64,000 bases of DNA from Diplonema japonicum (lineage: Eukaryota; Protista; Euglenozoa: Diplonemea), in the NCBI GenBank assembly GCA_964019335.1, contig OZ025745.1, positions 1 through 64,000 of the forward strand, read 5' to 3'. The notes under the pieces are model-generated. The model did no database searches. It was not told where the DNA came from and saw only the letters and a list, made by a program, of their open reading frames with translations. Made by a program: the position numbers and the translations under genes. Positions 1 to 64,000 of the stretch are shown here, piece by piece (the stretch's first letter is position 1; each line of letters begins with the position of its first letter).

Positions 1-217
1 TTATTCTTAGCACTCCGCATCACCAGACCCGCGAAAAACTTCGAGCTGTCAAATGACGAAGCAACATGGCTGAACAGTACATGCCCCACCACCGACTACG
101 AGCTTTCCCCGCAACCTTACTCAAAGCTCACAAGAGTGCTTCAAATCGTACCTGAAATATCGCTTAACAACAAGGTAGACATCACTGTGAAGTGTTGTTC
201 CGCGTCAAGCGGCATCG

Positions 218-2854
218 TTGACGTCATCATACGAGGCAGCACTGCAGGGTGCCGCGGGGCGCACAGTGATCTTGAGGCGAAACTGTGTTACACAAGAGGC
301 AACTCCCCCCGCAGAAAATGCAAACAACAACACGAGGCCGGACCGTGAACAACAGCTTTCCAACGCCTGCACGCCGCGTGTGCGGAAGAACCAAATTGAT
401 ACGCTTCTGAGAAGGTTCAAGGAGTCCGACAATAAGCACGACGCCGAGGGTGTGCAAAGCCACGTTAATTCACCAAAGCGTCGGGCGAAACTAACACAAG
501 AAGAGCTGTCCTACCTCGCGTGGCAGCTGCAGGAAGAGCACAGGAAAGCGTCCACCAGTACAGATAAACTGAATATTGCACAGAACCTGCTTGAGCTGAC
601 GGATCTGGCAGACAACGAGCTACAGGAAGACCTCATTTCCTCGTCGCTCAGCTCGGAAGCAGTCTCCGACGGCGAGGTCTCCTCACAATGCTCAGATGAG
701 GAATTTAATGACGTTTTCAACGACATGATGAGTGATTCTGCGACGCGGGTGAACGTTGCCGTGCAGCCCGCTCCCGAGTGCGGTACGTCCCCGCGGTCTC
801 CAAACAGGAAGCGCGGGAACGCGTTTTTAGTCTCGAAGAAAGCCTTCAAGACAACGCCCAGCGTCATGAAAGCATTCAAAGAGCAGCTCACCATCCCTGT
901 CCCCCTTGCCTTGTCCGCGGTTTTGTGCATTGTGTGTGCGATATCACGTGAAAAAGAATATCGCCAGCACCCCACGCTTCCACTTGACGAACCTGTCGGA
1001 TCTATGCCAGCCTCCGTTACTCCCGAACCCGAGTTGCTCTCGCAACAGTCCTCCACGAGCAGCGATGCAGCGAGCAGTATTCACGATCAGGAGATCATGC
1101 GTGAGGCATCGGAGTTGGAGAGTATTCATGAAGCCTCGGAGTTGGAGAGTATTCAGGAGACTGACAGCAACATCAGCGAGGAGCTTGCCTTCGTAAAGGA
1201 CATTCAAGAAGAGCTGAGCGAGAAAGAGGAGCAGGAAGAAGTTGAAGCGACACGAGAGGAAACCCCTGTCCCAGTCCCAGTCACTGACACTGAAGATGAT
1301 GAAGTTGAAGATGAAAATGAAAATGAAAATGAAAATGAAAATGAAAATGAAAATGAAAATGAAAATGAAGATGAACGTAGTGTCGCTGAATCCTGTATAA
1401 GTGGTACTGATGCCGAAGATGAAAGCACTGCCCTGTCGGAAGTCTCGTCGTCAGTAGCCTTACCTTCCATAGCAGAGACTGTGGCGTCTGCCGCGAACAC
1501 GCTCTCAGACGAGGCAAGCAGCTTGGTGCAGACTGATCATGAGCAACTACTAGCAGATCTTGAAGACAGCGAAGAGGCCTCCGTGCCGGAGGACATTTCC
1601 GAACCTGTTAGTGACGTGGACACCCCTCGGGACACCCCTCTGGACAGGAGGTTGGGCACCGTCACTTTTATGGCCGAGTTGGAGGAAAAGCCGGTGGTTG
1701 CGCCAGTCGAACACGAGGTGCTGCTTCCCCTGATAAAGGAAGTAATTCCACGACCACCTTCGCTGCTTCATGATAAGCAGCGCCATTCCGCCTTCCTTTC
1801 CACATCCCTTTCCACCTCCATACGGTCGGAGACGGGTATCGAGGTGCGCAACCTGGTGCTCCCCCCTCACGACAGGATGCATCTTGCGTCGGCCTTGATG
1901 GCCATCTTTGGTGAGGTGCGCGACATCACCTTCACGAAGCCAGGGGACAACGAGACAGGGGAGTGGGAGACTGGGATGGGGTACCTCAGGGGTTGTGACC
2001 AGACACACACTAGGAAGGACGGGACGTACGGGGCGGTCGATCTGAGCAGCGCACCCGACGTCATGCGCGTGGAGTTCGCAACGCCGGCAGCAGCAAAGCT
2101 AGCTGTGCGAAACCTGCATGGCGTGGGACTGCTGCCAGGCCTGCCCATCCTTCATGTGAGGCACGTGTTCCTCCACGGTGGCACGCTGCCAAGGAATATC
2201 CGCAAGCCGAGATGGAAGCCCGGCGCCCTTAACAGCAACACGGATCTGTGCAAAGCATGGAACCATGTCGAGCAGCTGCTCCTCGCACCCGAGACTCCCG
2301 ACAGCCCCGAGGAGAGGCACCAGAAGCACTTTAGAAGATATAGGAACAGGGTTCTGAGCAGCAAACGGCTTCGTGCGGTGTTGAACATTTATGTTCGATC
2401 GCTCCAGCGGGAGCCGGTGCTGCCCGAGTACGCCCGTGTGAAGGTGCGGTTTCAGTCCAAACACACAACGAAGGATGTGATGCCGTCGCTGCGTGCCTTT
2501 ACAATGGGTACTACGGCCATCGGGAGACAAAACGGCGTCATCCCATTTCACCGGCTGCAGGTGAAGACGGTGCGTAGGAGAAAGGGAGAGGTTGTGAACG
2601 TGCCGCACCTGCCGCTACTCACCGACACGCTGCACTCGACCGACGAGAAGCACCTTGGCATTAACAAGGCCTTCGTCCTCTCCCTAGGCATCACAAAGAG
2701 AGATGTCCCCCCGGGTGCCCTCTCGTCCACACTCCCTTCGTACCATCAAGAGGCACCACTCCCTGACGAGTGGCTTGCCATAGCCGAGACGCACGGCATA
2801 CCCTCACCACACAGCACCAGAGTAGACCCGCAGGTTAATGTGCTCAGGTGCTGA
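218..2854 (+). CDS. Hypothetical acidic low-complexity protein with a weak RRM-like C-terminal region; 5' end unresolved
   Basis: 878-codon open frame. The first in-frame ATG is only at 726, while frame 1 is open from position 1 to 348, so the true start, an intron or a frameshift lies near or upstream of the window edge. The segment IEVRNL...IFGEVRDI...VEFATPAAAKLAVRNLHG is RRM-like. Confidence 0.6.
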   Translation: MTSSYEAALQGAAGRTVILRRNCVTQEATPPAENANNNTRPDREQQLSNACTPRVRKNQIDTLLRRFKESDNKHDAEGVQSHVNSPKRRAKLTQEELSYLAWQLQEEHRKASTSTDKLNIAQNLLELTDLADNELQEDLISSSLSSEAVSDGEVSSQCSDEEFNDVFNDMMSDSATRVNVAVQPAPECGTSPRSPNRKRGNAFLVSKKAFKTTPSVMKAFKEQLTIPVPLALSAVLCIVCAISREKEYRQHPTLPLDEPVGSMPASVTPEPELLSQQSSTSSDAASSIHDQEIMREASELESIHEASELESIQETDSNISEELAFVKDIQEELSEKEEQEEVEATREETPVPVPVTDTEDDEVEDENENENENENENENENENEDERSVAESCISGTDAEDESTALSEVSSSVALPSIAETVASAANTLSDEASSLVQTDHEQLLADLEDSEEASVPEDISEPVSDVDTPRDTPLDRRLGTVTFMAELEEKPVVAPVEHEVLLPLIKEVIPRPPSLLHDKQRHSAFLSTSLSTSIRSETGIEVRNLVLPPHDRMHLASALMAIFGEVRDITFTKPGDNETGEWETGMGYLRGCDQTHTRKDGTYGAVDLSSAPDVMRVEFATPAAAKLAVRNLHGVGLLPGLPILHVRHVFLHGGTLPRNIRKPRWKPGALNSNTDLCKAWNHVEQLLLAPETPDSPEERHQKHFRRYRNRVLSSKRLRAVLNIYVRSLQREPVLPEYARVKVRFQSKHTTKDVMPSLRAFTMGTTAIGRQNGVIPFHRLQVKTVRRRKGEVVNVPHLPLLTDTLHSTDEKHLGINKAFVLSLGITKRDVPPGALSSTLPSYHQEAPLPDEWLAIAETHGIPSPHSTRVDPQVNVLRC
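1313..1366 (+). repeat. (GAAAAT)9 coding microsatellite encoding (EN)9
   Basis: Direct inspection. Confidence 0.95.
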
Positions 2855-3190
2855 AGAGAAACCTCTCTTGCCGTTCATTCGCTGAGAGTTTTTTTTTTTT
2901 TTTCAGGTGGTGGGATAACATGAAAATATAAGAAAACCATCAGATGTGTTGTTCGCTGTTGACCTCCTCGTCGGTCATCACCGGTAGCGCCCGAGTGGAA
3001 GAACATAATGCAGATGCTCAGGGTGACGAACAGGCAGCAAACTGCACGAGCGCAGAATCTTGGTTACCCGGGACGCACCGGCTGGGGTTGAGCTGTACAC
3101 CGCACGCATTAAGGACACGACGCGGAACGCAGAAGAAGCTACAACTCGGCCGCGGCGCGCCCCTTGTAATCAAGTAGACAGTTCTTGTGC

Positions 3191-3236
3191 AGGGCGCCGC
3201 CAACACCGGCCTCCTTTAACTCATATATTTTTTTTT
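3191..3236 (+). mobile_element. Family-B-like retroelement 3' end (hairpin + TCCTTTAACTCATATA + T-tract)
   Basis: TCCTTTAACTCATATATTTT matches the ends of the LINE copies at 19090-19110 and 59153-59176. The upstream stem is GCCG/CGGC instead of GTCT/AGAC. Confidence 0.65.
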
Positions 3237-3439
3237 GTTTCTTTCTTCGCCGTCTTTTTCCCCCGTCTTTTTCCAAAGGCTTGCATTGTTCTTGCGTTCG
3301 TCAAAAAAAAAAAAAAGTAACGTTCTTTCTTCCTCTTGCCCATACACAACAAGCACCACAGGTCTACTCCACCCCCCACACACCACCCCCCCCCCCCCCC
3401 CCCCCCCCACATTTCTACTCTATTTTTACACATTAAAAC

Positions 3440-4537
3440 ATGACATTCCAAGTTCCTTTACAAAACGTGCAATGGGTGCCATGCCCGATGGTACAGATGG
3501 TGAAGCCTGCAGCCGTGCCTATGGGGTACGGCGTGCACGGGGGCTACCCCATGATGGTGCAGCAGGTACCGATGCCGATAAGCCACCAGGTGCAACAGGT
3601 ACAGCAGGTCCCGATCCAACTGGTGCACCCTCACCCCGTGTTGGCGAAGACTACGGAACAAAAAGAGAAACCGGAAAAGCCCGCTGCGGCACCGGTGGCT
3701 GCGGAGCCGGTTGTGAAAAAAACGCACAATTTCAGCTATGTGGACAGCAACATGACACCGTTGAGGGTGAGCGGGAAAACAAAAGCATCAGGGCTTGCAG
3801 GGGCAATTGCGAAAAGACTCCGCATGTGCCAAAGCGTGGCGGTGGAAGCAATGGGAGCAGAGAGCGTCGCCACCACAACAACAGCACTCGCGCTAGCAAA
3901 GACGTTCATAAGCATCGCAAACCTGTCGCTTCTCGTTCAAGTGGAGAGTATTTCAGCACCATCAAGGTCAGCACGCGAAGAAGCTGACCACCCTGGCCTC
4001 AGATTCATGGTTTCTGCGACACTAGAGGACTCTGTCACCACCTACAAACACGATGCAACGAGAAAGGTCCCTGAAGGTGCGCAGGTGGCAAAAATTGCAG
4101 GAAGCATCTCAAAGATGATCAGAACCACTGGAACAGAAGGTGTGATCTGCATGGGGCTTGAGGGCAGTTCTTCTCGCCTTCTGAACACATCTGTGAAGAG
4201 CATTGCTCTGTCCCGTGCAATGCTGCAGGAAAACAACCTTGATATTGTGTTCCAGCCGTACTTTAGAACACCAGATAAGAGGAGTAGTTTGGTTAATATC
4301 ACATTGTTGGTGGTGGCCAGAAAGCCAGGGACTACGCACACCTTCCTGCCCTCGTGTACTGTTTCATCTGAGGGTTCTGCGTCTGACTCGGAGCACGAGA
4401 CCTCATCGAACTCTACAGGGCCTTCGCGCTGTTCTTTAGACGTCAACGTTGATGAGGAGGATGATGATGGCCCCCCGCTGCTTCTCCCTACTGAAGATAT
4501 TATCGAAGGGTTGAATAAGTACCTTGAGAACTTTTAG
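3440..4537 (+). CDS. Protein with two tandem SpoVS-like (Alba-like fold) domains and a Gln/Pro/Val-rich N-terminus
   Basis: LRVSGKTKASGLAGAIAKRLR..VEAMGAESV..ALALAKTF and RKVPEGAQVAKIAGSISKMIR..SVKSIALSRAML..DIVFQPYF both match the SpoVS pattern (KVS..VAGAIA..AIGA.AVNQAVKAIAIAR). Confidence 0.8.
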   Translation: MTFQVPLQNVQWVPCPMVQMVKPAAVPMGYGVHGGYPMMVQQVPMPISHQVQQVQQVPIQLVHPHPVLAKTTEQKEKPEKPAAAPVAAEPVVKKTHNFSYVDSNMTPLRVSGKTKASGLAGAIAKRLRMCQSVAVEAMGAESVATTTTALALAKTFISIANLSLLVQVESISAPSRSAREEADHPGLRFMVSATLEDSVTTYKHDATRKVPEGAQVAKIAGSISKMIRTTGTEGVICMGLEGSSSRLLNTSVKSIALSRAMLQENNLDIVFQPYFRTPDKRSSLVNITLLVVARKPGTTHTFLPSCTVSSEGSASDSEHETSSNSTGPSRCSLDVNVDEEDDDGPPLLLPTEDIIEGLNKYLENF

Positions 4538-4539
4538 GG

Positions 4540-5369
4540 GAGTGGGAGAAGAATGGGAAGGGAAAAAAAAAAAAAAAAAAGAAAAAAGGCGGGAGGGGTA
4601 TTTATACTTCCTGTTTTTTTTTTTCGCAAAAAAAAAAAAAAAAAAAATGGGGAAAAAGAGGGGGACGGAGGAATGGGGGAGGGGGGGGGAGGAGAAAAAG
4701 AATCCAATTAGGTTGTTCTTTATTCTACTTCCCCCCCCCCCCCCTTTCGGTATCCTCTCCCAATGTTTTTTTTTTCTCTCCCGCCTTTTTTTTTTGTTTC
4801 TCGAGAAAAAAAGCGGGGAGAAAAAAAAAAAGAAAAAAAAAAAGCCAACAAAGAAATCCTATTTTTTTTCTGAAATGAGTTTTCTTATGCACGACTTTTT
4901 TATTTACAAAAAAAAAAATGAAAGGAAAAAAAAAACCAAAATGGGAGGGGGGTATAAGAGGGGGGGTGGAAAAATGAGAATGGAGAAAAACAATTCCCTA
5001 TTTTTTTTCCCCCCCCCGCTGGTGATAGTTTTTGACCCTTTTAGTAAACTCTTGGAAGGTTTTTTTTTCATTTTTTGTTTTAAAAAAAGATTTTATTTTA
5101 TTTTTTTTTGCAGTAATTGTCTTCAGATTACCGCAATTTATTTCTTTTTTTTTTTCTTTGAATTTCACACCACAGATTTTTTGTTATTAGCTTACAAGCA
5201 TTTTAACTTGTATGGTTATGTTTATTATTATTTTTTTTTCCACATTTTCCTACCTCCACCCTCTCATATGAAAGCCCGGTTTACGTTTTTTTTATTTTGA
5301 TTCGCGGAATGCTATTAAAAGAAGGAGGGTCTGGAAGAAAAAAAAAAATCAATATCTGTTGAAAGAGCA

Positions 5370-5406
<37 letters not shown>

Positions 5407-8100
5407 CTTGCCCTGCTTTATTCCATTTTTATATCTTATACAGAAGTAAAGATTTCGGCAAAGAAAAAAGGCAGGAAAAGAAAAAAGCAAGGCAAGAAGG
5501 AGAACATAAAGCAGAAAAGTTGGCCCCCAGGTAAGATGCACATTAAAAGAAAAAAAAAAAGAGTTTTTTTGTGTTCCCAAGAAGGAAAAAAAAACGCATT
5601 CTGTAAGGGGTGTTATTATTTCTTTCGCTTTCTCCTTTTTCTTTCCACCCCCCCCCCCCCCCCCCCCCCCCGGAAGGGAAAAAAAAGAAAAAAAAAGTGA
5701 ACCACCACAACAAAAAAAAAGATTATTATCCCACGAAAAGAACAAAAAAAAAATCCCAGAGATTGAAAGAAGGAAGGGGGACTAGGCAAACACTAAAAAA
5801 AAAAACCCCCACACACCTCACCAACCCCTCAGACACCCGAACTACTGCGACACTATTTTTTTTCTTCTTTTCTTTTTTTTTTTCTTCTTTCTTTTTATAG
5901 TTTCTTCTGAGAAAGGTCATAGAGAATTCAAAAAAAAAAGGGGGGGAGGGAAAGTGCACGCAAAAGGGTTCGTGTTTGTGAGTATTGGTGTCGTCGATCC
6001 CACACTTTTTTTTTTTTTTTTTTTAACAATTGAAAACAAAAAACAATCTTTTTTGTTAAAAAAGAAAAGGGAGGGGGGATTATGGTAGAAGATAAACTCA
6101 GGGAGCGCACTCCAGCTTTTCTTTTTGCTGGAGTTGTAAACAGAATAGCAAAAGCTTGGGTGTGACCCCTTTTTTTTTAAAAAAGATTTCTTCGGCCTCC
6201 TTCTTTTTTTTTTTTTTTTTTCTCCCTCTCTCTACCTCTCATTTTTTTTGAACATATAGTTACGGTGTTTAGCCTAGCCCCCCCCCCCCCCCCCCCCCCC
6301 CGCGTCTTCCTTTTAATTCTTTCTCTTAACAAAAAATTAAAAGAAAAAAGATTTTCCTCTGTTTCTGTAGTTCTATCGAGGTGGGTTTTGTTTTTTTAGT
6401 CGCGCTTTTCACACTACTTTGGTCGCAGCCCAACAAAGAAGAAGAAGAAGAAAAAAAAAAAAGAGCCAAATTCTTCACTTGCAATCAATATATTGGACAC
6501 ATATATTTTTTTTTTTTTTCCCTCTTTTTTTTTTCCCCTAAGACTACTTCGCGAAAGAAAAGGAGGAAAGAAAAAAAAAGAAGAAGAAGGAAAAAAAAAA
6601 AGAAAAAAAAAGCCCCCTGGTGGGTTTGCCACAATTGCAATCACTTTGTCACGCTCTTGTGGTGGTTCCATGAGAACCATGGAAGAGCAGTATATGGTTG
6701 CTTTTTGGGTAGTCGTCACCACGAAAAAAAAAAAAAGAAAAAAAAAAAAAAAAAGGAAAAAAAAACGGGGGAGGGGTGTCCCCTAACTCCCCATGTTTTT
6801 GTATTTCGATTTTCTCCTCCCCTCTTTTTCGTTTCTTGTTTGCCTTAGTCGCATTTGAAGCGTTTTTTTTTTTTTTTTTTTTTTTTTTTTTCCCTTACAT
6901 TTCTTTTTTAAACGGTTGGGGGGTAAACAGGTGAATAAACGAGTTTTCAATTCTCACCGCATTTAACTGCTCGAAAAAAAAAAAAAAAAAAAAAAAAAAA
7001 ACAAAAAAAAAACTGTACAGGAAGGAGAGAGGGGAAAAAAAAAAAGAAAAGAAATGAGTGGCAAAATGGGGCCGTCTGAGCTGATATCTTTTTTTTTTAT
7101 GTAGTATTCTTTTTAAAAGACTTGGAGTAGACCCTTGCTGTCCCTGTTTTTACTTGCACTCTCTTGCTTTTCTCTGCTCATTTTCTCTCTTCTTCTTGCG
7201 TCTTCCCTCCCTCCCCCCCCCTCCCCCTCCACCCCTTTGCCATTTCGGCTGAGGGAAGGTAGCGTGAATGGGGGACATCTATAAAAAAATTAAAAAAAAA
7301 AAAAAAAAAAAAAAAACGAGAATAATAATAATAAAAAAAAGCAGTTTGCTTGCATGGTTTTTCTTTTTTTTTTTCTTTTTTTTTTTCTTTTTTCTTTTTT
7401 TTTTTTCCACGGACCGAGGAAAAAAGGGTTCGGCTATGTCGCTAGGGTTGACGGTAATGTAAGGAAAAGTAATCCCCAAATGCCTCGCCACTTTTAGTCA
7501 TTTCGTCAAACATTTAAAATAACAAGAAATCTTTGGGGGAATGGCTGTTGTCTATGCAAATTTGATGAGGATATGGAAAACAAATTCATGGAATAACGGA
7601 TATACGCAGTAGCTACTTTTATTACCCAACATTTGTGACATAGCAGATACCCCTTTTCCCCCCCCTTTTTTTTTCATCTAACTCACTTTTTTCTCCTTAT
7701 TTGAGGCATTACCGAAAAAGAAAAAAAGAAAACCTCTTTTTTTTTTCTTTTTTTTTTCCCCTATGTTTTCCCCCCCTCCCTTCCACCTTTCTTTCCCGAA
7801 AAAGGAAAGGGTGTGGAAGGGGGAGGGCGGAAAAAGCACAAAAAACGCAAAAGAAAAAAAAGAGAAAAAAAAAACAAAAAACAAAAAAAAAAAAAAAGAG
7901 AAGATACCTCCATGTTGAAAAAGAAAAAAAAGAAAAAAGAAAAAAAAAAAAGCATAAGCCCTTTTTTTTTTTTTTTTTTTTTTTTTTGTCCTGCACTTTG
8001 AGTTTTTTTCCCTTCTTTTTTCTTTCTTTTTTTTCCCCCCCTCTCTTACCTTTTAAAAAAGTCTTTTTTGTTGTTGTTGCTTCGAACTTTAAAAAAAAGA
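4540..8100. repeat. Low-complexity intergenic region of A/T/C/G homopolymer runs
   Basis: Dense poly-A, poly-T and poly-C tracts; the only ORFs are K/F/P-rich artefacts. Confidence 0.85.
7985..8002 (+). mobile_element. Family-A LINE 3'-terminal stub (TTTGTCCTGCACTTTGAG) between T-tracts
   Basis: Identical to the last 18 nt of the family-A copies ending at 14871 and 16385. Confidence 0.65.
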
Positions 8101-9119
8101 AATATGAGCTCGTCCGAAAAAAAATGTCAACACTTTTTTGGGCACCTCCGAAAATTGCTTGTTTTGATTATTTGAGCAAAAAAAGGGCAGCATGCAACCA
8201 TAGGAAGATGACATATATGGTGTACCTGTTGCCGTTCTTTCAATTGCGATGCTTGTTTTGCCATGAGGGTGGCAACCGGCTGCCCCCGGGAAGCGAAAAA
8301 CAGAGGTCAGAAAAACGACGAAAAATGTTTAAAATGCAGTTTAAAAGCTTGAAATGCAGCACCTAGGGTGCATAAAAGTGGTGAACACACACCTTTGTGA
8401 CCTCTGGGCACAACCCAGGGTCGGGTTACTGTTAAAAGTACTTAGCGAAAAATATATGGCGTTGCATAGCCCCCAAAAAACCGGTTTTTTTTAGCCCTAT
8501 TTTTTGCTTTTTCGAGGGGTTCCTAAGGGAATTGCCTGAAAGGCCTATTTTCCTGAAAACCCAATTCTTAACACTTGCCTGCTCAACATCGGTATCTTTG
8601 GGGCCAAATATGCACTATCTGCTGAGGTTTGTCATCTTTTTTCTTACTCATGACAAATTAAAAATTGAGAAGTTTGCTTTTAAAGGGCCCTTAAGGGATT
8701 TTAGCGGCATTGTAGCCTAAAATAGGCAAAAATGGCAGTATTTTCCCCACCCCATTTTAATAGTGATAAAGAGCCCAAACCACCCAAAATGACCCCTTAA
8801 GTTTCACAGATTTCCCATCTGCGTCCATTTCTTCTCGCTTTTCATTGAAGAAAACAAAAATAAAATATGGAGCCTGGCATTTACAATTTCCGGATGCCAA
8901 AAACTAAAAAAAAAACCATTCTAAAAAGCATGTTTTTGCACGCGCGTTTTAGAAATGAAACAAACGGCGCATTGTGACCTATATGGTGAAGCACACTTAG
9001 ACCGCAATTCTGCACACAAAGTGGTGTCGGACTACTTTTGTACTTAGAAGTTTTCCGAGGGTTTTCCATTGCAAAAGAGGGTCATTTGTTGACATTTTTT
9101 TTTCAGACGAGCTCATATT
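8101..9119. mobile_element. Non-autonomous TIR DNA element (MITE-like, about 1 kb)
   Basis: AATATGAGCTCGTCCGAAAAAAAATGTCAACA (8101-8132) is an inverted repeat of TGTTGACATTTTTTTTTCAGACGAGCTCATATT (9087-9119), with 1 mismatch and 1 homopolymer indel. The interior is non-coding and compositionally distinct from the flanks. Confidence 0.75.
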
Positions 9120-9168
9120 AAAAAAAAAAGGGAGAAGGATAAAACAAAAAAACAAAAAAAAAAAAAAA

Positions 9169-9735
9169 ATGAAAATTGTAACAACAATAGTAATGCTGGC
9201 ATTAGTTATCGGGGAAGGGTTAAAATTCGCAGGCGTTCTCAGTCCATGTGTGGCGGGCTGGGGAATATGGTTTGTGGAGGAATCCCTGGCCAACGCAATA
9301 GTGGCATTATTTGGAGTGGGTTTGCTTCTCAAAGGAACGGAGGAGAGCTACGGAAGCTGCGTGGCTCTTCTGGGGTTGGTTTTTTACGCTGTAGTGTGCA
9401 GCATTTCGGGATGGGTTGTTTGGAAACCAGCACTCTGCCGCCCAGGGCTCCTACCACCTCTCTTCGCCTTGCTGACATCTGCCTTCTCCGAGATGTCATT
9501 CACTTGCCACTCCGTTCCCCCTTTAGCCGTCCTTTTACTCGTTGCTATGTATAATACTCCACAGCTTCCTACCTACGCCCCAGCTTGGCTTCTAGGCATG
9601 GCAGCTCCTCCTCCATTTGGCAGCTTTGGTGGGTTCGTGGCAGGTGTTCTCGATCCGATACTGGCCCCTGTCATCCTCCACTATGTGAAGCACACAGGTG
9701 TTGTTGCGGGAGACGAGTCACTACCATTGTTGTAA
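9169..9735 (+). CDS. Hypothetical multi-pass membrane protein
   Basis: 188 aa with several hydrophobic segments; A-rich leader before the ATG. Confidence 0.6.
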   Translation: MKIVTTIVMLALVIGEGLKFAGVLSPCVAGWGIWFVEESLANAIVALFGVGLLLKGTEESYGSCVALLGLVFYAVVCSISGWVVWKPALCRPGLLPPLFALLTSAFSEMSFTCHSVPPLAVLLLVAMYNTPQLPTYAPAWLLGMAAPPPFGSFGGFVAGVLDPILAPVILHYVKHTGVVAGDESLPLL

Positions 9736-9807
9736 TATTTTTTTTATTTATTTTTTTTTTTACACGGAAGCGACGCACACGAAGCCCGTCCCCGGGAACC
9801 GGGCCCG

Positions 9808-10527
9808 ATGATGCGCCCTGCTGCCGGGGAGGAGATGATGGACGACTCCGAAGATGACTTGGGTCCCCCCCCAACTGACGATGACACCGACATCGACTTG
9901 GACGAGGGCCCCGCCGACATCGACTTGGACGAGGGCCCCGCCGACATCGACTTGGACGAGGGCCCCGCCGACATCGACTTGGACGAGGGCCCCGCCGACA
10001 TCGACTTGGACGAGGGCCCCGCCGACATCGACTTGGACGAGGGCCCCGCCGACATCGACTTGGACGAGGGCCCCGCCGACATCGACTTGGACGAGGGCCC
10101 CGCCGACATCGACTTGGACGAGGGCCCCGCCGACATCGACTTGGACGAGGGCCCCGCCGACATCGACTTGGACGAGGGCCCCGCCGACATCGACTTGGAC
10201 GAGGGCCCCGCCGACATCGACTTGGACGAGGGCCCCGCCGACATCGACTTGGACGAGGGCCCCGCCGACATCGACTTGGACGAGGGCCCCGCCGACATCG
10301 ACTTGGACGAGGGCCCCGCCGACATCGACTTGGACGAGGGCCCCGCCGACATCGACGACTGCCTGGGCAAGGGCATCTGCCACGTCTACAACGGGACATA
10401 TCAATGCTGGAAGGGTGTATGCCACTACTGCGGCGGGAACATCACAAAGAACAACCCAGCACAGACCTGCATATTACCAGACTGCAAAAGGGTAAAATGC
10501 CGCGGGTGCGAACAATGCGAACAATGA
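9808..10527 (+). CDS. ORF1-like: acidic (DIDLDEGPA)17 repeat plus Cys-rich putative zinc finger; probably 5'-truncated
   Basis: The frame is open back to the T-tract at 9763 and ends in a CHYC...C..C..C..C cluster. Same reading frame as the RT ORF. Confidence 0.6.
   Translation: MMRPAAGEEMMDDSEDDLGPPPTDDDTDIDLDEGPADIDLDEGPADIDLDEGPADIDLDEGPADIDLDEGPADIDLDEGPADIDLDEGPADIDLDEGPADIDLDEGPADIDLDEGPADIDLDEGPADIDLDEGPADIDLDEGPADIDLDEGPADIDLDEGPADIDLDEGPADIDLDEGPADIDDCLGKGICHVYNGTYQCWKGVCHYCGGNITKNNPAQTCILPDCKRVKCRGCEQCEQ
9889..10356 (+). repeat. Perfect 27-nt tandem repeat, 17 copies plus 9 nt (GACATCGACTTGGACGAGGGCCCCGCC)
   Basis: Direct inspection; no spacers. Confidence 0.97.
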
Positions 10528-10620
10528 CTCCATGAGGGCTCCCCCCAAACCCACCCCCCAAACCCATTCCCTCCGCCCCGTTCCCATCCTTCCAAATACA
10601 ATCCGATACGCTTATCTGAC

Positions 10621-13600
10621 ATGAAATTTGAACGTCTCACCGAACAGGGTATCGAACCCCACCCCGGACCAGAGCCAGAACACGAGAAATTCACCATTTT
10701 CACACACAACGGCTCATCACTTAACAACAGGCTGAGCGAGTACACCACCGTCCTCACGGACGCATTCTGCATCCAGGAGACAGCCCTCACGGCTCAGACG
10801 CAGCTGGAAATCGAACACGTGCTGAGAGACGATGACTGGGGCAAACGATACGCCAGATTCTGGAGCAAGCCACAGCCAGGCAGAGAGACCAGTGGTGTCA
10901 CATCTCTGACGATAGCGAAACGGGGTGGTCTAGGAACCCTGGTGAAGAAACCACGTACGGCGGTGCGCTGTGAAACGAATGGGCCGCACAAGGACAGGTG
11001 GTCACACGTGAAGATCTCACTCGATGGAAGCAAACGGTGGCTTCACCTGATCAACGTCTACTGCCACTCGGGCCAGGACCAAGCCAAGACGAAATACCGT
11101 GAAGAGCTTCTCCACTACATCCTTTGCCGTCTTAAGTTCGAACTGGGAGACGTGCCTGTGGCCGTGGTGGGCGATTTCAACACGGACGAAGTACGATCCC
11201 CCACGTTAAGGCAAGCTATACAGACAGACTGGGTAGACGCCGCTGCGTTCTGTGCAAGAAGGGATGGTGTACAGGCGGAGGACACGTTCGTTAGGACCAA
11301 CTGCAGCACGAGGATTGACAGGGTCCTGCTGAATAACATCGCGGCCCAAGGTCTCGAACATTGCGGAGTAAACGATATGATCACCGGGTCGGACCACCGA
11401 TGCTTGTCGGTGACACTCAACATCCCAGCTTTTCGTCAACAAGTCCTGAGGTACACCATCCCACAGGAGATACCGAAGACCAAGAAGGCGCCTGGCGAGG
11501 TGGCGAAGGCACTGATGCAGAAGTCGAGGTACCGGGAGTTCATAGCAGCACAGGAGCCCACCGAAGCTTTCTCGGAGATATCAGACCTCGCAGAGGAGTA
11601 CCTATTACATGGGTACAAGGGGACGACGCGCAGCGTGTACACCGGGAGAGGCAAAGTACGGGAACCTACGAAATCGGAGCTAAGTGCGAGGTCGGCGGAG
11701 TCGGCGGTCGGAGCGGCATCGAACAGACAACAAAGACTGGAAAAGCTGAAGCACAAGATCCGCAGTGCGAAACAGCAAATGCTAAGGCTTTATGAAAACG
11801 GACACTGCGGCCCGCTGCCGGTAGAGTTACGGAACGTCCTCAGAAATATTGCGACTCTAGGAGAAGAACTGAAGGTTGACAACTGCCAGGTGGACGCGAC
11901 AGGGGGTATCGACAGCATCAGGGAGGAGCTGGACATAGCAGAGGACTTCGCTCAGGGAATGCTATCAGAGCTACTCCAATACCGCAAGAGAATGCAGACG
12001 AAGGCCTACGAACGCTCAGTCCGTGCTGACTTTGGGGAAGAACGCAAGCACATCACAGCCTGGGTCAGAGACCGCCCAAACCAGAGAACGGACGTGGTTG
12101 AGGCAGCAGACGGAGGGGTGACGGCGAACCTACAGGAAATGGACAAGGTGATGCGGAACGCGTGGTCGGGCGTCTTCTGTGCGCGAACACCCGAGGAAGA
12201 GCCACAGTATGAGCGGTTTGCACAACGTTACGGGGACCTGATCAAGAAAGCCCCAATGGCACGGACTCCCATCACAGCAGAACAGCTGAGGGAAGTAATC
12301 AGGAAGAAGCCGGAGAAAGGAGCATGTGGCGTGGACGGTTGGCGGATGAGTGAACTGAAGCGTCTCCCAACGAGCATCCTGAAGGCTTTCGCAGACCTCT
12401 TCAACCTGATCGAGGAAACAGGCCAGTGGCCGAGACAGATCACGACAGCCCTGGTGTCCCTGATTCCGAAGGGTGAGGGGTCAGCACCACTGAATCATCG
12501 TCCCATCACAGTGACCAGCACCATCTACCGCTTGTGGGCGTGTACGAGGCTGAAGGGTGTCCTTGACTGGCAAGAACGCTGGATCACGCCGAGACAGCAC
12601 GGGTTTCGACCCAAACACAGTACGACAACTGCCCTCATGGAGTTATGTACCAAGCTGGAACTTGCTCTGGTGGAAGGAGAACCGCTGGAAGGACTAGCCC
12701 TAGACTTTCGGAAATGCTTCGATCTAGTGCCACAATGGCTGTCTCTCGACCTCATGGACGCCCCGGGGATGGACCAATCCATAGGGAGAGCACTCCAAGG
12801 GATGTACACCCAAATCACAAGGAGGTTCAAGTACCCCATAGGAGTGGGAGATACGTTTGAGACAACGAACGGAATTCTCCAAGGATGCCCCCTGTCAGTC
12901 ATCGTCGTCAACGCCCTGTTGTCCATCATGGTGCGGGCAGTCGAGCAAGTCGCGCCAGACGCCGAAGTGCTAGCCTACGCTGACGACGCATACCTGCTGG
13001 CAAAGCTGCGTGGCTCACTACAAGCTGCGGTCAATGGGACATTGGAGTTCTGCGACCTGACGGGGATGGAAATCAACAAGGAGAAGACTGTTGGTTTCGG
13101 CACTGCTGAAGATTTCAAGTCGAAAGTCATAGGAAACCGAACGGAGATGAGGAAAGGCTTGGAGGTCGCGGTACCCTACAAGACGGTGACAGACCTCTGC
13201 GGACTGGGGGTGAAGATCAACACACGCAGGACAGGAACGACGTGGAATAAACCGACCACGGGGGCGCTTGGCTCGCTGGACCGACTGGGGGGCACAAGGA
13301 TTGCTTTCGAAACCAAAGCACACTTGGTCAGCACGACGGTCCTGCCATCTTGCCTATACAGTGGGCCGTTCTCCCCTCCATGTGATGAGGCACTCAGGAA
13401 GCTAACGACGAAGATCACTTGTAACCTGTGGGGCCCTCATCACCGTGGACGGTCGCCCACCGCGGTAAACACAGTCCTGCTGAAGGGGCACACCAATGAC
13501 CCCCTTTCCTACGTAATGTACCACTCCCTGAAGGTAGTATCCGGAGCACTCGATGACAGTCGGCTACGGCAGAGATGCATACAGATCGCTGCGAGGTATG

Positions 13601-14814
13601 ACGCGGGTTCCATCCCGATGGGGCCGGTTGGCAACCTGGTCTGCCGGTGGCTTCCCCGAATAGGATGGAGTTGGGCGCAGCTACTAGGTTGCAACACATC
13701 TTGGACCGAACGCGGACACATCTTTAGAGAGGTGGTGAGGAAGGCCCGAAGTAGGACGCTGGCGGTCGAGAGGAGCACGATAAGCGGGATAGAGCCGGGG
13801 GCGGACCCCAAGACGAACCGACTATGGAGGACGGCCAAGGACCCGCTCATGTCCTACAGCCTGAGACGAGTGATCGCAGGAGGGGTTCCCTACCTAAACC
13901 CGCACGCAAATGCGAACCGAAAGAGCGTCCCACTGGCGCCTGAAGGTGACGACAACGGTGACGACGAGGAGAACATGGGCCAGGCACCAACGACGGAGGT
14001 ATCGCACACGCAAGGATTCAGATGCGACCTGTGCAAGTCACCACACCCGGACACGGTGACCTTACTCCGCCATCAGCTGTATGAGTGCGCCTGTGCACAA
14101 GAGGAACTGGCACTAGACGGAATGGAGCCGTTGCGCAACAGATCAGGATGGCCCCTATGTCTGGAGCTGCACGCGATACTGCCGAGGGGGCATGTCTTCG
14201 CACACCTGGAGAAGCTGCAGCGATACATGGCTGTGGTGGTCGGGAAACGGGATGTGGAGCTCATGCAAATAGACAACGCCAGCACACAGCCGCTGCCGTG
14301 GGTACGCGATGTGGAGGGAAGGAGATGCCTCGTGCCGACGGCGGGGGAGCTCGAAGGAGTGGGAGGAATCGTCGCAGAATTCTTGAACCCGCTGCTGCAG
14401 TGGTTGTCACAGCTACGACGGGTGAAGGAGGACACCAGCTCTGAAGTGTCAGCGGTGGAATTGGCCATCGACTTCGAATGGACGACAGGCAAGTTACTGG
14501 GAGGTCTGCTGGAAGATAGGGCTCGCAAGATCAAAGCACTGATAAGAAAGCTGAACGCGGCATGCAGAGCACGGAAGAAGCCACGCCCCTTCCCGGCGGA
14601 TGAACAGAAGAGAGTGAAGTCCCTCATCGCAATAGGTGGGAAAACGACTATGGGTTTCGCCAGGAGGCCCATCTTCGCCACCCACTCCACGCACGACAAG
14701 CTGATGGAACTGAAAGCCGCTTACAAGCGAGACCGCATCACGCGACTCCGCAAGACGCTCAAGGCCTCGATTGGAACGAAAGCAATGCTCCAGAAGGGGA
14801 GTATAAATAGATAG
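10621..14814 (+). CDS. LINE ORF2: 2A-like peptide, AP endonuclease, reverse transcriptase, CCHC knuckle, C-terminal domain
   Basis: Intact 1397-aa ORF carrying the motifs listed above; no RNase H domain recognised. Confidence 0.92.
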   Translation: MKFERLTEQGIEPHPGPEPEHEKFTIFTHNGSSLNNRLSEYTTVLTDAFCIQETALTAQTQLEIEHVLRDDDWGKRYARFWSKPQPGRETSGVTSLTIAKRGGLGTLVKKPRTAVRCETNGPHKDRWSHVKISLDGSKRWLHLINVYCHSGQDQAKTKYREELLHYILCRLKFELGDVPVAVVGDFNTDEVRSPTLRQAIQTDWVDAAAFCARRDGVQAEDTFVRTNCSTRIDRVLLNNIAAQGLEHCGVNDMITGSDHRCLSVTLNIPAFRQQVLRYTIPQEIPKTKKAPGEVAKALMQKSRYREFIAAQEPTEAFSEISDLAEEYLLHGYKGTTRSVYTGRGKVREPTKSELSARSAESAVGAASNRQQRLEKLKHKIRSAKQQMLRLYENGHCGPLPVELRNVLRNIATLGEELKVDNCQVDATGGIDSIREELDIAEDFAQGMLSELLQYRKRMQTKAYERSVRADFGEERKHITAWVRDRPNQRTDVVEAADGGVTANLQEMDKVMRNAWSGVFCARTPEEEPQYERFAQRYGDLIKKAPMARTPITAEQLREVIRKKPEKGACGVDGWRMSELKRLPTSILKAFADLFNLIEETGQWPRQITTALVSLIPKGEGSAPLNHRPITVTSTIYRLWACTRLKGVLDWQERWITPRQHGFRPKHSTTTALMELCTKLELALVEGEPLEGLALDFRKCFDLVPQWLSLDLMDAPGMDQSIGRALQGMYTQITRRFKYPIGVGDTFETTNGILQGCPLSVIVVNALLSIMVRAVEQVAPDAEVLAYADDAYLLAKLRGSLQAAVNGTLEFCDLTGMEINKEKTVGFGTAEDFKSKVIGNRTEMRKGLEVAVPYKTVTDLCGLGVKINTRRTGTTWNKPTTGALGSLDRLGGTRIAFETKAHLVSTTVLPSCLYSGPFSPPCDEALRKLTTKITCNLWGPHHRGRSPTAVNTVLLKGHTNDPLSYVMYHSLKVVSGALDDSRLRQRCIQIAARYDAGSIPMGPVGNLVCRWLPRIGWSWAQLLGCNTSWTERGHIFREVVRKARSRTLAVERSTISGIEPGADPKTNRLWRTAKDPLMSYSLRRVIAGGVPYLNPHANANRKSVPLAPEGDDNGDDEENMGQAPTTEVSHTQGFRCDLCKSPHPDTVTLLRHQLYECACAQEELALDGMEPLRNRSGWPLCLELHAILPRGHVFAHLEKLQRYMAVVVGKRDVELMQIDNASTQPLPWVRDVEGRRCLVPTAGELEGVGGIVAEFLNPLLQWLSQLRRVKEDTSSEVSAVELAIDFEWTTGKLLGGLLEDRARKIKALIRKLNAACRARKKPRPFPADEQKRVKSLIAIGGKTTMGFARRPIFATHSTHDKLMELKAAYKRDRITRLRKTLKASIGTKAMLQKGSINR

Positions 14815-14934
14815 CCCCCCCAACCCACCCAAGGGCGGCCCTCCATGAGGGGGTTTGTCCTGCACTTTGAGTTTTTTTTTATTTTTTTTTTTTTTTTTCC
14901 CGAATACGAATCAAAAAAAAAAAAGGAAAAAAAA

Positions 14935-15303
14935 ATGACTGAAAAAGAGAAGACATGGTACGACCAGTTCAAAATGGAGCGGTGCACGAATGCTGACGAG
15001 AGTGCCTGGCGTGTTGATTCAGGTCCCATCTACAACATCCCCAGCAGGTGTAAAGGGTTTTTCGGGAGGTTTGCGGGGATGTACTTTGACACCCTGCCGG
15101 CAGAGCGGGAGGCTCAGCGGTTGGAAGGCGAAGAACGAGACTGGGGCTACGGGGGCATCCATGAAGGCGCCGCCCCCTGGTCAGACCGCCCCCTTCCACC
15201 CGCACCCCCCACCACGGAGGACGACATCATCCCCACACGGGTGGAGTTCGTCACCCTGAGCGGGGCGGTCATCAGCAAGCCGTTGAAACCTTTAAATGAA
15301 TGA
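14935..15303 (+). CDS. Hypothetical protein (122 aa)
   Basis: ATG after an A-rich leader and a T-tract; coding-like composition. Confidence 0.6.
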   Translation: MTEKEKTWYDQFKMERCTNADESAWRVDSGPIYNIPSRCKGFFGRFAGMYFDTLPAEREAQRLEGEERDWGYGGIHEGAAPWSDRPLPPAPPTTEDDIIPTRVEFVTLSGAVISKPLKPLNE

Positions 15304-15373
15304 ACATGGAAATACAAAAGGTTTTCTTTTGTAAAAAAAAAAAAAGTGACTCTTTCCCCCTCTTTTTTTTTTT

Positions 15374-15411
15374 CTAGGCGATCCTGTCACATACTGCAGG
15401 TTCCTTTCAAA
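15374..15411 (+). mobile_element. Family-C 3' stub CTAGGCGATCCTGTCACATACTGCAGGTTCC(T/C)TTCAAA
   Basis: Near-identical to 26470-26507. Its 3' part equals the end of the LINE fragment at 47221-47246. Confidence 0.7.
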
Positions 15412-15534
15412 ATTATTTTTTTTCCTTTTTTTTTTTCGTCTGTTTCTTTGCTGAGAATCAAACTGGGATGAGGGGTATATGTGTTTATTTGTTGATCAGT
15501 TTCTATGTGCAATTTTTCTTCTTTTTTTTTGGGG

Positions 15535-15562
15535 GGGGGATCTCGCAGAAGTACAGCAGAAA
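15535..15562 (+). mobile_element. 28-nt piece of a family-B LINE
   Basis: GGGGGATCTCGCAGAAGTACAGCAGAAA equals 58776-58803. Confidence 0.75.
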
Positions 15563-15565
15563 TTG

Positions 15566-16385
15566 CACCCGGACACGGTGACCTTACTCCGCCATCAGCT
15601 GTATGAGTGCGCCTGTGCACAAGAGGAACTGGCACTAGACGGAATGGCGCAACAGATCAGGATGGCCCCTATGTCTGGAGCTGCACGCGATACTGCCGAG
15701 GGGGCATGTCTTCGCACACCTGGAGAAGCTGCAGCGATACATGGCTGTGGTGGTCGGGAAACGGGATGTGGAGCTCATGCAAGTAGACAACGCCAGCACA
15801 CAGCCGCTGCCGTGGGTACGCGATGTGGAGGGAAGGAGATGCCTCGTGCCGACGGCGGGGGAGCTCGAAGGAGTGGGAGGAATCGTCGCAGAATTCTTGA
15901 ACCCGCTGCTGCAGTGGTTGTCACAGCTACGACGGGTGAAGGAGGACACCAGCTCTGAAGTGTCAGCGGTGGAATTGGCCATCGACTTCGAATGGACGAC
16001 AGGCAAGTTACTGGGAGGTCTGCTGGAAGATAGGGCTCGCAAGATCAAAACACTGATAAGAAAACTGAACGCGGCATGCAGGGCACGGAAGAAGCCACGC
16101 CCCTTCCCAGCGGATGAACAGAAAAGAGTGAAGTCCCTCATCGCAATAGGTGGGAAGACGGCTATGGGTTTCGCCAGGAGGCCCATCTTCGCCACCCACT
16201 CCACGCACGACAAGCTGATGGAACTGAAAGCCGCTTACAAGCGAGACCGCATCACACGACTCCGCAAGACGCTCAAGGCCTCGATTGGAACGAAAGCAAT
16301 GCTCCAGAAGGGGAGTATAAATAGATAGCCCCCCCCCAACCCACCCAAGGGCGGCCCTCCATGGGGGTTTGTCCTGCACTTTGAG
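15566..16385 (+). mobile_element. 5'-truncated family-A LINE copy (3' 0.8 kb)
   Basis: Nearly identical to 14044-14871, with an 8-nt deletion near 15647. Confidence 0.92.
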
Positions 16386-16494
16386 TTTATTTTCTAGAGG
16401 TTCTTCTTCTTCATTTGACTCCTGCAGCCTTCGAGACAAAGCACACAGGGAAAATACATTAGAAAAAAAGAATAAAAAACGAACCCAAAAGAAC

Positions 16495-18118
16495 ATGAAT
16501 GGAAAGAGAGAGAGATCAGGTGAACAGGTGAACGATATGACAGTGTTCGTGAAGACGGGAGGCGGGGTTCACGATGTGGAAGTGTCGGGGAAGGAGACGG
16601 TGGGGATCCTGTACAAGAAGGCGGGGTGTGCTGCTGGTTTACTCGAAGGCAAGTTCGAACTGGTTTGGGAGGGAGAGGTCCTGGACAGGAACGGGGGTGA
16701 AGATATCCAGGAACTCGGGCTCGTGGAGGGCAGCGTGGTCCATGTGGAGGCGAAGATGAGAACCGTTCAGCTGGAGGAGCTTGAGAGCTCAGAAGTGGTT
16801 TCAGAGCTTGAGGAGCTTGTGACAGCTGACCCTGAGCTGGTTCTGGTGGTGGAGGTGGGGAACTCGCCAGCTGTCGAAGTCTTGTCCATGGAGACGACGG
16901 TCCTTCCTTCCGGACTTCGGTTCCTCGTTGTCACCGACTCCACAGGCTGTGTTACAAGGATAGACGCTGGGTTTCAGGAAGAGTGCGACCACCTGACGTC
17001 TGTTGATCTCATCCTCCCCAATGTTTCCACCATTGATGAAAATTTTTTATATGAGTGCAAAAATCTAGAAACCATCAACTTGAATGCGATGACCAATCTT
17101 TCTTCTATTGGTGATGGCTTCTTGTTTAGGTGCGAAAAACTAGAAACCATCAACTTGAATGCGATGACCAATCTTTCTTCCATTGGTCATAACTTCTTGT
17201 TTAGGTGCAAAAAACTAGAAACCATCAACTTGAATGCGATGACCAATCTTTCTTCCATTGGTCATAACTTCTTAAAGAGGTGCGTAAAACTAGAAACCAT
17301 CGACTTGAATGCGCTGACCAATCTTTCTTCCATTGGTGATAGCTTCTTGTTTAGGTGCAAAAAACTAGAAACCATCAACTTGAATGCGATGACCAATCTT
17401 TCTTCTATTGGTGATCGCTTCTTGTCTGGGTGCAAAAAACTAGAAACCATCAACTTGAATGCGATGACCAATCTTTCTTCCATTGGTGATGGCTTCTTGT
17501 TTTGGTGCAAAAAACTAAAAACCATCAACTTGAATGCGATGACCAATCTTTCTTCCATTGGTCATAACTTCTTAAGGAGGTGCAAAAAACTAGAAACCAT
17601 CGACTTGAATGCGTTGACCAATCTTTCTTCTATTGGTGATAGCTTCTTGTCTGGGTGCGAAAAACTAGAAACCATACAACTTGAATGCGATGACCAATCT
17701 TTCTTCTATTGGTGATTACTTCTTGTCTGGGTGCGTAAAATTAGAAACCATCGACTTGAATGCGTTGACCAATCTTTCTTCCAGTGGTGATCGCTTCTTG
17801 TTTTGGTGCAAAAAACTAGAAACCATCGACTTGAATGCGATGACCAATCTTTCTTCTATTGGTGATAGCTTCTTGGAAGGGTGCAAAAAACTAGAAACCA
17901 TCAACTTGAATGCGATGACTAATCTTTCTTTTATTGGTGATGGCTTCTTGTCTGGGTGCGAAAAACTAGAAACCATCGACTTGAATGCGATGACCAATCT
18001 TTCTTCCATTGGTGATGGCTTCTTGTCTGGGTGCGTAAAACTAGAAACTGTCGACACAGCAACAGAGAAAGAAGAGAAGGAAAGAAAGACCACTTCAACT
18101 GAACGAACCTTGGGTTAG
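16495..18118 (+). pseudogene. Ubiquitin-like domain + BspA-type (LRR_5-like) 25-aa LRR protein, with a +1 frameshift at about 17676 (pseudogene or sequencing error)
   Basis: Ubl-like MTVFVKTGGG..VEVSGKETVGILY..LVWEGEVL..LGLVEGSVVHV, then CKKLETINLNAMTNLSSIGxxFLxx repeats. ACCATACAAC occurs where the repeat consensus is ACCATCAAC. Confidence 0.75.
17056..18050 (+). repeat. 75-nt tandem repeat, 13 copies plus a partial (LRR units)
   Basis: Direct inspection. Confidence 0.93.
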
Positions 18119-18247
18119 GGGGCGGAGGAGGAAAGGCGGGACCCGCAAGCCCGGGGGGGAGGGGGAGACAAGGAGGGGTAAAGACAGGGGGGGAGGGGGG
18201 GATGAACACTCGGACAGTGAAGACACCCTATTATCCTTGCGCCTTTC

Positions 18248-18732
<485 letters not shown>

Positions 18733-19110
18733 GCGAGGAGATTGCATGGACTGATGAAGAAGATCTGGCACACATGGGAGCTAGGAAGGGTACTGAAGAA
18801 GGTGAAAGGAAGGAGGGCCTTCCCAGCTGAGCCGTGCACAAGGGTGCACACACTACGATCCATCGGGAGGACAAAGGCGGTGATCGGATGGAACAGGAGG
18901 GCGATATTTGCATCACCGAAGACCAAGCATGACCTAGAGGCGTTGAAAGGACAATGGGCAAGAGAACGAAGAGAACGAGCGGCCAGGCTGGGGAGAAGGC
19001 CGGCAAGACCACCAAAGGAGGAGAAACCGCTGCTGAAAGGGATAGGTGCAGGTAGAAGATGAGAACAAGGGGGCGTCTCACAAAAGACTTCCTTTAACTC
19101 ATATATTTTT
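18733..19110 (+). mobile_element. Family-B LINE 3' fragment
   Basis: Nearly identical to 58804-59176. Confidence 0.92.
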
Positions 19111-19193
19111 TCTTAGTTTTCTTTAGACTCTATTTTTGTATCAAAAAGAACTGCCCCCCTCACTAAGCACCATTTCCAGAAAGGCCCCCAACA

Positions 19194-22100
19194 ATGAGCC
19201 GTAACAACAAACGGCGGTCAGAAGAGGCCGAGATGAGGCTGGTGTGCACGAAGTGCCCGCAACCCGAGCAAGGTGTGGAGGACTACGGCTTTGCGGCAGA
19301 TATAACAGGATCTCTTTGCAGTTTGCAAGATTTAGATATGGTGCTGCATGAGATCGACAAGGACCCGAGGGCTCACTCAGTGCAAGGCGTGGAGGCGGCA
19401 GCGGAGGAGGTCCGCGAAGCGATCGACCTAGAGATCAAAAGAACACTGAACGAAGTAACGCGAGACCTCCAGGCCAAGGAGGAAGAACTACTCAACGAAG
19501 TGACACGGTGGGAGGCAGAACAGGTCAACCCACGAAAGCCCCGCCTTGACAACAAGAAACGGGCAGAGTGGGACCTCTTCATGCAAGATGTAGAATGTGA
19601 GCTACAAGTCAACCCCCTCTCCGACAGCCAGCTATACTCCATTGCAGGGGCCCTGCGGCCTATGTGGGAAGCCAACCCGCAACGTGACGAGCAGCTAGCC
19701 GTTATACCAGAAGAAGTAAAGCTTTACGAGTGGCTTGCGAACGCATACCACGACAAGCCTGGCTCCGTTATAGACGAACTGGTTCAGAACATGGTCGCAC
19801 CCACCGCCGTCACCACTGCGGTCAAACTGCACCTCATCTCCATCGCAACAAGCAATGTTTGGAACACAGCACGGCATCACTACCAGAACACCTCACGTAC
19901 AGAATTGCTCATAATGTACCTGTACACCATGACAGGGAGCGACATCGACAAGCTCATGGCGTTTGAGGATGTTCCTGAATGCAACACGGAAGGATGGGAC
20001 GCTTATGTGGAGCGCAACAAGCCTATATCTATGTCCATCAACTGGGCGATGCGGACAGCATCCTTTGAGGACGACACGGAAGAGCAGACCGCTATGTTGC
20101 GAAAGTGGGTGAAGTTCATCGCTGTTCTGATGCGTGTTTCATCTAAGGCGTGCAAGCCCACGGAGCTCTTCAGGGGCCTCGCCGACCTGCCCGACAACGT
20201 CGTCTCCGACTACGAGAAGCTGAACAAGGGTGATGTCTTCCGCTGGCTTTCGCCCTCCAGCTGCACATTCGACTCCAACACCAGCAAGCAGCACGTCCTT
20301 ATGACGCAAGACTCGTACAAGGGGTGCGGCATCCTCTTCAACGTAGCAAGGGTGAGGCAGGGCGTCACACTTCGACACGTCTCGAAGTACCAACGTGATC
20401 ACGAGTTCCTCCTCCCACCGTTGTCGGAGTTCACTGTCGACACCGTTCAAGACAACCACCCGCAGCACCTCACAGTGGCGTGCTACCACCGCGGCGGGGC
20501 CGTGGAACGAGGCTCCGTGTTTCTGAAGAACATCAAAACAATGTGCTTGGAGGACGCCAGCAGACTGTCAATCCTGGCCGATATCGAACCTGTAAAAACA
20601 GGGTTGAAAAGGTTCCTTTCAAAAACGCAGATAGAAGTGAAGCACACTGAGATGCAGCAGTTAGCGGGGCTAACAGAACACCCAGGGACATTGGTGATCG
20701 ACTTCACGGGGGCAAGCACAGTCGATGTGGACAGAGAATATGTTAAAATTGTGAAGGGCTTCGAACGCGTCAAACTACTGGGCGTGAAGGGGTACGTTGC
20801 AGACGGCTTCCTAGCTGACGGGGATGACGGGTCACAGATGGAATCACTGAGCGTCATGTTAGCCGGTTCTCTCCGAATAGGGGACAGCTTCCTTAAGGGA
20901 TGCAAGAGGCTTCTCGCTGTCGCCTTTTCAGGGCCTGGCACCGTCTATAGCGTGGGGCGTGATTTCCTATCACAGTGCACGGGTCTCGAAGATGCGGATT
21001 TGGGTACATTCACAGACGTGACGGTTGTTAATGCCTCGTTCCTGTCGGGCTGTGTGTCGCTGATGAGCGTCGACTTGTCGCCCTTCAAGAAGGTCACCAC
21101 CATCGACAGGAATTTCCTTTCAAGGTGCGGAAAGCTGCGGGGCATAAACTTGGGGCCTCTGTCCGAGGTGACGGCTGTCGGAAGGAGTTTCATGTCATGG
21201 TGCAGCTCCCTTGAGTCCATTGACTTGACCGCCTTCGCAAACGTCGTGGTTGTCAACGAGTTCTTCTTGTTCAGATGCAGTTCCCTCCGCACTATCAATG
21301 TCTCTTGCTTTTCCAGTGTTTCCACTATACACGGAAGCTTCTTGTCGGGGTGCCGATCTCTGAAAGAACTCGACTTCACCCCTTTCGCCAATGCGACTGT
21401 CATTGGGGACTGTTTCTTGGAAGCATGCTGCTCTTTAGAGCACATTGACTTTACCCCTCTATCCAGTGTGGCTGTCATAGGGGACGCCTTCCTGAACGGC
21501 TGTACCTCCCTTCAAGGTGTCGATGTCGGGTTCACCAACGTCACGGTTATCAATAAGAGTTTCATGTCTAACTGCACCTCCTTGCGTGACATGAGCTTTG
21601 CGTCCTTCACTAATGTTACCGCTATAGGTGCGTGTTTTATGGATGGTTGTACCTCTCTCCGTTCGCTTGACTTCGCTCCTCTTACTGGCGTCGCTGCCAT
21701 TGGAGAGCTGTTTTTGGTGGGGTGTACTTCGCTCCAGTCTGCCAGCCTCGCTCCTTTTACTAGCCTCACGACGATTGAAAACGGTTTCTTTTCTAATTGC
21801 CACACCCTTCAGTTCATCGACTTGTCAGCGTTCGGCAGCGTCACCTCGTTGGCCGACTGCTTTTTACAAAACTGCAGCTCCTTGCAGTTCGTTGACTTGG
21901 CGCCTTTGAAGGAGGTAGTTAGCATCGGTGCATACTTTTTATCGGGGTGCACCTCTTTGACAAGCGTCAACCTGGAACCCTTGGCTAAGGTGGCCGCTGT
22001 CCCCAAACTGTTTCTTGAAGGGTGCTGCTCTGTAAAGGAGATAAGGATGGGCAGCATCTCACCAGCGAGCATGACGGCGATCGGGGAGGGCTTCTTGTCG

Positions 22101-25100
22101 GGGTGCAGCAGCCTGTCGCTGCCGACGACAAGCATTGTGGACATCACTGCAGCGCAGCACGTTGCGCATGACGTCGTGTGGCTTGAGAAGGAGTGGCTGC
22201 TGAAGGATGCTCGCGTCATGATGCAGAGTGTCGTGGGGGACACGTTCTGGTTCCAACATCGAAACGGCTGGGGTGACGTGGAAGAGGCAGAAGAGCAGTC
22301 CTTACGACTGGTAGACATCATGCTGTCCAAAGAACGGTGGCTCGCTGCTGAGGGAGGGTATCTAAACATGAGCAAGTGGAGAAACCGCGACTCACCGTAC
22401 TCCGGAGGAGAGCTCAGCGAGGACGTGGTGTACCAAGAGCACGAAGAGCCCGTCGCCATGATCAGGACAGGTGTCATCGACACCTTGGTGGGCGGCACAG
22501 GGCGCGGGGGGTTGTTCGTCCATGCCTTGCGTAACAACGTCCCTAGGGTCGATGAGATAGCTGAGCTTTCTGACACAAACACGGACTGCATGGGAGTGAC
22601 AGCTGTCGGCCTTGGTGTCCGGCACCGGTCGGAAGCATTCTTGTCCGCACTCACGAACCCCACAGCAGCACAGGTCCAGGCAGTCATCGACGGGGACCTC
22701 CTGGGCGTCGTAAGGCAGTTTCACCATCGCAACGTGATTTCATCACCTCTCGAGGTCTCAGCCGTCCAGCACTCCCCGCAGACTCTTGACTTCCTTTCGC
22801 GCAAGCAGCTGGTTCTTTGGGAAGACCAGTCTGCAAGACCATGTGTCCCGTACTTGCTGCAAAAGTCGAGCTACATGGCACAGGTGTGTCTGGAGCACTG
22901 TACAACAGGCCACCTTGCGACGGAGAACATCGAGAGGGCCGTGCTGCATGTTGCAAGGAGCCGTGATGCTGTCCACTTCCAAATCCTATTGTCAGACAAC
23001 AGGGTTCTGATGGCAATGGCACGCAGCACCAAGCCGGTGTTAGCGTCAGCGGCCTTGTACCTGCCCCCTGCGATCAGGTCGGACAGGCTGCTGAAGCGGT
23101 TGCTGAGACATCATTTCTATGCAGGCCCGTCACAGGTTTCCTCCGTGTTGCAACAGGCCAGAGGTGCAGGGGCTACGCACGGGCTTAGCAATTCACGCAA
23201 AAAGATGCTACTGAACTACGGAGAGCACGCGGGGCTGGTTTACAATCGTAAGGTTAATAACGTTGGGCAGGCCTCGGTCAGGGTGTACACGGTGGGACAA
23301 ACGAAGGCGAAACTGGTGACGTCCAAGATGCAAGGCGAACTGAGGCTCAACCCTCTTCACGACCCAATGTGCTGGGTGAGAATATTCGAATGGCTAACAG
23401 CGGCCGAGTGGGTGCAACTGGCCTCAGTCAGCCAGAATATGCTACGTGCTGCGACCTGGGTGGGGCACAGCAAATCTCCCTTCCTTGACATTGTCGAGAG
23501 GAATGGGTTGGGGGCGATGCCTCTGTGCAAGTTCCACGTGAGGTCAGCTTTGCACGCTGATGAGCTGCTTAAAGCGGTAAAAGCCGGTCCGTTGCTAATC
23601 GACAGCATGCCCACCACTGGGGTCCTCAAGACACGACAAAGCTGCGAAGAGAGCAGCTCGGAAGTCTCGTCAGTGCCAACCTTCTGCATGTCGACAGGGA
23701 GCTCGACGTTGGACTGGAGTCACACCTTGTCAAGGGGGACCGCCTTGCCAACTCAAGAAGGTGAGTGGTACCCTGTTGACAAGCTGTGGTCCCCTGCCAC
23801 ATCTGCCATCTACCTGTACGGACGTGTTGAGGAGTGCGTGAAGGTACTCGAAGCGAGGCAAGGGGACATACAGCCCACATATCTAGGGCACTACGTGCCT
23901 TCTGAGCAGAGGTTCGATGTTTCGCTTCTGGCATTGAGCATTCTCCACGATAGTTTGCCACTCTTCCAGCTGTGCTACCCACCCGACCCGTCCATCCTCT
24001 ATAACGACCTCCCGCAAGGTGCGTCGCAGCGGGAAAGTGTGGTATCACATGTAATTCAATGCCGTGCGAAAACCATTTTCTTGCACCTCCTCATCAAGAA
24101 AGAGGTCCCTCGGGAGCACCAAACATTCTATGTGCGGTACGTTGGGTGGCTGGGCCTGCCTGAAGTTGAGAAGCTGTTCCCTAAAATGAACCTCAGCCTC
24201 GACAGCGACCTGGAGCCTGCCTTCGTCGAGAAGGTTATTACTGCAGCCATCAGGCACCCCGACGACGCGGGGCAGGGCCTGCTAAGGCATAAGAACATTC
24301 TAGAAAGATACTCCCAGACACTCTATCTCGAAGCATGCAGGTACGGCAGGGAAACAATTGCCAGCACCGTGCGAGACTATGTGGGCAGCAACGTGCGCGT
24401 GGAAGGTATCCAAATAGCGTTGAGCATGGGACACGTGTGGGCAGCAAACGGAATAGAAGACGATCTCTGCATCCTCACCGAACAGACCACGACACTACCA
24501 TTGCTGCACGAGGCAGAGGAACAAGAAGAAGAAGAGGAACAAGAGGAACAAGAGAAGGAGGCAGATGTGCCTCCGAGTGAACGAAAGTTCTTTACAAAAT
24601 GGCTTTCCCCCGGCAACCGGTTGATGCTCGAGTACCTCGAAACTGACGTATCGCCGCTCGACGGTGATTACGACCACCCCGCTTCGCTGTGGGGTCTTCT
24701 GCCTCTCAAGACAAAGGCGAGGGTGGGGAACGTATTCGGTTTGAAGAAATCCGTGTCGCTGATGTCAAAAACGTTCCACGGGTTGGACCTTGTGGAGGCC
24801 TTGGCGAAGGGTACGGGCCGGGGATCGTTCCCCGGGTGGCGCTCTGTTTATGTGAGGGACATGAAAGACTTTAAGTCAAAACCCACACAGCTCATCACAC
24901 GTGAGCTCATCTGCGACGACGAGCGGACCACAGTGTGCCTCAGATGCAACGCGTGGACAGGTAATGGGTACGAGCCAGTGCACCACACGCAGGTAGTACT
25001 GTCTATGGAAACGGTTGAAAAACTAGTCGCATCCACACACCCGATATCAATTTTCGAAGAACTGCTCGAGCATGAAGCCCCGCACAGCCCTGTGTACACC

Positions 25101-25496
25101 TTCATGTGCCACGATCCTGATAAAGGCACAACAGACCTGACGTGGATTCTAAGCTACGCTAAAGCGACGAAGAGCTTCTCCCAAGCCGTCTTGGTCGCCC
25201 TCCCTACACGGTTGGAATCAATGTATCAAGCCACCTCCCACCCGTGCTGGGTTGGCATCCCTTCAGCTACGCCTGACGACTGTTCCTTGCTATGGGAGGC
25301 GGAGGCTGACATCCCTGAAGGCTTCTCCGCCCGTGCGGTTTACAGAGGAAGAAGGCAGAGACTGCTCGACACCGTGGGTGAGGGTGTGTCTTATGACACA
25401 GATGCCAATTCGGACAGCACTCCATTCGTGGTGTTGAAACTGCCAGGGTTCGATGTGGCACCCACGTCGGGCACACTGGCAGAGCTCTTTGCGTAG
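19194..25496 (+). CDS. Multidomain protein: ART-type ADP-ribosyltransferase-like domain, BspA-type LRRs, F-box-like motif, helical (ankyrin-like) repeats
   Basis: LYTM..INWAMR..LFRGL..SPSSCT..SKYQRDHEFLLPP gives an R-S-E layout. About 16 units of CxSLxxxDxxPxxxVxxIxxxFL follow, then the F-box-like LHDPMCWVRIFEWL..LASVSQ. Confidence 0.75.
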   Translation: MSRNNKRRSEEAEMRLVCTKCPQPEQGVEDYGFAADITGSLCSLQDLDMVLHEIDKDPRAHSVQGVEAAAEEVREAIDLEIKRTLNEVTRDLQAKEEELLNEVTRWEAEQVNPRKPRLDNKKRAEWDLFMQDVECELQVNPLSDSQLYSIAGALRPMWEANPQRDEQLAVIPEEVKLYEWLANAYHDKPGSVIDELVQNMVAPTAVTTAVKLHLISIATSNVWNTARHHYQNTSRTELLIMYLYTMTGSDIDKLMAFEDVPECNTEGWDAYVERNKPISMSINWAMRTASFEDDTEEQTAMLRKWVKFIAVLMRVSSKACKPTELFRGLADLPDNVVSDYEKLNKGDVFRWLSPSSCTFDSNTSKQHVLMTQDSYKGCGILFNVARVRQGVTLRHVSKYQRDHEFLLPPLSEFTVDTVQDNHPQHLTVACYHRGGAVERGSVFLKNIKTMCLEDASRLSILADIEPVKTGLKRFLSKTQIEVKHTEMQQLAGLTEHPGTLVIDFTGASTVDVDREYVKIVKGFERVKLLGVKGYVADGFLADGDDGSQMESLSVMLAGSLRIGDSFLKGCKRLLAVAFSGPGTVYSVGRDFLSQCTGLEDADLGTFTDVTVVNASFLSGCVSLMSVDLSPFKKVTTIDRNFLSRCGKLRGINLGPLSEVTAVGRSFMSWCSSLESIDLTAFANVVVVNEFFLFRCSSLRTINVSCFSSVSTIHGSFLSGCRSLKELDFTPFANATVIGDCFLEACCSLEHIDFTPLSSVAVIGDAFLNGCTSLQGVDVGFTNVTVINKSFMSNCTSLRDMSFASFTNVTAIGACFMDGCTSLRSLDFAPLTGVAAIGELFLVGCTSLQSASLAPFTSLTTIENGFFSNCHTLQFIDLSAFGSVTSLADCFLQNCSSLQFVDLAPLKEVVSIGAYFLSGCTSLTSVNLEPLAKVAAVPKLFLEGCCSVKEIRMGSISPASMTAIGEGFLSGCSSLSLPTTSIVDITAAQHVAHDVVWLEKEWLLKDARVMMQSVVGDTFWFQHRNGWGDVEEAEEQSLRLVDIMLSKERWLAAEGGYLNMSKWRNRDSPYSGGELSEDVVYQEHEEPVAMIRTGVIDTLVGGTGRGGLFVHALRNNVPRVDEIAELSDTNTDCMGVTAVGLGVRHRSEAFLSALTNPTAAQVQAVIDGDLLGVVRQFHHRNVISSPLEVSAVQHSPQTLDFLSRKQLVLWEDQSARPCVPYLLQKSSYMAQVCLEHCTTGHLATENIERAVLHVARSRDAVHFQILLSDNRVLMAMARSTKPVLASAALYLPPAIRSDRLLKRLLRHHFYAGPSQVSSVLQQARGAGATHGLSNSRKKMLLNYGEHAGLVYNRKVNNVGQASVRVYTVGQTKAKLVTSKMQGELRLNPLHDPMCWVRIFEWLTAAEWVQLASVSQNMLRAATWVGHSKSPFLDIVERNGLGAMPLCKFHVRSALHADELLKAVKAGPLLIDSMPTTGVLKTRQSCEESSSEVSSVPTFCMSTGSSTLDWSHTLSRGTALPTQEGEWYPVDKLWSPATSAIYLYGRVEECVKVLEARQGDIQPTYLGHYVPSEQRFDVSLLALSILHDSLPLFQLCYPPDPSILYNDLPQGASQRESVVSHVIQCRAKTIFLHLLIKKEVPREHQTFYVRYVGWLGLPEVEKLFPKMNLSLDSDLEPAFVEKVITAAIRHPDDAGQGLLRHKNILERYSQTLYLEACRYGRETIASTVRDYVGSNVRVEGIQIALSMGHVWAANGIEDDLCILTEQTTTLPLLHEAEEQEEEEEQEEQEKEADVPPSERKFFTKWLSPGNRLMLEYLETDVSPLDGDYDHPASLWGLLPLKTKARVGNVFGLKKSVSLMSKTFHGLDLVEALAKGTGRGSFPGWRSVYVRDMKDFKSKPTQLITRELICDDERTTVCLRCNAWTGNGYEPVHHTQVVLSMETVEKLVASTHPISIFEELLEHEAPHSPVYTFMCHDPDKGTTDLTWILSYAKATKSFSQAVLVALPTRLESMYQATSHPCWVGIPSATPDDCSLLWEAEADIPEGFSARAVYRGRRQRLLDTVGEGVSYDTDANSDSTPFVVLKLPGFDVAPTSGTLAELFA

Positions 25497-25607
25497 AGCA
25501 CCCCCTTTTTTTTTCTTTTCATTTTTCACTGAGTATTTTGTTGCACGCACTCACCCCACTCATATCGCGTTGCGTAGTTAAAACCCATTCGCAACAGGAA
25601 ACAGGGG

Positions 25608-26419
25608 ATGACAAGTAGAGAGCATGACTTAGAGGACTTGTTCCCTGCTTGGGATCTTGACGGGAATGGGTTAATCGAATTTGCCGAACTGCAGCAAGTG
25701 CTAGAAGCATGCGATCGGTTGGAGTTCACGAAGAAGGAGAAGAAGATGGCGGCGAAGCTCAAGGCGACGATGGCGGAGAATGGCCGCATCAAGCCGCTGG
25801 ACATAGACAGGTTTGTGGAGTTCATGCTGCAGTTGTTCAAAGCGGTTCCTGACGATGAGTGGGAGGAAATATTAAAGTCCTTGCAGAAAGCAGTGTCGGA
25901 GGCACAGTCCCTCACCACGTGCAACAGAAGGATGAGGGTGCAGTGGTCTCTGTTTCGTCTGCTGGACGTGAATCAGGATGGTGTCGTGGAGTTCAAAGAG
26001 CTGCAAACGTTAATCAACGCCAACACCCGAGAGCGGAGCAAGAGCGCGCGTAAAGCGTCTATCCGGTGGGAAACAGACCTTCGCAATAAAACTGTTCAGC
26101 ACGGGGAGACCTTGCAGCTTTCCCTAACAGACTTCCACGCCTTCGTCGGGGACCTCTTCAAGGACATGACTGACGAACAATACGTCGAGACCATGGCCAA
26201 CATTGAGAAACAGCTAGCGGTCACGAACACTGCGGTATGAAGTGAGGGGAAAAAAAAAAAAAAAAAAAAAAATAGGAATATCACCACAATTACATCGAAA
26301 AAGAGGGCATCCCCGAGCTCGTGAACAGTATAACCTCATACGTCCTGATCAGAAAGCCCGACGACCCTTTGGATGCCGTCATCGAGTATCTGGAAAAACA
26401 GCAGGAGGTCAGGGTTTAA
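25608..26419 (+). CDS. EF-hand protein with a C-terminal Dpy-30/RIIa-like docking domain; 2 exons (25608-26234, 26276-26419)
   Basis: EF loops DLDGNGLIEFAE and DVNQDGVVEFKE. Removing GTATGA..AATAG joins in frame to EYHHNYIEKEGIPELVNSITSYVLIRKPDDPLDAVIEYLEK. Confidence 0.8.
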
Positions 26420-26469
26420 ACGGGGGGGAGGGGGAAAGGGTGGGGCAAGCGTGTTAATTATTCTTTTTT

Positions 26470-26583
26470 CTAGGCGATCCTGTCACATACTGCAGGTTCC
26501 CTTCAAAGACATCTTTTTTTTTTTTTTTTGTTAGCACCCCCGTAGGGCGGCCCTCCAGAAGGGAGCTTGTCCTGTACTTTGAG
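26470..26583 (+). mobile_element. Stacked 3' stubs: family C (26470-26513) and family-A-like (26532-26583), separated by a T-tract
   Basis: The first stub matches 15374-15411. AGGGCGGCCCTCC..TTGTCCTGTACTTTGAG matches 14832-14871. Confidence 0.75.
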
Positions 26584-26687
26584 TTTGTTTTAACAGGTAC
26601 ACATGTGAGTAGGTTCTTTTTTTTTTTTTTTTTTTATGTTTTACATAGCGATTATTCTTTTTTTTTTTTTTTTCATTCACTTACTAC

Positions 26688-26725
<38 letters not shown>

Positions 26726-26758
26726 ATTAAAGACACCATACACGGGCAATAAAAAAAA

Positions 26759-27535
26759 ATGGAAACCTTAGGAGATGATGTCAGGATGATGGCAAGGACA
26801 CAAGTGATGCTGGTCGGCATGCTGGTTGCGGGGCACTTCGTGGCGACAAAGGTGGTTGAGAAGGTGCCGTTGCTGTCCAAGGTACAGGATTGGTGGAGCG
26901 TAGTGGATGTCGTCTTCAGCATCCCATTCTATCCCGTTCTTAGCTACTTCGCGGTGATGGCAAGCTGGGAGCTGTCCGGTCAGGATGATAGGGTGACGGG
27001 GAAAAGCGCAAACAGCTATTACTTTTGCATGCTTTTCGTCGCAAAATCACTAGTCCATATGTTCATCACTCTGCAGCAAAAGCTCACGAAAAGCTTCTTG
27101 TTCACGACCCTCCTGCACCATAGCTGCTCCATTGTGTGTATGCTGGGAACACCGTTGTGCGGGAGGCTTATTTTTTACTCTGCTTTCGACGGTGTGTGCG
27201 AGATCACCAACATTTTCCTTTCTGTCCTTTACCTCTTCAAAATGACGAAGACGGCAGACAGGTACCCCCTGCTGTACAGCATCAACGGTGTCCTCTTGTG
27301 GACTTCGTTTTTGTTTTTCCGTATCTTTCTCTTCCCTGTGTGGTTCTTCCTCTTCTATCAGGACTATGCCAGAGGCGCGATGTCTAGTGTGAGCAGTGCC
27401 GAGCTTGTGGGTTACCCAGCCGTCACGCTCCTTATTATGTGCATGTCCGTGAATTGGTTCATACCGATTACAAAGGGCCTTCTTAAGGTGGTGCTGCACC
27501 AGAAGGAAGATTGGGAACTTAAAAAGCAGCAATAA
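26759..27535 (+). CDS. TLC (TRAM/LAG1/CLN8) domain membrane protein
   Basis: LLHH, CEITNIFL, FLFFRI and NWF..I motifs; multi-TM. Confidence 0.8.
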   Translation: METLGDDVRMMARTQVMLVGMLVAGHFVATKVVEKVPLLSKVQDWWSVVDVVFSIPFYPVLSYFAVMASWELSGQDDRVTGKSANSYYFCMLFVAKSLVHMFITLQQKLTKSFLFTTLLHHSCSIVCMLGTPLCGRLIFYSAFDGVCEITNIFLSVLYLFKMTKTADRYPLLYSINGVLLWTSFLFFRIFLFPVWFFLFYQDYARGAMSSVSSAELVGYPAVTLLIMCMSVNWFIPITKGLLKVVLHQKEDWELKKQQ

Positions 27536-27994
27536 AAGGGTTAAATAAAGCTTTTTTTTTTTTTTTTTTTTTTCGCCTTGAGACAAGAGAAAAGGAGGGG
27601 GAACGTTGGCCCCTGGTGTGGTAATTGTTTATTGGGGGAGAGGAAAAGAAGAAGAAAAAAAAGAGTAGTGGCAGCTTGTCCGTTTACCCCTTTCTTTTTT
27701 TTTTTTTTATATATTGGGTGTAGCCCGGGCGACTCGTTACTTCTTTTTTGTTACACATTTTTTTTTTAACAATCCTGTTTCTCTTTCTTTTTGCTTGTTT
27801 TTTTTGTTGTTGTTTTTACACGAAAGGGGAGCGTTTTTTGTTTGTTTCTCCCCCCTCCCCCCCTCTATTATTTGTTGTTCTCATTAAAAAAGAAAGAAAT
27901 AAGGGGGGAAAGAACATCCTCCCCCCTTTTTTTAAAATAACTTTATTTTTAAATTTCCCCAGTGCTTCCAACGCAACCCCACCACAGCACAGAG

Positions 27995-29506
27995 ATGCGT
28001 CCGCCGAGTACAGGGCACAGGATGCCACACCAGATGCCACAGCGGCCTGGGTGGGAAGAGGCTGTTGTCAGCCCTGTGCGGCCTGTGACGTTCCAGGTGC
28101 CGCCGTGGGCTGCAGGGGGGGCAGAGCGTGAGGAGTCGCCTGTGTCGCAGTGCTCAACGGCAACACAGCCACCAAACCGAGTACAGCATGTGCACGTCGA
28201 CCTGGAAGGGATTGCACGGGAGTGGGGAGGCACTCCTGCCGCGCCTATGTTTGCCACGACTTCCACCTCGACGACCCCACGGCAGAGCGTGCCACCATCG
28301 GGGAGGGTCCCCTGTGTGGACATTGCCTCGTTGCTGCAGGATGACTTTGAGGGGTCGCTGCTTGTTGACGTTCAGCCGCATCACCCGCCGCAGCAGCCTG
28401 TAGAGCAGGCACCCCTCACCCCTCGCACGTCGCTCTCTACATGCGCCACGCAGACGACCCTCCCAACTGATGTCACCACGCAGACCATGACACCCCCAGC
28501 CCCCCAGCCGCAGTCTGTGGACCACGTGATGCTCCCCCTCGCCACCGCAGCAGACTTCGAATCCGATGCAGGCACCGACGCCTCGCACTCCACCATCATT
28601 GCCTACGGGTCACCCAAGTCGGGCATGACCACAGCGTGGGACCTCTTCAAGGCGTTGGAGGAGAACACACAGCCGCCCAGCAGCGCCTTTCACGAGCAGC
28701 GCATGTTTTCCGACGCAAAAAGGATCTCCCCCAGAAGAGGCGACCCGCACCACAGGGATCAGCACCACCAGGGTAACCTGCACCACAGGGAACGGCAAAC
28801 ATACGATGCGCGGCAGGAGCAAACCTACAACGAGGCGGAACCCGGACAAGAACTGCAGCAACGGGCGGAGCACAGACACTTGGAGCAGAGGCACGCCCAG
28901 CGAGAGTACCCGAAGTACCAAGAGCACAGGCAGCAGGACCTGCGAAGCCATGCTGTGACGGGTGAGGAGCACTATCAAGCACGTCCGCAGCAGCAGCAGA
29001 TAGACTTTGCCCCCGAGGAGCAAGAGGAGGACGAAGAAGAGGTGCCAGGGACTATGGTGCCGATTAAGATGCAAGAGTCGCCCCCACTGCAGCTGGCAAC
29101 GAAGAGAGCGCAGCTGAAGAGGAGGGACGGGAGGCGGGAAATGTTCGGGGGGTGGAAGGACGGGCGGGGGGCGGTGTTTGTCATAACGCCTCCTGGTCAG
29201 GAGCAGTGGGTGTGTTTGTTCACACTGCAGCAGGCAGGCACGGAGGAGCCCTTGCCCGTGGAGCAGGCTGTGTGGCAGCAGGGAGGACGAAAAGTAAAGA
29301 TGCTCATCAACCCCACCACCATCGGACGTGCAGCCACCCTCCCGCCCTCAGACATCATCAGCGTTGCCACCACTGACACGCGTGGCAACACCTTGACCTT
29401 CACCCTCAACAGTGGCAATGGCAGCCAGCGCACCGTCAGCCTCAGCTTCCAAGCCGTCGACGGCAAGCGGAGCACTTCCTGTACTTTGTACCCGGTCGAG
29501 GGGTAG
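27995..29506 (+). CDS. Hypothetical low-complexity (P/Q/H-rich) protein
   Basis: Long ORF; first ATG at 27995. Confidence 0.65.
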   Translation: MRPPSTGHRMPHQMPQRPGWEEAVVSPVRPVTFQVPPWAAGGAEREESPVSQCSTATQPPNRVQHVHVDLEGIAREWGGTPAAPMFATTSTSTTPRQSVPPSGRVPCVDIASLLQDDFEGSLLVDVQPHHPPQQPVEQAPLTPRTSLSTCATQTTLPTDVTTQTMTPPAPQPQSVDHVMLPLATAADFESDAGTDASHSTIIAYGSPKSGMTTAWDLFKALEENTQPPSSAFHEQRMFSDAKRISPRRGDPHHRDQHHQGNLHHRERQTYDARQEQTYNEAEPGQELQQRAEHRHLEQRHAQREYPKYQEHRQQDLRSHAVTGEEHYQARPQQQQIDFAPEEQEEDEEEVPGTMVPIKMQESPPLQLATKRAQLKRRDGRREMFGGWKDGRGAVFVITPPGQEQWVCLFTLQQAGTEEPLPVEQAVWQQGGRKVKMLINPTTIGRAATLPPSDIISVATTDTRGNTLTFTLNSGNGSQRTVSLSFQAVDGKRSTSCTLYPVEG

Positions 29507-29808
29507 CCTAGATCCTTATCCCTGTACCCTTATTCGATATGATGTGCCGTTCCTGCAAGATGATTTTTAGAAACAGAAAGGGGTGTAGACCCTTTCGTTG
29601 CCCTTCGTGTTGTGGGGAACAGTGCACCTCATGCCAAATTCCCCAATGTACGCCCTCCCCCTCCCCGTGTTAGAATAATAAAATTATTACCCCCAAGAAG
29701 AAAAAATAGTTTTTTTTTTCCCAAATACCCCCCATTCCCTTTGTTTAACTGCTTTAGATCTTGCTTTCGCTTTTCAAACTACTTACCTGAAGTAAAAAGA
29801 AAAAGAAA

Positions 29809-31941
29809 ATGGCAGCTGTGCCCGCGCACCTGAAGGGGTACGAGATACTAGGAGCGGATATTGTGGGGGGCGGTATGCTGTATTCGTTGGTACACAAAAA
29901 GAGTAGAATGAAGGTGGTGTTTGGCAGAGAAGAAGGCGAAGGGACTGTGGGCATAGGAGTCAGGGGGGAGGGCGGAGGTGTGGCACATGTGACAGAGCAC
30001 GCCGTTTTGTGTGGGTCTAAAAAGTACAGGACAGGCGATGCGTTCTTCGCTGCTGCAGGCCGTACACTGACAAGGCATTCAAGTGCAGTGACGACACCTC
30101 TCCTGTCTGCTTTCTCCGTCACCACCGCAGAGCCAAAGACGTGGCTGGGGTTACTAACCTCCTTTCTTTTTTCCCCGCTCCTCTCCTCGCCTGCTGTACA
30201 CCGCGAAGCCCGCATCGCGGCCAATGAGATGGCCTCGCTTGCCACCACCCCGTCAGCAGCCCATGCAACACTGGTACAACGGAATCTCTTCAAGCCCGCC
30301 TCGCCGTACTCGCGCCCGCCTGGTGGGGACGCAGCCACACTCCCTTTCACTACACCAGAAGCTGTCCGTGCTTACCATAGTAAGAATTATCTCAACACTG
30401 GTAACTGTCTCATGGTGTGCCTCGGTCGCCCTGACCTCCTCCTGACTCTCGACCGTTTGTTGACTTCCAACGCCAGCTGCTTGCGCTTCGATGGGTATAC
30501 TCAGCCACCTGACTTCGACAAGTCCGTCATGACAGGGCATCGCGTGGCCACTGGGAGACTGCCAGGCCTAAAGGGGACAAGCCTAACGTGGGTGTCGCCT
30601 GTCGGCCGCACCGGCCACAGCACAGAGGTCGCAGGCACTATCCTTATGAACAAACTGAAGCAAAAGCGAACTACGATCGAAGGGCTCTGCAACGGTGTTG
30701 ATATGGACTTCCCGAAAGCGGTCCTTACAGTCACAGGCCTCAAGGAGCGGGAGGGCGTGTGGGAGGAAGTGAAGCAGGCCGCCGACGAAGCCACAGACGA
30801 GACTATTCGAATGGAGATGAAGGCTTTGGGGGATAGGTTTAACAGAAAGAAAGCGTGGGCAAGATGTCAGGACATTCTCAGCAGGTGGGCACGCGGAGGG
30901 GATGTCTTAAGGGGCTTTGAGGCTACAATGGCGGATGTCAAAAGGGACCTCAATGCGGTGAAGCAGCAGCCGCTGCTGACAATTAATATCACCGACAAGA
31001 GCCCCCTGGCGTCCTCCACAGCTTCGCCTCGGTCTTCGGGATTCTTGCAAAAGCTGCCGACGGGAATCCCCCACGATCACTCCTGCCTCCCCCTGACGCC
31101 CGTGCCTGATGCCGTTTCCTATGCCACGTCCCGTGCTGCGTCCATCGCCTCCTCGACCGTCACGCATCCATGCCCGCCCCTGCATACACACCTTGCAGCG
31201 GCTCTTTTCCGAATTGTAAGCAACAACGCACTCTCGCCCCACCCTTCTGTTGGGGATGATGGCGTTGCGGGTTTAAAAGTGCCCCGCCACCAGGATGCAC
31301 TTTACCGCCACCATGCACAACATGTGTTCAGACTTTTAGAAAAAAAGGTCGGGACTACGTACGAACAGGCAAAGAGGAATGCTCTGAAGGTGCATCGCGA
31401 GGCAACTCCTTTGCACGTGGTAGCAGGGGGCAAGGCGGGGAGGGTGTTGTCGGGTGTGCAGCGAGACATCGATGACACGCATGGCTGGGGCCAGCGTGTG
31501 TTCCTGGGCGGTGGACAAGAGGAAGGATCGGTGGAGTGTGGTGCTGTGGTGCGGAAAGTGGGTAGGCTCTCCGATGCTGAACGGGGAAGGTTGCTGGTCG
31601 TGGCCAAGGTGCTGGGGGGTTTGATGCACTCCCTTCTGCGTGAGCAGCACGGCGTGTACACAACCTCTTCCCTTCTCATCGGTGACGCCTTGTGGTGCAC
31701 CACCCAGGCTGACCCTTCACCTGCAGTTTCACAGCAGCTCATCACACGCCTCCTAGCCTCCCTCCCCTCGTATCTCTCCTCCCTTACCACCTCATCACTT
31801 GCAGCTGTCAAGGTTGCCACCCTTAAGGACATCGCCGAGATGGACCTCCGCAGCCCCGTAGCACGTGGGGTCATTGCCGCCGTTGCGAAGGCCGATGCAC
31901 AGCAGTTGATGGCTGAGTGCGAAAAGATTGGTACCACCTAG
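29809..31941 (+). CDS. Divergent peptidase M16 (presequence protease-like)
   Basis: GVAHVTEHAVLCGSKKY (inverted HxxEH zinc motif), GGD..T.EAVRAYHSKNY...NC, and LREQHGVY near the C-terminus. Confidence 0.7.
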   Translation: MAAVPAHLKGYEILGADIVGGGMLYSLVHKKSRMKVVFGREEGEGTVGIGVRGEGGGVAHVTEHAVLCGSKKYRTGDAFFAAAGRTLTRHSSAVTTPLLSAFSVTTAEPKTWLGLLTSFLFSPLLSSPAVHREARIAANEMASLATTPSAAHATLVQRNLFKPASPYSRPPGGDAATLPFTTPEAVRAYHSKNYLNTGNCLMVCLGRPDLLLTLDRLLTSNASCLRFDGYTQPPDFDKSVMTGHRVATGRLPGLKGTSLTWVSPVGRTGHSTEVAGTILMNKLKQKRTTIEGLCNGVDMDFPKAVLTVTGLKEREGVWEEVKQAADEATDETIRMEMKALGDRFNRKKAWARCQDILSRWARGGDVLRGFEATMADVKRDLNAVKQQPLLTINITDKSPLASSTASPRSSGFLQKLPTGIPHDHSCLPLTPVPDAVSYATSRAASIASSTVTHPCPPLHTHLAAALFRIVSNNALSPHPSVGDDGVAGLKVPRHQDALYRHHAQHVFRLLEKKVGTTYEQAKRNALKVHREATPLHVVAGGKAGRVLSGVQRDIDDTHGWGQRVFLGGGQEEGSVECGAVVRKVGRLSDAERGRLLVVAKVLGGLMHSLLREQHGVYTTSSLLIGDALWCTTQADPSPAVSQQLITRLLASLPSYLSSLTTSSLAAVKVATLKDIAEMDLRSPVARGVIAAVAKADAQQLMAECEKIGTT

Positions 31942-32050
31942 CTTCTTTTTTATTTTTGATTTTCTTTTTTACCCCTACCTTCTGGTTCCCCCTTATCCAC
32001 ACAGACATCTAACCACACTCTCCTCCCTTTCCCTGTTTATCATTTCCAAG

Positions 32051-32932
32051 ATGTTCCGACGTGTCATGACAACGAAGAGGTTCTGCCACATCCAGAGCAG
32101 GCAGCTGGAGAACGGCGGGAAGGCGACCGGAGTGTTCAGCGAAGAAGGGTACCTGAAGGAGGGGACGCTGCTGTCGCCGGACGGGACCAAGAGGATAGGG
32201 GCCTTCCACGACGGGAAGCTCCAAGAAGGACGGATCCACCTGGTGGACGGGAGGACTTATGTGGGCGCATTCAGCGAGTCTGGCGCCATCACAAAAGGCA
32301 GGCTTGAAGAAGACGGGTCGGTCTACGAAGGTGAGTTCAACGAAAGATGGCAGCGACACGGCGACGGCATCGAGACACACCCTGACGGGGCCGTCCACAA
32401 GGGCTACTTCGAGAGCGACTACCTTGTTGACGGGGAGGTCACCATCCCAGAGACAGAGGCAAGAGGCGAGATCCAGTTCAAAGGAAGGCTTGTCGACGGG
32501 AAGTTCGCGGAGGGAACCTTAATCTTCGGTGGGATGGTGTATGAGGGCCAGTTGAAGGGGAACAACCCTCAAGGCGCAGGGCGTCTAACCATGCCAGACG
32601 GGTCTGTGAGACAGGGTTCATTCGAAGAAGGCATCCTTCACGGGACAGGGCAGATTATACTCAGGAACGGGACAGTTCTTGCTGGGCTTTTCACTGATGG
32701 ACACCTCCCACTGGGTGAGATTAAGTGGGTAAGCGGTGATTTTTATGAGGGGGAACTAGACAGCCAGCACCGGCCTGACGGGTCTGGTACTATGTTCAAA
32801 GCTGCAACCTCACACTGGTGGGCAGGGCAATGGAAGGCCGGTACCTTCTCCGGTGGATCAGTAACCGACAATGACGGCACTCCTGTTGACTACAGACAGG
32901 AAACACCCCAAGCAGGTCCTCTTCATATGTAG
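32051..32932 (+). CDS. MORN-repeat protein, possible mitochondrial presequence
   Basis: Repeated YEGEF/..HG.G units; N-terminus MFRRVMTTKRF. Confidence 0.8.
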   Translation: MFRRVMTTKRFCHIQSRQLENGGKATGVFSEEGYLKEGTLLSPDGTKRIGAFHDGKLQEGRIHLVDGRTYVGAFSESGAITKGRLEEDGSVYEGEFNERWQRHGDGIETHPDGAVHKGYFESDYLVDGEVTIPETEARGEIQFKGRLVDGKFAEGTLIFGGMVYEGQLKGNNPQGAGRLTMPDGSVRQGSFEEGILHGTGQIILRNGTVLAGLFTDGHLPLGEIKWVSGDFYEGELDSQHRPDGSGTMFKAATSHWWAGQWKAGTFSGGSVTDNDGTPVDYRQETPQAGPLHM

Positions 32933-34139
32933 ACAAAGGAGAACATTTTTTTTTTCTTTTCCTCGTTATCAAAGGTTGGGAGGGGGGAGGAGGGGAAAAA
33001 ATTGATCTGATGGATTCATCTGACAATTTTTTTTTTTTAAACAAGAAACAAGCTGAACTAGAATATGGCTGATATAGGCCGTCTTCTCTTTGGTAAGGGA
33101 AGCCCGTGTGGGGTTGATGAAGGAGTTTTTTAAAAAAAAAAGGGGGGGGTGGGGGAAAGAGAGAGAGTGACAAAAGCGCGCGGAAAGGTCTCGCAGCTGT
33201 TTTTGTTCATCGAGAAAGAGAGAGAATATAAAAAAAAGAAAAAAAAAAAGAAGAAGAAGAAGAAGAAGTAAACCGTATTTGCTTTTTTTTATTTATTTTT
33301 TTTATTATTATTATTGGCGGGTTTCCTCTAACATTTTTTGCTTCCTGTGTGGTAAAATACCTCCGAAGGGAGGGGGGAAATTAAAAAAAAATAAAAATAA
33401 AAAAGCGGTTCATCCCCCGCCCCCCTGTTTCTTTCCCTACCTCTTACTCCCTCCCCATATCCTTTGAACTTTTATTTCTTTTTTAAAAATGCGGGTGGTA
33501 GTTGTTTAAAAACACCAGAAATGAAAAGGGGGTGAAAGAAATGGCTTTTTTTTCTCTTTTTCTTTTCTTTTTGTTCGTTTTTTTTTTTTTTTTTTTTTTT
33601 CCTTCGCGCACAAACCCAAGTACCCCCCTTCCCCAAATGTTACCCTCACTAGCCCTTTTTTTTTTATAGCTTTTTTATAGCTTTTTTCACGCCTTAAGGG
33701 GTGTGTAGTCATGACATAACATTCTTGTTCCCTCCACCCCCCCTGCAAAAAAAGAAGAAAACAAAGAAAATACAAGGCAAGCCGTCCGAATATGAAGAGT
33801 AGAGGCATTTTGTGTCCCTTTTTTTTATTTCTCCTTGTGTTTTTTTTCTTCTTCTTTCCCCCCATTCTGTCCCCCTCCCCCGATCTTTGTCAGGTAAGTA
33901 TCTTTTATTGTTATTAGTCCTCAGGAAAGTAAATAAAGAGAGGGAAAAAAAAAAAAAAAAAAAAAAAAAAAGAAAGAAAAAAAAACCGAGAGGGCGAAAG
34001 GAAAATTTATCACTACAATCAAAATTAAAAAAGGAAAAGAAAATAATTTTTACGGTTAATGAATAGCAGCGCTATCAGGGGGTGGTGTGTCTAATAAAGA
34101 CCTTTAAACTCTTTTTTTTTTTTTTTTTTTCCCCCGGTA

Positions 34140-34177
34140 GGCCGTTGCTTACCACTTCGTTTCCTATCACAGTGAAT
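34140..34177 (+). repeat. Dispersed repeat of about 38 nt between T-tracts (putative family-D stub); second copy at 56844-56880
   Basis: GGCCGTTGCTTACCACTTCGTTTCCTATCACAGTGAAT versus GGCCGTTGCTAACCACTTCGTTCCTATCATAGTGAAT. Confidence 0.65.
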
Positions 34178-34741
34178 TTTTTTTTTTTCATATTCATAAC
34201 AAAAAAAAAGCCGTTAAAATACCCTCAACCAAAAAAAAAAAAAAAAAAAGAAAAGGGAGGGGGACTGCGCAGTCCATCCTTTTATTTTTTTTTTATTTTT
34301 TTATGTCTATCTGGGAATGATGGGAGATTTTACCTTCTTCTTTTTTTTAAAAAATTTAAAAAAAAAAAAAAAAAAACTAATATAGAATGAGTGACCTGTC
34401 TCTTAACAAAAAAAAAAAAAAAAAAAAGAGTTTTTGTACAAAAAAAAACGGTGTTAACTGGTCTACTTATATTGCAGCCCAGAGTTTTCGCGAGAGAGAA
34501 TCAAAAGCACTTGGCGCTCAGAAGGTCGGTGGTTGGCCCTCACCTTCACCGTGTCATTTACGTCTACGTTACCAGTGGGTCATCGTGGTGCCTTTAAGAA
34601 ACCCCAGTTTCCACAAGAGGAATCACAACAAAGTGACATTGAGTCACAGGGGTGTTTCGTGTGGTGCCAGGCATTTTTTTTTTTATACCAGGAGAACCCG
34701 AGGTTCTTTTTTTCTTTTTGTCTACTTCCCAATCCCCCCCC

Positions 34742-34899
<158 letters not shown>

Positions 34900-35200
34900 C
34901 CGTTTTTATTTTTTGTGGTTATCCCCCCCCCCCCCCCCCCCCAATACCGTAAAAAAAAGAGAAAGACTTGATCTTTTGTCTCATTCCCCCCCCCATTTTT
35001 TGTTTTTACTCGTCCTCCCCCTTGACCCCCTTTTTTTTTCATTTCCCTTTTTTTTTGTTGTTGTTGTTGTATCTGAGAAAACTGGTGGGACAAAGGGAGG
35101 GGAAAGGAGGGAGAAAAAAAAATAATAATAATATAGTACACAAAAAAGTACGCATTCTTCCTTTTTTTTTTCAGCGTGGTCCCCCCCCTCTGCATGGTAC

Positions 35201-36392
35201 ATGCAATTATATATACTGCTTGTATGTGTAAGTGTTCTGAGCCAGTGTGTTGATGACCCTGACGGGACGATAGCAGGCAGTCTGGGTCCTGACTGGTGCT
35301 GCGTCGGGTGTAAAAACCCTCTTGTGACTGATAAATGCGGGACGATGGTGAATGGTGTGCCTTTGAAAGACCTGTGTAGGAAGTCTTGCAACAACTGTGC
35401 CTCTGCGGTGACGGCGCAACCCACTGCGGCACCCTCCACGGCCGCCCCTCCCACACCGCAACCAGCAGGGAGTGGGGGTGGGGATGTGGCATGCACAGAC
35501 GACCCCAACTGGCTACACACGACAGGCAACTGGACATGCGCTAACCTCGTTACCCACAAGGAGACCTGTACTAATGCAAATCAAGACCCCACTTGCTGGT
35601 CGCAAGCCTGCACGGAAGAAGTCCGCCAAGCATGTGCGTCTACATGTGAAGCATGCAATACAACCGTTCCACTGCCCGCACCTACTCCTGGTCCCTCGAT
35701 ATGTACTTCTGTCGCCTCTGAGTGCACCACCTCCCCCTGCACGTGTACCGCAGGCGAGAATGAGTCAAAAACGCTTATTTCTGAAGCGTGCTACCGCTGC
35801 ACACCTGCGCCCCCACCGAGCGACTCCTCCCCCTGGTGGGTCAGTGCTTCCGTCCCCTTCTTTATCTGCTGCATTGTCGTCTTTATCCTCACTGTCATAA
35901 TAGTTGCGTGGCGTGTCCGAAGCAATCCCAACCACCACAGACAGAAGCTCTCCGATAGCCCACCTGGCGGTAGTGATGATGCGCCTAAGCCTTTCTCTAG
36001 CCCCTACCATGCCCCCTTGCCTGCGCATGCGGGTGAGACACCTAAGTCACAAGAATTGAAGGAGCTGCATGAAAAACGTGAAGTACTGAAACAACAGTTG
36101 GAGCAAAGAAGGATGGGCTCCGGGTCCCCTGCGCAGGCCAGCCACGCCCCCAGTGGGACCGTGCAAGCCTTTCCCGACAACACACATGTGGAAGCGAACT
36201 GGAATGGCACCTGGTGTGACGCGGTGATCTTAGGGTATGCCAACACTGCCGCACAACACGCACAGGCACCTGCCAGAGGACGGCACGTACATGATCAGGT
36301 GGCTCGAGGACAACACCGAGACTGCTGGCGTTGTGGTGGCGGACCTCAGGGCGCCAAACAAAAACCCCATCCCCGCCTTGTTCAATAGCTGA
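35201..36392 (+). CDS. Type I membrane protein: signal peptide, Cys-rich (ShK-like) ectodomains, TM, cytosolic Tudor/Agenet-like domain; intron at 36235-36265
   Basis: C.DDP...C..SC..C modules and a TM segment VPFFICCIVVFILTVIIVAW. Splicing restores HVEANWNGTWCDAVILGHLPEDGTYMIRWLED. Confidence 0.7.
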
Positions 36393-36466
36393 CAGCTAGA
36401 TGTGTTTTCATACCTCTGCACATTCATACCCATCCCCCATACTTATGCAGTTCCAAGAAAATAACA

Positions 36467-38245
36467 ATGTCGTTACCTGCGATGCTTTTCGCCCTTGTCA
36501 GTGTTGCCACTGTGCACACAGAGCGCTGCACAAAGTGGCGTTCGTCTAGGTCCAGTGTCCCTGTGGAGTGGTGCCCTGTGAACTGCTACGCTCCCGGCAC
36601 TTTAAATCTGGCTCCTGCCTGTGACCCCGCCTCGACACCCGCTCACCAGGTGTGCCACTGTGAAGACGCGGCTCCTGCTCCTGTTCCCCCCACCGTGCAC
36701 AAGGAGCACTGCACAAAGTGGCGTTCGTCAAGGTCCAGTGTCCCTGTGGAGTGGTGCCCTGTGAACTGCTACGCTCCCGGAACTCTGAATCTGGCTCCTG
36801 CCTGTGACCCCGCTTCGACATCCGCTCACCAGGTGTGCCACTGTGAGGACATGGGTGGCGCTTCTACCCCCACCGTGCATGACGAGCGCTGCATGCAATG
36901 GCGTTCGTCTAGGTCCAGTGTCCCTGTGGAGTGGTGCCCTGTGAACTGCTACGCTCCCGGCACTTTAAATCTGGCTCCTGCCTGTGACCCCGCCTCGACA
37001 CCCGCTCACCAGGTGTGCCACTGTGAAGACGCGGCTCCTGCTCCTGTTCCCCCCACCGTGCACAAGGAACACTGCACAAAGTGGCGTTCGTCTAGGTCCA
37101 GTGTCCCTGTGGAGTGGTGCCCTGTGAACTGCTACGCTCCCGGCACTTTAAATCTGGCTCCTGCCTGTGACCCCGCTTCGACACCCGCTCACCAGGTGTG
37201 CCACTGTGAGGACATGGGTGGCGCTTCTACCCCCACCGTGCACGACGAGCGCTGCATGCAGTGGCGCTCATCTAGGTCCAGTGTCCCTGTGGAGTGGTGC
37301 CCTGTGAACTGCTACGCTCCCGGCACTTTAAATCTGGCTCCTGCCTGTGACCCCGCCTCGACACCCGCTCACCAGGTGTGCCACTGTGAGGACATGGCTG
37401 CGGCTCCTATAGCCCCCACCGTGGACAAGGAGCGCTGCACAAAGTGGCGTTCGTCAAGGTCCAGTGTCCCTGTGGAGTGGTGCCCTGTGAACTGCTACGC
37501 TCCCGGAACTCTGAATCTGGCTCCTGCCTGTGACCCCGCCTCGACACCCGCTCATCAGGTGTGCCACTGTGAGGACATGGGTGAGCCTATGGTGCCCAAG
37601 AGTGATGACTGCACGGCGGCAACAACGGTGACGATGACGACACCTGGTGGGACGCAGGCCCTCGCAGGGGTGCCCGTGACGGAGAGGATGGCTGGGTGGG
37701 CATACGGGGGGCGCAACACCAAGCTGCATAGCTTCCCGAATATGCTGCGCGAGGCCAGCGCACACATCCCTGCGAACCAGCCACTGCCCGAGGACACAGA
37801 GTTCACAGCGACCTGCAATGGGTGCGACGGTGATGCTTGTGAGGTCTTCGTCACCATTCACAACTGCCCTGCCTGCTCTGCTGGGTCCAACGGCAACCTT
37901 CCTGCGCAGTTCGCACTTGGAGGGTGGGAGGCAAGGAGTTGTGCACCGCAGTTTGCTGTGGACCAGTTGGGTGGGGACTACAAGATGCTGACGTTCAGGA
38001 AGATGCTCCTCCCTGGTCAGGAAGTCACAACCCCCGCTTCTGTGGGGAGGGTGAAGCACCTTGCACTGTTCACCCTGCTCAGCAAGGACTGTGGCTCGCT
38101 GAACGAAGTTAGCTGCGGTGACACCTCGTCTTGCAAGTGGAAGAATGACCAGTGCATCTCTGCTTGGTGCCCCAAGGCGTCGGGGCCCTTTGCCCCCCCT
38201 ACTGGCACCGGGGGTGCCACGTGCAAGTGCCCTCCCACACACTAA
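36467..38245 (+). CDS. Secreted Cys-rich protein with six 61-aa repeats (6 Cys each) and a Cys-rich C-terminal domain
   Basis: Signal peptide; CTKWRSSRSSVPVEWCPVNCYAPGTLNLAPACDPASTPAHQVCHCED-type unit x6. Confidence 0.85.
   Translation: MSLPAMLFALVSVATVHTERCTKWRSSRSSVPVEWCPVNCYAPGTLNLAPACDPASTPAHQVCHCEDAAPAPVPPTVHKEHCTKWRSSRSSVPVEWCPVNCYAPGTLNLAPACDPASTSAHQVCHCEDMGGASTPTVHDERCMQWRSSRSSVPVEWCPVNCYAPGTLNLAPACDPASTPAHQVCHCEDAAPAPVPPTVHKEHCTKWRSSRSSVPVEWCPVNCYAPGTLNLAPACDPASTPAHQVCHCEDMGGASTPTVHDERCMQWRSSRSSVPVEWCPVNCYAPGTLNLAPACDPASTPAHQVCHCEDMAAAPIAPTVDKERCTKWRSSRSSVPVEWCPVNCYAPGTLNLAPACDPASTPAHQVCHCEDMGEPMVPKSDDCTAATTVTMTTPGGTQALAGVPVTERMAGWAYGGRNTKLHSFPNMLREASAHIPANQPLPEDTEFTATCNGCDGDACEVFVTIHNCPACSAGSNGNLPAQFALGGWEARSCAPQFAVDQLGGDYKMLTFRKMLLPGQEVTTPASVGRVKHLALFTLLSKDCGSLNEVSCGDTSSCKWKNDQCISAWCPKASGPFAPPTGTGGATCKCPPTH
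36512..37578 (+). repeat. 183-nt tandem repeat x6 with alternating linker variants
   Basis: Direct inspection. Confidence 0.9.
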
Positions 38246-39532
38246 AGGTTTTAGTATTCACAACGACGGTGTTATCTTCCCTTTTCTCATCAATGTTGAA
38301 AAGAAAAAAAGTAGAAAGAAAAAATAGAGAAAGGAAAAAAGGAAAAAGAAAGAAAAAAAGAAAGAAAGAAAGAAAGGAGGGAAAAAAGAAAAAAAAACAG
38401 AGAAAAAAATCAGATTTGAAGATAGAAAACGAACATAGAAGAATACAAGAAAAAAAAAAAAAAATAAATAACGTTTATCCACTTCAGTCGTCCTTTTTTT
38501 TAAATTTTTTTTTTATTCTTTTTTTTCTCCTTTTTTTTTTTTTCTCGTTGTTGTTCCTCTTTTTTTTTTTTTTTTAATTCCCCTCTCTCCTGCAACAAAA
38601 AATTTTATTTTTCATTTCCTTATTTTTTTTTTTTTAATATCTCCCCACACTAGACTTTTTGGTCCTTCACACGGCACCTCAAAAGATTTCACGAGTGCCT
38701 GGTAACAATCTGTCCAGTGAGTGTATTAATTCATCTTTTGGTGCACCAGTTGCACAAAAAATGCTGAAGGTGCACTTCGATACGCTAGTTCTCCATTTTT
38801 GGTTCATTGAAAAAACCTTAAAAAGCCCCTTTTTATTTGATTTATTTTCTCTTCTTTTTTTTTGTTTTTCTGTTGTGTGTGCGCAGTTTCCTAGGTTGGT
38901 TGCGATTTTTTTCTTTTTTCTGATCCCTCTGACTCGTACGGATAAAGTACAGTGATTCTAAAAAAAGAAAAAAAAGAAAAAGAAAAAGAGAAGAAGAAAA
39001 GAAAACAAACAAGCTTTGTTTTTTTTTCATTCTTTTTTTCTTCTTCTCTGTCTTATACCAGGAAACACTAAAGTGAGCGGTTTATTGTCATTGTTGGTGT
39101 TGAAGCCAGTCTTCCCTAGAAGTAGAGCTAAGACTGCGCTGCAACGCGTTTCATAAACTTACTACATTTCTTTCATTTCTTCTCCGTCCCCCTCACCCCT
39201 TGTTTTCACTTTGCCATCCTAAACCACGTTGTGGCCAGCGAGGCGGGCACGAAAACTTGCGAGCGGCTCCAGGACCCCTGTCCCTTAAGCGCCCAACGTG
39301 GTTAATGGGCTGTGCATACTAACCTTCTCCCAACCCACCTCAAACCCTCCTAGGGGCATAGTGCAATTACATACAAAAGATTGCCCGCCCTTCATCAAGT
39401 TTTTTTTTTTTTTTTGACCTCCCTCTCTCTCTTTTGTTTCACGTGCTGCTTCTTCTTTTTTGTGTTTTTTTTTTTTTTTTTTTTTTTCTCTCTCTGCTGT
39501 CCTTGTTCCGTCCTTTGAGGGTTTCCAGGAGA

Positions 39533-40339
39533 ATGAAACGTGTGGTGCTCGGAGATGGAAGGACGCTCGCCTTCCGGGAGTACGGGTGTGCAAGTGGTCT
39601 GCCTGTCGTCTTCGCACACGGCAACCTGAACAGCAGGATGTTCACCCCCATGTGGGACAAGACTTGTTCCACAACGACACAGTGCGGAGTACGCCTGATC
39701 GCAGTGGACAGGCCAGGGTACGGAGGGTCCACATACCTGAAGGACAGGACGTACATGTCCTTCGGTGACGACGTACGGGCACTCATGGCCGACCTGCAGC
39801 TCGACAAAATCGCAGTCTTAGGGTACAGTAGTGGTGGCCCCAACGTCCTAGCTGCCGCAGCTGCGCTTGGCGACAAGGTAGCCTGCTGCGGCCTCTTCAG
39901 CTCCGACGGCCCTTATAAGGCAATGGGCATCAACCAGCGTATATTCAACAAGGAAGAAATCACCAAGGAGGAGCTTCTCCAGCGCACCAAACAGTCGGCA
40001 GAAAACCTTCGGCAAGCATACGCCAATGCTCGACCGGAGAGGGTCGCTAGTCTCACCACCGACCTGGACACCGCCCTTGAACAAGGACACGATGCAGGCC
40101 CTTCGCAAGACGGCTGGCTGGAGTCCAGGGAATGGGACATCGACCTATCGGCCATCACGTGCCCTGTCCTTCTTTACCACGGGGACAAGGACACGGACGT
40201 GCCTCACGAGTGTTCCGAATACTTGGCGAAACAGCTTAAGAACCCCTCGCTGCATATATTGGAGGGCGAGAACCACTCCCTCATCAGGAGGAAGTGGGAG
40301 GAGGTCCTCACTGCAGTGGTGTCTGCGTGCAAGTGTTGA
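39533..40339 (+). CDS. Alpha/beta hydrolase fold protein
   Basis: HG oxyanion motif, VDRPGYGGS, GYSSGG nucleophile elbow, HGDKD, ENH. Confidence 0.9.
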   Translation: MKRVVLGDGRTLAFREYGCASGLPVVFAHGNLNSRMFTPMWDKTCSTTTQCGVRLIAVDRPGYGGSTYLKDRTYMSFGDDVRALMADLQLDKIAVLGYSSGGPNVLAAAAALGDKVACCGLFSSDGPYKAMGINQRIFNKEEITKEELLQRTKQSAENLRQAYANARPERVASLTTDLDTALEQGHDAGPSQDGWLESREWDIDLSAITCPVLLYHGDKDTDVPHECSEYLAKQLKNPSLHILEGENHSLIRRKWEEVLTAVVSACKC

Positions 40340-40455
40340 ATATCTTGCAGTAACAACACAACAACGTTTTCCCTGCTAATTTCTTTTTTGTTGGTTGTGA
40401 CTCGGAATCAGAAAACCCATACACACAGATAGGGGAAACCCTTGGGTCAAGGAAG

Positions 40456-43400
40456 ATGAACGATCTGCAGCCGGGCATGCTAGTGGAGGTTAATGGGCTC
40501 ACGCGAGACACGACGCTCAACGGTGAGATAGGCATAATAAGAGAGTTGCGGACACTGGGTAGCGGTGACGCCGGAGCGCTGGTGGACTTGGATAACGGAG
40601 GGTCGAAGCTGCTAAGGCTGCAGAACCTGGAGGAAGTAGAAGAGGAACAGCAGCCACAAGGAATGCCCACCGCAGTACAACCAGTCATGCATCAGATGCC
40701 TATGCAGGTCATGCCTACCCCCGACGTGTACCAATGGGTGGACAGAGAGGTGCAGCTCAAAATGCAACACCGACAAAAAGAAGAAGAGCAGAATAAAGAA
40801 ATAGAAGAGCTGAAGAAGAAACAAGCGGAGATGAAAAAGAGAGAAGAGGAAATGGGCATGAAGCAAGAAGAAGAGTTGAAGCAGAAGGAGCTGGACATCC
40901 AAAAGGAGTATGATAAGGCACTGAAGGACAAAGAGGAGACTATTCGAAAGCGGCAGGAGGCAGAGGCACAGAAGCGCATGGACGAACTTCAAAAGAAAGA
41001 AGACGAGATCTTGAAGATGCGAAACATGAACATCGACGAGATCGTTAAGAAGAGTGTCGAGAAGGAGCGGCAGTTGCTTGAAGAGCAGCATGCCTCTGAG
41101 GTACGAAAGCAGCAGGAGGCAGCGGAGCGACAACGGAAAATCGACGAAGAGGAGATTGCAAAGAGACGTGAAAAGATCCTCAGAGGGGCAGAGGCAGAGG
41201 CAGCACTCATCCTCCAGATGCAAGAAGAAGAAATCGTTAAGAAAGAAAAAGCAATGCAAGAACGACAAGCCAAAGAGGAAGAGGAGTACCGTAAAAAATC
41301 AGAAGAGGAAGCCATGCGCTTGCGGGGGCAGGATGTGGACGAGATGGTGAACGAGAAACTACAGCAAGAACTCAAAGAACTGCAGAAAAAGCATCAAGAG
41401 GAGATAGCAATCCAGAACGCCGCGATCGAACAGCAGAGGAGGGGCGACGAGGAAGCCGCAGCGGAACGGCGAAAAGAGCTTCTGGAAAAAGCGGAACAGG
41501 AAGCGGACCGCGACAGGAACGAGAAAATGAAGTTCATCCAGTCCATGGAGGAAGAGATGCAGCAGCAACATGACGCAGAGAGGAAGAAGAACCTCGAGGA
41601 GCTGAACGAGTTCAAACGGCAAGCAGAGCAGGAGGCGCTGGACTTGCGCAGTCAAGACATCGAAAAACTTGTTTCCGACCAGCTAGCTCTACACGAGAAG
41701 CGGCTTGCTGAAAAAGAGCAAGCGATGCGTCAAAGGCAAGAGGACGAGGCAGCCAAACGCTTGGAGGAGTTTGAGACGTTGTCCAAATGCAAAGAAAACG
41801 AGCTGCTAAAAATGCGCGACATGGACATCGATACACTAGTCGAGCAGACGCTTGAGAAAGAGAAAAAACTACTCTATGCTAAGCACCAAAGCGAGTTCGA
41901 AAAGATGAAAGCCGACGCCGAAGAACTCCGTGCCAGGGAGGCAGAGGCCGCCGCAGCACGTCGCGAGGAGGTTCTCATGAAAGCAGGAGAAGAAGCAGCA
42001 CTCATCCTCCAGATGCAAGAAGAAGAAATCGTTAAGAAAGAAAAAGCAATGCAAGAACGACAAGCCAAAGAGGAAGAGGAGTACCGTAAAAAATCAGAAG
42101 AGGAAGCCATGCGCTTGCGGGGGCAGGATGTGGACGAGATGGTGAACGAGAAACTACAGCAAGAACTCAAAGAACTGCGGCAAAAGCATCAAGAGGAGAT
42201 AGCAATCCAGAACGCCGCGATCGAACAGCAGAGGAGGGGCGACGAGGAAGCCGCAGCGGAACGGCGAAAAGAGCTTCTGGAAAAAGCGGAACAAGAAGCA
42301 GCCGAAAAGGTTAAGAAGCATTCCCTTGTCCTGAATGAAATGGAGAAAGACATGTACGCAAGGCATGAAGAGGAGAAGCAGAGGAATTTCGAAGAGATCG
42401 ATGCCTACAAGAAGAAAGCGGAAGACGATCTGAACGCTCTTATTGAGGAGGATGTCGAGAAGAAGGTTCAAGAAAGAATACAGAAAGAATCCGAGCTCTT
42501 GAGAAAAAGGCACCAAGAAGAAGCCGACAAAATTCTGAATGCGATGAAACTAGACATGCAAACACGGCAACAAGAGGAGGAAGCTAGCAGACTGGCGAAC
42601 TTCGAAGCGATGAAGAAGCGGACAGAGCAGGAGGCCATGAACCTGCGTAACAAAGACATCGACGACATAGTTGACAAAACTCTCGAGACACAGAAAAAGG
42701 TGCTCGCCGACAAGCACGCAGAGGAAGAGTCCGTGCTAAAGAAGGAAATAGCGGTTTTGAAGGCAGCGAGGAAACAGGCAGCAGCACAGCATCATCAAGC
42801 GCTATCTGCAGAGATGCAAAGCAGAGTCGAGCATCTTAGGCAAAGCCATACGGAAGCCATGATGCAGATCACAAAGCGTTACCAACAAGATCTGACTCTT
42901 GCCAAGGAAGAAGACAAAGAACGTCTGACGGCGAAACATGACAAAGAGCTTGCAGTTCACGAGGCTTCGATAACACAAGCAGAGCACAACATGCAGCAGC
43001 ATGCCGACTGCGAGCATCTGAGGGAGCAACAGGAGACTGAACGTGTCATCACCCAGCTGGAGGAGGACATGCACGAACGCCAGAAGCGAGAGAGAATAAG
43101 CACGCTGCAGGAAATCGAGAACATCCGGGAGCACCCCCGTGACATGACTCTCAATGAACCAGAAGCGGCAAGCAGGGTCGCCGCATTGGTAGAGCTGAAA
43201 GTATGCTGTATCAAAAGAAAAAAAATAAATGTGACAACTAAACAGGAGCGCCAATTGGCAGAACAGCTGCAAAACCAGCGACACGAGATGGAAAACACCA
43301 AGGACGAACTCCTCCATGTGACAACATTAGGACAGCAGCAAAAGAGCGAAAGGTTCATCGCATGCCAAAACGAGACCATCGCAAGAAAGGCTGAACGAGA

Positions 43401-45738
43401 GGAGGAGCAAGCGGCGTGGGATGCAATTTGCAACTTCTGGAGGCACCAGGAGCGCACAACAGCTCAGAACATCAAGAACCTGTTGAAGAGGGAAGCGACA
43501 GCCTGCAAGGACCTGAGAAACGAGGAACAAGCTTCCTTCCAGCAGATCGTGTTGGGCAAGAAGAACGAGGCTGCGATGCGCAAAGGTCTGGAGGAAAGAG
43601 AGAGCACAGCACGCGCAGCGGTCATCAGGGAGCAGCTCCAAGAGCTGGACGGAATACATAAGATTCGCGACAGGCAATCAGAGGTGCGCCAGACTGTCGA
43701 AGCAAGCGAAGGCAAACCACGCAGCAAGATCGAAGCAATGGAAAGGGCAGAGTGGCAGGCAGTCTTGAATTCCAAGAGCGAAGCGTGGAAAAACGAGAGC
43801 ATTACAAAGCGAAAGAAGCAGCAAAGCACCTGGGTCCCCGACAGCCAAGTGACAGGGTGCGAAGAGTGCCATAAGAAATTCAGCTTCATCAAGAGAAGGC
43901 ACCACTGCAGGGCATGCGGCGGCGTGTATTGCAACTCTTGCAGCAATGCTCGAGCAGCGCTTCCCATCCACGGCCACGACAAGAAGGTTAGAGTGTGCGA
44001 TGCGTGCGCGAAGAATGATTTGTGGAAAATGGACGTCGAATCACCTGCTTGCTACTCGTGCGGAGCACACTTCGGCATCATGAGGAGGCGGCACCACTGC
44101 AGGTCATGCGGCCACCTATACTGCAGTTCTTGTACCAAACACAGGATCTCCTTAATAGATCTAGGACATGTGGGGCCACAACGAGTATGCAGTTCTTGCT
44201 ACCCTGAGGAGCTTGCACTGCTCGAGCAGAATGGTGCGGCTTGGGCTGCCTCCCCTCGCGCCATGGCACTCGGCCTCTCGTTCTGCAGCAGGCCTAGCTG
44301 CGACGAGGAGGACGCCTCACGCGCGTCGCCCATCTCTTTCATGACATACATCGACAACAACGACGACCTTGCGAAGAGGGCCATGGTGCGCAGGCAGAGC
44401 TGTGCCCAGCTGCATGAACGAAAAGATGCTATCCGCACAAGGAGAAGGAGCTTCAGAGAAGGATTCCCGACACTTAGCGATGACACCTTCACACCGGAGT
44501 CTCCACACCAAAACGGTACGCAATCACCACTACCTGCTCGGGAAGGGACGCCTGAGGCATCTGAAAAGGAAACCTTTTCTCAAACTGCAGTTCTTGAAGT
44601 GCAGGATGTACATGGCGTTGTGCCCACAGCCGAAGAGGCAGATCTCGAGACGGCTTTAGCGGAACCTGAGCCTGCCAAAGGACTCCCGGATACTCAGGTA
44701 CAAGAAGCAGCCGTGCAGGAAGATGTGATCCCCTCAGCTCCTCGTACCTTGGTGACAGAAGCAATGGAGGTACCTGAGACGCAGCAAGAAGTGATCGACT
44801 TTAAGGAGGAAGCGCCAAAAACCGAAGACGTGATTGAAGAAGACCCGGAGGCAACTGTGGAAGCTGCGACTCTTGAGGCTGAGACGCCTGTGGAAGCCGG
44901 GACTACGACACCTGTGGAGGCTGAGGCAGAAGTACCAGTGGAGGCTGAAATACAAGTGGAGGCTGAGGCTGAAGCACTTGTGGAAGCCGCGGTAACGACA
45001 CCTCTAGAGACTGAGGCAGAAGTACCAGTGGAGGCTGAAGCACCTGTGGAGGCTGAGGCAGAAGAATCTGTGGAGACTGAGGCAGAAGTACCAGTGGAGG
45101 CTGAAACACTAGTGGGGGCGGAGGCTGAAGTACCAGTGGGGTTTGACACACAAGTGGAGGCAGAGGCCGAAGCACTTGTGGAACCCGGGGCAACGACACC
45201 TGTGGAGACTGAGGTTGAAGTGCCAGTTGAGATTGAGGCAGAAGCACCTGTGGAAGCCGAGGCAACTGCACCTGTGGTGACTGAGGCTGAAGAACCTGTG
45301 GAAGCAGAGACAAGTGCCCCTTTGACTGAGAGAACTGAAGAACCTGTGGAAGCAGCGCAAACGGGTGAGCTTGACGTTGAAGGGCTTCAAAAGGAAGAAG
45401 AACAACAAAGGCATATTCCGGAGTCACTTCACGAAACCACTGTTATGGCAGAGGAGCCCAAGCAAGAAGAAGCTGAGGATGGCCTGCAGAACGGGGAGCA
45501 GCCCGACACGGCACAAGTGGTGGAACCTCTCGAGATGCCCCAAACAAAGGACCCCGAAACTTGCACGCCTGCTCCAGAAGCAACGCATGCTCAAGAGAAT
45601 CCCCCTGCTGGGGAGACAGCTAGCACCGAGACGGAAACTAAGATGAACGGGAAGGGAGATGGAAGGGGCGGCGCGGGTAGGGGTGGAAGAGGAGGAAACA
45701 AAAGAAAAAACCAGAAGAAAAAGGGAGGCCGCAGGTGA
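40456..45738 (+). CDS. Coiled-coil protein with two FYVE zinc fingers and an acidic repeat tail; probable in-frame intron at 43201-43245
   Basis: WVPD..C..C..F...RRHHCR.CG...C..C twice; PVEAEAE repeats. Confidence 0.88.
41200..42299 (+). repeat. Near-identical in-frame direct repeat of about 305 nt (41200-41504 and 41995-42299)
   Basis: [11 protein letters not shown]...KAEQEA is duplicated at an offset of 795. Confidence 0.88.
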
Positions 45739-46201
45739 CAAAGATGCAGACGTACTGTACTGTCTAATCTTTATCCCATCCCGTCCCCCCCCCGTTGATA
45801 ACATGAGACGAGTGCTGTAGTGCTTTTTTATCCTGCACTTTAAATTATCTAATTCCCCCCCTTTTTTTTTCTTTTCTCACCCTCCGTCTTTCACCGTTCC
45901 CTGCCTGGTTGCCGGGTCCACTTTTGATAGTGCGAGCGATGCAGCGGCCCCCTACTGTGTTTCACGCAATACCCCATTAGTTTCTGGTCCGTTTAGTACC
46001 TCCTTCTCCTACTCTTTGGGTCCTCTGCTAAGAGCCACTCGATGTTTTGGTGATTTTGTCAGTTCTATCTTTTAAAAAAAGATTTTTTTTTTAACACGGC
46101 TTATTCCGAGGGGAGGGGGGAGGGGGGGAGAAAGAGGCAAAAAGAAAAAAGGAAAAAGAAAAAAGTAAGCAATCCGATTGATTTCAACTGTGGTACTTGG
46201 G

Positions 46202-46236
<35 letters not shown>

Positions 46237-46682
46237 TTTTCTGGTTAAGGGGGACATTACCCCCCTCCTTTTTTTTTGACAATTTCATTCCCTGTCCCAG
46301 CTTTTTTTTTTTGAAGAACAATAAGAATGGGGGAAAGAAGATGAAAAAGAAAAAAGAAATCTAAACACAATAATTCACAATCAAAACTGTCACCCGACAC
46401 TTATTACCACTTCATTATTTTACCCCCTCCGTTTTTTTTTTTTTATTCTCTTTTCCTTCTTTTTTTTTTTCGATTACTCCACACCCCCTAATTATATGGG
46501 TTCACCCTCTTCTTTTTTATTTACTTGCTCGCTTTTTATCTTCTTCCTCAGGTTCTTTTTTTTTTTTTTTTTTTTTCCATTACTGTAAAACCGATAAAGT
46601 TCGCAACGCAATAACAAATACCCGGAAATCCCTTTAATTCCCGAAGAAAACGCATCTCTGGATCCGAACATTTTTTTTTTTT

Positions 46683-47253
46683 AGACCATTCCGACCGGGG
46701 AACCTCTTAACCCCGAAGCCTCTCCCTTGGTACCACGAGCATGGGCTGCAGAAGAAATACTTCCCAGGCCTAATCCCATTTGTCCTCAACTGGTTGAATG
46801 CCCTAAAATGGGGCGAGGAAGGCGGGCAAGTTTCTAAGGCGGAACTAGCAGTCGACCTCATTGCAACGGAAAGGCTCCACATGGGTGGGGAAGACATAGC
46901 GTGCTGGGCGAGAAAGCTCGGCAGGATTCTCAGCGTCTTAGAAAGGATCCATCTAAAAGGGACGGGGAATCATCTGATTCCGGCAGAAACTATGAAGTCA
47001 GTACACTCACTACGCACCCCAGGGCTCCACAGCCATGCCGTCACTGGTACTCCACTCGTCCGATCTTCGCGTCCCCGAAGGTCACCCACTCGATCCTAGA
47101 GGAGCAAATGCGAACGCATTGCATCCTCAACAACTCGCTAGTTGGTTTCACGCCCAAGCTGCTGATGAGAAACTACGACGGGCCTAAGGCACTACCACGA
47201 CGGGCCCAAGGCACTACCACGTCACATACTGCAGGTTCCCTTCAAAGACACCC
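46683..47253 (+). mobile_element. Degenerate 3' fragment of LINE family C
   Basis: WLNALKW..VSKAELAVDL..VHSLR..(frameshift) YSTRPIFASPKVTH aligns by eye with the C-termini of families A and B. It ends in GTCACATACTGCAGGTTCCCTTCAAAGAC plus a T-tract and carries a 22-nt tandem duplication at about 47175-47221. Confidence 0.75.
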
Positions 47254-47670
47254 TTTTTTTTCTTCTTTCTTTTTTAAACGAAACACCATTGTGATGAAGC
47301 AGCGTTGAAAAATCCTTAATCTTCGAACTTTTATCGGTTTTTTTTTTTTTTTTTTTTTTCCCGGCGAACTGGCAACAGGGGGCGTATGGAGCATTGGTGA
47401 ACAAGATATCATGGCCTTTGTTAATCGTGTCCTCTAGCTTACGGGCGAAAGATAAATGTCCCCCCCCCTCCCCGATCGTGAGGCCTATGGGTGTGGCACG
47501 CCATGTCTGAAACGTTTAGCTCCCTTGAAGCTCACCAGTGTGGGCGATGGCTGTGGCGATCGTTGCAAGAGCGCCTATAGGTAGTATTGGACGATTCAGT
47601 TAACAGAATAGTTTCTTTTTTTTTTTTTTTTTTTGACAGTATTCCAAAGAAAAAAAAAAGGAAAAAAAAA

Positions 47671-48297
47671 ATGGCCTACTACAGCAGCAAATCTTACTGG
47701 GACAGAAGGTACTCCTTGAACCAGCACCCTTACGAGTGGTATGTAGGGTACGATGACGTAAAGGAAGTAGTTGAGAAGTATATGAGGCAAGGCTGCAGGG
47801 TGCTTTTTGCAGGGTGCGGGAACAGCTTGATGGCTGAAGCTATGTATGACAACAGTTACACGGACCTCACGTGTGTGGACTTCAGCGAGACTATAGTAGA
47901 GTACATGGCCAAGAGGAAAGGTGGCAGGGAAGGGCTCCACTATGTGTGCCACGATCTGCGGGACCTCCCTATCCCCGACCGTACCTTTGACTGCATCATC
48001 GACAAGGCCACGCTCGACTCCGTCTTGTGCGGGCAGGAAACCCACACCACCCACCGATCCACGCAACGCTTGCTCACAGAGATTTCCCGTGTCCTTAAGG
48101 ACAACGGGACGTTTCTATGTATCTCTCATTCTCCAAAAGAGGAACGGCGGCTCCTCTTCGCACCGGATCTGAAATGGACCGTCGACGTGGAACGCATCCC
48201 GAAGCAGGAGGGTGTGGGCATCCTCGCAGAGGAGTACGAGCATGGCGATGAGCACCCCGACTACTTCGTCTACGTCTGCAAGAAAGGAAAACGGTGA
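47671..48297 (+). CDS. Class I SAM methyltransferase, METTL13/EEF1AKMT4-like
   Basis: YWDRRY..YEWY, GCGNS, VDFS, IIDKATLDS. Confidence 0.88.
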   Translation: MAYYSSKSYWDRRYSLNQHPYEWYVGYDDVKEVVEKYMRQGCRVLFAGCGNSLMAEAMYDNSYTDLTCVDFSETIVEYMAKRKGGREGLHYVCHDLRDLPIPDRTFDCIIDKATLDSVLCGQETHTTHRSTQRLLTEISRVLKDNGTFLCISHSPKEERRLLFAPDLKWTVDVERIPKQEGVGILAEEYEHGDEHPDYFVYVCKKGKR

Positions 48298-48475
48298 GGG
48301 GATATTTTAAAAGTTTAACGTTTTTTTTTTTTTTCTTTCTAGAAAAAAAAAGGGGGGGGGGGGGGGGTGATATTAATTTTTTTTTGTTTCTGCTTCAATC
48401 CGTTAAAATAAAAATAATAATAAAAAAAAAAAAAACCGACGTGAAAGAGCCACAGCAACCCAAGAGAGAGGGAGG

Positions 48476-48997
48476 ATGTCGATTTCTGGACGGCGTGTTG
48501 GGAAGTCCTATGAGGTGATGGACGAAAGGGGCGTCCAGCGTGTGATACAGCTCACCAAGTGGGGTGTGGACGGGGTGTGGTACGGGGAGATCAACCTGGA
48601 GGTCAGGTGCCAGGCAGGGGCAGTGGTCAGTGTGCAGGAGAGCAAAAGTGTTGACGGCCACCCTAGCTCCGGTTGGAATGAAGAGCAAAGATGGGACAGC
48701 GTCACACTTTACACTGTTCTACACCAGCCTGTCCAAGAGGGCTCCGAGATCACGATATTTTCTGCAATCAAAACACCAACTCAAGCACCTGTCTCGCACT
48801 ACGCTAAGAAGCTGCCGCATAAGACTGATGTGCTTCTCTTTAAGTTCGATCCAGAGTACCCTTATGAAATGGTATGTACAAAAAGAAAAAAAAAGGGGGG
48901 GGGAAGAAAAACACAGGAAGTCACAAGAACCGATCAGAACAACAGGAGAGTGGTCAGCACCCTGAGGAGGCACATCACTAACGGCAGCAAGCTGTGA
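48476..48997 (+). CDS. Hypothetical protein; probable in-frame intron at 48872-48916
   Basis: Coding-like ORF interrupted by a GTATGT..A/G-rich..CAG segment. Confidence 0.55.
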   Translation: MSISGRRVGKSYEVMDERGVQRVIQLTKWGVDGVWYGEINLEVRCQAGAVVSVQESKSVDGHPSSGWNEEQRWDSVTLYTVLHQPVQEGSEITIFSAIKTPTQAPVSHYAKKLPHKTDVLLFKFDPEYPYEMVCTKRKKKGGGRKTQEVTRTDQNNRRVVSTLRRHITNGSKL

Positions 48998-49771
48998 AGC
49001 GTATAGAGGGGGAGGACTGGAAGAATTCTACAAGGTGAAAGCTTTTAGATGTTTTGTCCCCCCCCCCCCCCCCCCCCCCCCCTGCACTGGCTTTTGAAAT
49101 ATTAAAAAAATAAAAAGAATATGGGGGAAATTCACGTAGTAGCGGGGAAAAAAAAAAATAGTACCCCTTAAAAAGGTTTTTCGATATTTCACTAAACGAC
49201 TTTTTTTTTTTTTTTTTTTGCTGGAACAAGTAAAACAAAATTTTGAAAAGAATTGTTATTGCAAAAAAAAGAGGAGAGCAGCTTGTTCGTTTATCCCAAC
49301 TGCAGGTGTCCCTACTGCAGGTGAAAACAGCTTTGCACAAACAACAACTAACCGACTCTTTTTTTTTCTTTCTTGGGATTAAGTGAGTTACTCTTTTTTA
49401 AAAAGTGCGACATAATAGGGGGTACCATTGTTCTAAAAAAGCTTTCCCTCCTCTGCGTTTTTTTGGGGGGGAGGGGAACACCAAAATCACTAACCAACGT
49501 GATTTTTTAATTATCTTTTAGTTTCTCACCCTCTAAACCCCCAAGAGTACTAATAAGTTGCTGTTCTTTAGTTCCTTTTTTTTTCTTCTTTTAAACCTCC
49601 ACCTCGTCTTAGCCACGGGCGGGAGGGGGGCACCTGAGGTGTTGAACCCTCGTCTGAAGAGCGCAGAGGGGAGCCGATAGCGGTGAGCTACTACAGCCAC
49701 TACCCGCTATTTTCTTTTTAAAAAATTAGCTTTCTCTCCAATTGTCCGCCCTTCCAAGCATCTTAGGGAAC

Positions 49772-51712
49772 ATGCATGATGAAGACAGCAGACGGCAGTT
49801 TGATGGCCGCTATGTAGAGGCCTGCAAGGAGCTGGGCATCCTGCCCGACGACGAGGTGCTGCAGACTGGACGGGATGCAACAAGCCTGAACCTGAACGGC
49901 AAAGGTGGCGGTGAGAAGGCCGTCGTTGCCCTCTCCAAAGCACTTCAAGGAAGAGGCTTCTTCAGAAGCATCACCATCAAGGACAGCTTCATGGGGTGCA
50001 GAGGTTCTGCGTCCCTCTGCAACGCGCTCCTCACGTGTCCTATACAGCCCGTCAAGATTGACCTCACAGGGGGGAACATTAAAGGGCAGGGCACTCTGCA
50101 TCTCGCGAATCTCATCCACCACACACCCCTCAAAGAGCTCGCCCTTGAATGGAACGGCACCGGCACCGACCCATCGTGCTTCGAGAACTTTATGAGTGCC
50201 ATCGGGACGTCTAGCACCCTTGCGTATCTCGACCTCAGGCACAACCACATCACAAGCAGCGAGTGTGGTTGCATTGCAGACATGCTGCGTATTAACCGCT
50301 CCCTCACCACCCTGGACCTCAGGTGGAACCAGATCACTCCGCAAGGTTCCTCTGCCCTCGCTGCGGGGATGTCCTGCAACACCACGCTCCTCGTCTTCCA
50401 CTTGTCTGGCAACGACGTGCAGTTCAGCGACCTAACCGCCATCGACGGCATTCTCAGCGTCAACAAGACACGTTTTCAGACCAACCCCATGATCAAGCAC
50501 GCTCACCATGGCTCTGCCTCTCCCGACGCTGCTTACAGGTGGGCACGGTCTGGTGTTGCACATATCATGTCCCCGAACGACAGGCTCTCCAAGAGGACGC
50601 AGTCCCCGATATACGACTCGCCAAGGCGTTCGCCCAAGGCCACCACTGATTATGTCCAATCGCCTGAACCACCTCACTTCAGCGAGTCGCGGCAGCTGCA
50701 ACTCGTTAGGCAGGAAACTCTGCAACAGCGCAACGAAGAGTTGGCTGCAGAGATGTCGGAGCTTAGGGAGCTCTTATCACAGCAGGAGAAGGTGGTCGAA
50801 ACCATGCAAGTGGAGAGGCTGAACCACAAGAGTGAGATAGATGCCAAGGACGACGAGGTGGAAGTGTTGGAGAAACGCGTGCAGCACTTGGAAGATCTTA
50901 AAACACAGACTGAGGAGATGATCAACACACGGGACATTGCAATGAACGTGCTGCGGGACAAAGCACAGTCGTACCAGGCCAGGTTGCAGGAGATGACGGT
51001 GCTGGCCAACGGGAGGGACTTAGAGGCGGTGGTGGAGGACATTCAGAAAGGGTATCAAGAAGAGCTTCAGGAAGAGAAAATGGAAATGCTGAAGAACTAT
51101 GCAAGGGAGCGAGAGCAGGCCATGATGGAACGGCAGGAGGAGGCAGCGGTGCTGAAGCACGACATCAGCATGCTGATGTCGAAGCTGGCAGAGAAAGAGA
51201 GTTTACTACAAAACATGACACAAGAGCAGAGGGAGAACGAAGAAAAAGAGATCGCAAGTACGCAGCTGCTTGACGATGCGAGGGAGAAGTATAGCGCGCT
51301 GATGATGACGTCTGACAACGAGCGCAGGCGGCTGCTGAAGAGGATCGATGACCTTGAGAATGACGTACAGCGGGCACTTGCACACTCTAAAGTGATTGAA
51401 GAGCGATTGGAGCAGGAGAGGGTGCAGAGCAAGACGACAGCATCCCATGCAATTATAGAAATAGAAGAAGAGATGGTTGCCTTGCGGAACGAAAAGAGAG
51501 ACGTCATAAGGCAGCTGACCAGAAGCCGTGAACAATCCCAGCAGCTGCAGGCCAACAACGAGGAGCTCCAAAGCAAAGTGAAGCGCATGAAGGACGACCA
51601 GAAACACTTCCAGCAGCGCCTAGAGCAGCGGGTCAGCGAACAAGTGCGCGCGCTCATCGACAACTACAGCATGCCATTCAACACACTCAACAGAACAAAA
51701 AATATAGATTAG
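49772..51712 (+). CDS. RNI-like LRR + coiled-coil protein (LRRC45-like)
   Basis: LALEWN, LDLRHNHI and LDLRWNQI repeats followed by a long coiled coil. Confidence 0.78.
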   Translation: MHDEDSRRQFDGRYVEACKELGILPDDEVLQTGRDATSLNLNGKGGGEKAVVALSKALQGRGFFRSITIKDSFMGCRGSASLCNALLTCPIQPVKIDLTGGNIKGQGTLHLANLIHHTPLKELALEWNGTGTDPSCFENFMSAIGTSSTLAYLDLRHNHITSSECGCIADMLRINRSLTTLDLRWNQITPQGSSALAAGMSCNTTLLVFHLSGNDVQFSDLTAIDGILSVNKTRFQTNPMIKHAHHGSASPDAAYRWARSGVAHIMSPNDRLSKRTQSPIYDSPRRSPKATTDYVQSPEPPHFSESRQLQLVRQETLQQRNEELAAEMSELRELLSQQEKVVETMQVERLNHKSEIDAKDDEVEVLEKRVQHLEDLKTQTEEMINTRDIAMNVLRDKAQSYQARLQEMTVLANGRDLEAVVEDIQKGYQEELQEEKMEMLKNYAREREQAMMERQEEAAVLKHDISMLMSKLAEKESLLQNMTQEQRENEEKEIASTQLLDDAREKYSALMMTSDNERRRLLKRIDDLENDVQRALAHSKVIEERLEQERVQSKTTASHAIIEIEEEMVALRNEKRDVIRQLTRSREQSQQLQANNEELQSKVKRMKDDQKHFQQRLEQRVSEQVRALIDNYSMPFNTLNRTKNID

Positions 51713-51851
51713 AACCCAACCTTTTAGAAACCCCCTTTATTTTTGTATCTTTTATCTTTTTTTTATTTTTTGCGTGCAGCCAAGCATCTTTCAAAACTCT
51801 CCGTCTGCTGCCACTCATGCGTATTAGGGACTGAATTACATAAGGGTGTTG

Positions 51852-52448
51852 ATGGCAACCCTATCGGCGTGGTATGCAGCACTGCCTACCATCACAAGGT
51901 GGCATCTTACTGTACTTGTAAGCACTGCAGTGATGGTGCAAGTGGGGCTGGTGCATGAGAGGAACATAGCGTTCAGTATGCAGCAGGTGATGCGGGGCCA
52001 GGTGTGGCGGGTGTTGACGGCGTTCGCTTTTGTCGACAGGCTTGGCATGGGGTTCATGCTTTACTTGCAAACACATTTCTTCATGGGGCTGGCCTTGGAG
52101 GGAAACAAGAAAACCATGCAACACGCCTATTTCTATCTGCTGGTCATCCCGTTCATCATCTGCACCATCATCCTTACTAGCACAAGGACCCCCTTCCTTG
52201 CGCCTTCCCTCTACACGGCTATCATGTTATACTACTCCAAACTCCACCCTGACATGCCCGTCTCTATCATGGGGCTCATCGTCATCCCGGGACGGCAGCT
52301 TGTGTGGTGGTCGTTCTGCTTCCAGGTGATCACCGGCCAACCCATGTCCGGCATGCTCGTCGGCTTGTTCTGCTCTGTCGTCCTTTGGTACAGCGAGGTG
52401 ACCAAACACCCACCTGCTGTTTTCCAGCAGGCTTTGGAAGGTTTTTAA
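51852..52448 (+). CDS. Derlin (Der1-like) family membrane protein
   Basis: P.ITR, GQVWRVLTAF, ALE, PFL..SL, SK.HP...VSIMG. Confidence 0.8.
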   Translation: MATLSAWYAALPTITRWHLTVLVSTAVMVQVGLVHERNIAFSMQQVMRGQVWRVLTAFAFVDRLGMGFMLYLQTHFFMGLALEGNKKTMQHAYFYLLVIPFIICTIILTSTRTPFLAPSLYTAIMLYYSKLHPDMPVSIMGLIVIPGRQLVWWSFCFQVITGQPMSGMLVGLFCSVVLWYSEVTKHPPAVFQQALEGF

Positions 52449-52473
52449 TCATCACAGAACAGAAGATACAAAG

Positions 52474-52782
52474 ATGCATGACATCGAAGGCCGACAGGGT
52501 TGCTCGAGCCAATGTTCTAGAAGACACAAGTTTAACGACACGTGTCTGCGGTGCGGGCAGCCATGGAAGGAGCACTCGGGGCACAACTGCAAAAGCGGGG
52601 ATCGGGGCTCATGGGAGGATGAGAGGATGAGGGCGAGCACGGACAAGACCGAAACACAAAAGCCGTTCGCGTGCTTCGCGGTGGTAGCGATGGCAATGCT
52701 GCTTGTGATGCTGGTGGCGATGCTTCTGACATTGCTTGTCGTAGAACGAGCTACAAGCCAACGGGTAGTCTTCGAAGAATAG
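52474..52782 (+). CDS. Small hypothetical protein with a Cys/His motif and a C-terminal TM
   Basis: CSSQC..H....CLRCGQPWKEHSGHNC, then a hydrophobic tail. Confidence 0.45.
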   Translation: MHDIEGRQGCSSQCSRRHKFNDTCLRCGQPWKEHSGHNCKSGDRGSWEDERMRASTDKTETQKPFACFAVVAMAMLLVMLVAMLLTLLVVERATSQRVVFEE

Positions 52783-52834
52783 TAGTGGTATTGTTTGGCG
52801 CACTTCCCTTTGGCTATGATTGTATAGGTTACAC

Positions 52835-53923
52835 ATGACAGATGATGCAGCTCACACCTGTTTCCCAGTTCCCTTGCGTAGGAAGAATACCACCTCAGAA
52901 GTTCCCGCCACACGGTTCTTCAGCAGCTTGGATGAGAGTGTCGAGCAGTTCGATGCTGAGTACAAGAAAGCCGTCGCCCTGCTGCGTGTGAAGGAGAAGT
53001 GCAGAGACGATGTGATGTCATGGGTGCGGCAGAAGGTGCCTGTGACAGTCGACCCCGAGACCACGTGCATCACGGAAGACGAGAAGAACCTCATCCACTG
53101 CAGGAATGAAGAGCGGGCAGCAGCATCGCAAGCCGCCATTCAAAAGCTTGACGCACAGCGCAAGGCCGGCTATGCCAGCCATACGTCGTCCGACGTATCA
53201 AGCGATTCTGATACACCACAGCTCGTGCAGGATAGCCACGACACTGTGGGCACTGTGGAGAGCTATCTAGTGAAAAAGAGATACAAAGCTGATAAGAAGA
53301 AAAGAAACAATGAACTTGCCTTGCAAGCAATTGAAGCACTCAAGCAGGAAGCTCTGCGTGGCAAGACACGCGACATTGAAGATCGCAACATGGGGATCCT
53401 GATACGGGGGTGTGAGAACGTGAGGGGTGCAAGGCAGAGGTGGCGTGAAAGGCGTCAGGCGGCAGCACCGCAAAAGGAGCAAAACCACAAAAAAGACGAA
53501 GTGAGCGCCAGACAACACGAAGCGAGACACCACATGCAAGAGGACAGCAGGCTGTGGGACGAGTGCTTCAAGCGTGAGATGCAGCGGGTGAAGAGTGATA
53601 TGAAGAGTAAAAAAGAAGAGGAGAGGATCGCAAAAATCATGAAAACGAAACCTGTATTCAGCCCTTTGGCATCACCTACAACGCGAAGAGCACAACGAGA
53701 ACAAGCCCAGAATGAGCCGATGGCCAGCCCGTCGCCCTCTACCGCAAGTTCCTCCCTCTCTGCATCGTGTAGCTCCTCTGTCGCCAAACTAATGCAACGC
53801 AGGGACGATGAAGACTATGAGCAATATTTGCGAGCGGAAGCTCTGCGAAGGGCTAGGGACGCCGTGCTGAGCGCCGACGTGGGGTTCGTTGATAAGCAGG
53901 CTAAGTTATGTTTTCAGTTTTGA
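52835..53923 (+). CDS. Hypothetical coiled-coil protein
   Basis: Long ORF with coding-like composition. Confidence 0.65.
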   Translation: MTDDAAHTCFPVPLRRKNTTSEVPATRFFSSLDESVEQFDAEYKKAVALLRVKEKCRDDVMSWVRQKVPVTVDPETTCITEDEKNLIHCRNEERAAASQAAIQKLDAQRKAGYASHTSSDVSSDSDTPQLVQDSHDTVGTVESYLVKKRYKADKKKRNNELALQAIEALKQEALRGKTRDIEDRNMGILIRGCENVRGARQRWRERRQAAAPQKEQNHKKDEVSARQHEARHHMQEDSRLWDECFKREMQRVKSDMKSKKEEERIAKIMKTKPVFSPLASPTTRRAQREQAQNEPMASPSPSTASSSLSASCSSSVAKLMQRRDDEDYEQYLRAEALRRARDAVLSADVGFVDKQAKLCFQF

Positions 53924-53985
53924 TGTCCTGATATCCCTCCCCCCTTTTTGTATGCCAGTGGTTTCACTCCGCACCACAGGTTATA

Positions 53986-56493
53986 ATGACAATCTCTATC
54001 ACGATCCCTGCGAAGTCTATCATCATTATCGCCGCCTTTGTGTCAACAACGGTGTCGCTAATAGCGGGGTTGCTGCTGTACCAGGAGTCCATCACTGCAC
54101 TTTACGATACTGTAGATGAGATAAGCTTGAGCAAGGCGAGCGATACATCGCAAGTGATTCGCAGTGAGTTCGAATACATCAAGACACACGCACAGACGCA
54201 GGGCAAATATATCCTCTACACCAACGTATCGAGCCCCATGGAGCTCACTACAACTTTCGGAAAGAGATCATGGGCTCACTTCATGAGCAGTAATGCCAAA
54301 GGGGTGTACGCCCTAGCCTGCCGCCTTGTGAAAGACATCAATGGTACTGCAACAGGTACCCAGCCTTGGGAATCACCTGACACCTTGATAGCTATGAACA
54401 ACTGGGTAAACTTCGGGGTGGATTCAGTTGAGCCGAGGGAGCTTGTGTACTACCCGAACATATTCACCGCGTTGTCCTTGTACAACAGCACTAGCGAGAC
54501 GCATGCTATGCGCTTTAGCGAGGTCGACCCCACCACAGGTGACACTACGCCGACAGGCAGCAGTGTTGACATCGATGTCCGTGTGCTTGTCGAGGAGATG
54601 GCAGCATCTCGTCCCGATGGCAGGTGGGGCAAAGTTGTCGTGGGTGGAAGCAGGGCCAAACTCAAGGCTAATGTTCATCTCTTCTGGGATCTCACGTTCC
54701 CCGAGGCCCCCAGGTCGCTGCCTGGGTGGACGTTGCAGCTCACCGCGTACATGACATTCCGTTTGTGGCCCACCATTTTAAGCAATTACAAAGGGGTGGA
54801 CGACTCCATGTTCGTGTTGGACTTGTCAGGAGACAAGCTGTACGCGCACACGCTGTTCAACGACGTACCTGTCAAGGGAAACTGCACTGTGATCGATAGC
54901 AGCGACCTCGCAATACACTACGGAACCCGCCTTTGTCCGCTGTCACCTGGTGATCTCGGTCCCACTGTGCAGGGCGCAATCCAAAGTGCCAAGGACGTGG
55001 GACCCGGGAGGTTTTACACGCGAAGTCTCGACAGCACCAACTTTATATTTACTGTGAAGTACCGGGAAAACCAGACTGCCAGGAGCCTTGGTATCGACTT
55101 GGGGATAGAAGACGTGCCGCAGCGCATTGTACTCGACGGCGGAGAGTACTTCTTGCGGCTCTCGTCTATTTACTCCTTCGATAGCAATAACACAGGTATA
55201 GAACTACTCTGGATGCGCCCCGTGAGCAGCGTCAGCGACAAGGTGCTGTCGGCGCTCATCCAATTCATCCTCTTCTGCGTCGTGATATTTGTGTTCGACG
55301 CGTTGATTGCAGTGATCGAGATGTTGTTCCTCACGATGCCCCTCGGAACCCTTTCATCTGCTATATGTAGTTTGCAAGAAATGGACTTGGTCGAGGCTCG
55401 CAGGAAAGCCGAACTGACAACGAGTATCATATCTGTGTCAGAGGTACATGTTTTAAAGATGGGGCTGCTGTTTGCGTGCAGCAATCTGGAAGAGTACAAG
55501 GCCTACCTGCCCGATAGCGTCTTCGAAGTGTGGGAGAGCACGGAAGACGAGACCAAGTTCAGCAAGATGGAGGAGTCGACAGAAGTAAGCAAAGCGAACA
55601 GCAAATCATCGAACAAAAGCAGGTTGAGCAACGAACGGGCAAGGCTTCCAACAACGAGGTTGGTGCATATCTACAACAGAGCGTGCTTGTGCTTAGTGCA
55701 CGTCCCGTTGCTTGCCATGCCTGTGATATACGGGGGCGAGGCAGATTTCGGGATGAGGTTCTCAAGGTGGCTGAGCATAATGGAGGCGAACGTAGCCGCC
55801 ACACGCGGCTTGTTCCTCGGGTTCGGTGTTGCGAGCTGCAACAACTTTGTCGTTTCGTGGAACATCACCACACGGTGCGACACACCTGTACAACGTGCTG
55901 CCAACTGTATGTTCTCCGTGATCGAAAAAAATAGTGAGTACGATCTGGACGCCCCTGCCATAGCCGCGGGTATTGTGATGGGCAAGGTGACGGCGGGGAA
56001 CCTGGGAAGCGACACAAAAAGGGGTTTTGCTGTAGGTGGACCTGCAATTGATTCTCTAGAAGGTGTGTGCCATGTTGCAAAGCAGCTTGTCGTGCAGTTG
56101 GGCATCTCAACAGTGACGGTGTCCAATACGGCGGCTGAGAGCATGTTGGGTGAATTCTTAGTCTGTCCTTACTCTGTGTTTGATTACGGTTCTCTGGTGC
56201 CCGAGATCGTATTTGTTGTCACAGAACGTGTGACGGAAAGGGGAAAGGAGTGGATGTACATGTTGGAGGAGGTGGAAGACAGCGTTTCCATGAAGGTGTT
56301 CGACCTCTTCAAAAAGATCAGAAGGAAGGCGGCCACACCCGCGCTTTTGGAACAAGTCATCGGGGTTCTTGAGAAGAACAAGGGGAAGTTCCCGGTTTTC
56401 GTCCCCTTGATTCGGAAGCTGCAGGAATGCGCTGGCGATCCCTTAGCGCTTATGGAGATGTGGGCACATGCGGCGTTGATTCCTTCAAGCTAA
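53986..56493 (+). CDS. Receptor-type (2 TM, extracellular sensor) degenerate class III nucleotidyl-cyclase-like protein
   Basis: TM-sensor-TM-HAMP-like layout, YKAYLP, AGIVMGKVTAGNLGS..RGFAVGGP, EWMY. Metal-binding Asp residues are not evident. Confidence 0.65.
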   Translation: MTISITIPAKSIIIIAAFVSTTVSLIAGLLLYQESITALYDTVDEISLSKASDTSQVIRSEFEYIKTHAQTQGKYILYTNVSSPMELTTTFGKRSWAHFMSSNAKGVYALACRLVKDINGTATGTQPWESPDTLIAMNNWVNFGVDSVEPRELVYYPNIFTALSLYNSTSETHAMRFSEVDPTTGDTTPTGSSVDIDVRVLVEEMAASRPDGRWGKVVVGGSRAKLKANVHLFWDLTFPEAPRSLPGWTLQLTAYMTFRLWPTILSNYKGVDDSMFVLDLSGDKLYAHTLFNDVPVKGNCTVIDSSDLAIHYGTRLCPLSPGDLGPTVQGAIQSAKDVGPGRFYTRSLDSTNFIFTVKYRENQTARSLGIDLGIEDVPQRIVLDGGEYFLRLSSIYSFDSNNTGIELLWMRPVSSVSDKVLSALIQFILFCVVIFVFDALIAVIEMLFLTMPLGTLSSAICSLQEMDLVEARRKAELTTSIISVSEVHVLKMGLLFACSNLEEYKAYLPDSVFEVWESTEDETKFSKMEESTEVSKANSKSSNKSRLSNERARLPTTRLVHIYNRACLCLVHVPLLAMPVIYGGEADFGMRFSRWLSIMEANVAATRGLFLGFGVASCNNFVVSWNITTRCDTPVQRAANCMFSVIEKNSEYDLDAPAIAAGIVMGKVTAGNLGSDTKRGFAVGGPAIDSLEGVCHVAKQLVVQLGISTVTVSNTAAESMLGEFLVCPYSVFDYGSLVPEIVFVVTERVTERGKEWMYMLEEVEDSVSMKVFDLFKKIRRKAATPALLEQVIGVLEKNKGKFPVFVPLIRKLQECAGDPLALMEMWAHAALIPSS

Positions 56494-57102
56494 TTTCATC
56501 GCCTTCCGGCGTTTGAGAAAGTTTTATTTTTTTCTTTTTCTTCTTTTGTTTTGTTTTTTTTGGTTTTGTTTTTGTATTTCTTTTTGTTTTTTTTTCCCCC
56601 TTCTTTTTTGCGCGCAAAAGACATTTAATTATTATTCATGGCGAAGAACAAGATTCATTTCACTTATTGAGTACTTGCTACCCTAGAAATGTCACATGAA
56701 AAAAAAAAGTTTCACCGCCCCTCCCCTCCTCTCACCACCCCCCCTGCCGCCAACGCCTCGAATGACAAAGCTTCGCAAGGGGTGATTTGTTTCCGATCTA
56801 GAACCCGGAGCATGGGCTACATTCGGGGTATTTTTTTTTGGCGGGCCGTTGCTAACCACTTCGTTCCTATCATAGTGAATTTTTTTTATTTTCTTTTTCC
56901 AGTTGATGGGGATAACATCGAGGTTGTTCGCTGTTGGTGTTTGTGCAGGACACCTACACCGGCTTCCTTGGTCTCGCACACGGTAAGTGGTTTTATTTCA
57001 CGACTCTCTGAAATTACTTCAACTACGAGGGAGCAAAAGAGGTGACAAGGGGTAAAACAAGAGAGGGGTTACAATTCTCAATACAAGTCTCCCTTTTTTT
57101 TT

Positions 57103-59176
57103 GGAATCCTTCAGGGATGCCCGATTTCAGTGGTACTCATCAACGCGCTGTTGGCGGTACTAATGAAGCAGGTGGGGAACGACACAGGGGTCCGCTCGCT
57201 GTCTTACGCGGACGATGCATACCTCTTGGCACGGCTCGGTGCGGCGTTGCAGGAAGGCGTAGACGCAGTGGAAGCCTTCTGCAAACAGGTGGGGATGAAG
57301 CTCAACACCAGGAAGACGAAGACCTTTGCAGTGAACAGGAAGACACCGGAGGTGAAGGTGAAAGGCGAGGAACTGCAGCCGACACGGACTGTAGGAGTAC
57401 TGGGAGCCAAGCTGCGGACAGACGGCAGGCCGCAAACCAACGGCGACAGGACGGCGGAGGCACTCGGGACGCTGAGCAGGCTGGGAGCAACGCCGTTGTC
57501 CTATCAGCAGAAGGCGAAGATCATCAGCAGCACGATCCTACCGAGCTGCCTCTACGACTGCCCATTCTCACCGCCGAAAACGGGACAAATGGCCACGCTG
57601 GTGAAGGAGACCACGTACGCGCTCTGGGGGCAGAAGTACTGCACCAGGAACCCAGGCACAGTACTGTCCGTGACACTGCCGGGACACACGAGCCACCCAC
57701 AGATGACAGCCGCATACAGAGCACTTATGCTCCTATACAGAGCCTGCAAGAAGGACGACAAGCTGTGGACACGCTGCGACGCCATTGCCAAACGGTACAG
57801 CGGGAAGAAGATACCGCTGGGGCCGGTGGGCATCATGATGGAAAGGTGGCTGCCTCAGATCAAGTTAAGCTGGGCACAGCTGAAGGACACCCACGCACTG
57901 GAAAAGGAGCCCTACAAGCGCTACATCAGGGACCGACTCAGGCGGGCGGAAGCACAGGAAATCATGAGCAAACGGAGCACCATGGGGGGCATGGAAGCGG
58001 CAGCAGCGGAGACCAACGCGCTGTGGAGGAAGCTGGTGGTGACGGACCCGATTGCAGCAAAGGACGTGCGAAGGATCATCACGGGGGCAGTGTTCTACAT
58101 CAACCCACGGGGATGGCGCACGGACACGGTGGAGCACATCCCGATGGCGGAAGGAGAAGAAGACGAGGATGAAGACGAGGCGGAAGATGAACAAGAAGAA
58201 GAAGAAGAGGAAGGACAGGACACCGAAAAGTGGCTGATTGCGGAGGCGAGGAAGCAAGAAGCTAAGCAGGCCGAACCCACGACGGCACACTGCGACATCT
58301 GCGGTCAGGAGCAACAGCTGCCCAACATGCTGGAGCACGCAATGTGGGAGTGCGAAAAGGCCAAGGAAGTGCAACACGAAGGCATGACGCGCAGGGGGCT
58401 GGAACCGTGTACGAAGCTGCATGGCATCCTGCCAAGGGGAGCAGGGAAGGATGTCAGGGAAAGGCTCGAAGGAACGCAGAGGTACCTGCTGGCGGTGGTG
58501 GGGGAGCGGGACGCAGCCCTACAAGCGAAGAGGCAGGAGGTGTACCACACACACCAGTGGCTGGAGATCACACAAGGTCAAGAACACCCAGTACCGTCGG
58601 ACAAGGACTTCGGCAAGCTACCGACAGGGGATGTCCTACGGGAGTACACAAAGGAGGTGCTGAGGTGGATGCGGCAACTGCGCTGGTATGCAGGCAGCAG
58701 GAACACGTCAGTGTCGACGGTGGAGCTGGCACTGGATTTCGAGAACGTGACCGGGAAGACCCTTGGAGGGAAGCTGGGGGATCTCGCAGAAGTACAGCAG
58801 AAAGCGAGGAGATTGCATGGACTGATGAAGAAGATCTGGCACACATGGGAGCTAGGGAGGGTACTGAAGAAGGTGAAAGGAAGGAGGGCTTTCCCAGCTG
58901 AGCCGAGCACAAGGGTGCACACACTACGATCCATCGGGAGGACAAAGGCGGTGATCGGATGGAACAGGAGGGCGATATTTGCATCACCGAAGACCAAGCA
59001 TGACCTAGAGGCGTTGAAAGGACAATGGGCAAGAGAACGAAGAGAAAGAGCGGCCAGGCTGGGGAGCAGGCCGGCAAGACCACCAAAGGAGGAGAAACCG
59101 CTGGGATAGGTGCAGGTAGAAGATGAGAACAAGGGGGCGTCTCACAAAGACTTCCTTTAACTCATATATATTTTTT
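57103..59176 (+). mobile_element. 5'-truncated family-B LINE (RT C-terminal half, CCHC, C-terminal domain, 3' UTR)
   Basis: Begins directly after T9 with GILQGCPIS, then YADD and CDIC..HAMWEC. Paralogous to family A. Confidence 0.92.
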
Positions 59177-59541
59177 ATTGATTTTATAACTAAATGCAAC
59201 TTGTGCCGAGCAAAAAACTTTCGCAGCTTTTTAAAACCCTTTTTTGCTCGTGCGAATAACAAAGACATGTAGTCATATAAAGAATTTTCTTTTTATTCTC
59301 TTTTTTCTTTTCGCGAATCACTATTTTTTTTTCTCTCAACAGTGAGCACCCACCCGCACACCGAAATTTATCAATTTTTTTTTTCTTCGGAGCGAACCGT
59401 GAGCAGCATCGAAGGCTCACTTTAACCCCCTGGGATGAGCCCCCGGGTTGCGGCAAAGTCCAGAAATGCTCAGCACGACGTGGAAGGTCAACCTTCCCTG
59501 CCAACGCCACCGAGGGTGCGCCGCCCCCCCCCCCCCCCCCC

Positions 59542-59750
59542 TAGGGCTATTCTGGCATGGAAATTCTGGCGTTTCCATGCATTTTTTGAAAAAAGGGGAA
59601 ACGGATACGGAAACAGAAACGTTTCCTTATGTTTCCTTAAGAAGGAAACGCGTTTCCATAAGAATTTTGAAAAGTATAGCAACGGGAACGGAAACGTTTC
59701 CACGTTTCCTGCCAGCATAGCCGGGTCCAGGAAACGTGGAAACAGCCCCT
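59542..59750. mobile_element. MITE-like element of about 210 nt (possibly hAT) inside a poly-C tract
   Basis: Ends TAGGGCT...AGCCCCT; internal imperfect inverted repeat GGCTATTCTGGCATGGAAA/TTTCCTGCCAGCATAGCC; many GGAAAC/GTTTCC units. Confidence 0.5.
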
Positions 59751-60367
59751 CCCCCCCCCCCCCCCCCCCCCCCCGAGCGTTTAAGGGTTAAAAGAATAAT
59801 TTTTTTTTTTGCTGTACGATAGTGCCCTGTTTGTTTACTGATAATAGCATAAAAGGCAAGCGAAAAAGAAAAGGGGGGGGTGGACCAGCACACAGTGACA
59901 AGAAGATTGCTTATGCTTTCGTTGTCTTATTTCTTTCGATCTGTTTGTTTCGCTGTGTTAAGTTATTCATTATATATGTGTACCGTCATCTCCTCACGAC
60001 AGACAGCTGCCGCTGACAGGTAAGAAGAACTCTTCTCTCTTTTTTTTCCTCCTCTCTTTTTTTTCCTTTCGTTTTTTTTTTTTTTTTTTTTTTTCGGATG
60101 AAAAGTAATGGCAAGCCATCTTCCTCCATTGCCCCTTCTTCAGCAATGAATATGGAGCGGACGAATATGGCACATGACCCCACAAAGTTGTTAGGGTGCA
60201 GCCACATCTTTTCCCCGTCACAGGGTGATCTCACCCAACTTCCCATCTCAGTACAGTGTACGGCCTTCTTTGTGACACATAGCTTTTTAATAATTGGTTA
60301 TCTATTCGGGGATTCTTTTTTATTCTCGGTTGTCTTTATGTTCATTCCAGTGAAACGAAACTGCAAC

Positions 60368-63300
60368 ATGACCGACTATGGTATTCGTGGTGACTTCTCT
60401 GGGGACGCTGAGAAGGCAAAACTGATCCATGACGTAGCTGCAGCTCTGGAAGCAGGGAAACAACCCAGCAATGACGAGATCATAGCAGCCCTCGAGGCTG
60501 TGCCCTTCTCGGGGAGGGCAACATTTATCAACAACCTAGTGAAGACACCAGTAAGGGATGCGGTGGTTGCAAGCTTGTTCGAATGCTGTTTTGAGGTAGA
60601 TGACAGCGTTGAAGGCGAGGCAGATGATGACTTCATGTTGGTGAGCTGCGGGGGAACCAAGAGGCTCAACACCAAGCGTGTTTACATCTTAAAGTTGCTC
60701 TGCATGGTGATCCCCAGATGTGGCAAACTTGGCGTTTCCTTGTTCAACGAGTACAGGCTCTCCACAAGCACAACCTTCAGAAGCTCCCTCTTGGCAGGCA
60801 TGGTCAAGTGCAAGGAGTATCCCGACGAAGAGCTCTTCGAGTCCTTCAACTCCACCATCGACACCGGCAAGGCCACCATCATCGAAATCTGCAAAGATAC
60901 CCCACACCGTAAGGACTTCATCCAGATGCTCGTCAAGAAAGGCCTCGCCCCCTTTGCAACTCTGTACTGGTGCTCCTCCGAAGTTGTTTCACAGAATGTC
61001 GAGAAGCTGCTCCATCTCGGGATCACGAACGCCAAGGAGCACTTCCATGTGTTCATGGCTTACTTGGAGAAGGAGTTCGTCAACTGCGGGGACAACGCCC
61101 TCGCGAAGAGTGATGTCATGAAGAAGTTCGAAAGGCACGCAATGCATGTAAAGGAAACCGACCACATCATGCAGATGTTCGACATGTGTATCAAACACTG
61201 CCCGCTAGAGATTATCGCCACAGAGCACCGCGAAGATGTGAAGCAGCACCTGTTGGCTGTGGCAAAGGATGGCAAGCTGACTGACAAGTATGACTCCGTG
61301 CAGAGGTACTACCCGAGGGATTTCATCAGGAGATTGGTGCGTCCTGCTGAAGTCCTCACTCAGCTTTCAACGGTCACTCCTGCAGGGCTCGTCTTCAAGG
61401 AAGGCTATTGGTGGCTATGCATAGAGCTGCTGAAGGTGTTGCCTCGTTCAAGGTATCAGCTAGTCACACTGTGCATGGACAATCTGACCTCTGAGGACTT
61501 CAAGAACGTGCAGAAAGAGAAGTCCGCAGCTAGGAAGGTGTACGACTTGATGTTGCCCTACTTGACATGGGGCACAATGCACTCGACTCGGAAGTCGCGC
61601 GATCTTCTCGATTCTTGGATTGGTCTTCACTTAAGGAACACACCGGAAAAGCAGGGCAAGGCAAATGAACATTTGTGGGTCGACTGGTTCCGATGCATCA
61701 CCCAACCTTTCAAACAGTTGATGAGCAACGCCTTAAGGCTGGGAACGGCGGCGTGTGGGGTGTGGGACAAGACAGTGCCCCTTACAGGGATCACATCGTA
61801 TTTGGGCTATTACAGGGCTCTGCTTGAGAGACTGACAACAAAATGTATTGCACCTCATGAGAAGCACCTAAGCGACAAGCTCTGCATCGACACTTTAACC
61901 GAGGTGCTTGCTAGTGGCCTGTCCATACTCACCACAGATGACTCCGTCGCTGTAGATAAGTTGCGCGAGGTAGTCGATGACGTTCTGCTCAACAGCGTGT
62001 TTCCAAAAATGAGACGAACATTGAACTTCAACTATGCTTCGAAGAACTACATCACAAGGGAGACTGCGTCCGACTTTTGGAGGTGGTGCGGGCAGCTTTT
62101 CACGCCGAATATGATCCGCAGAAACAGCAAGCTAAGGGCGGCCGCACTGGACTTGATGGAAAGGACGTACAAGGAGTCCGTTCTGTCTGAGGACTACATC
62201 GCAAGAAGCTTCATAGAGTCTGTGTCGGAGGAAGGGCGCGTTTCGTTCGTTAGACTGAACGATTCAGAGCACAAAAACACTGGTTCAAAGGCAAAAGAGT
62301 TTATGCTCACCGTGGTCGACACATCGCGTAACGATGACGCACTCGCCGAGAAGGCGTGGAACATGTGGACGAGTTTCGTCCTCGATACCAAGGTCAGGCA
62401 CGGCGGTCAATGGTTCACCGAACGCCAGCGTTTGAGCATGACTATCGACGCCCATGCCCCAATCCTAAGATCCTACCTGAACGCATGCCGCATGTTGCCG
62501 AAGGTGTTGTTGGCGAAGGAGAAGGAAACGCTGCTGTCTATGGGTAAGCACTTCATGTCACACGGGGTGTTCCAAACAATTTCAAGAGACATCAACAGCT
62601 TAGGACTGACACTTGCTGTCTTGGATGTGTGCAACCTCAAAGAGGAAGTAAAACTGAAATGGATTCTCGACAGCCAGGATGTGTCGAACGCAGCTGTCAG
62701 GAAGCACCTGCAAGAAGCAACGACAGGTAGTGACATGCATGTTAGAATGCAAGCACACGTCCAGTTACTGACCAGGTCGAAGCAAACCAACCTGAAAGAA
62801 ACTGCTATTTCCCTGAAATACGTATCCGAGAAGATCAGAAATGAAGCTGGTCTGACTAGGCCGCAGGTATATGACTGGGTGACAAACAACATTGAGTCGA
62901 TGGTGACTACGAGCATCCATAACGAGGAGTGCATCGATGTCCTGACGCACGCGCTCGACAAGATGTTGCGCGACGACATCAGCAAGAGGGACACAGTGGC
63001 GAAGGGCACGTTCCAGCGCATAGCTAAGCAGATCATGGACTCCGCTCTCTCTTACAACCAGATGAAACGCAAACTCGCTCAGCGCAGAGCGTGGATTGTG
63101 GCAGCAATGAACCTGTTGTGGCTGGTTACAAAGACCATTCGTGGTGAAGAGGAATGGAAAACGTACACTTGGGACATTCCACGTACATACTTCCGCACAC
63201 ACTGGCTACCTAAGGCAGACTTAGTTAATGTCCTGAAGCCTTTCCTTTCTGAGGAATGCAGAGTCTGCGATTATGATACGCTGAGAGTGAGTGTGTACCG

Positions 63301-64000
63301 TGAAAATCTCTACCAAAACAGTGCCGACGAGTATCTGACTCCAGCTGACGCTGTTGACCTGCTGGTCTCCGCCTTGGAAGAGGTCAGGAGCGAGCACTAC
63401 AAACTCAACAAGGACAACACCTGGTTGCAAGGTTCTTGTCTCGACACGTCTACCACCGAAGGTTTCAACAGGTTCACAACATTGCTGAAGTACACAGGCC
63501 CCAGGTGGGTTGAGGTGCCGGTGCTTGTCACTAAATTCACGGAGTCCATCACTCTGATCGAAAAGAGCTACACCCACAGCAGACTGGAGACCACTATCAG
63601 GATGTTCAAGCAGATTCGTGACCTGTACAGCTCGTCGCTGTGGTACGAACTGCCTCTCATGGACGAAGCCTGTTCCGCTCTGATGCGTGCCTCCTGTAGC
63701 AATGGAGGCCTGAATCTTGGGCAGATCAAGCCGTTCTGGATGGAAGCCGAAGCTGGTAGAGGCATCCTAAACTTCGAAAAATTGACCGACGTGCAGAAGA
63801 CCTTTGTTATTGCAAACTGCCCTAATATTCGGAAGAAGGCGAAGACAGAAAAGGATCGCGACATGCTGAAAGATGAAGCAGACACACGCACTGTCACTAC
63901 AGTGCGCAAACTGCTTGGCTTCGATAAGTCATTTATTTTTGATTTTGATGTGCGCTCTGTGTTGGTGAATAAGAGAGATGACCTCCTGGGGAGCTACATC
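60368..64000 (+). CDS. Large hypothetical helical protein, 3'-partial (over 1200 aa; absent from the ORF track because it has no stop in the window)
   Basis: MTDYGIRGDFSGDAEKAKLIHDV... The frame is open at spot checks through to the window end; an alternative in-frame ATG lies at 60338. Confidence 0.8.
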   Translation, partial: MTDYGIRGDFSGDAEKAKLIHDVAAALEAGKQPSNDEIIAALEAVPFSGRATFINNLVKTPVRDAVVASLFECCFEVDDSVEGEADDDFMLVSCGGTKRLNTKRVYILKLLCMVIPRCGKLGVSLFNEYRLSTSTTFRSSLLAGMVKCKEYPDEELFESFNSTIDTGKATIIEICKDTPHRKDFIQMLVKKGLAPFATLYWCSSEVVSQNVEKLLHLGITNAKEHFHVFMAYLEKEFVNCGDNALAKSDVMKKFERHAMHVKETDHIMQMFDMCIKHCPLEIIATEHREDVKQHLLAVAKDGKLTDKYDSVQRYYPRDFIRRLVRPAEVLTQLSTVTPAGLVFKEGYWWLCIELLKVLPRSRYQLVTLCMDNLTSEDFKNVQKEKSAARKVYDLMLPYLTWGTMHSTRKSRDLLDSWIGLHLRNTPEKQGKANEHLWVDWFRCITQPFKQLMSNALRLGTAACGVWDKTVPLTGITSYLGYYRALLERLTTKCIAPHEKHLSDKLCIDTLTEVLASGLSILTTDDSVAVDKLREVVDDVLLNSVFPKMRRTLNFNYASKNYITRETASDFWRWCGQLFTPNMIRRNSKLRAAALDLMERTYKESVLSEDYIARSFIESVSEEGRVSFVRLNDSEHKNTGSKAKEFMLTVVDTSRNDDALAEKAWNMWTSFVLDTKVRHGGQWFTERQRLSMTIDAHAPILRSYLNACRMLPKVLLAKEKETLLSMGKHFMSHGVFQTISRDINSLGLTLAVLDVCNLKEEVKLKWILDSQDVSNAAVRKHLQEATTGSDMHVRMQAHVQLLTRSKQTNLKETAISLKYVSEKIRNEAGLTRPQVYDWVTNNIESMVTTSIHNEECIDVLTHALDKMLRDDISKRDTVAKGTFQRIAKQIMDSALSYNQMKRKLAQRRAWIVAAMNLLWLVTKTIRGEEEWKTYTWDIPRTYFRTHWLPKADLVNVLKPFLSEECRVCDYDTLRVSVYRENLYQNSADEYLTPADAVDLLVSALEEVRSEHYKLNKDNTWLQGSCLDTSTTEGFNRFTTLLKYTGPRWVEVPVLVTKFTESITLIEKSYTHSRLETTIRMFKQIRDLYSSSLWYELPLMDEACSALMRASCSNGGLNLGQIKPFWMEAEAGRGILNFEKLTDVQKTFVIANCPNIRKKAKTEKDRDMLKDEADTRTVTTVRKLLGFDKSFIFDFDVRSVLVNKRDDLLGSYI

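Follow-up and report, generated by a model that had tools for sequence, protein, structure and literature searches.

The 64,000-nucleotide window of Diplonema japonicum DNA analyzed here (contig OZ025745.1, positions 1 to 64,000) contains related families of LINE retrotransposons that integrate at T-rich tracts by target-primed reverse transcription and that lie on the same strand as the surrounding genes. The explanation that best unites the observations, and which we consider probable, is that families A, A2, B, B3 and C are APE-endonuclease LINEs (with approximately 35% protein identity between them) belonging to a large, diplonemid-specific radiation, that they integrate in this manner after their template has been found through a 3' hairpin, and that they are accompanied by a 314-nt SINE-like partner.

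A preliminary description of the window had reported at least three related LINE families, and both Pfam searches (APE and RT domains) and sequence comparison found them where it had placed them: families A, B and C are APE- and RT-encoding LINEs related to one another, all on the forward strand. The 1397-residue ORF2 of family A comprises, in a single reading frame, an Exo_endo_phos domain (residues 47–259; E = 1.7e-8) located N-terminal to an RVT_1 domain (residues 615–826; E = 3e-19), and its copies have a constant 3' end, are 5'-truncated to varying extents and are flanked by target-site duplications, as is characteristic of APE-type LINEs. The family B copy at 57103–59165 displays 35% protein identity to family A. 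The closest relatives of the RT are diplonemid proteins (45–90% identity); L1 ORF2p and R2 were equidistant from it in a PDB search. With respect to clade placement, a protein atlas, a whole-protein homology search and the PDB search returned only generic LINE matches. Pfam identified no RNase H domain in family A, and Rfam identified no ribozyme or other family, either in the window (at gathering thresholds) or in the SINE region (at E values up to 1).

The full-length family A element is 6839 nt long and contains a spliced-leader-like head, a 747-codon ORF1 and then ORF2. The copy at 9762 is not full length and begins well inside the element. The family A features of the window are as follows:

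9738–9761, forward strand: T-rich target tract (T8-A-T3-A-T11) located 5' of the A copy
9762–14871, forward strand: family A LINE copy lacking the 5' part, its first base corresponding to position 2161 of the 6839-nt element (as assessed by Pfam and by comparison with full copies)
14832–14861, forward strand: family A 3' hairpin, AGGGCGG-C-CCTCC / ATGA / GGGGG-T-TTGTCCT, 10 nt ahead of the element end
14872–14898, forward strand: T-rich tract (T9-A-T17) located 3' of the A copy, read as duplicated or pre-existing target and not as a tail
15566–16385, forward strand: family A fragment, 5'-truncated, corresponding to the last 829 nt, with a terminal GAG followed only by TTTATTTT
26544–26583, forward strand: 40-nt stub of subfamily A2, with hairpin variant GGGAG-C and end GTACTTTGAG, followed by TTTGTTTT

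The copy at 9762–14871 contains the terminal part of ORF1, in which a 27-nt tandem repeat is expanded (spanning 9887–10356), as well as ORF2 (10621–14814) and the 3' end ...CCTGCACTTTGAG. The end of the A2 stub recurs on an A2 copy at another locus (L076). A related organism carries family A at approximately 93% identity, as seen in sequencing-run contigs that cover 10450–16440 and break at T/A runs.

The sequence immediately beyond the element ends was informative. TTT opens the 3' flank of every family A copy for which both flanks were available (21 of 21). Six family A copies are bounded by exact duplications that contain a base other than T (TTTAT, TTTGT, TTTCTTTT and others), as compared to 7 of 420 mismatched control pairs. 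The duplications are short and direct (5–8 nt wherever measurable), and in none of these six copies with interrupted tracts is an extra T present between the terminal GAG and the duplication. One copy lies within a (TTTTC)n microsatellite, with the same array on both sides. The exact duplications containing a non-T base indicate, at the level of sequence, that the T run found on both sides of an element is a pre-existing target that was duplicated upon insertion, rather than a tail.

The duplication opens with TTT right at the last element base in approximately 95% of copies, from which we deduce that the bottom strand is nicked after AAA, generating an A-rich primer end (...AAA-3') with a polarity opposite to that of L1. 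Among the genome-wide matches listed, TTT follows the end of family A in 96 of 100 cases (with T runs ranging from 0 to at least 20, and no poly(A)) and the end of family C in approximately 94 of 100. Families A and C are tail-less; family B and the 314-nt SINE end in a variable (TA)n, with n ranging from 0 to at least 9, and approximately 10–15% of their sites among the matches listed are without a T run. The points of 5' truncation are many, extending down to stubs of 40 nt, and the 3' end is a single, exact and common one.

These observations bear on an alternative in which the element RNA possesses a true U-rich 3' tail in place of poly(A), which is copied into each insertion and pairs with the A-rich primer strand, comparable to a model described for EhLINE1/SINE1 (PMC1635306). 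Such a tail would agree with the T found after every copy and with the A-rich primer end. The 3' T run is also longer than the 5' run in a few copies (38 versus 31, 27 versus 24 and 11 versus 6), which would be compatible with a degree of slippage or with T copied from the template, and at pure-T targets a templated T stretch is indistinguishable from duplicated target. We nevertheless consider a U-rich tail very improbable, since in all six interrupted-tract copies GAG is followed directly by an exact match to the duplicated target, one copy has (TTTTC)n on both sides, T runs vary from 0 to at least 20 (with TTT missing from 4 of 100 A ends among the matches listed), and a fraction of B and SINE copies carry no T run at all.

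The reading of the T tract as duplicated target modifies the preliminary description. Its statements that independent inserts in the window start directly after a T run, that no copy ends in poly(A), each being followed by T-rich sequence, and that priming involves an A-rich strand all agree with our results. Its interpretation of the T-rich sequence as a U-derived tail does not: at every tract interrupted by another base, the T runs are fully explained as pre-existing target, the outcome that it had itself set against its model. Its proposal that the targets are sense-strand pyrimidine (T) tracts of unidirectional gene arrays is supported.

The features of the window that belong to family B, to family C and to the SINE-like element are as follows:

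2904–3217, forward strand: SINE-like non-autonomous element of 314 nt, located directly after T15 (2889–2903), with end CCTTTAACTCATATAT, followed by T9
3191–3215, forward strand: 3' hairpin of the SINE, AGGG-C-GCCG / loop / CGGC-C-TCCT (minimum-energy fold), with an inner helix compensatory relative to B
15375–15411, forward strand: family C stub with extreme 5' truncation, consisting of the hairpin AGGCGATCCTG...CAGGTTCCTT and terminal bases, within a T tract
15535–15562, forward strand: 28-nt piece of a family B copy (B positions 1674–1701), which resumes at 18733 after a 3.2-kb interruption
18733–19106, forward strand: 3' part of the split family B copy, with hairpin and tail CTCATATAT, followed by T6
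26471–26516, forward strand: family C stub with end CAAAGACATC, followed by T16
46683–47253, forward strand: family C copy, 5'-truncated, located after T12, with end CAAAGACACCC, followed by T8
56900–56985, forward strand: tentative short derivative with provisional boundaries, preceded by a T-rich tract, in which a SINE-type head (GGGGATAACAT...GTTGTTCGCTGTTG) is fused to a hairpin-like tail
57103–59165, forward strand: family B LINE copy, 5'-truncated, containing the C-terminal half of the RT and a downstream domain, located after T9, with tail CTCATAT(AT)n, followed by T6
59132–59158, forward strand: family B 3' hairpin, AGGGGG-C-GTCT / CACAA / AGAC-T-TCCTTT

The end at 3191, initially described as B-like, does contain the hairpin and its compensatory swap relative to B, but corresponds to the 3' end of the discrete SINE-like element, for which a first look at the genome returned 1456 candidates; the 40 genomic copies that were scored are full length and 98–99% identical. 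The tail of this element is identical to that of LINE family B, and the two have CCTTTAACTCATAT(AT)n and the architecture of the hairpin in common (the inner helix being compensated), a sharing of 3' ends as seen in stringent LINE/SINE partnerships. The 3' tail and hairpin region is the only part of B that is retained by the SINE. The hairpin described for family C is present in its stubs, whereas in the copy at 46683–47253 an internal deletion took out the 5' arm.

A hairpin is found in every family, positioned 10–16 nt from the end, and the sequences initially quoted for the hairpins of A, B, C and the end at 3191 were exact. Three different, fully Watson-Crick inner helices (GTCT/AGAC, GTTCC/GGAAC and GCCG/CGGC, in B, B3 and the SINE, respectively) are combined with a common tail and outer stem; a fourth inner helix (GCCA/TGAC) contains one compensated pair. 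Comparison of A with A2, in a manual, structure-guided table, revealed 1 change in 24 stem positions versus 6 in 18 non-stem positions (p = 0.03). The manual comparison of B, B3 and the SINE supports the compensatory change that had been proposed for the hairpin, and does so more weakly for A, B and C taken together.

The shared hairpin might alternatively represent a coincidence of GC-rich 3' ends, or plain sequence inheritance, with no function in recognition. Individual hairpins were no better folded than shuffled sequences (z-scores from −2.45 to +0.56), and RNAalifold produced no consensus structure across all families from a MAFFT alignment, in which the families are misaligned because their stem lengths differ. 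The case for homology among the A, B and C hairpins therefore depends on manual, structure-guided comparison of a small number of independent sequences. The presence of three distinct, fully paired inner helices on the same tail and outer stem (and of a compensated pair in the fourth), the preservation of the stems from A to A2 despite changes in loops and flanks, and the retention by the SINE of this part of B and no other all argue against this view, and we regard coincidence or plain inheritance as quite improbable.

All 10 inserts in the window are located on the gene strand, and each of the 22 strong coding-strand calls in the flanks of other copies agrees with the strand of the element. 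(The 'antisense' calls of the strand classifier were discarded as false, having arisen from a (GAAAA)n array and from the poly-Lys of a T44 run; C91:272249 carries no strand assignment.) Co-oriented host genes confirmed by Pfam encode an ABC transporter, UTP25, CRAL_TRIO, an ankyrin protein and two cyclases. At the loci analyzed around family A copies, all co-resident A-, B- and C-family elements and SINEs have the same orientation, the one opposite case being a D-like fragment, and among genome-wide pattern matches adjacent sites are found on the same strand in 139 of 148 cases (p = 4e-31). The strict co-orientation initially described holds in the window, and is replaced genome-wide by a very strong bias with rare exceptions, including one clear antisense SINE (88% identity). 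T runs are roughly as frequent as A runs (T:A = 103:72 for the window, and 166:153 across 94 kb of flanks elsewhere), in agreement with the earlier argument that target availability does not explain the bias. We infer that orientation tracks the direction of transcription at the scale of the chromosome far more tightly than target supply permits. With a bias more than 20-fold above that supply, these elements would represent a clean case for transcription- or replication-coupled integration, and their strands a quick map of transcription direction for each chromosome.

It is possible, if unlikely, that insertion is blind to orientation, occurring into T runs of either strand, and that the sense bias results from later selection against antisense copies within transcription units. 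The equal availability of T and A runs requires that antisense copies be either removed or prevented, such copies exist but are rare, and most Leishmania SIDER2 copies are oriented in the same manner as their transcription unit (PMC2424063). The rule is obeyed, however, even by 40-nt stubs and by the youngest copies (A ends that are 100% identical and SINEs that are 98–99% identical), and the clear antisense SINE is old, as judged by its 88% identity, which implies long tolerance.

Rather than later selection, we think that the choice of strand is made at insertion, putatively through coupling to transcription or replication. In one specific form of it, unlikely enough that we advance it only tentatively, the strand would be chosen co-transcriptionally, with the RNP recruited to polypyrimidine tracts during transcription and the template strand then nicked. 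Putative routes of recruitment include, for instance, the trans-splicing/polyadenylation machinery on the nascent U tract, or a weak rU:dA hybrid. If true, the LINE would sense the direction of transcription, thereby ensuring that it is expressed and trans-spliced in a genome that lacks gene promoters.

In the mechanism that we propose for insertion, the RT would locate its template via the conserved two-part 3' hairpin (with an AGG(G)...CCT base and a variable inner helix), as in stringent LINE/SINE pairs. Copying would start exactly at the last element base, possibly with pairing of up to three read-through U bases to the AAA primer end. Upon every insertion, a T tract would be restored on either side of the element, so that the neighboring gene would keep its signal and the element would gain one; landing in T tracts between genes would spare coding sequence. 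A sense copy would be transcribed along with the gene array, with a polypyrimidine tract ahead of it for trans-splicing, which would explain the spliced leader carried in the DNA of full-length A elements. We suggest that the elements display the adaptation of a LINE to a genome with chromosome-long transcription units and trans-splicing. Diplonemids rank among the most abundant eukaryotes of the sea, and to our knowledge their transposons have so far been uncharacterized. The genome paper of D. papillatum only lists LINE-like gene models and defers their analysis (PMC10161547).

Leishmania SIDER2 and the ingi/L1Tc elements likewise occupy euglenozoan hosts with polycistronic transcription. 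The ingi/L1Tc elements are poly(A)-tailed. The present elements are without poly(A), Pfam detected no RNase H in family A, and Rfam matched no ribozyme in the window or the SINE region; assignment to that clade was rejected on these grounds. A 77-nt Pr77/ribozyme head is also described for ingi/L1Tc (PMC3185411).

Human L1 resembles the elements described here in its combination of an APE endonuclease and RT, in target-primed reverse transcription at a T:A homopolymer tract, in 5' truncation and in short duplications. In L1, a T-rich DNA end anneals to the poly(A) and serves as primer; the polarity here is the opposite, and an L1-like, poly(A)-dependent LINE was rejected given a primer end deduced to be AAA-3' and no poly(A) among more than 300 ends. 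In stringent pairs of the CR1/L2 type, such as UnaL2/UnaSINE1, a conserved 3' stem-loop is accompanied by a short repeat tail, and the SINE possesses only the 3' end of the LINE. The same arrangement is seen here, with (TA)n as the repeat tail in B; recognition of the hairpin by the RT would be analogous, and neither the target preference nor the orientation bias is known from those pairs.

The endonuclease of EhLINE is restriction-enzyme-like and differs from the APE-type enzyme found here. EhLINE1/EhSINE1 of Entamoeba histolytica are similar in their absence of poly(A), their T-rich sites and their LINE/SINE pairing with a common 3' end; a T-rich 3' RNA end has been proposed to pair with the A-rich bottom strand, and the EhLINE nicking consensus is GCATT, whereas the nick deduced here lies inside the T tract (PMC1635306). 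The concept of pairing between a T-rich 3' end and an A-rich strand is thus not new.

Typical RTE elements lack an ORF1, and a single-ORF RTE architecture was rejected since full-length family A has its ORF1 preceding ORF2. The T-ended, RTE-related (RTE/Au) retroposons already described are nonetheless alike in several respects: TTT or T-rich 3' ends without poly(A), a duplication that opens with T beside a T stretch, a 3'-terminal hairpin with compensatory changes that is shared by LINE and SINE, and a correlation between the terminal bases and the base that opens the duplication (PMC6007223). The elements described here differ from them in that the T bases belong to the target and not to the element, and in the 747-codon ORF1 of family A, its spliced-leader head and a near-total co-orientation with genes.

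Nearly all long ORFs of the window (contig C98 of the 62.5-Mb assembly) lie on the + strand, and comparison of the elements with the window by BLAST returned + strand copies only. The A and B proteins are ~35% identical, and the nearest named relatives of the RT are Diplonema papillatum proteins.

Family A, B and C sequences in the window (copies and stubs located by BLAST)
9762-14871, + strand, family A copy
10621-14814, ORF for an APE-type endonuclease and reverse transcriptase (family A)
15566-16385, + strand, family A copy
57103-59165, + strand, family B copy
15535-15562 plus 18733-19106, + strand, second family B copy, split
46683-47253, + strand, family C copy
15375, 26471 and 26544, + strand, three stubs of 37-46 nt

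The preliminary description read the T-rich tract that follows these elements as their own 3' tail, an assignment contradicted by genomic sequence outside the window (~280 kb, together with pattern matches). All 30 family A ends that were fetched close with ...CCTGCACTTTGAG, followed by a T run of 3 to 38 nt. Both flanks were compared for 21 A copies (8 full-length or long and 13 short truncated), every one of which is T-rich on both sides and has a 3' flank opening with TTT. Where the tract is interrupted by a base other than T, the sequence after the terminal GAG of the element repeats the bases immediately before the element (TTTAT, TTTGT, TTTCTT, TTTGTT, TTTCTTTT, TTTCTTTTCTTT). Exact duplications of at least 5 nt that include a non-T base occur in 6/21 true flank pairs versus 7/420 mismatched pairs, and one A copy is embedded in a long (TTTTC)n array that extends to either side of it. 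We therefore conclude that the T tract is the target and not a tail. No extra T was found between GAG and the duplication in the A copies with both flanks. From the layout of the duplication, the first nick maps to the complementary strand, directly after AAA, so that the primer end is A-rich, as had been proposed.

Genome-wide tallies of sequence patterns, each drawn from the first 100 matches listed, are consistent with this. Family A ends are followed by TTT in 96 cases (the other four being TTA, TAT, CTT and TAT), with T runs ranging from 0 to 20 or more and poly(A) in none, and family C ends (CAAAGACA(T/C)C) are followed by TTT in ~94. The B and SINE ends read CTCATAT(AT)n, where n is 0 to 9 or more, and usually lead into a T run (absent in ~10-15%). 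Families A and C are thus tail-less, and B and the SINE carry a (TA)n tail.

At two family A ends elsewhere in the genome (C50:414645 and C82:334067), a SINE head or a C stub begins after only T6 or T8. These junctions, together with window positions 26471-26583, indicate that repeated insertion into one T tract builds head-to-tail stacks. A G9 run (15526-15534) separates a T9 run from the start of the split B copy, and may be untemplated filler at the 5' junction. An RNase H-type LINE was present at two fetched loci (L054:1980-5850 and L026:2399-3373); it matches RVT_1 strongly, shares 27% identity with the A RT and has a C-terminal part resembling RNase H. The L054 copy ends in ...GTTATTATTGCAA directly abutting a T18 run, and the association with T tracts therefore reaches beyond families A-C.

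The last ~40 nt of each family are predicted to fold into a two-part stem, in which an outer AGG(G)...(T/C)CCT stem is separated by a one-base internal loop from a 4-5-bp inner helix, itself capped by a 4-8-nt loop; the hairpin stops 10-16 nt short of the element terminus. The compensatory change previously noted for this hairpin is seen by manual comparison within the B group, where positional homology is unambiguous because of the tail: B has the inner helix GTCT/AGAC, subfamily B3 has GTTCC/GGAAC and the SINE has GCCG/CGGC, with 3/4 positions changed on both sides and pairing kept (an old SINE variant, GCCA/TGAC, has one mismatch). Over all families, RNAalifold predicted no consensus structure on a MAFFT alignment; the families could not be aligned by MAFFT because their stem lengths differ. 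Fold energies were no better than those of shuffled sequences (z between -2.45 and +0.56). Between A and subfamily A2 (79% identical), differences fall at 1/24 stem versus 6/18 non-stem positions (p = 0.03). We take the hairpin to be real and selected in B and the SINE; its homology across A, B and C is likely, if not proven.

What had been described as a B-like end at 3191 does resemble the B terminus, but is the 3' terminus of a separate 314-nt element (2904-3217), represented by at least 40 full-length genomic copies at 98-99% identity among 1456 first-look candidates. This element is a SINE-like partner having in common with B only the last ~40 nt. All copies (window 2904-2990 and loci L006, L011, L020, L055, L077 and L078) start at one identical base following a T run. 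The head reads (C/A)AGGTGGTGGGGATAACATG...CATCAGATGTGTTGTTCGCTGTTGACC, and a CATCACC lying downstream could pair with its 5' GGTGGTG. An Rfam search of the SINE region gave no match to the head. SINE-type heads also occur with other tails (...GGGTTGCAATCAAAGCCTCATTTC in L055, upstream of an A head, and a short hairpin tail at window 56900-56985), and heads and tails seem to combine as interchangeable modules.

The extent first assigned to family A was too short, since other genomic copies reach 2.2 kb further 5'. The full element is 6839 nt long and comprises a 38-nt head (ACCAACGATTCTAAAGCTACAGTTTCTGTACTTTATTG, a putative spliced leader), a 747-codon ORF1, an in-frame stop and ORF2; the window copy begins at its position 2161. 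At the 5' junction of 5/8 full-length copies (loci L054-L062), the putative spliced-leader head is separated from the T run upstream by 2-3 additional bases (CC or CCA), which lie outside the duplication. In the window copy, a 27-nt unit (GACATCGACTTGGACGAGGGCCCCGCC) is repeated ~17 times in tandem at the end of ORF1 (9880-10360), far more often than in the reference full-length element. Family A sequence at ~93% identity was matched in a sequencing run of a different, related organism (which also carries the small gene of window 14940-15319 at ~97%), and RT proteins in EukProt transcriptomes are 73-90% identical, indicating that the family is shared and expressed in relatives.

The strict co-orientation noted earlier stands within the window, where 10/10 inserts lie on the gene strand, but has exceptions elsewhere. 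Flanks of other copies, assigned to a strand by a codon-usage classifier trained on window genes, gave 36 calls on the element strand versus 7 against, and all 22 strong calls agreed with the element strand. Two of the 7 opposing calls were artefacts of a (GAAAA)n array, and the others were weak. Co-oriented host genes identified by Pfam encode an ABC transporter, UTP25, a CRAL_TRIO protein, an ankyrin protein and two adenylate cyclases. Within the loci retrieved for family A copies, co-resident A, B, C or SINE copies all share one orientation, as do the two RNase H-type LINEs with their family A neighbors.

Genome-wide, where sites and their strands were taken from searches with A, B, C and SINE sequences, neighboring sites of one contig share a strand in 139/148 cases (p = 4e-31), and 34 of the 40 contigs with three or more sites use a single strand, with strand use balanced overall. 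Many large contigs carry '-' elements on the left and '+' elements on the right (C1, C2, C7, C8, C11, C12, C14 and C15), which suggests that each chromosome-sized contig has one divergent strand switch, from which everything is directed toward the ends. Target supply cannot account for the bias, as the preliminary description had argued, since runs of T>=8 and A>=8 on the element strand occur in nearly equal numbers (103:72 across the window; 166:153 over 94 kb of flanking sequence elsewhere).

The exceptions are an old SINE copy (88% identity; C40:454169), which runs antisense both to a 480-codon ORF and to the '+' domain around it, and an RNase H-containing LINE fragment on C52, opposite to its neighbors; one young SINE on C91 gave no clear call. 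Because the youngest copies and 40-nt stubs follow the rule and the clear exception is old, we favor, by inference, a bias arising at insertion over later selection.

Several of these features have precedents. RTE-related T-ended retroposons display a duplication that opens with T beside a T stretch, and a compensated 3' hairpin common to LINE and SINE (PMC6007223). For Entamoeba EhLINE1/SINE1, a T-rich RNA 3' end has been modeled as pairing with an A-rich bottom strand (PMC1635306), and most Leishmania SIDER2 copies are oriented as their transcription unit (PMC2424063). For D. papillatum, LINE-like gene models are listed in the genome paper, which leaves the transposons uncharacterized (PMC10161547). 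What is particular to these diplonemid elements is the combination rather than each feature alone: an element end that lacks a tail and abuts a duplicated T tract, a putative spliced-leader head together with a SINE partner, and an orientation bias, far above target supply, that is laid out in chromosome-scale domains.
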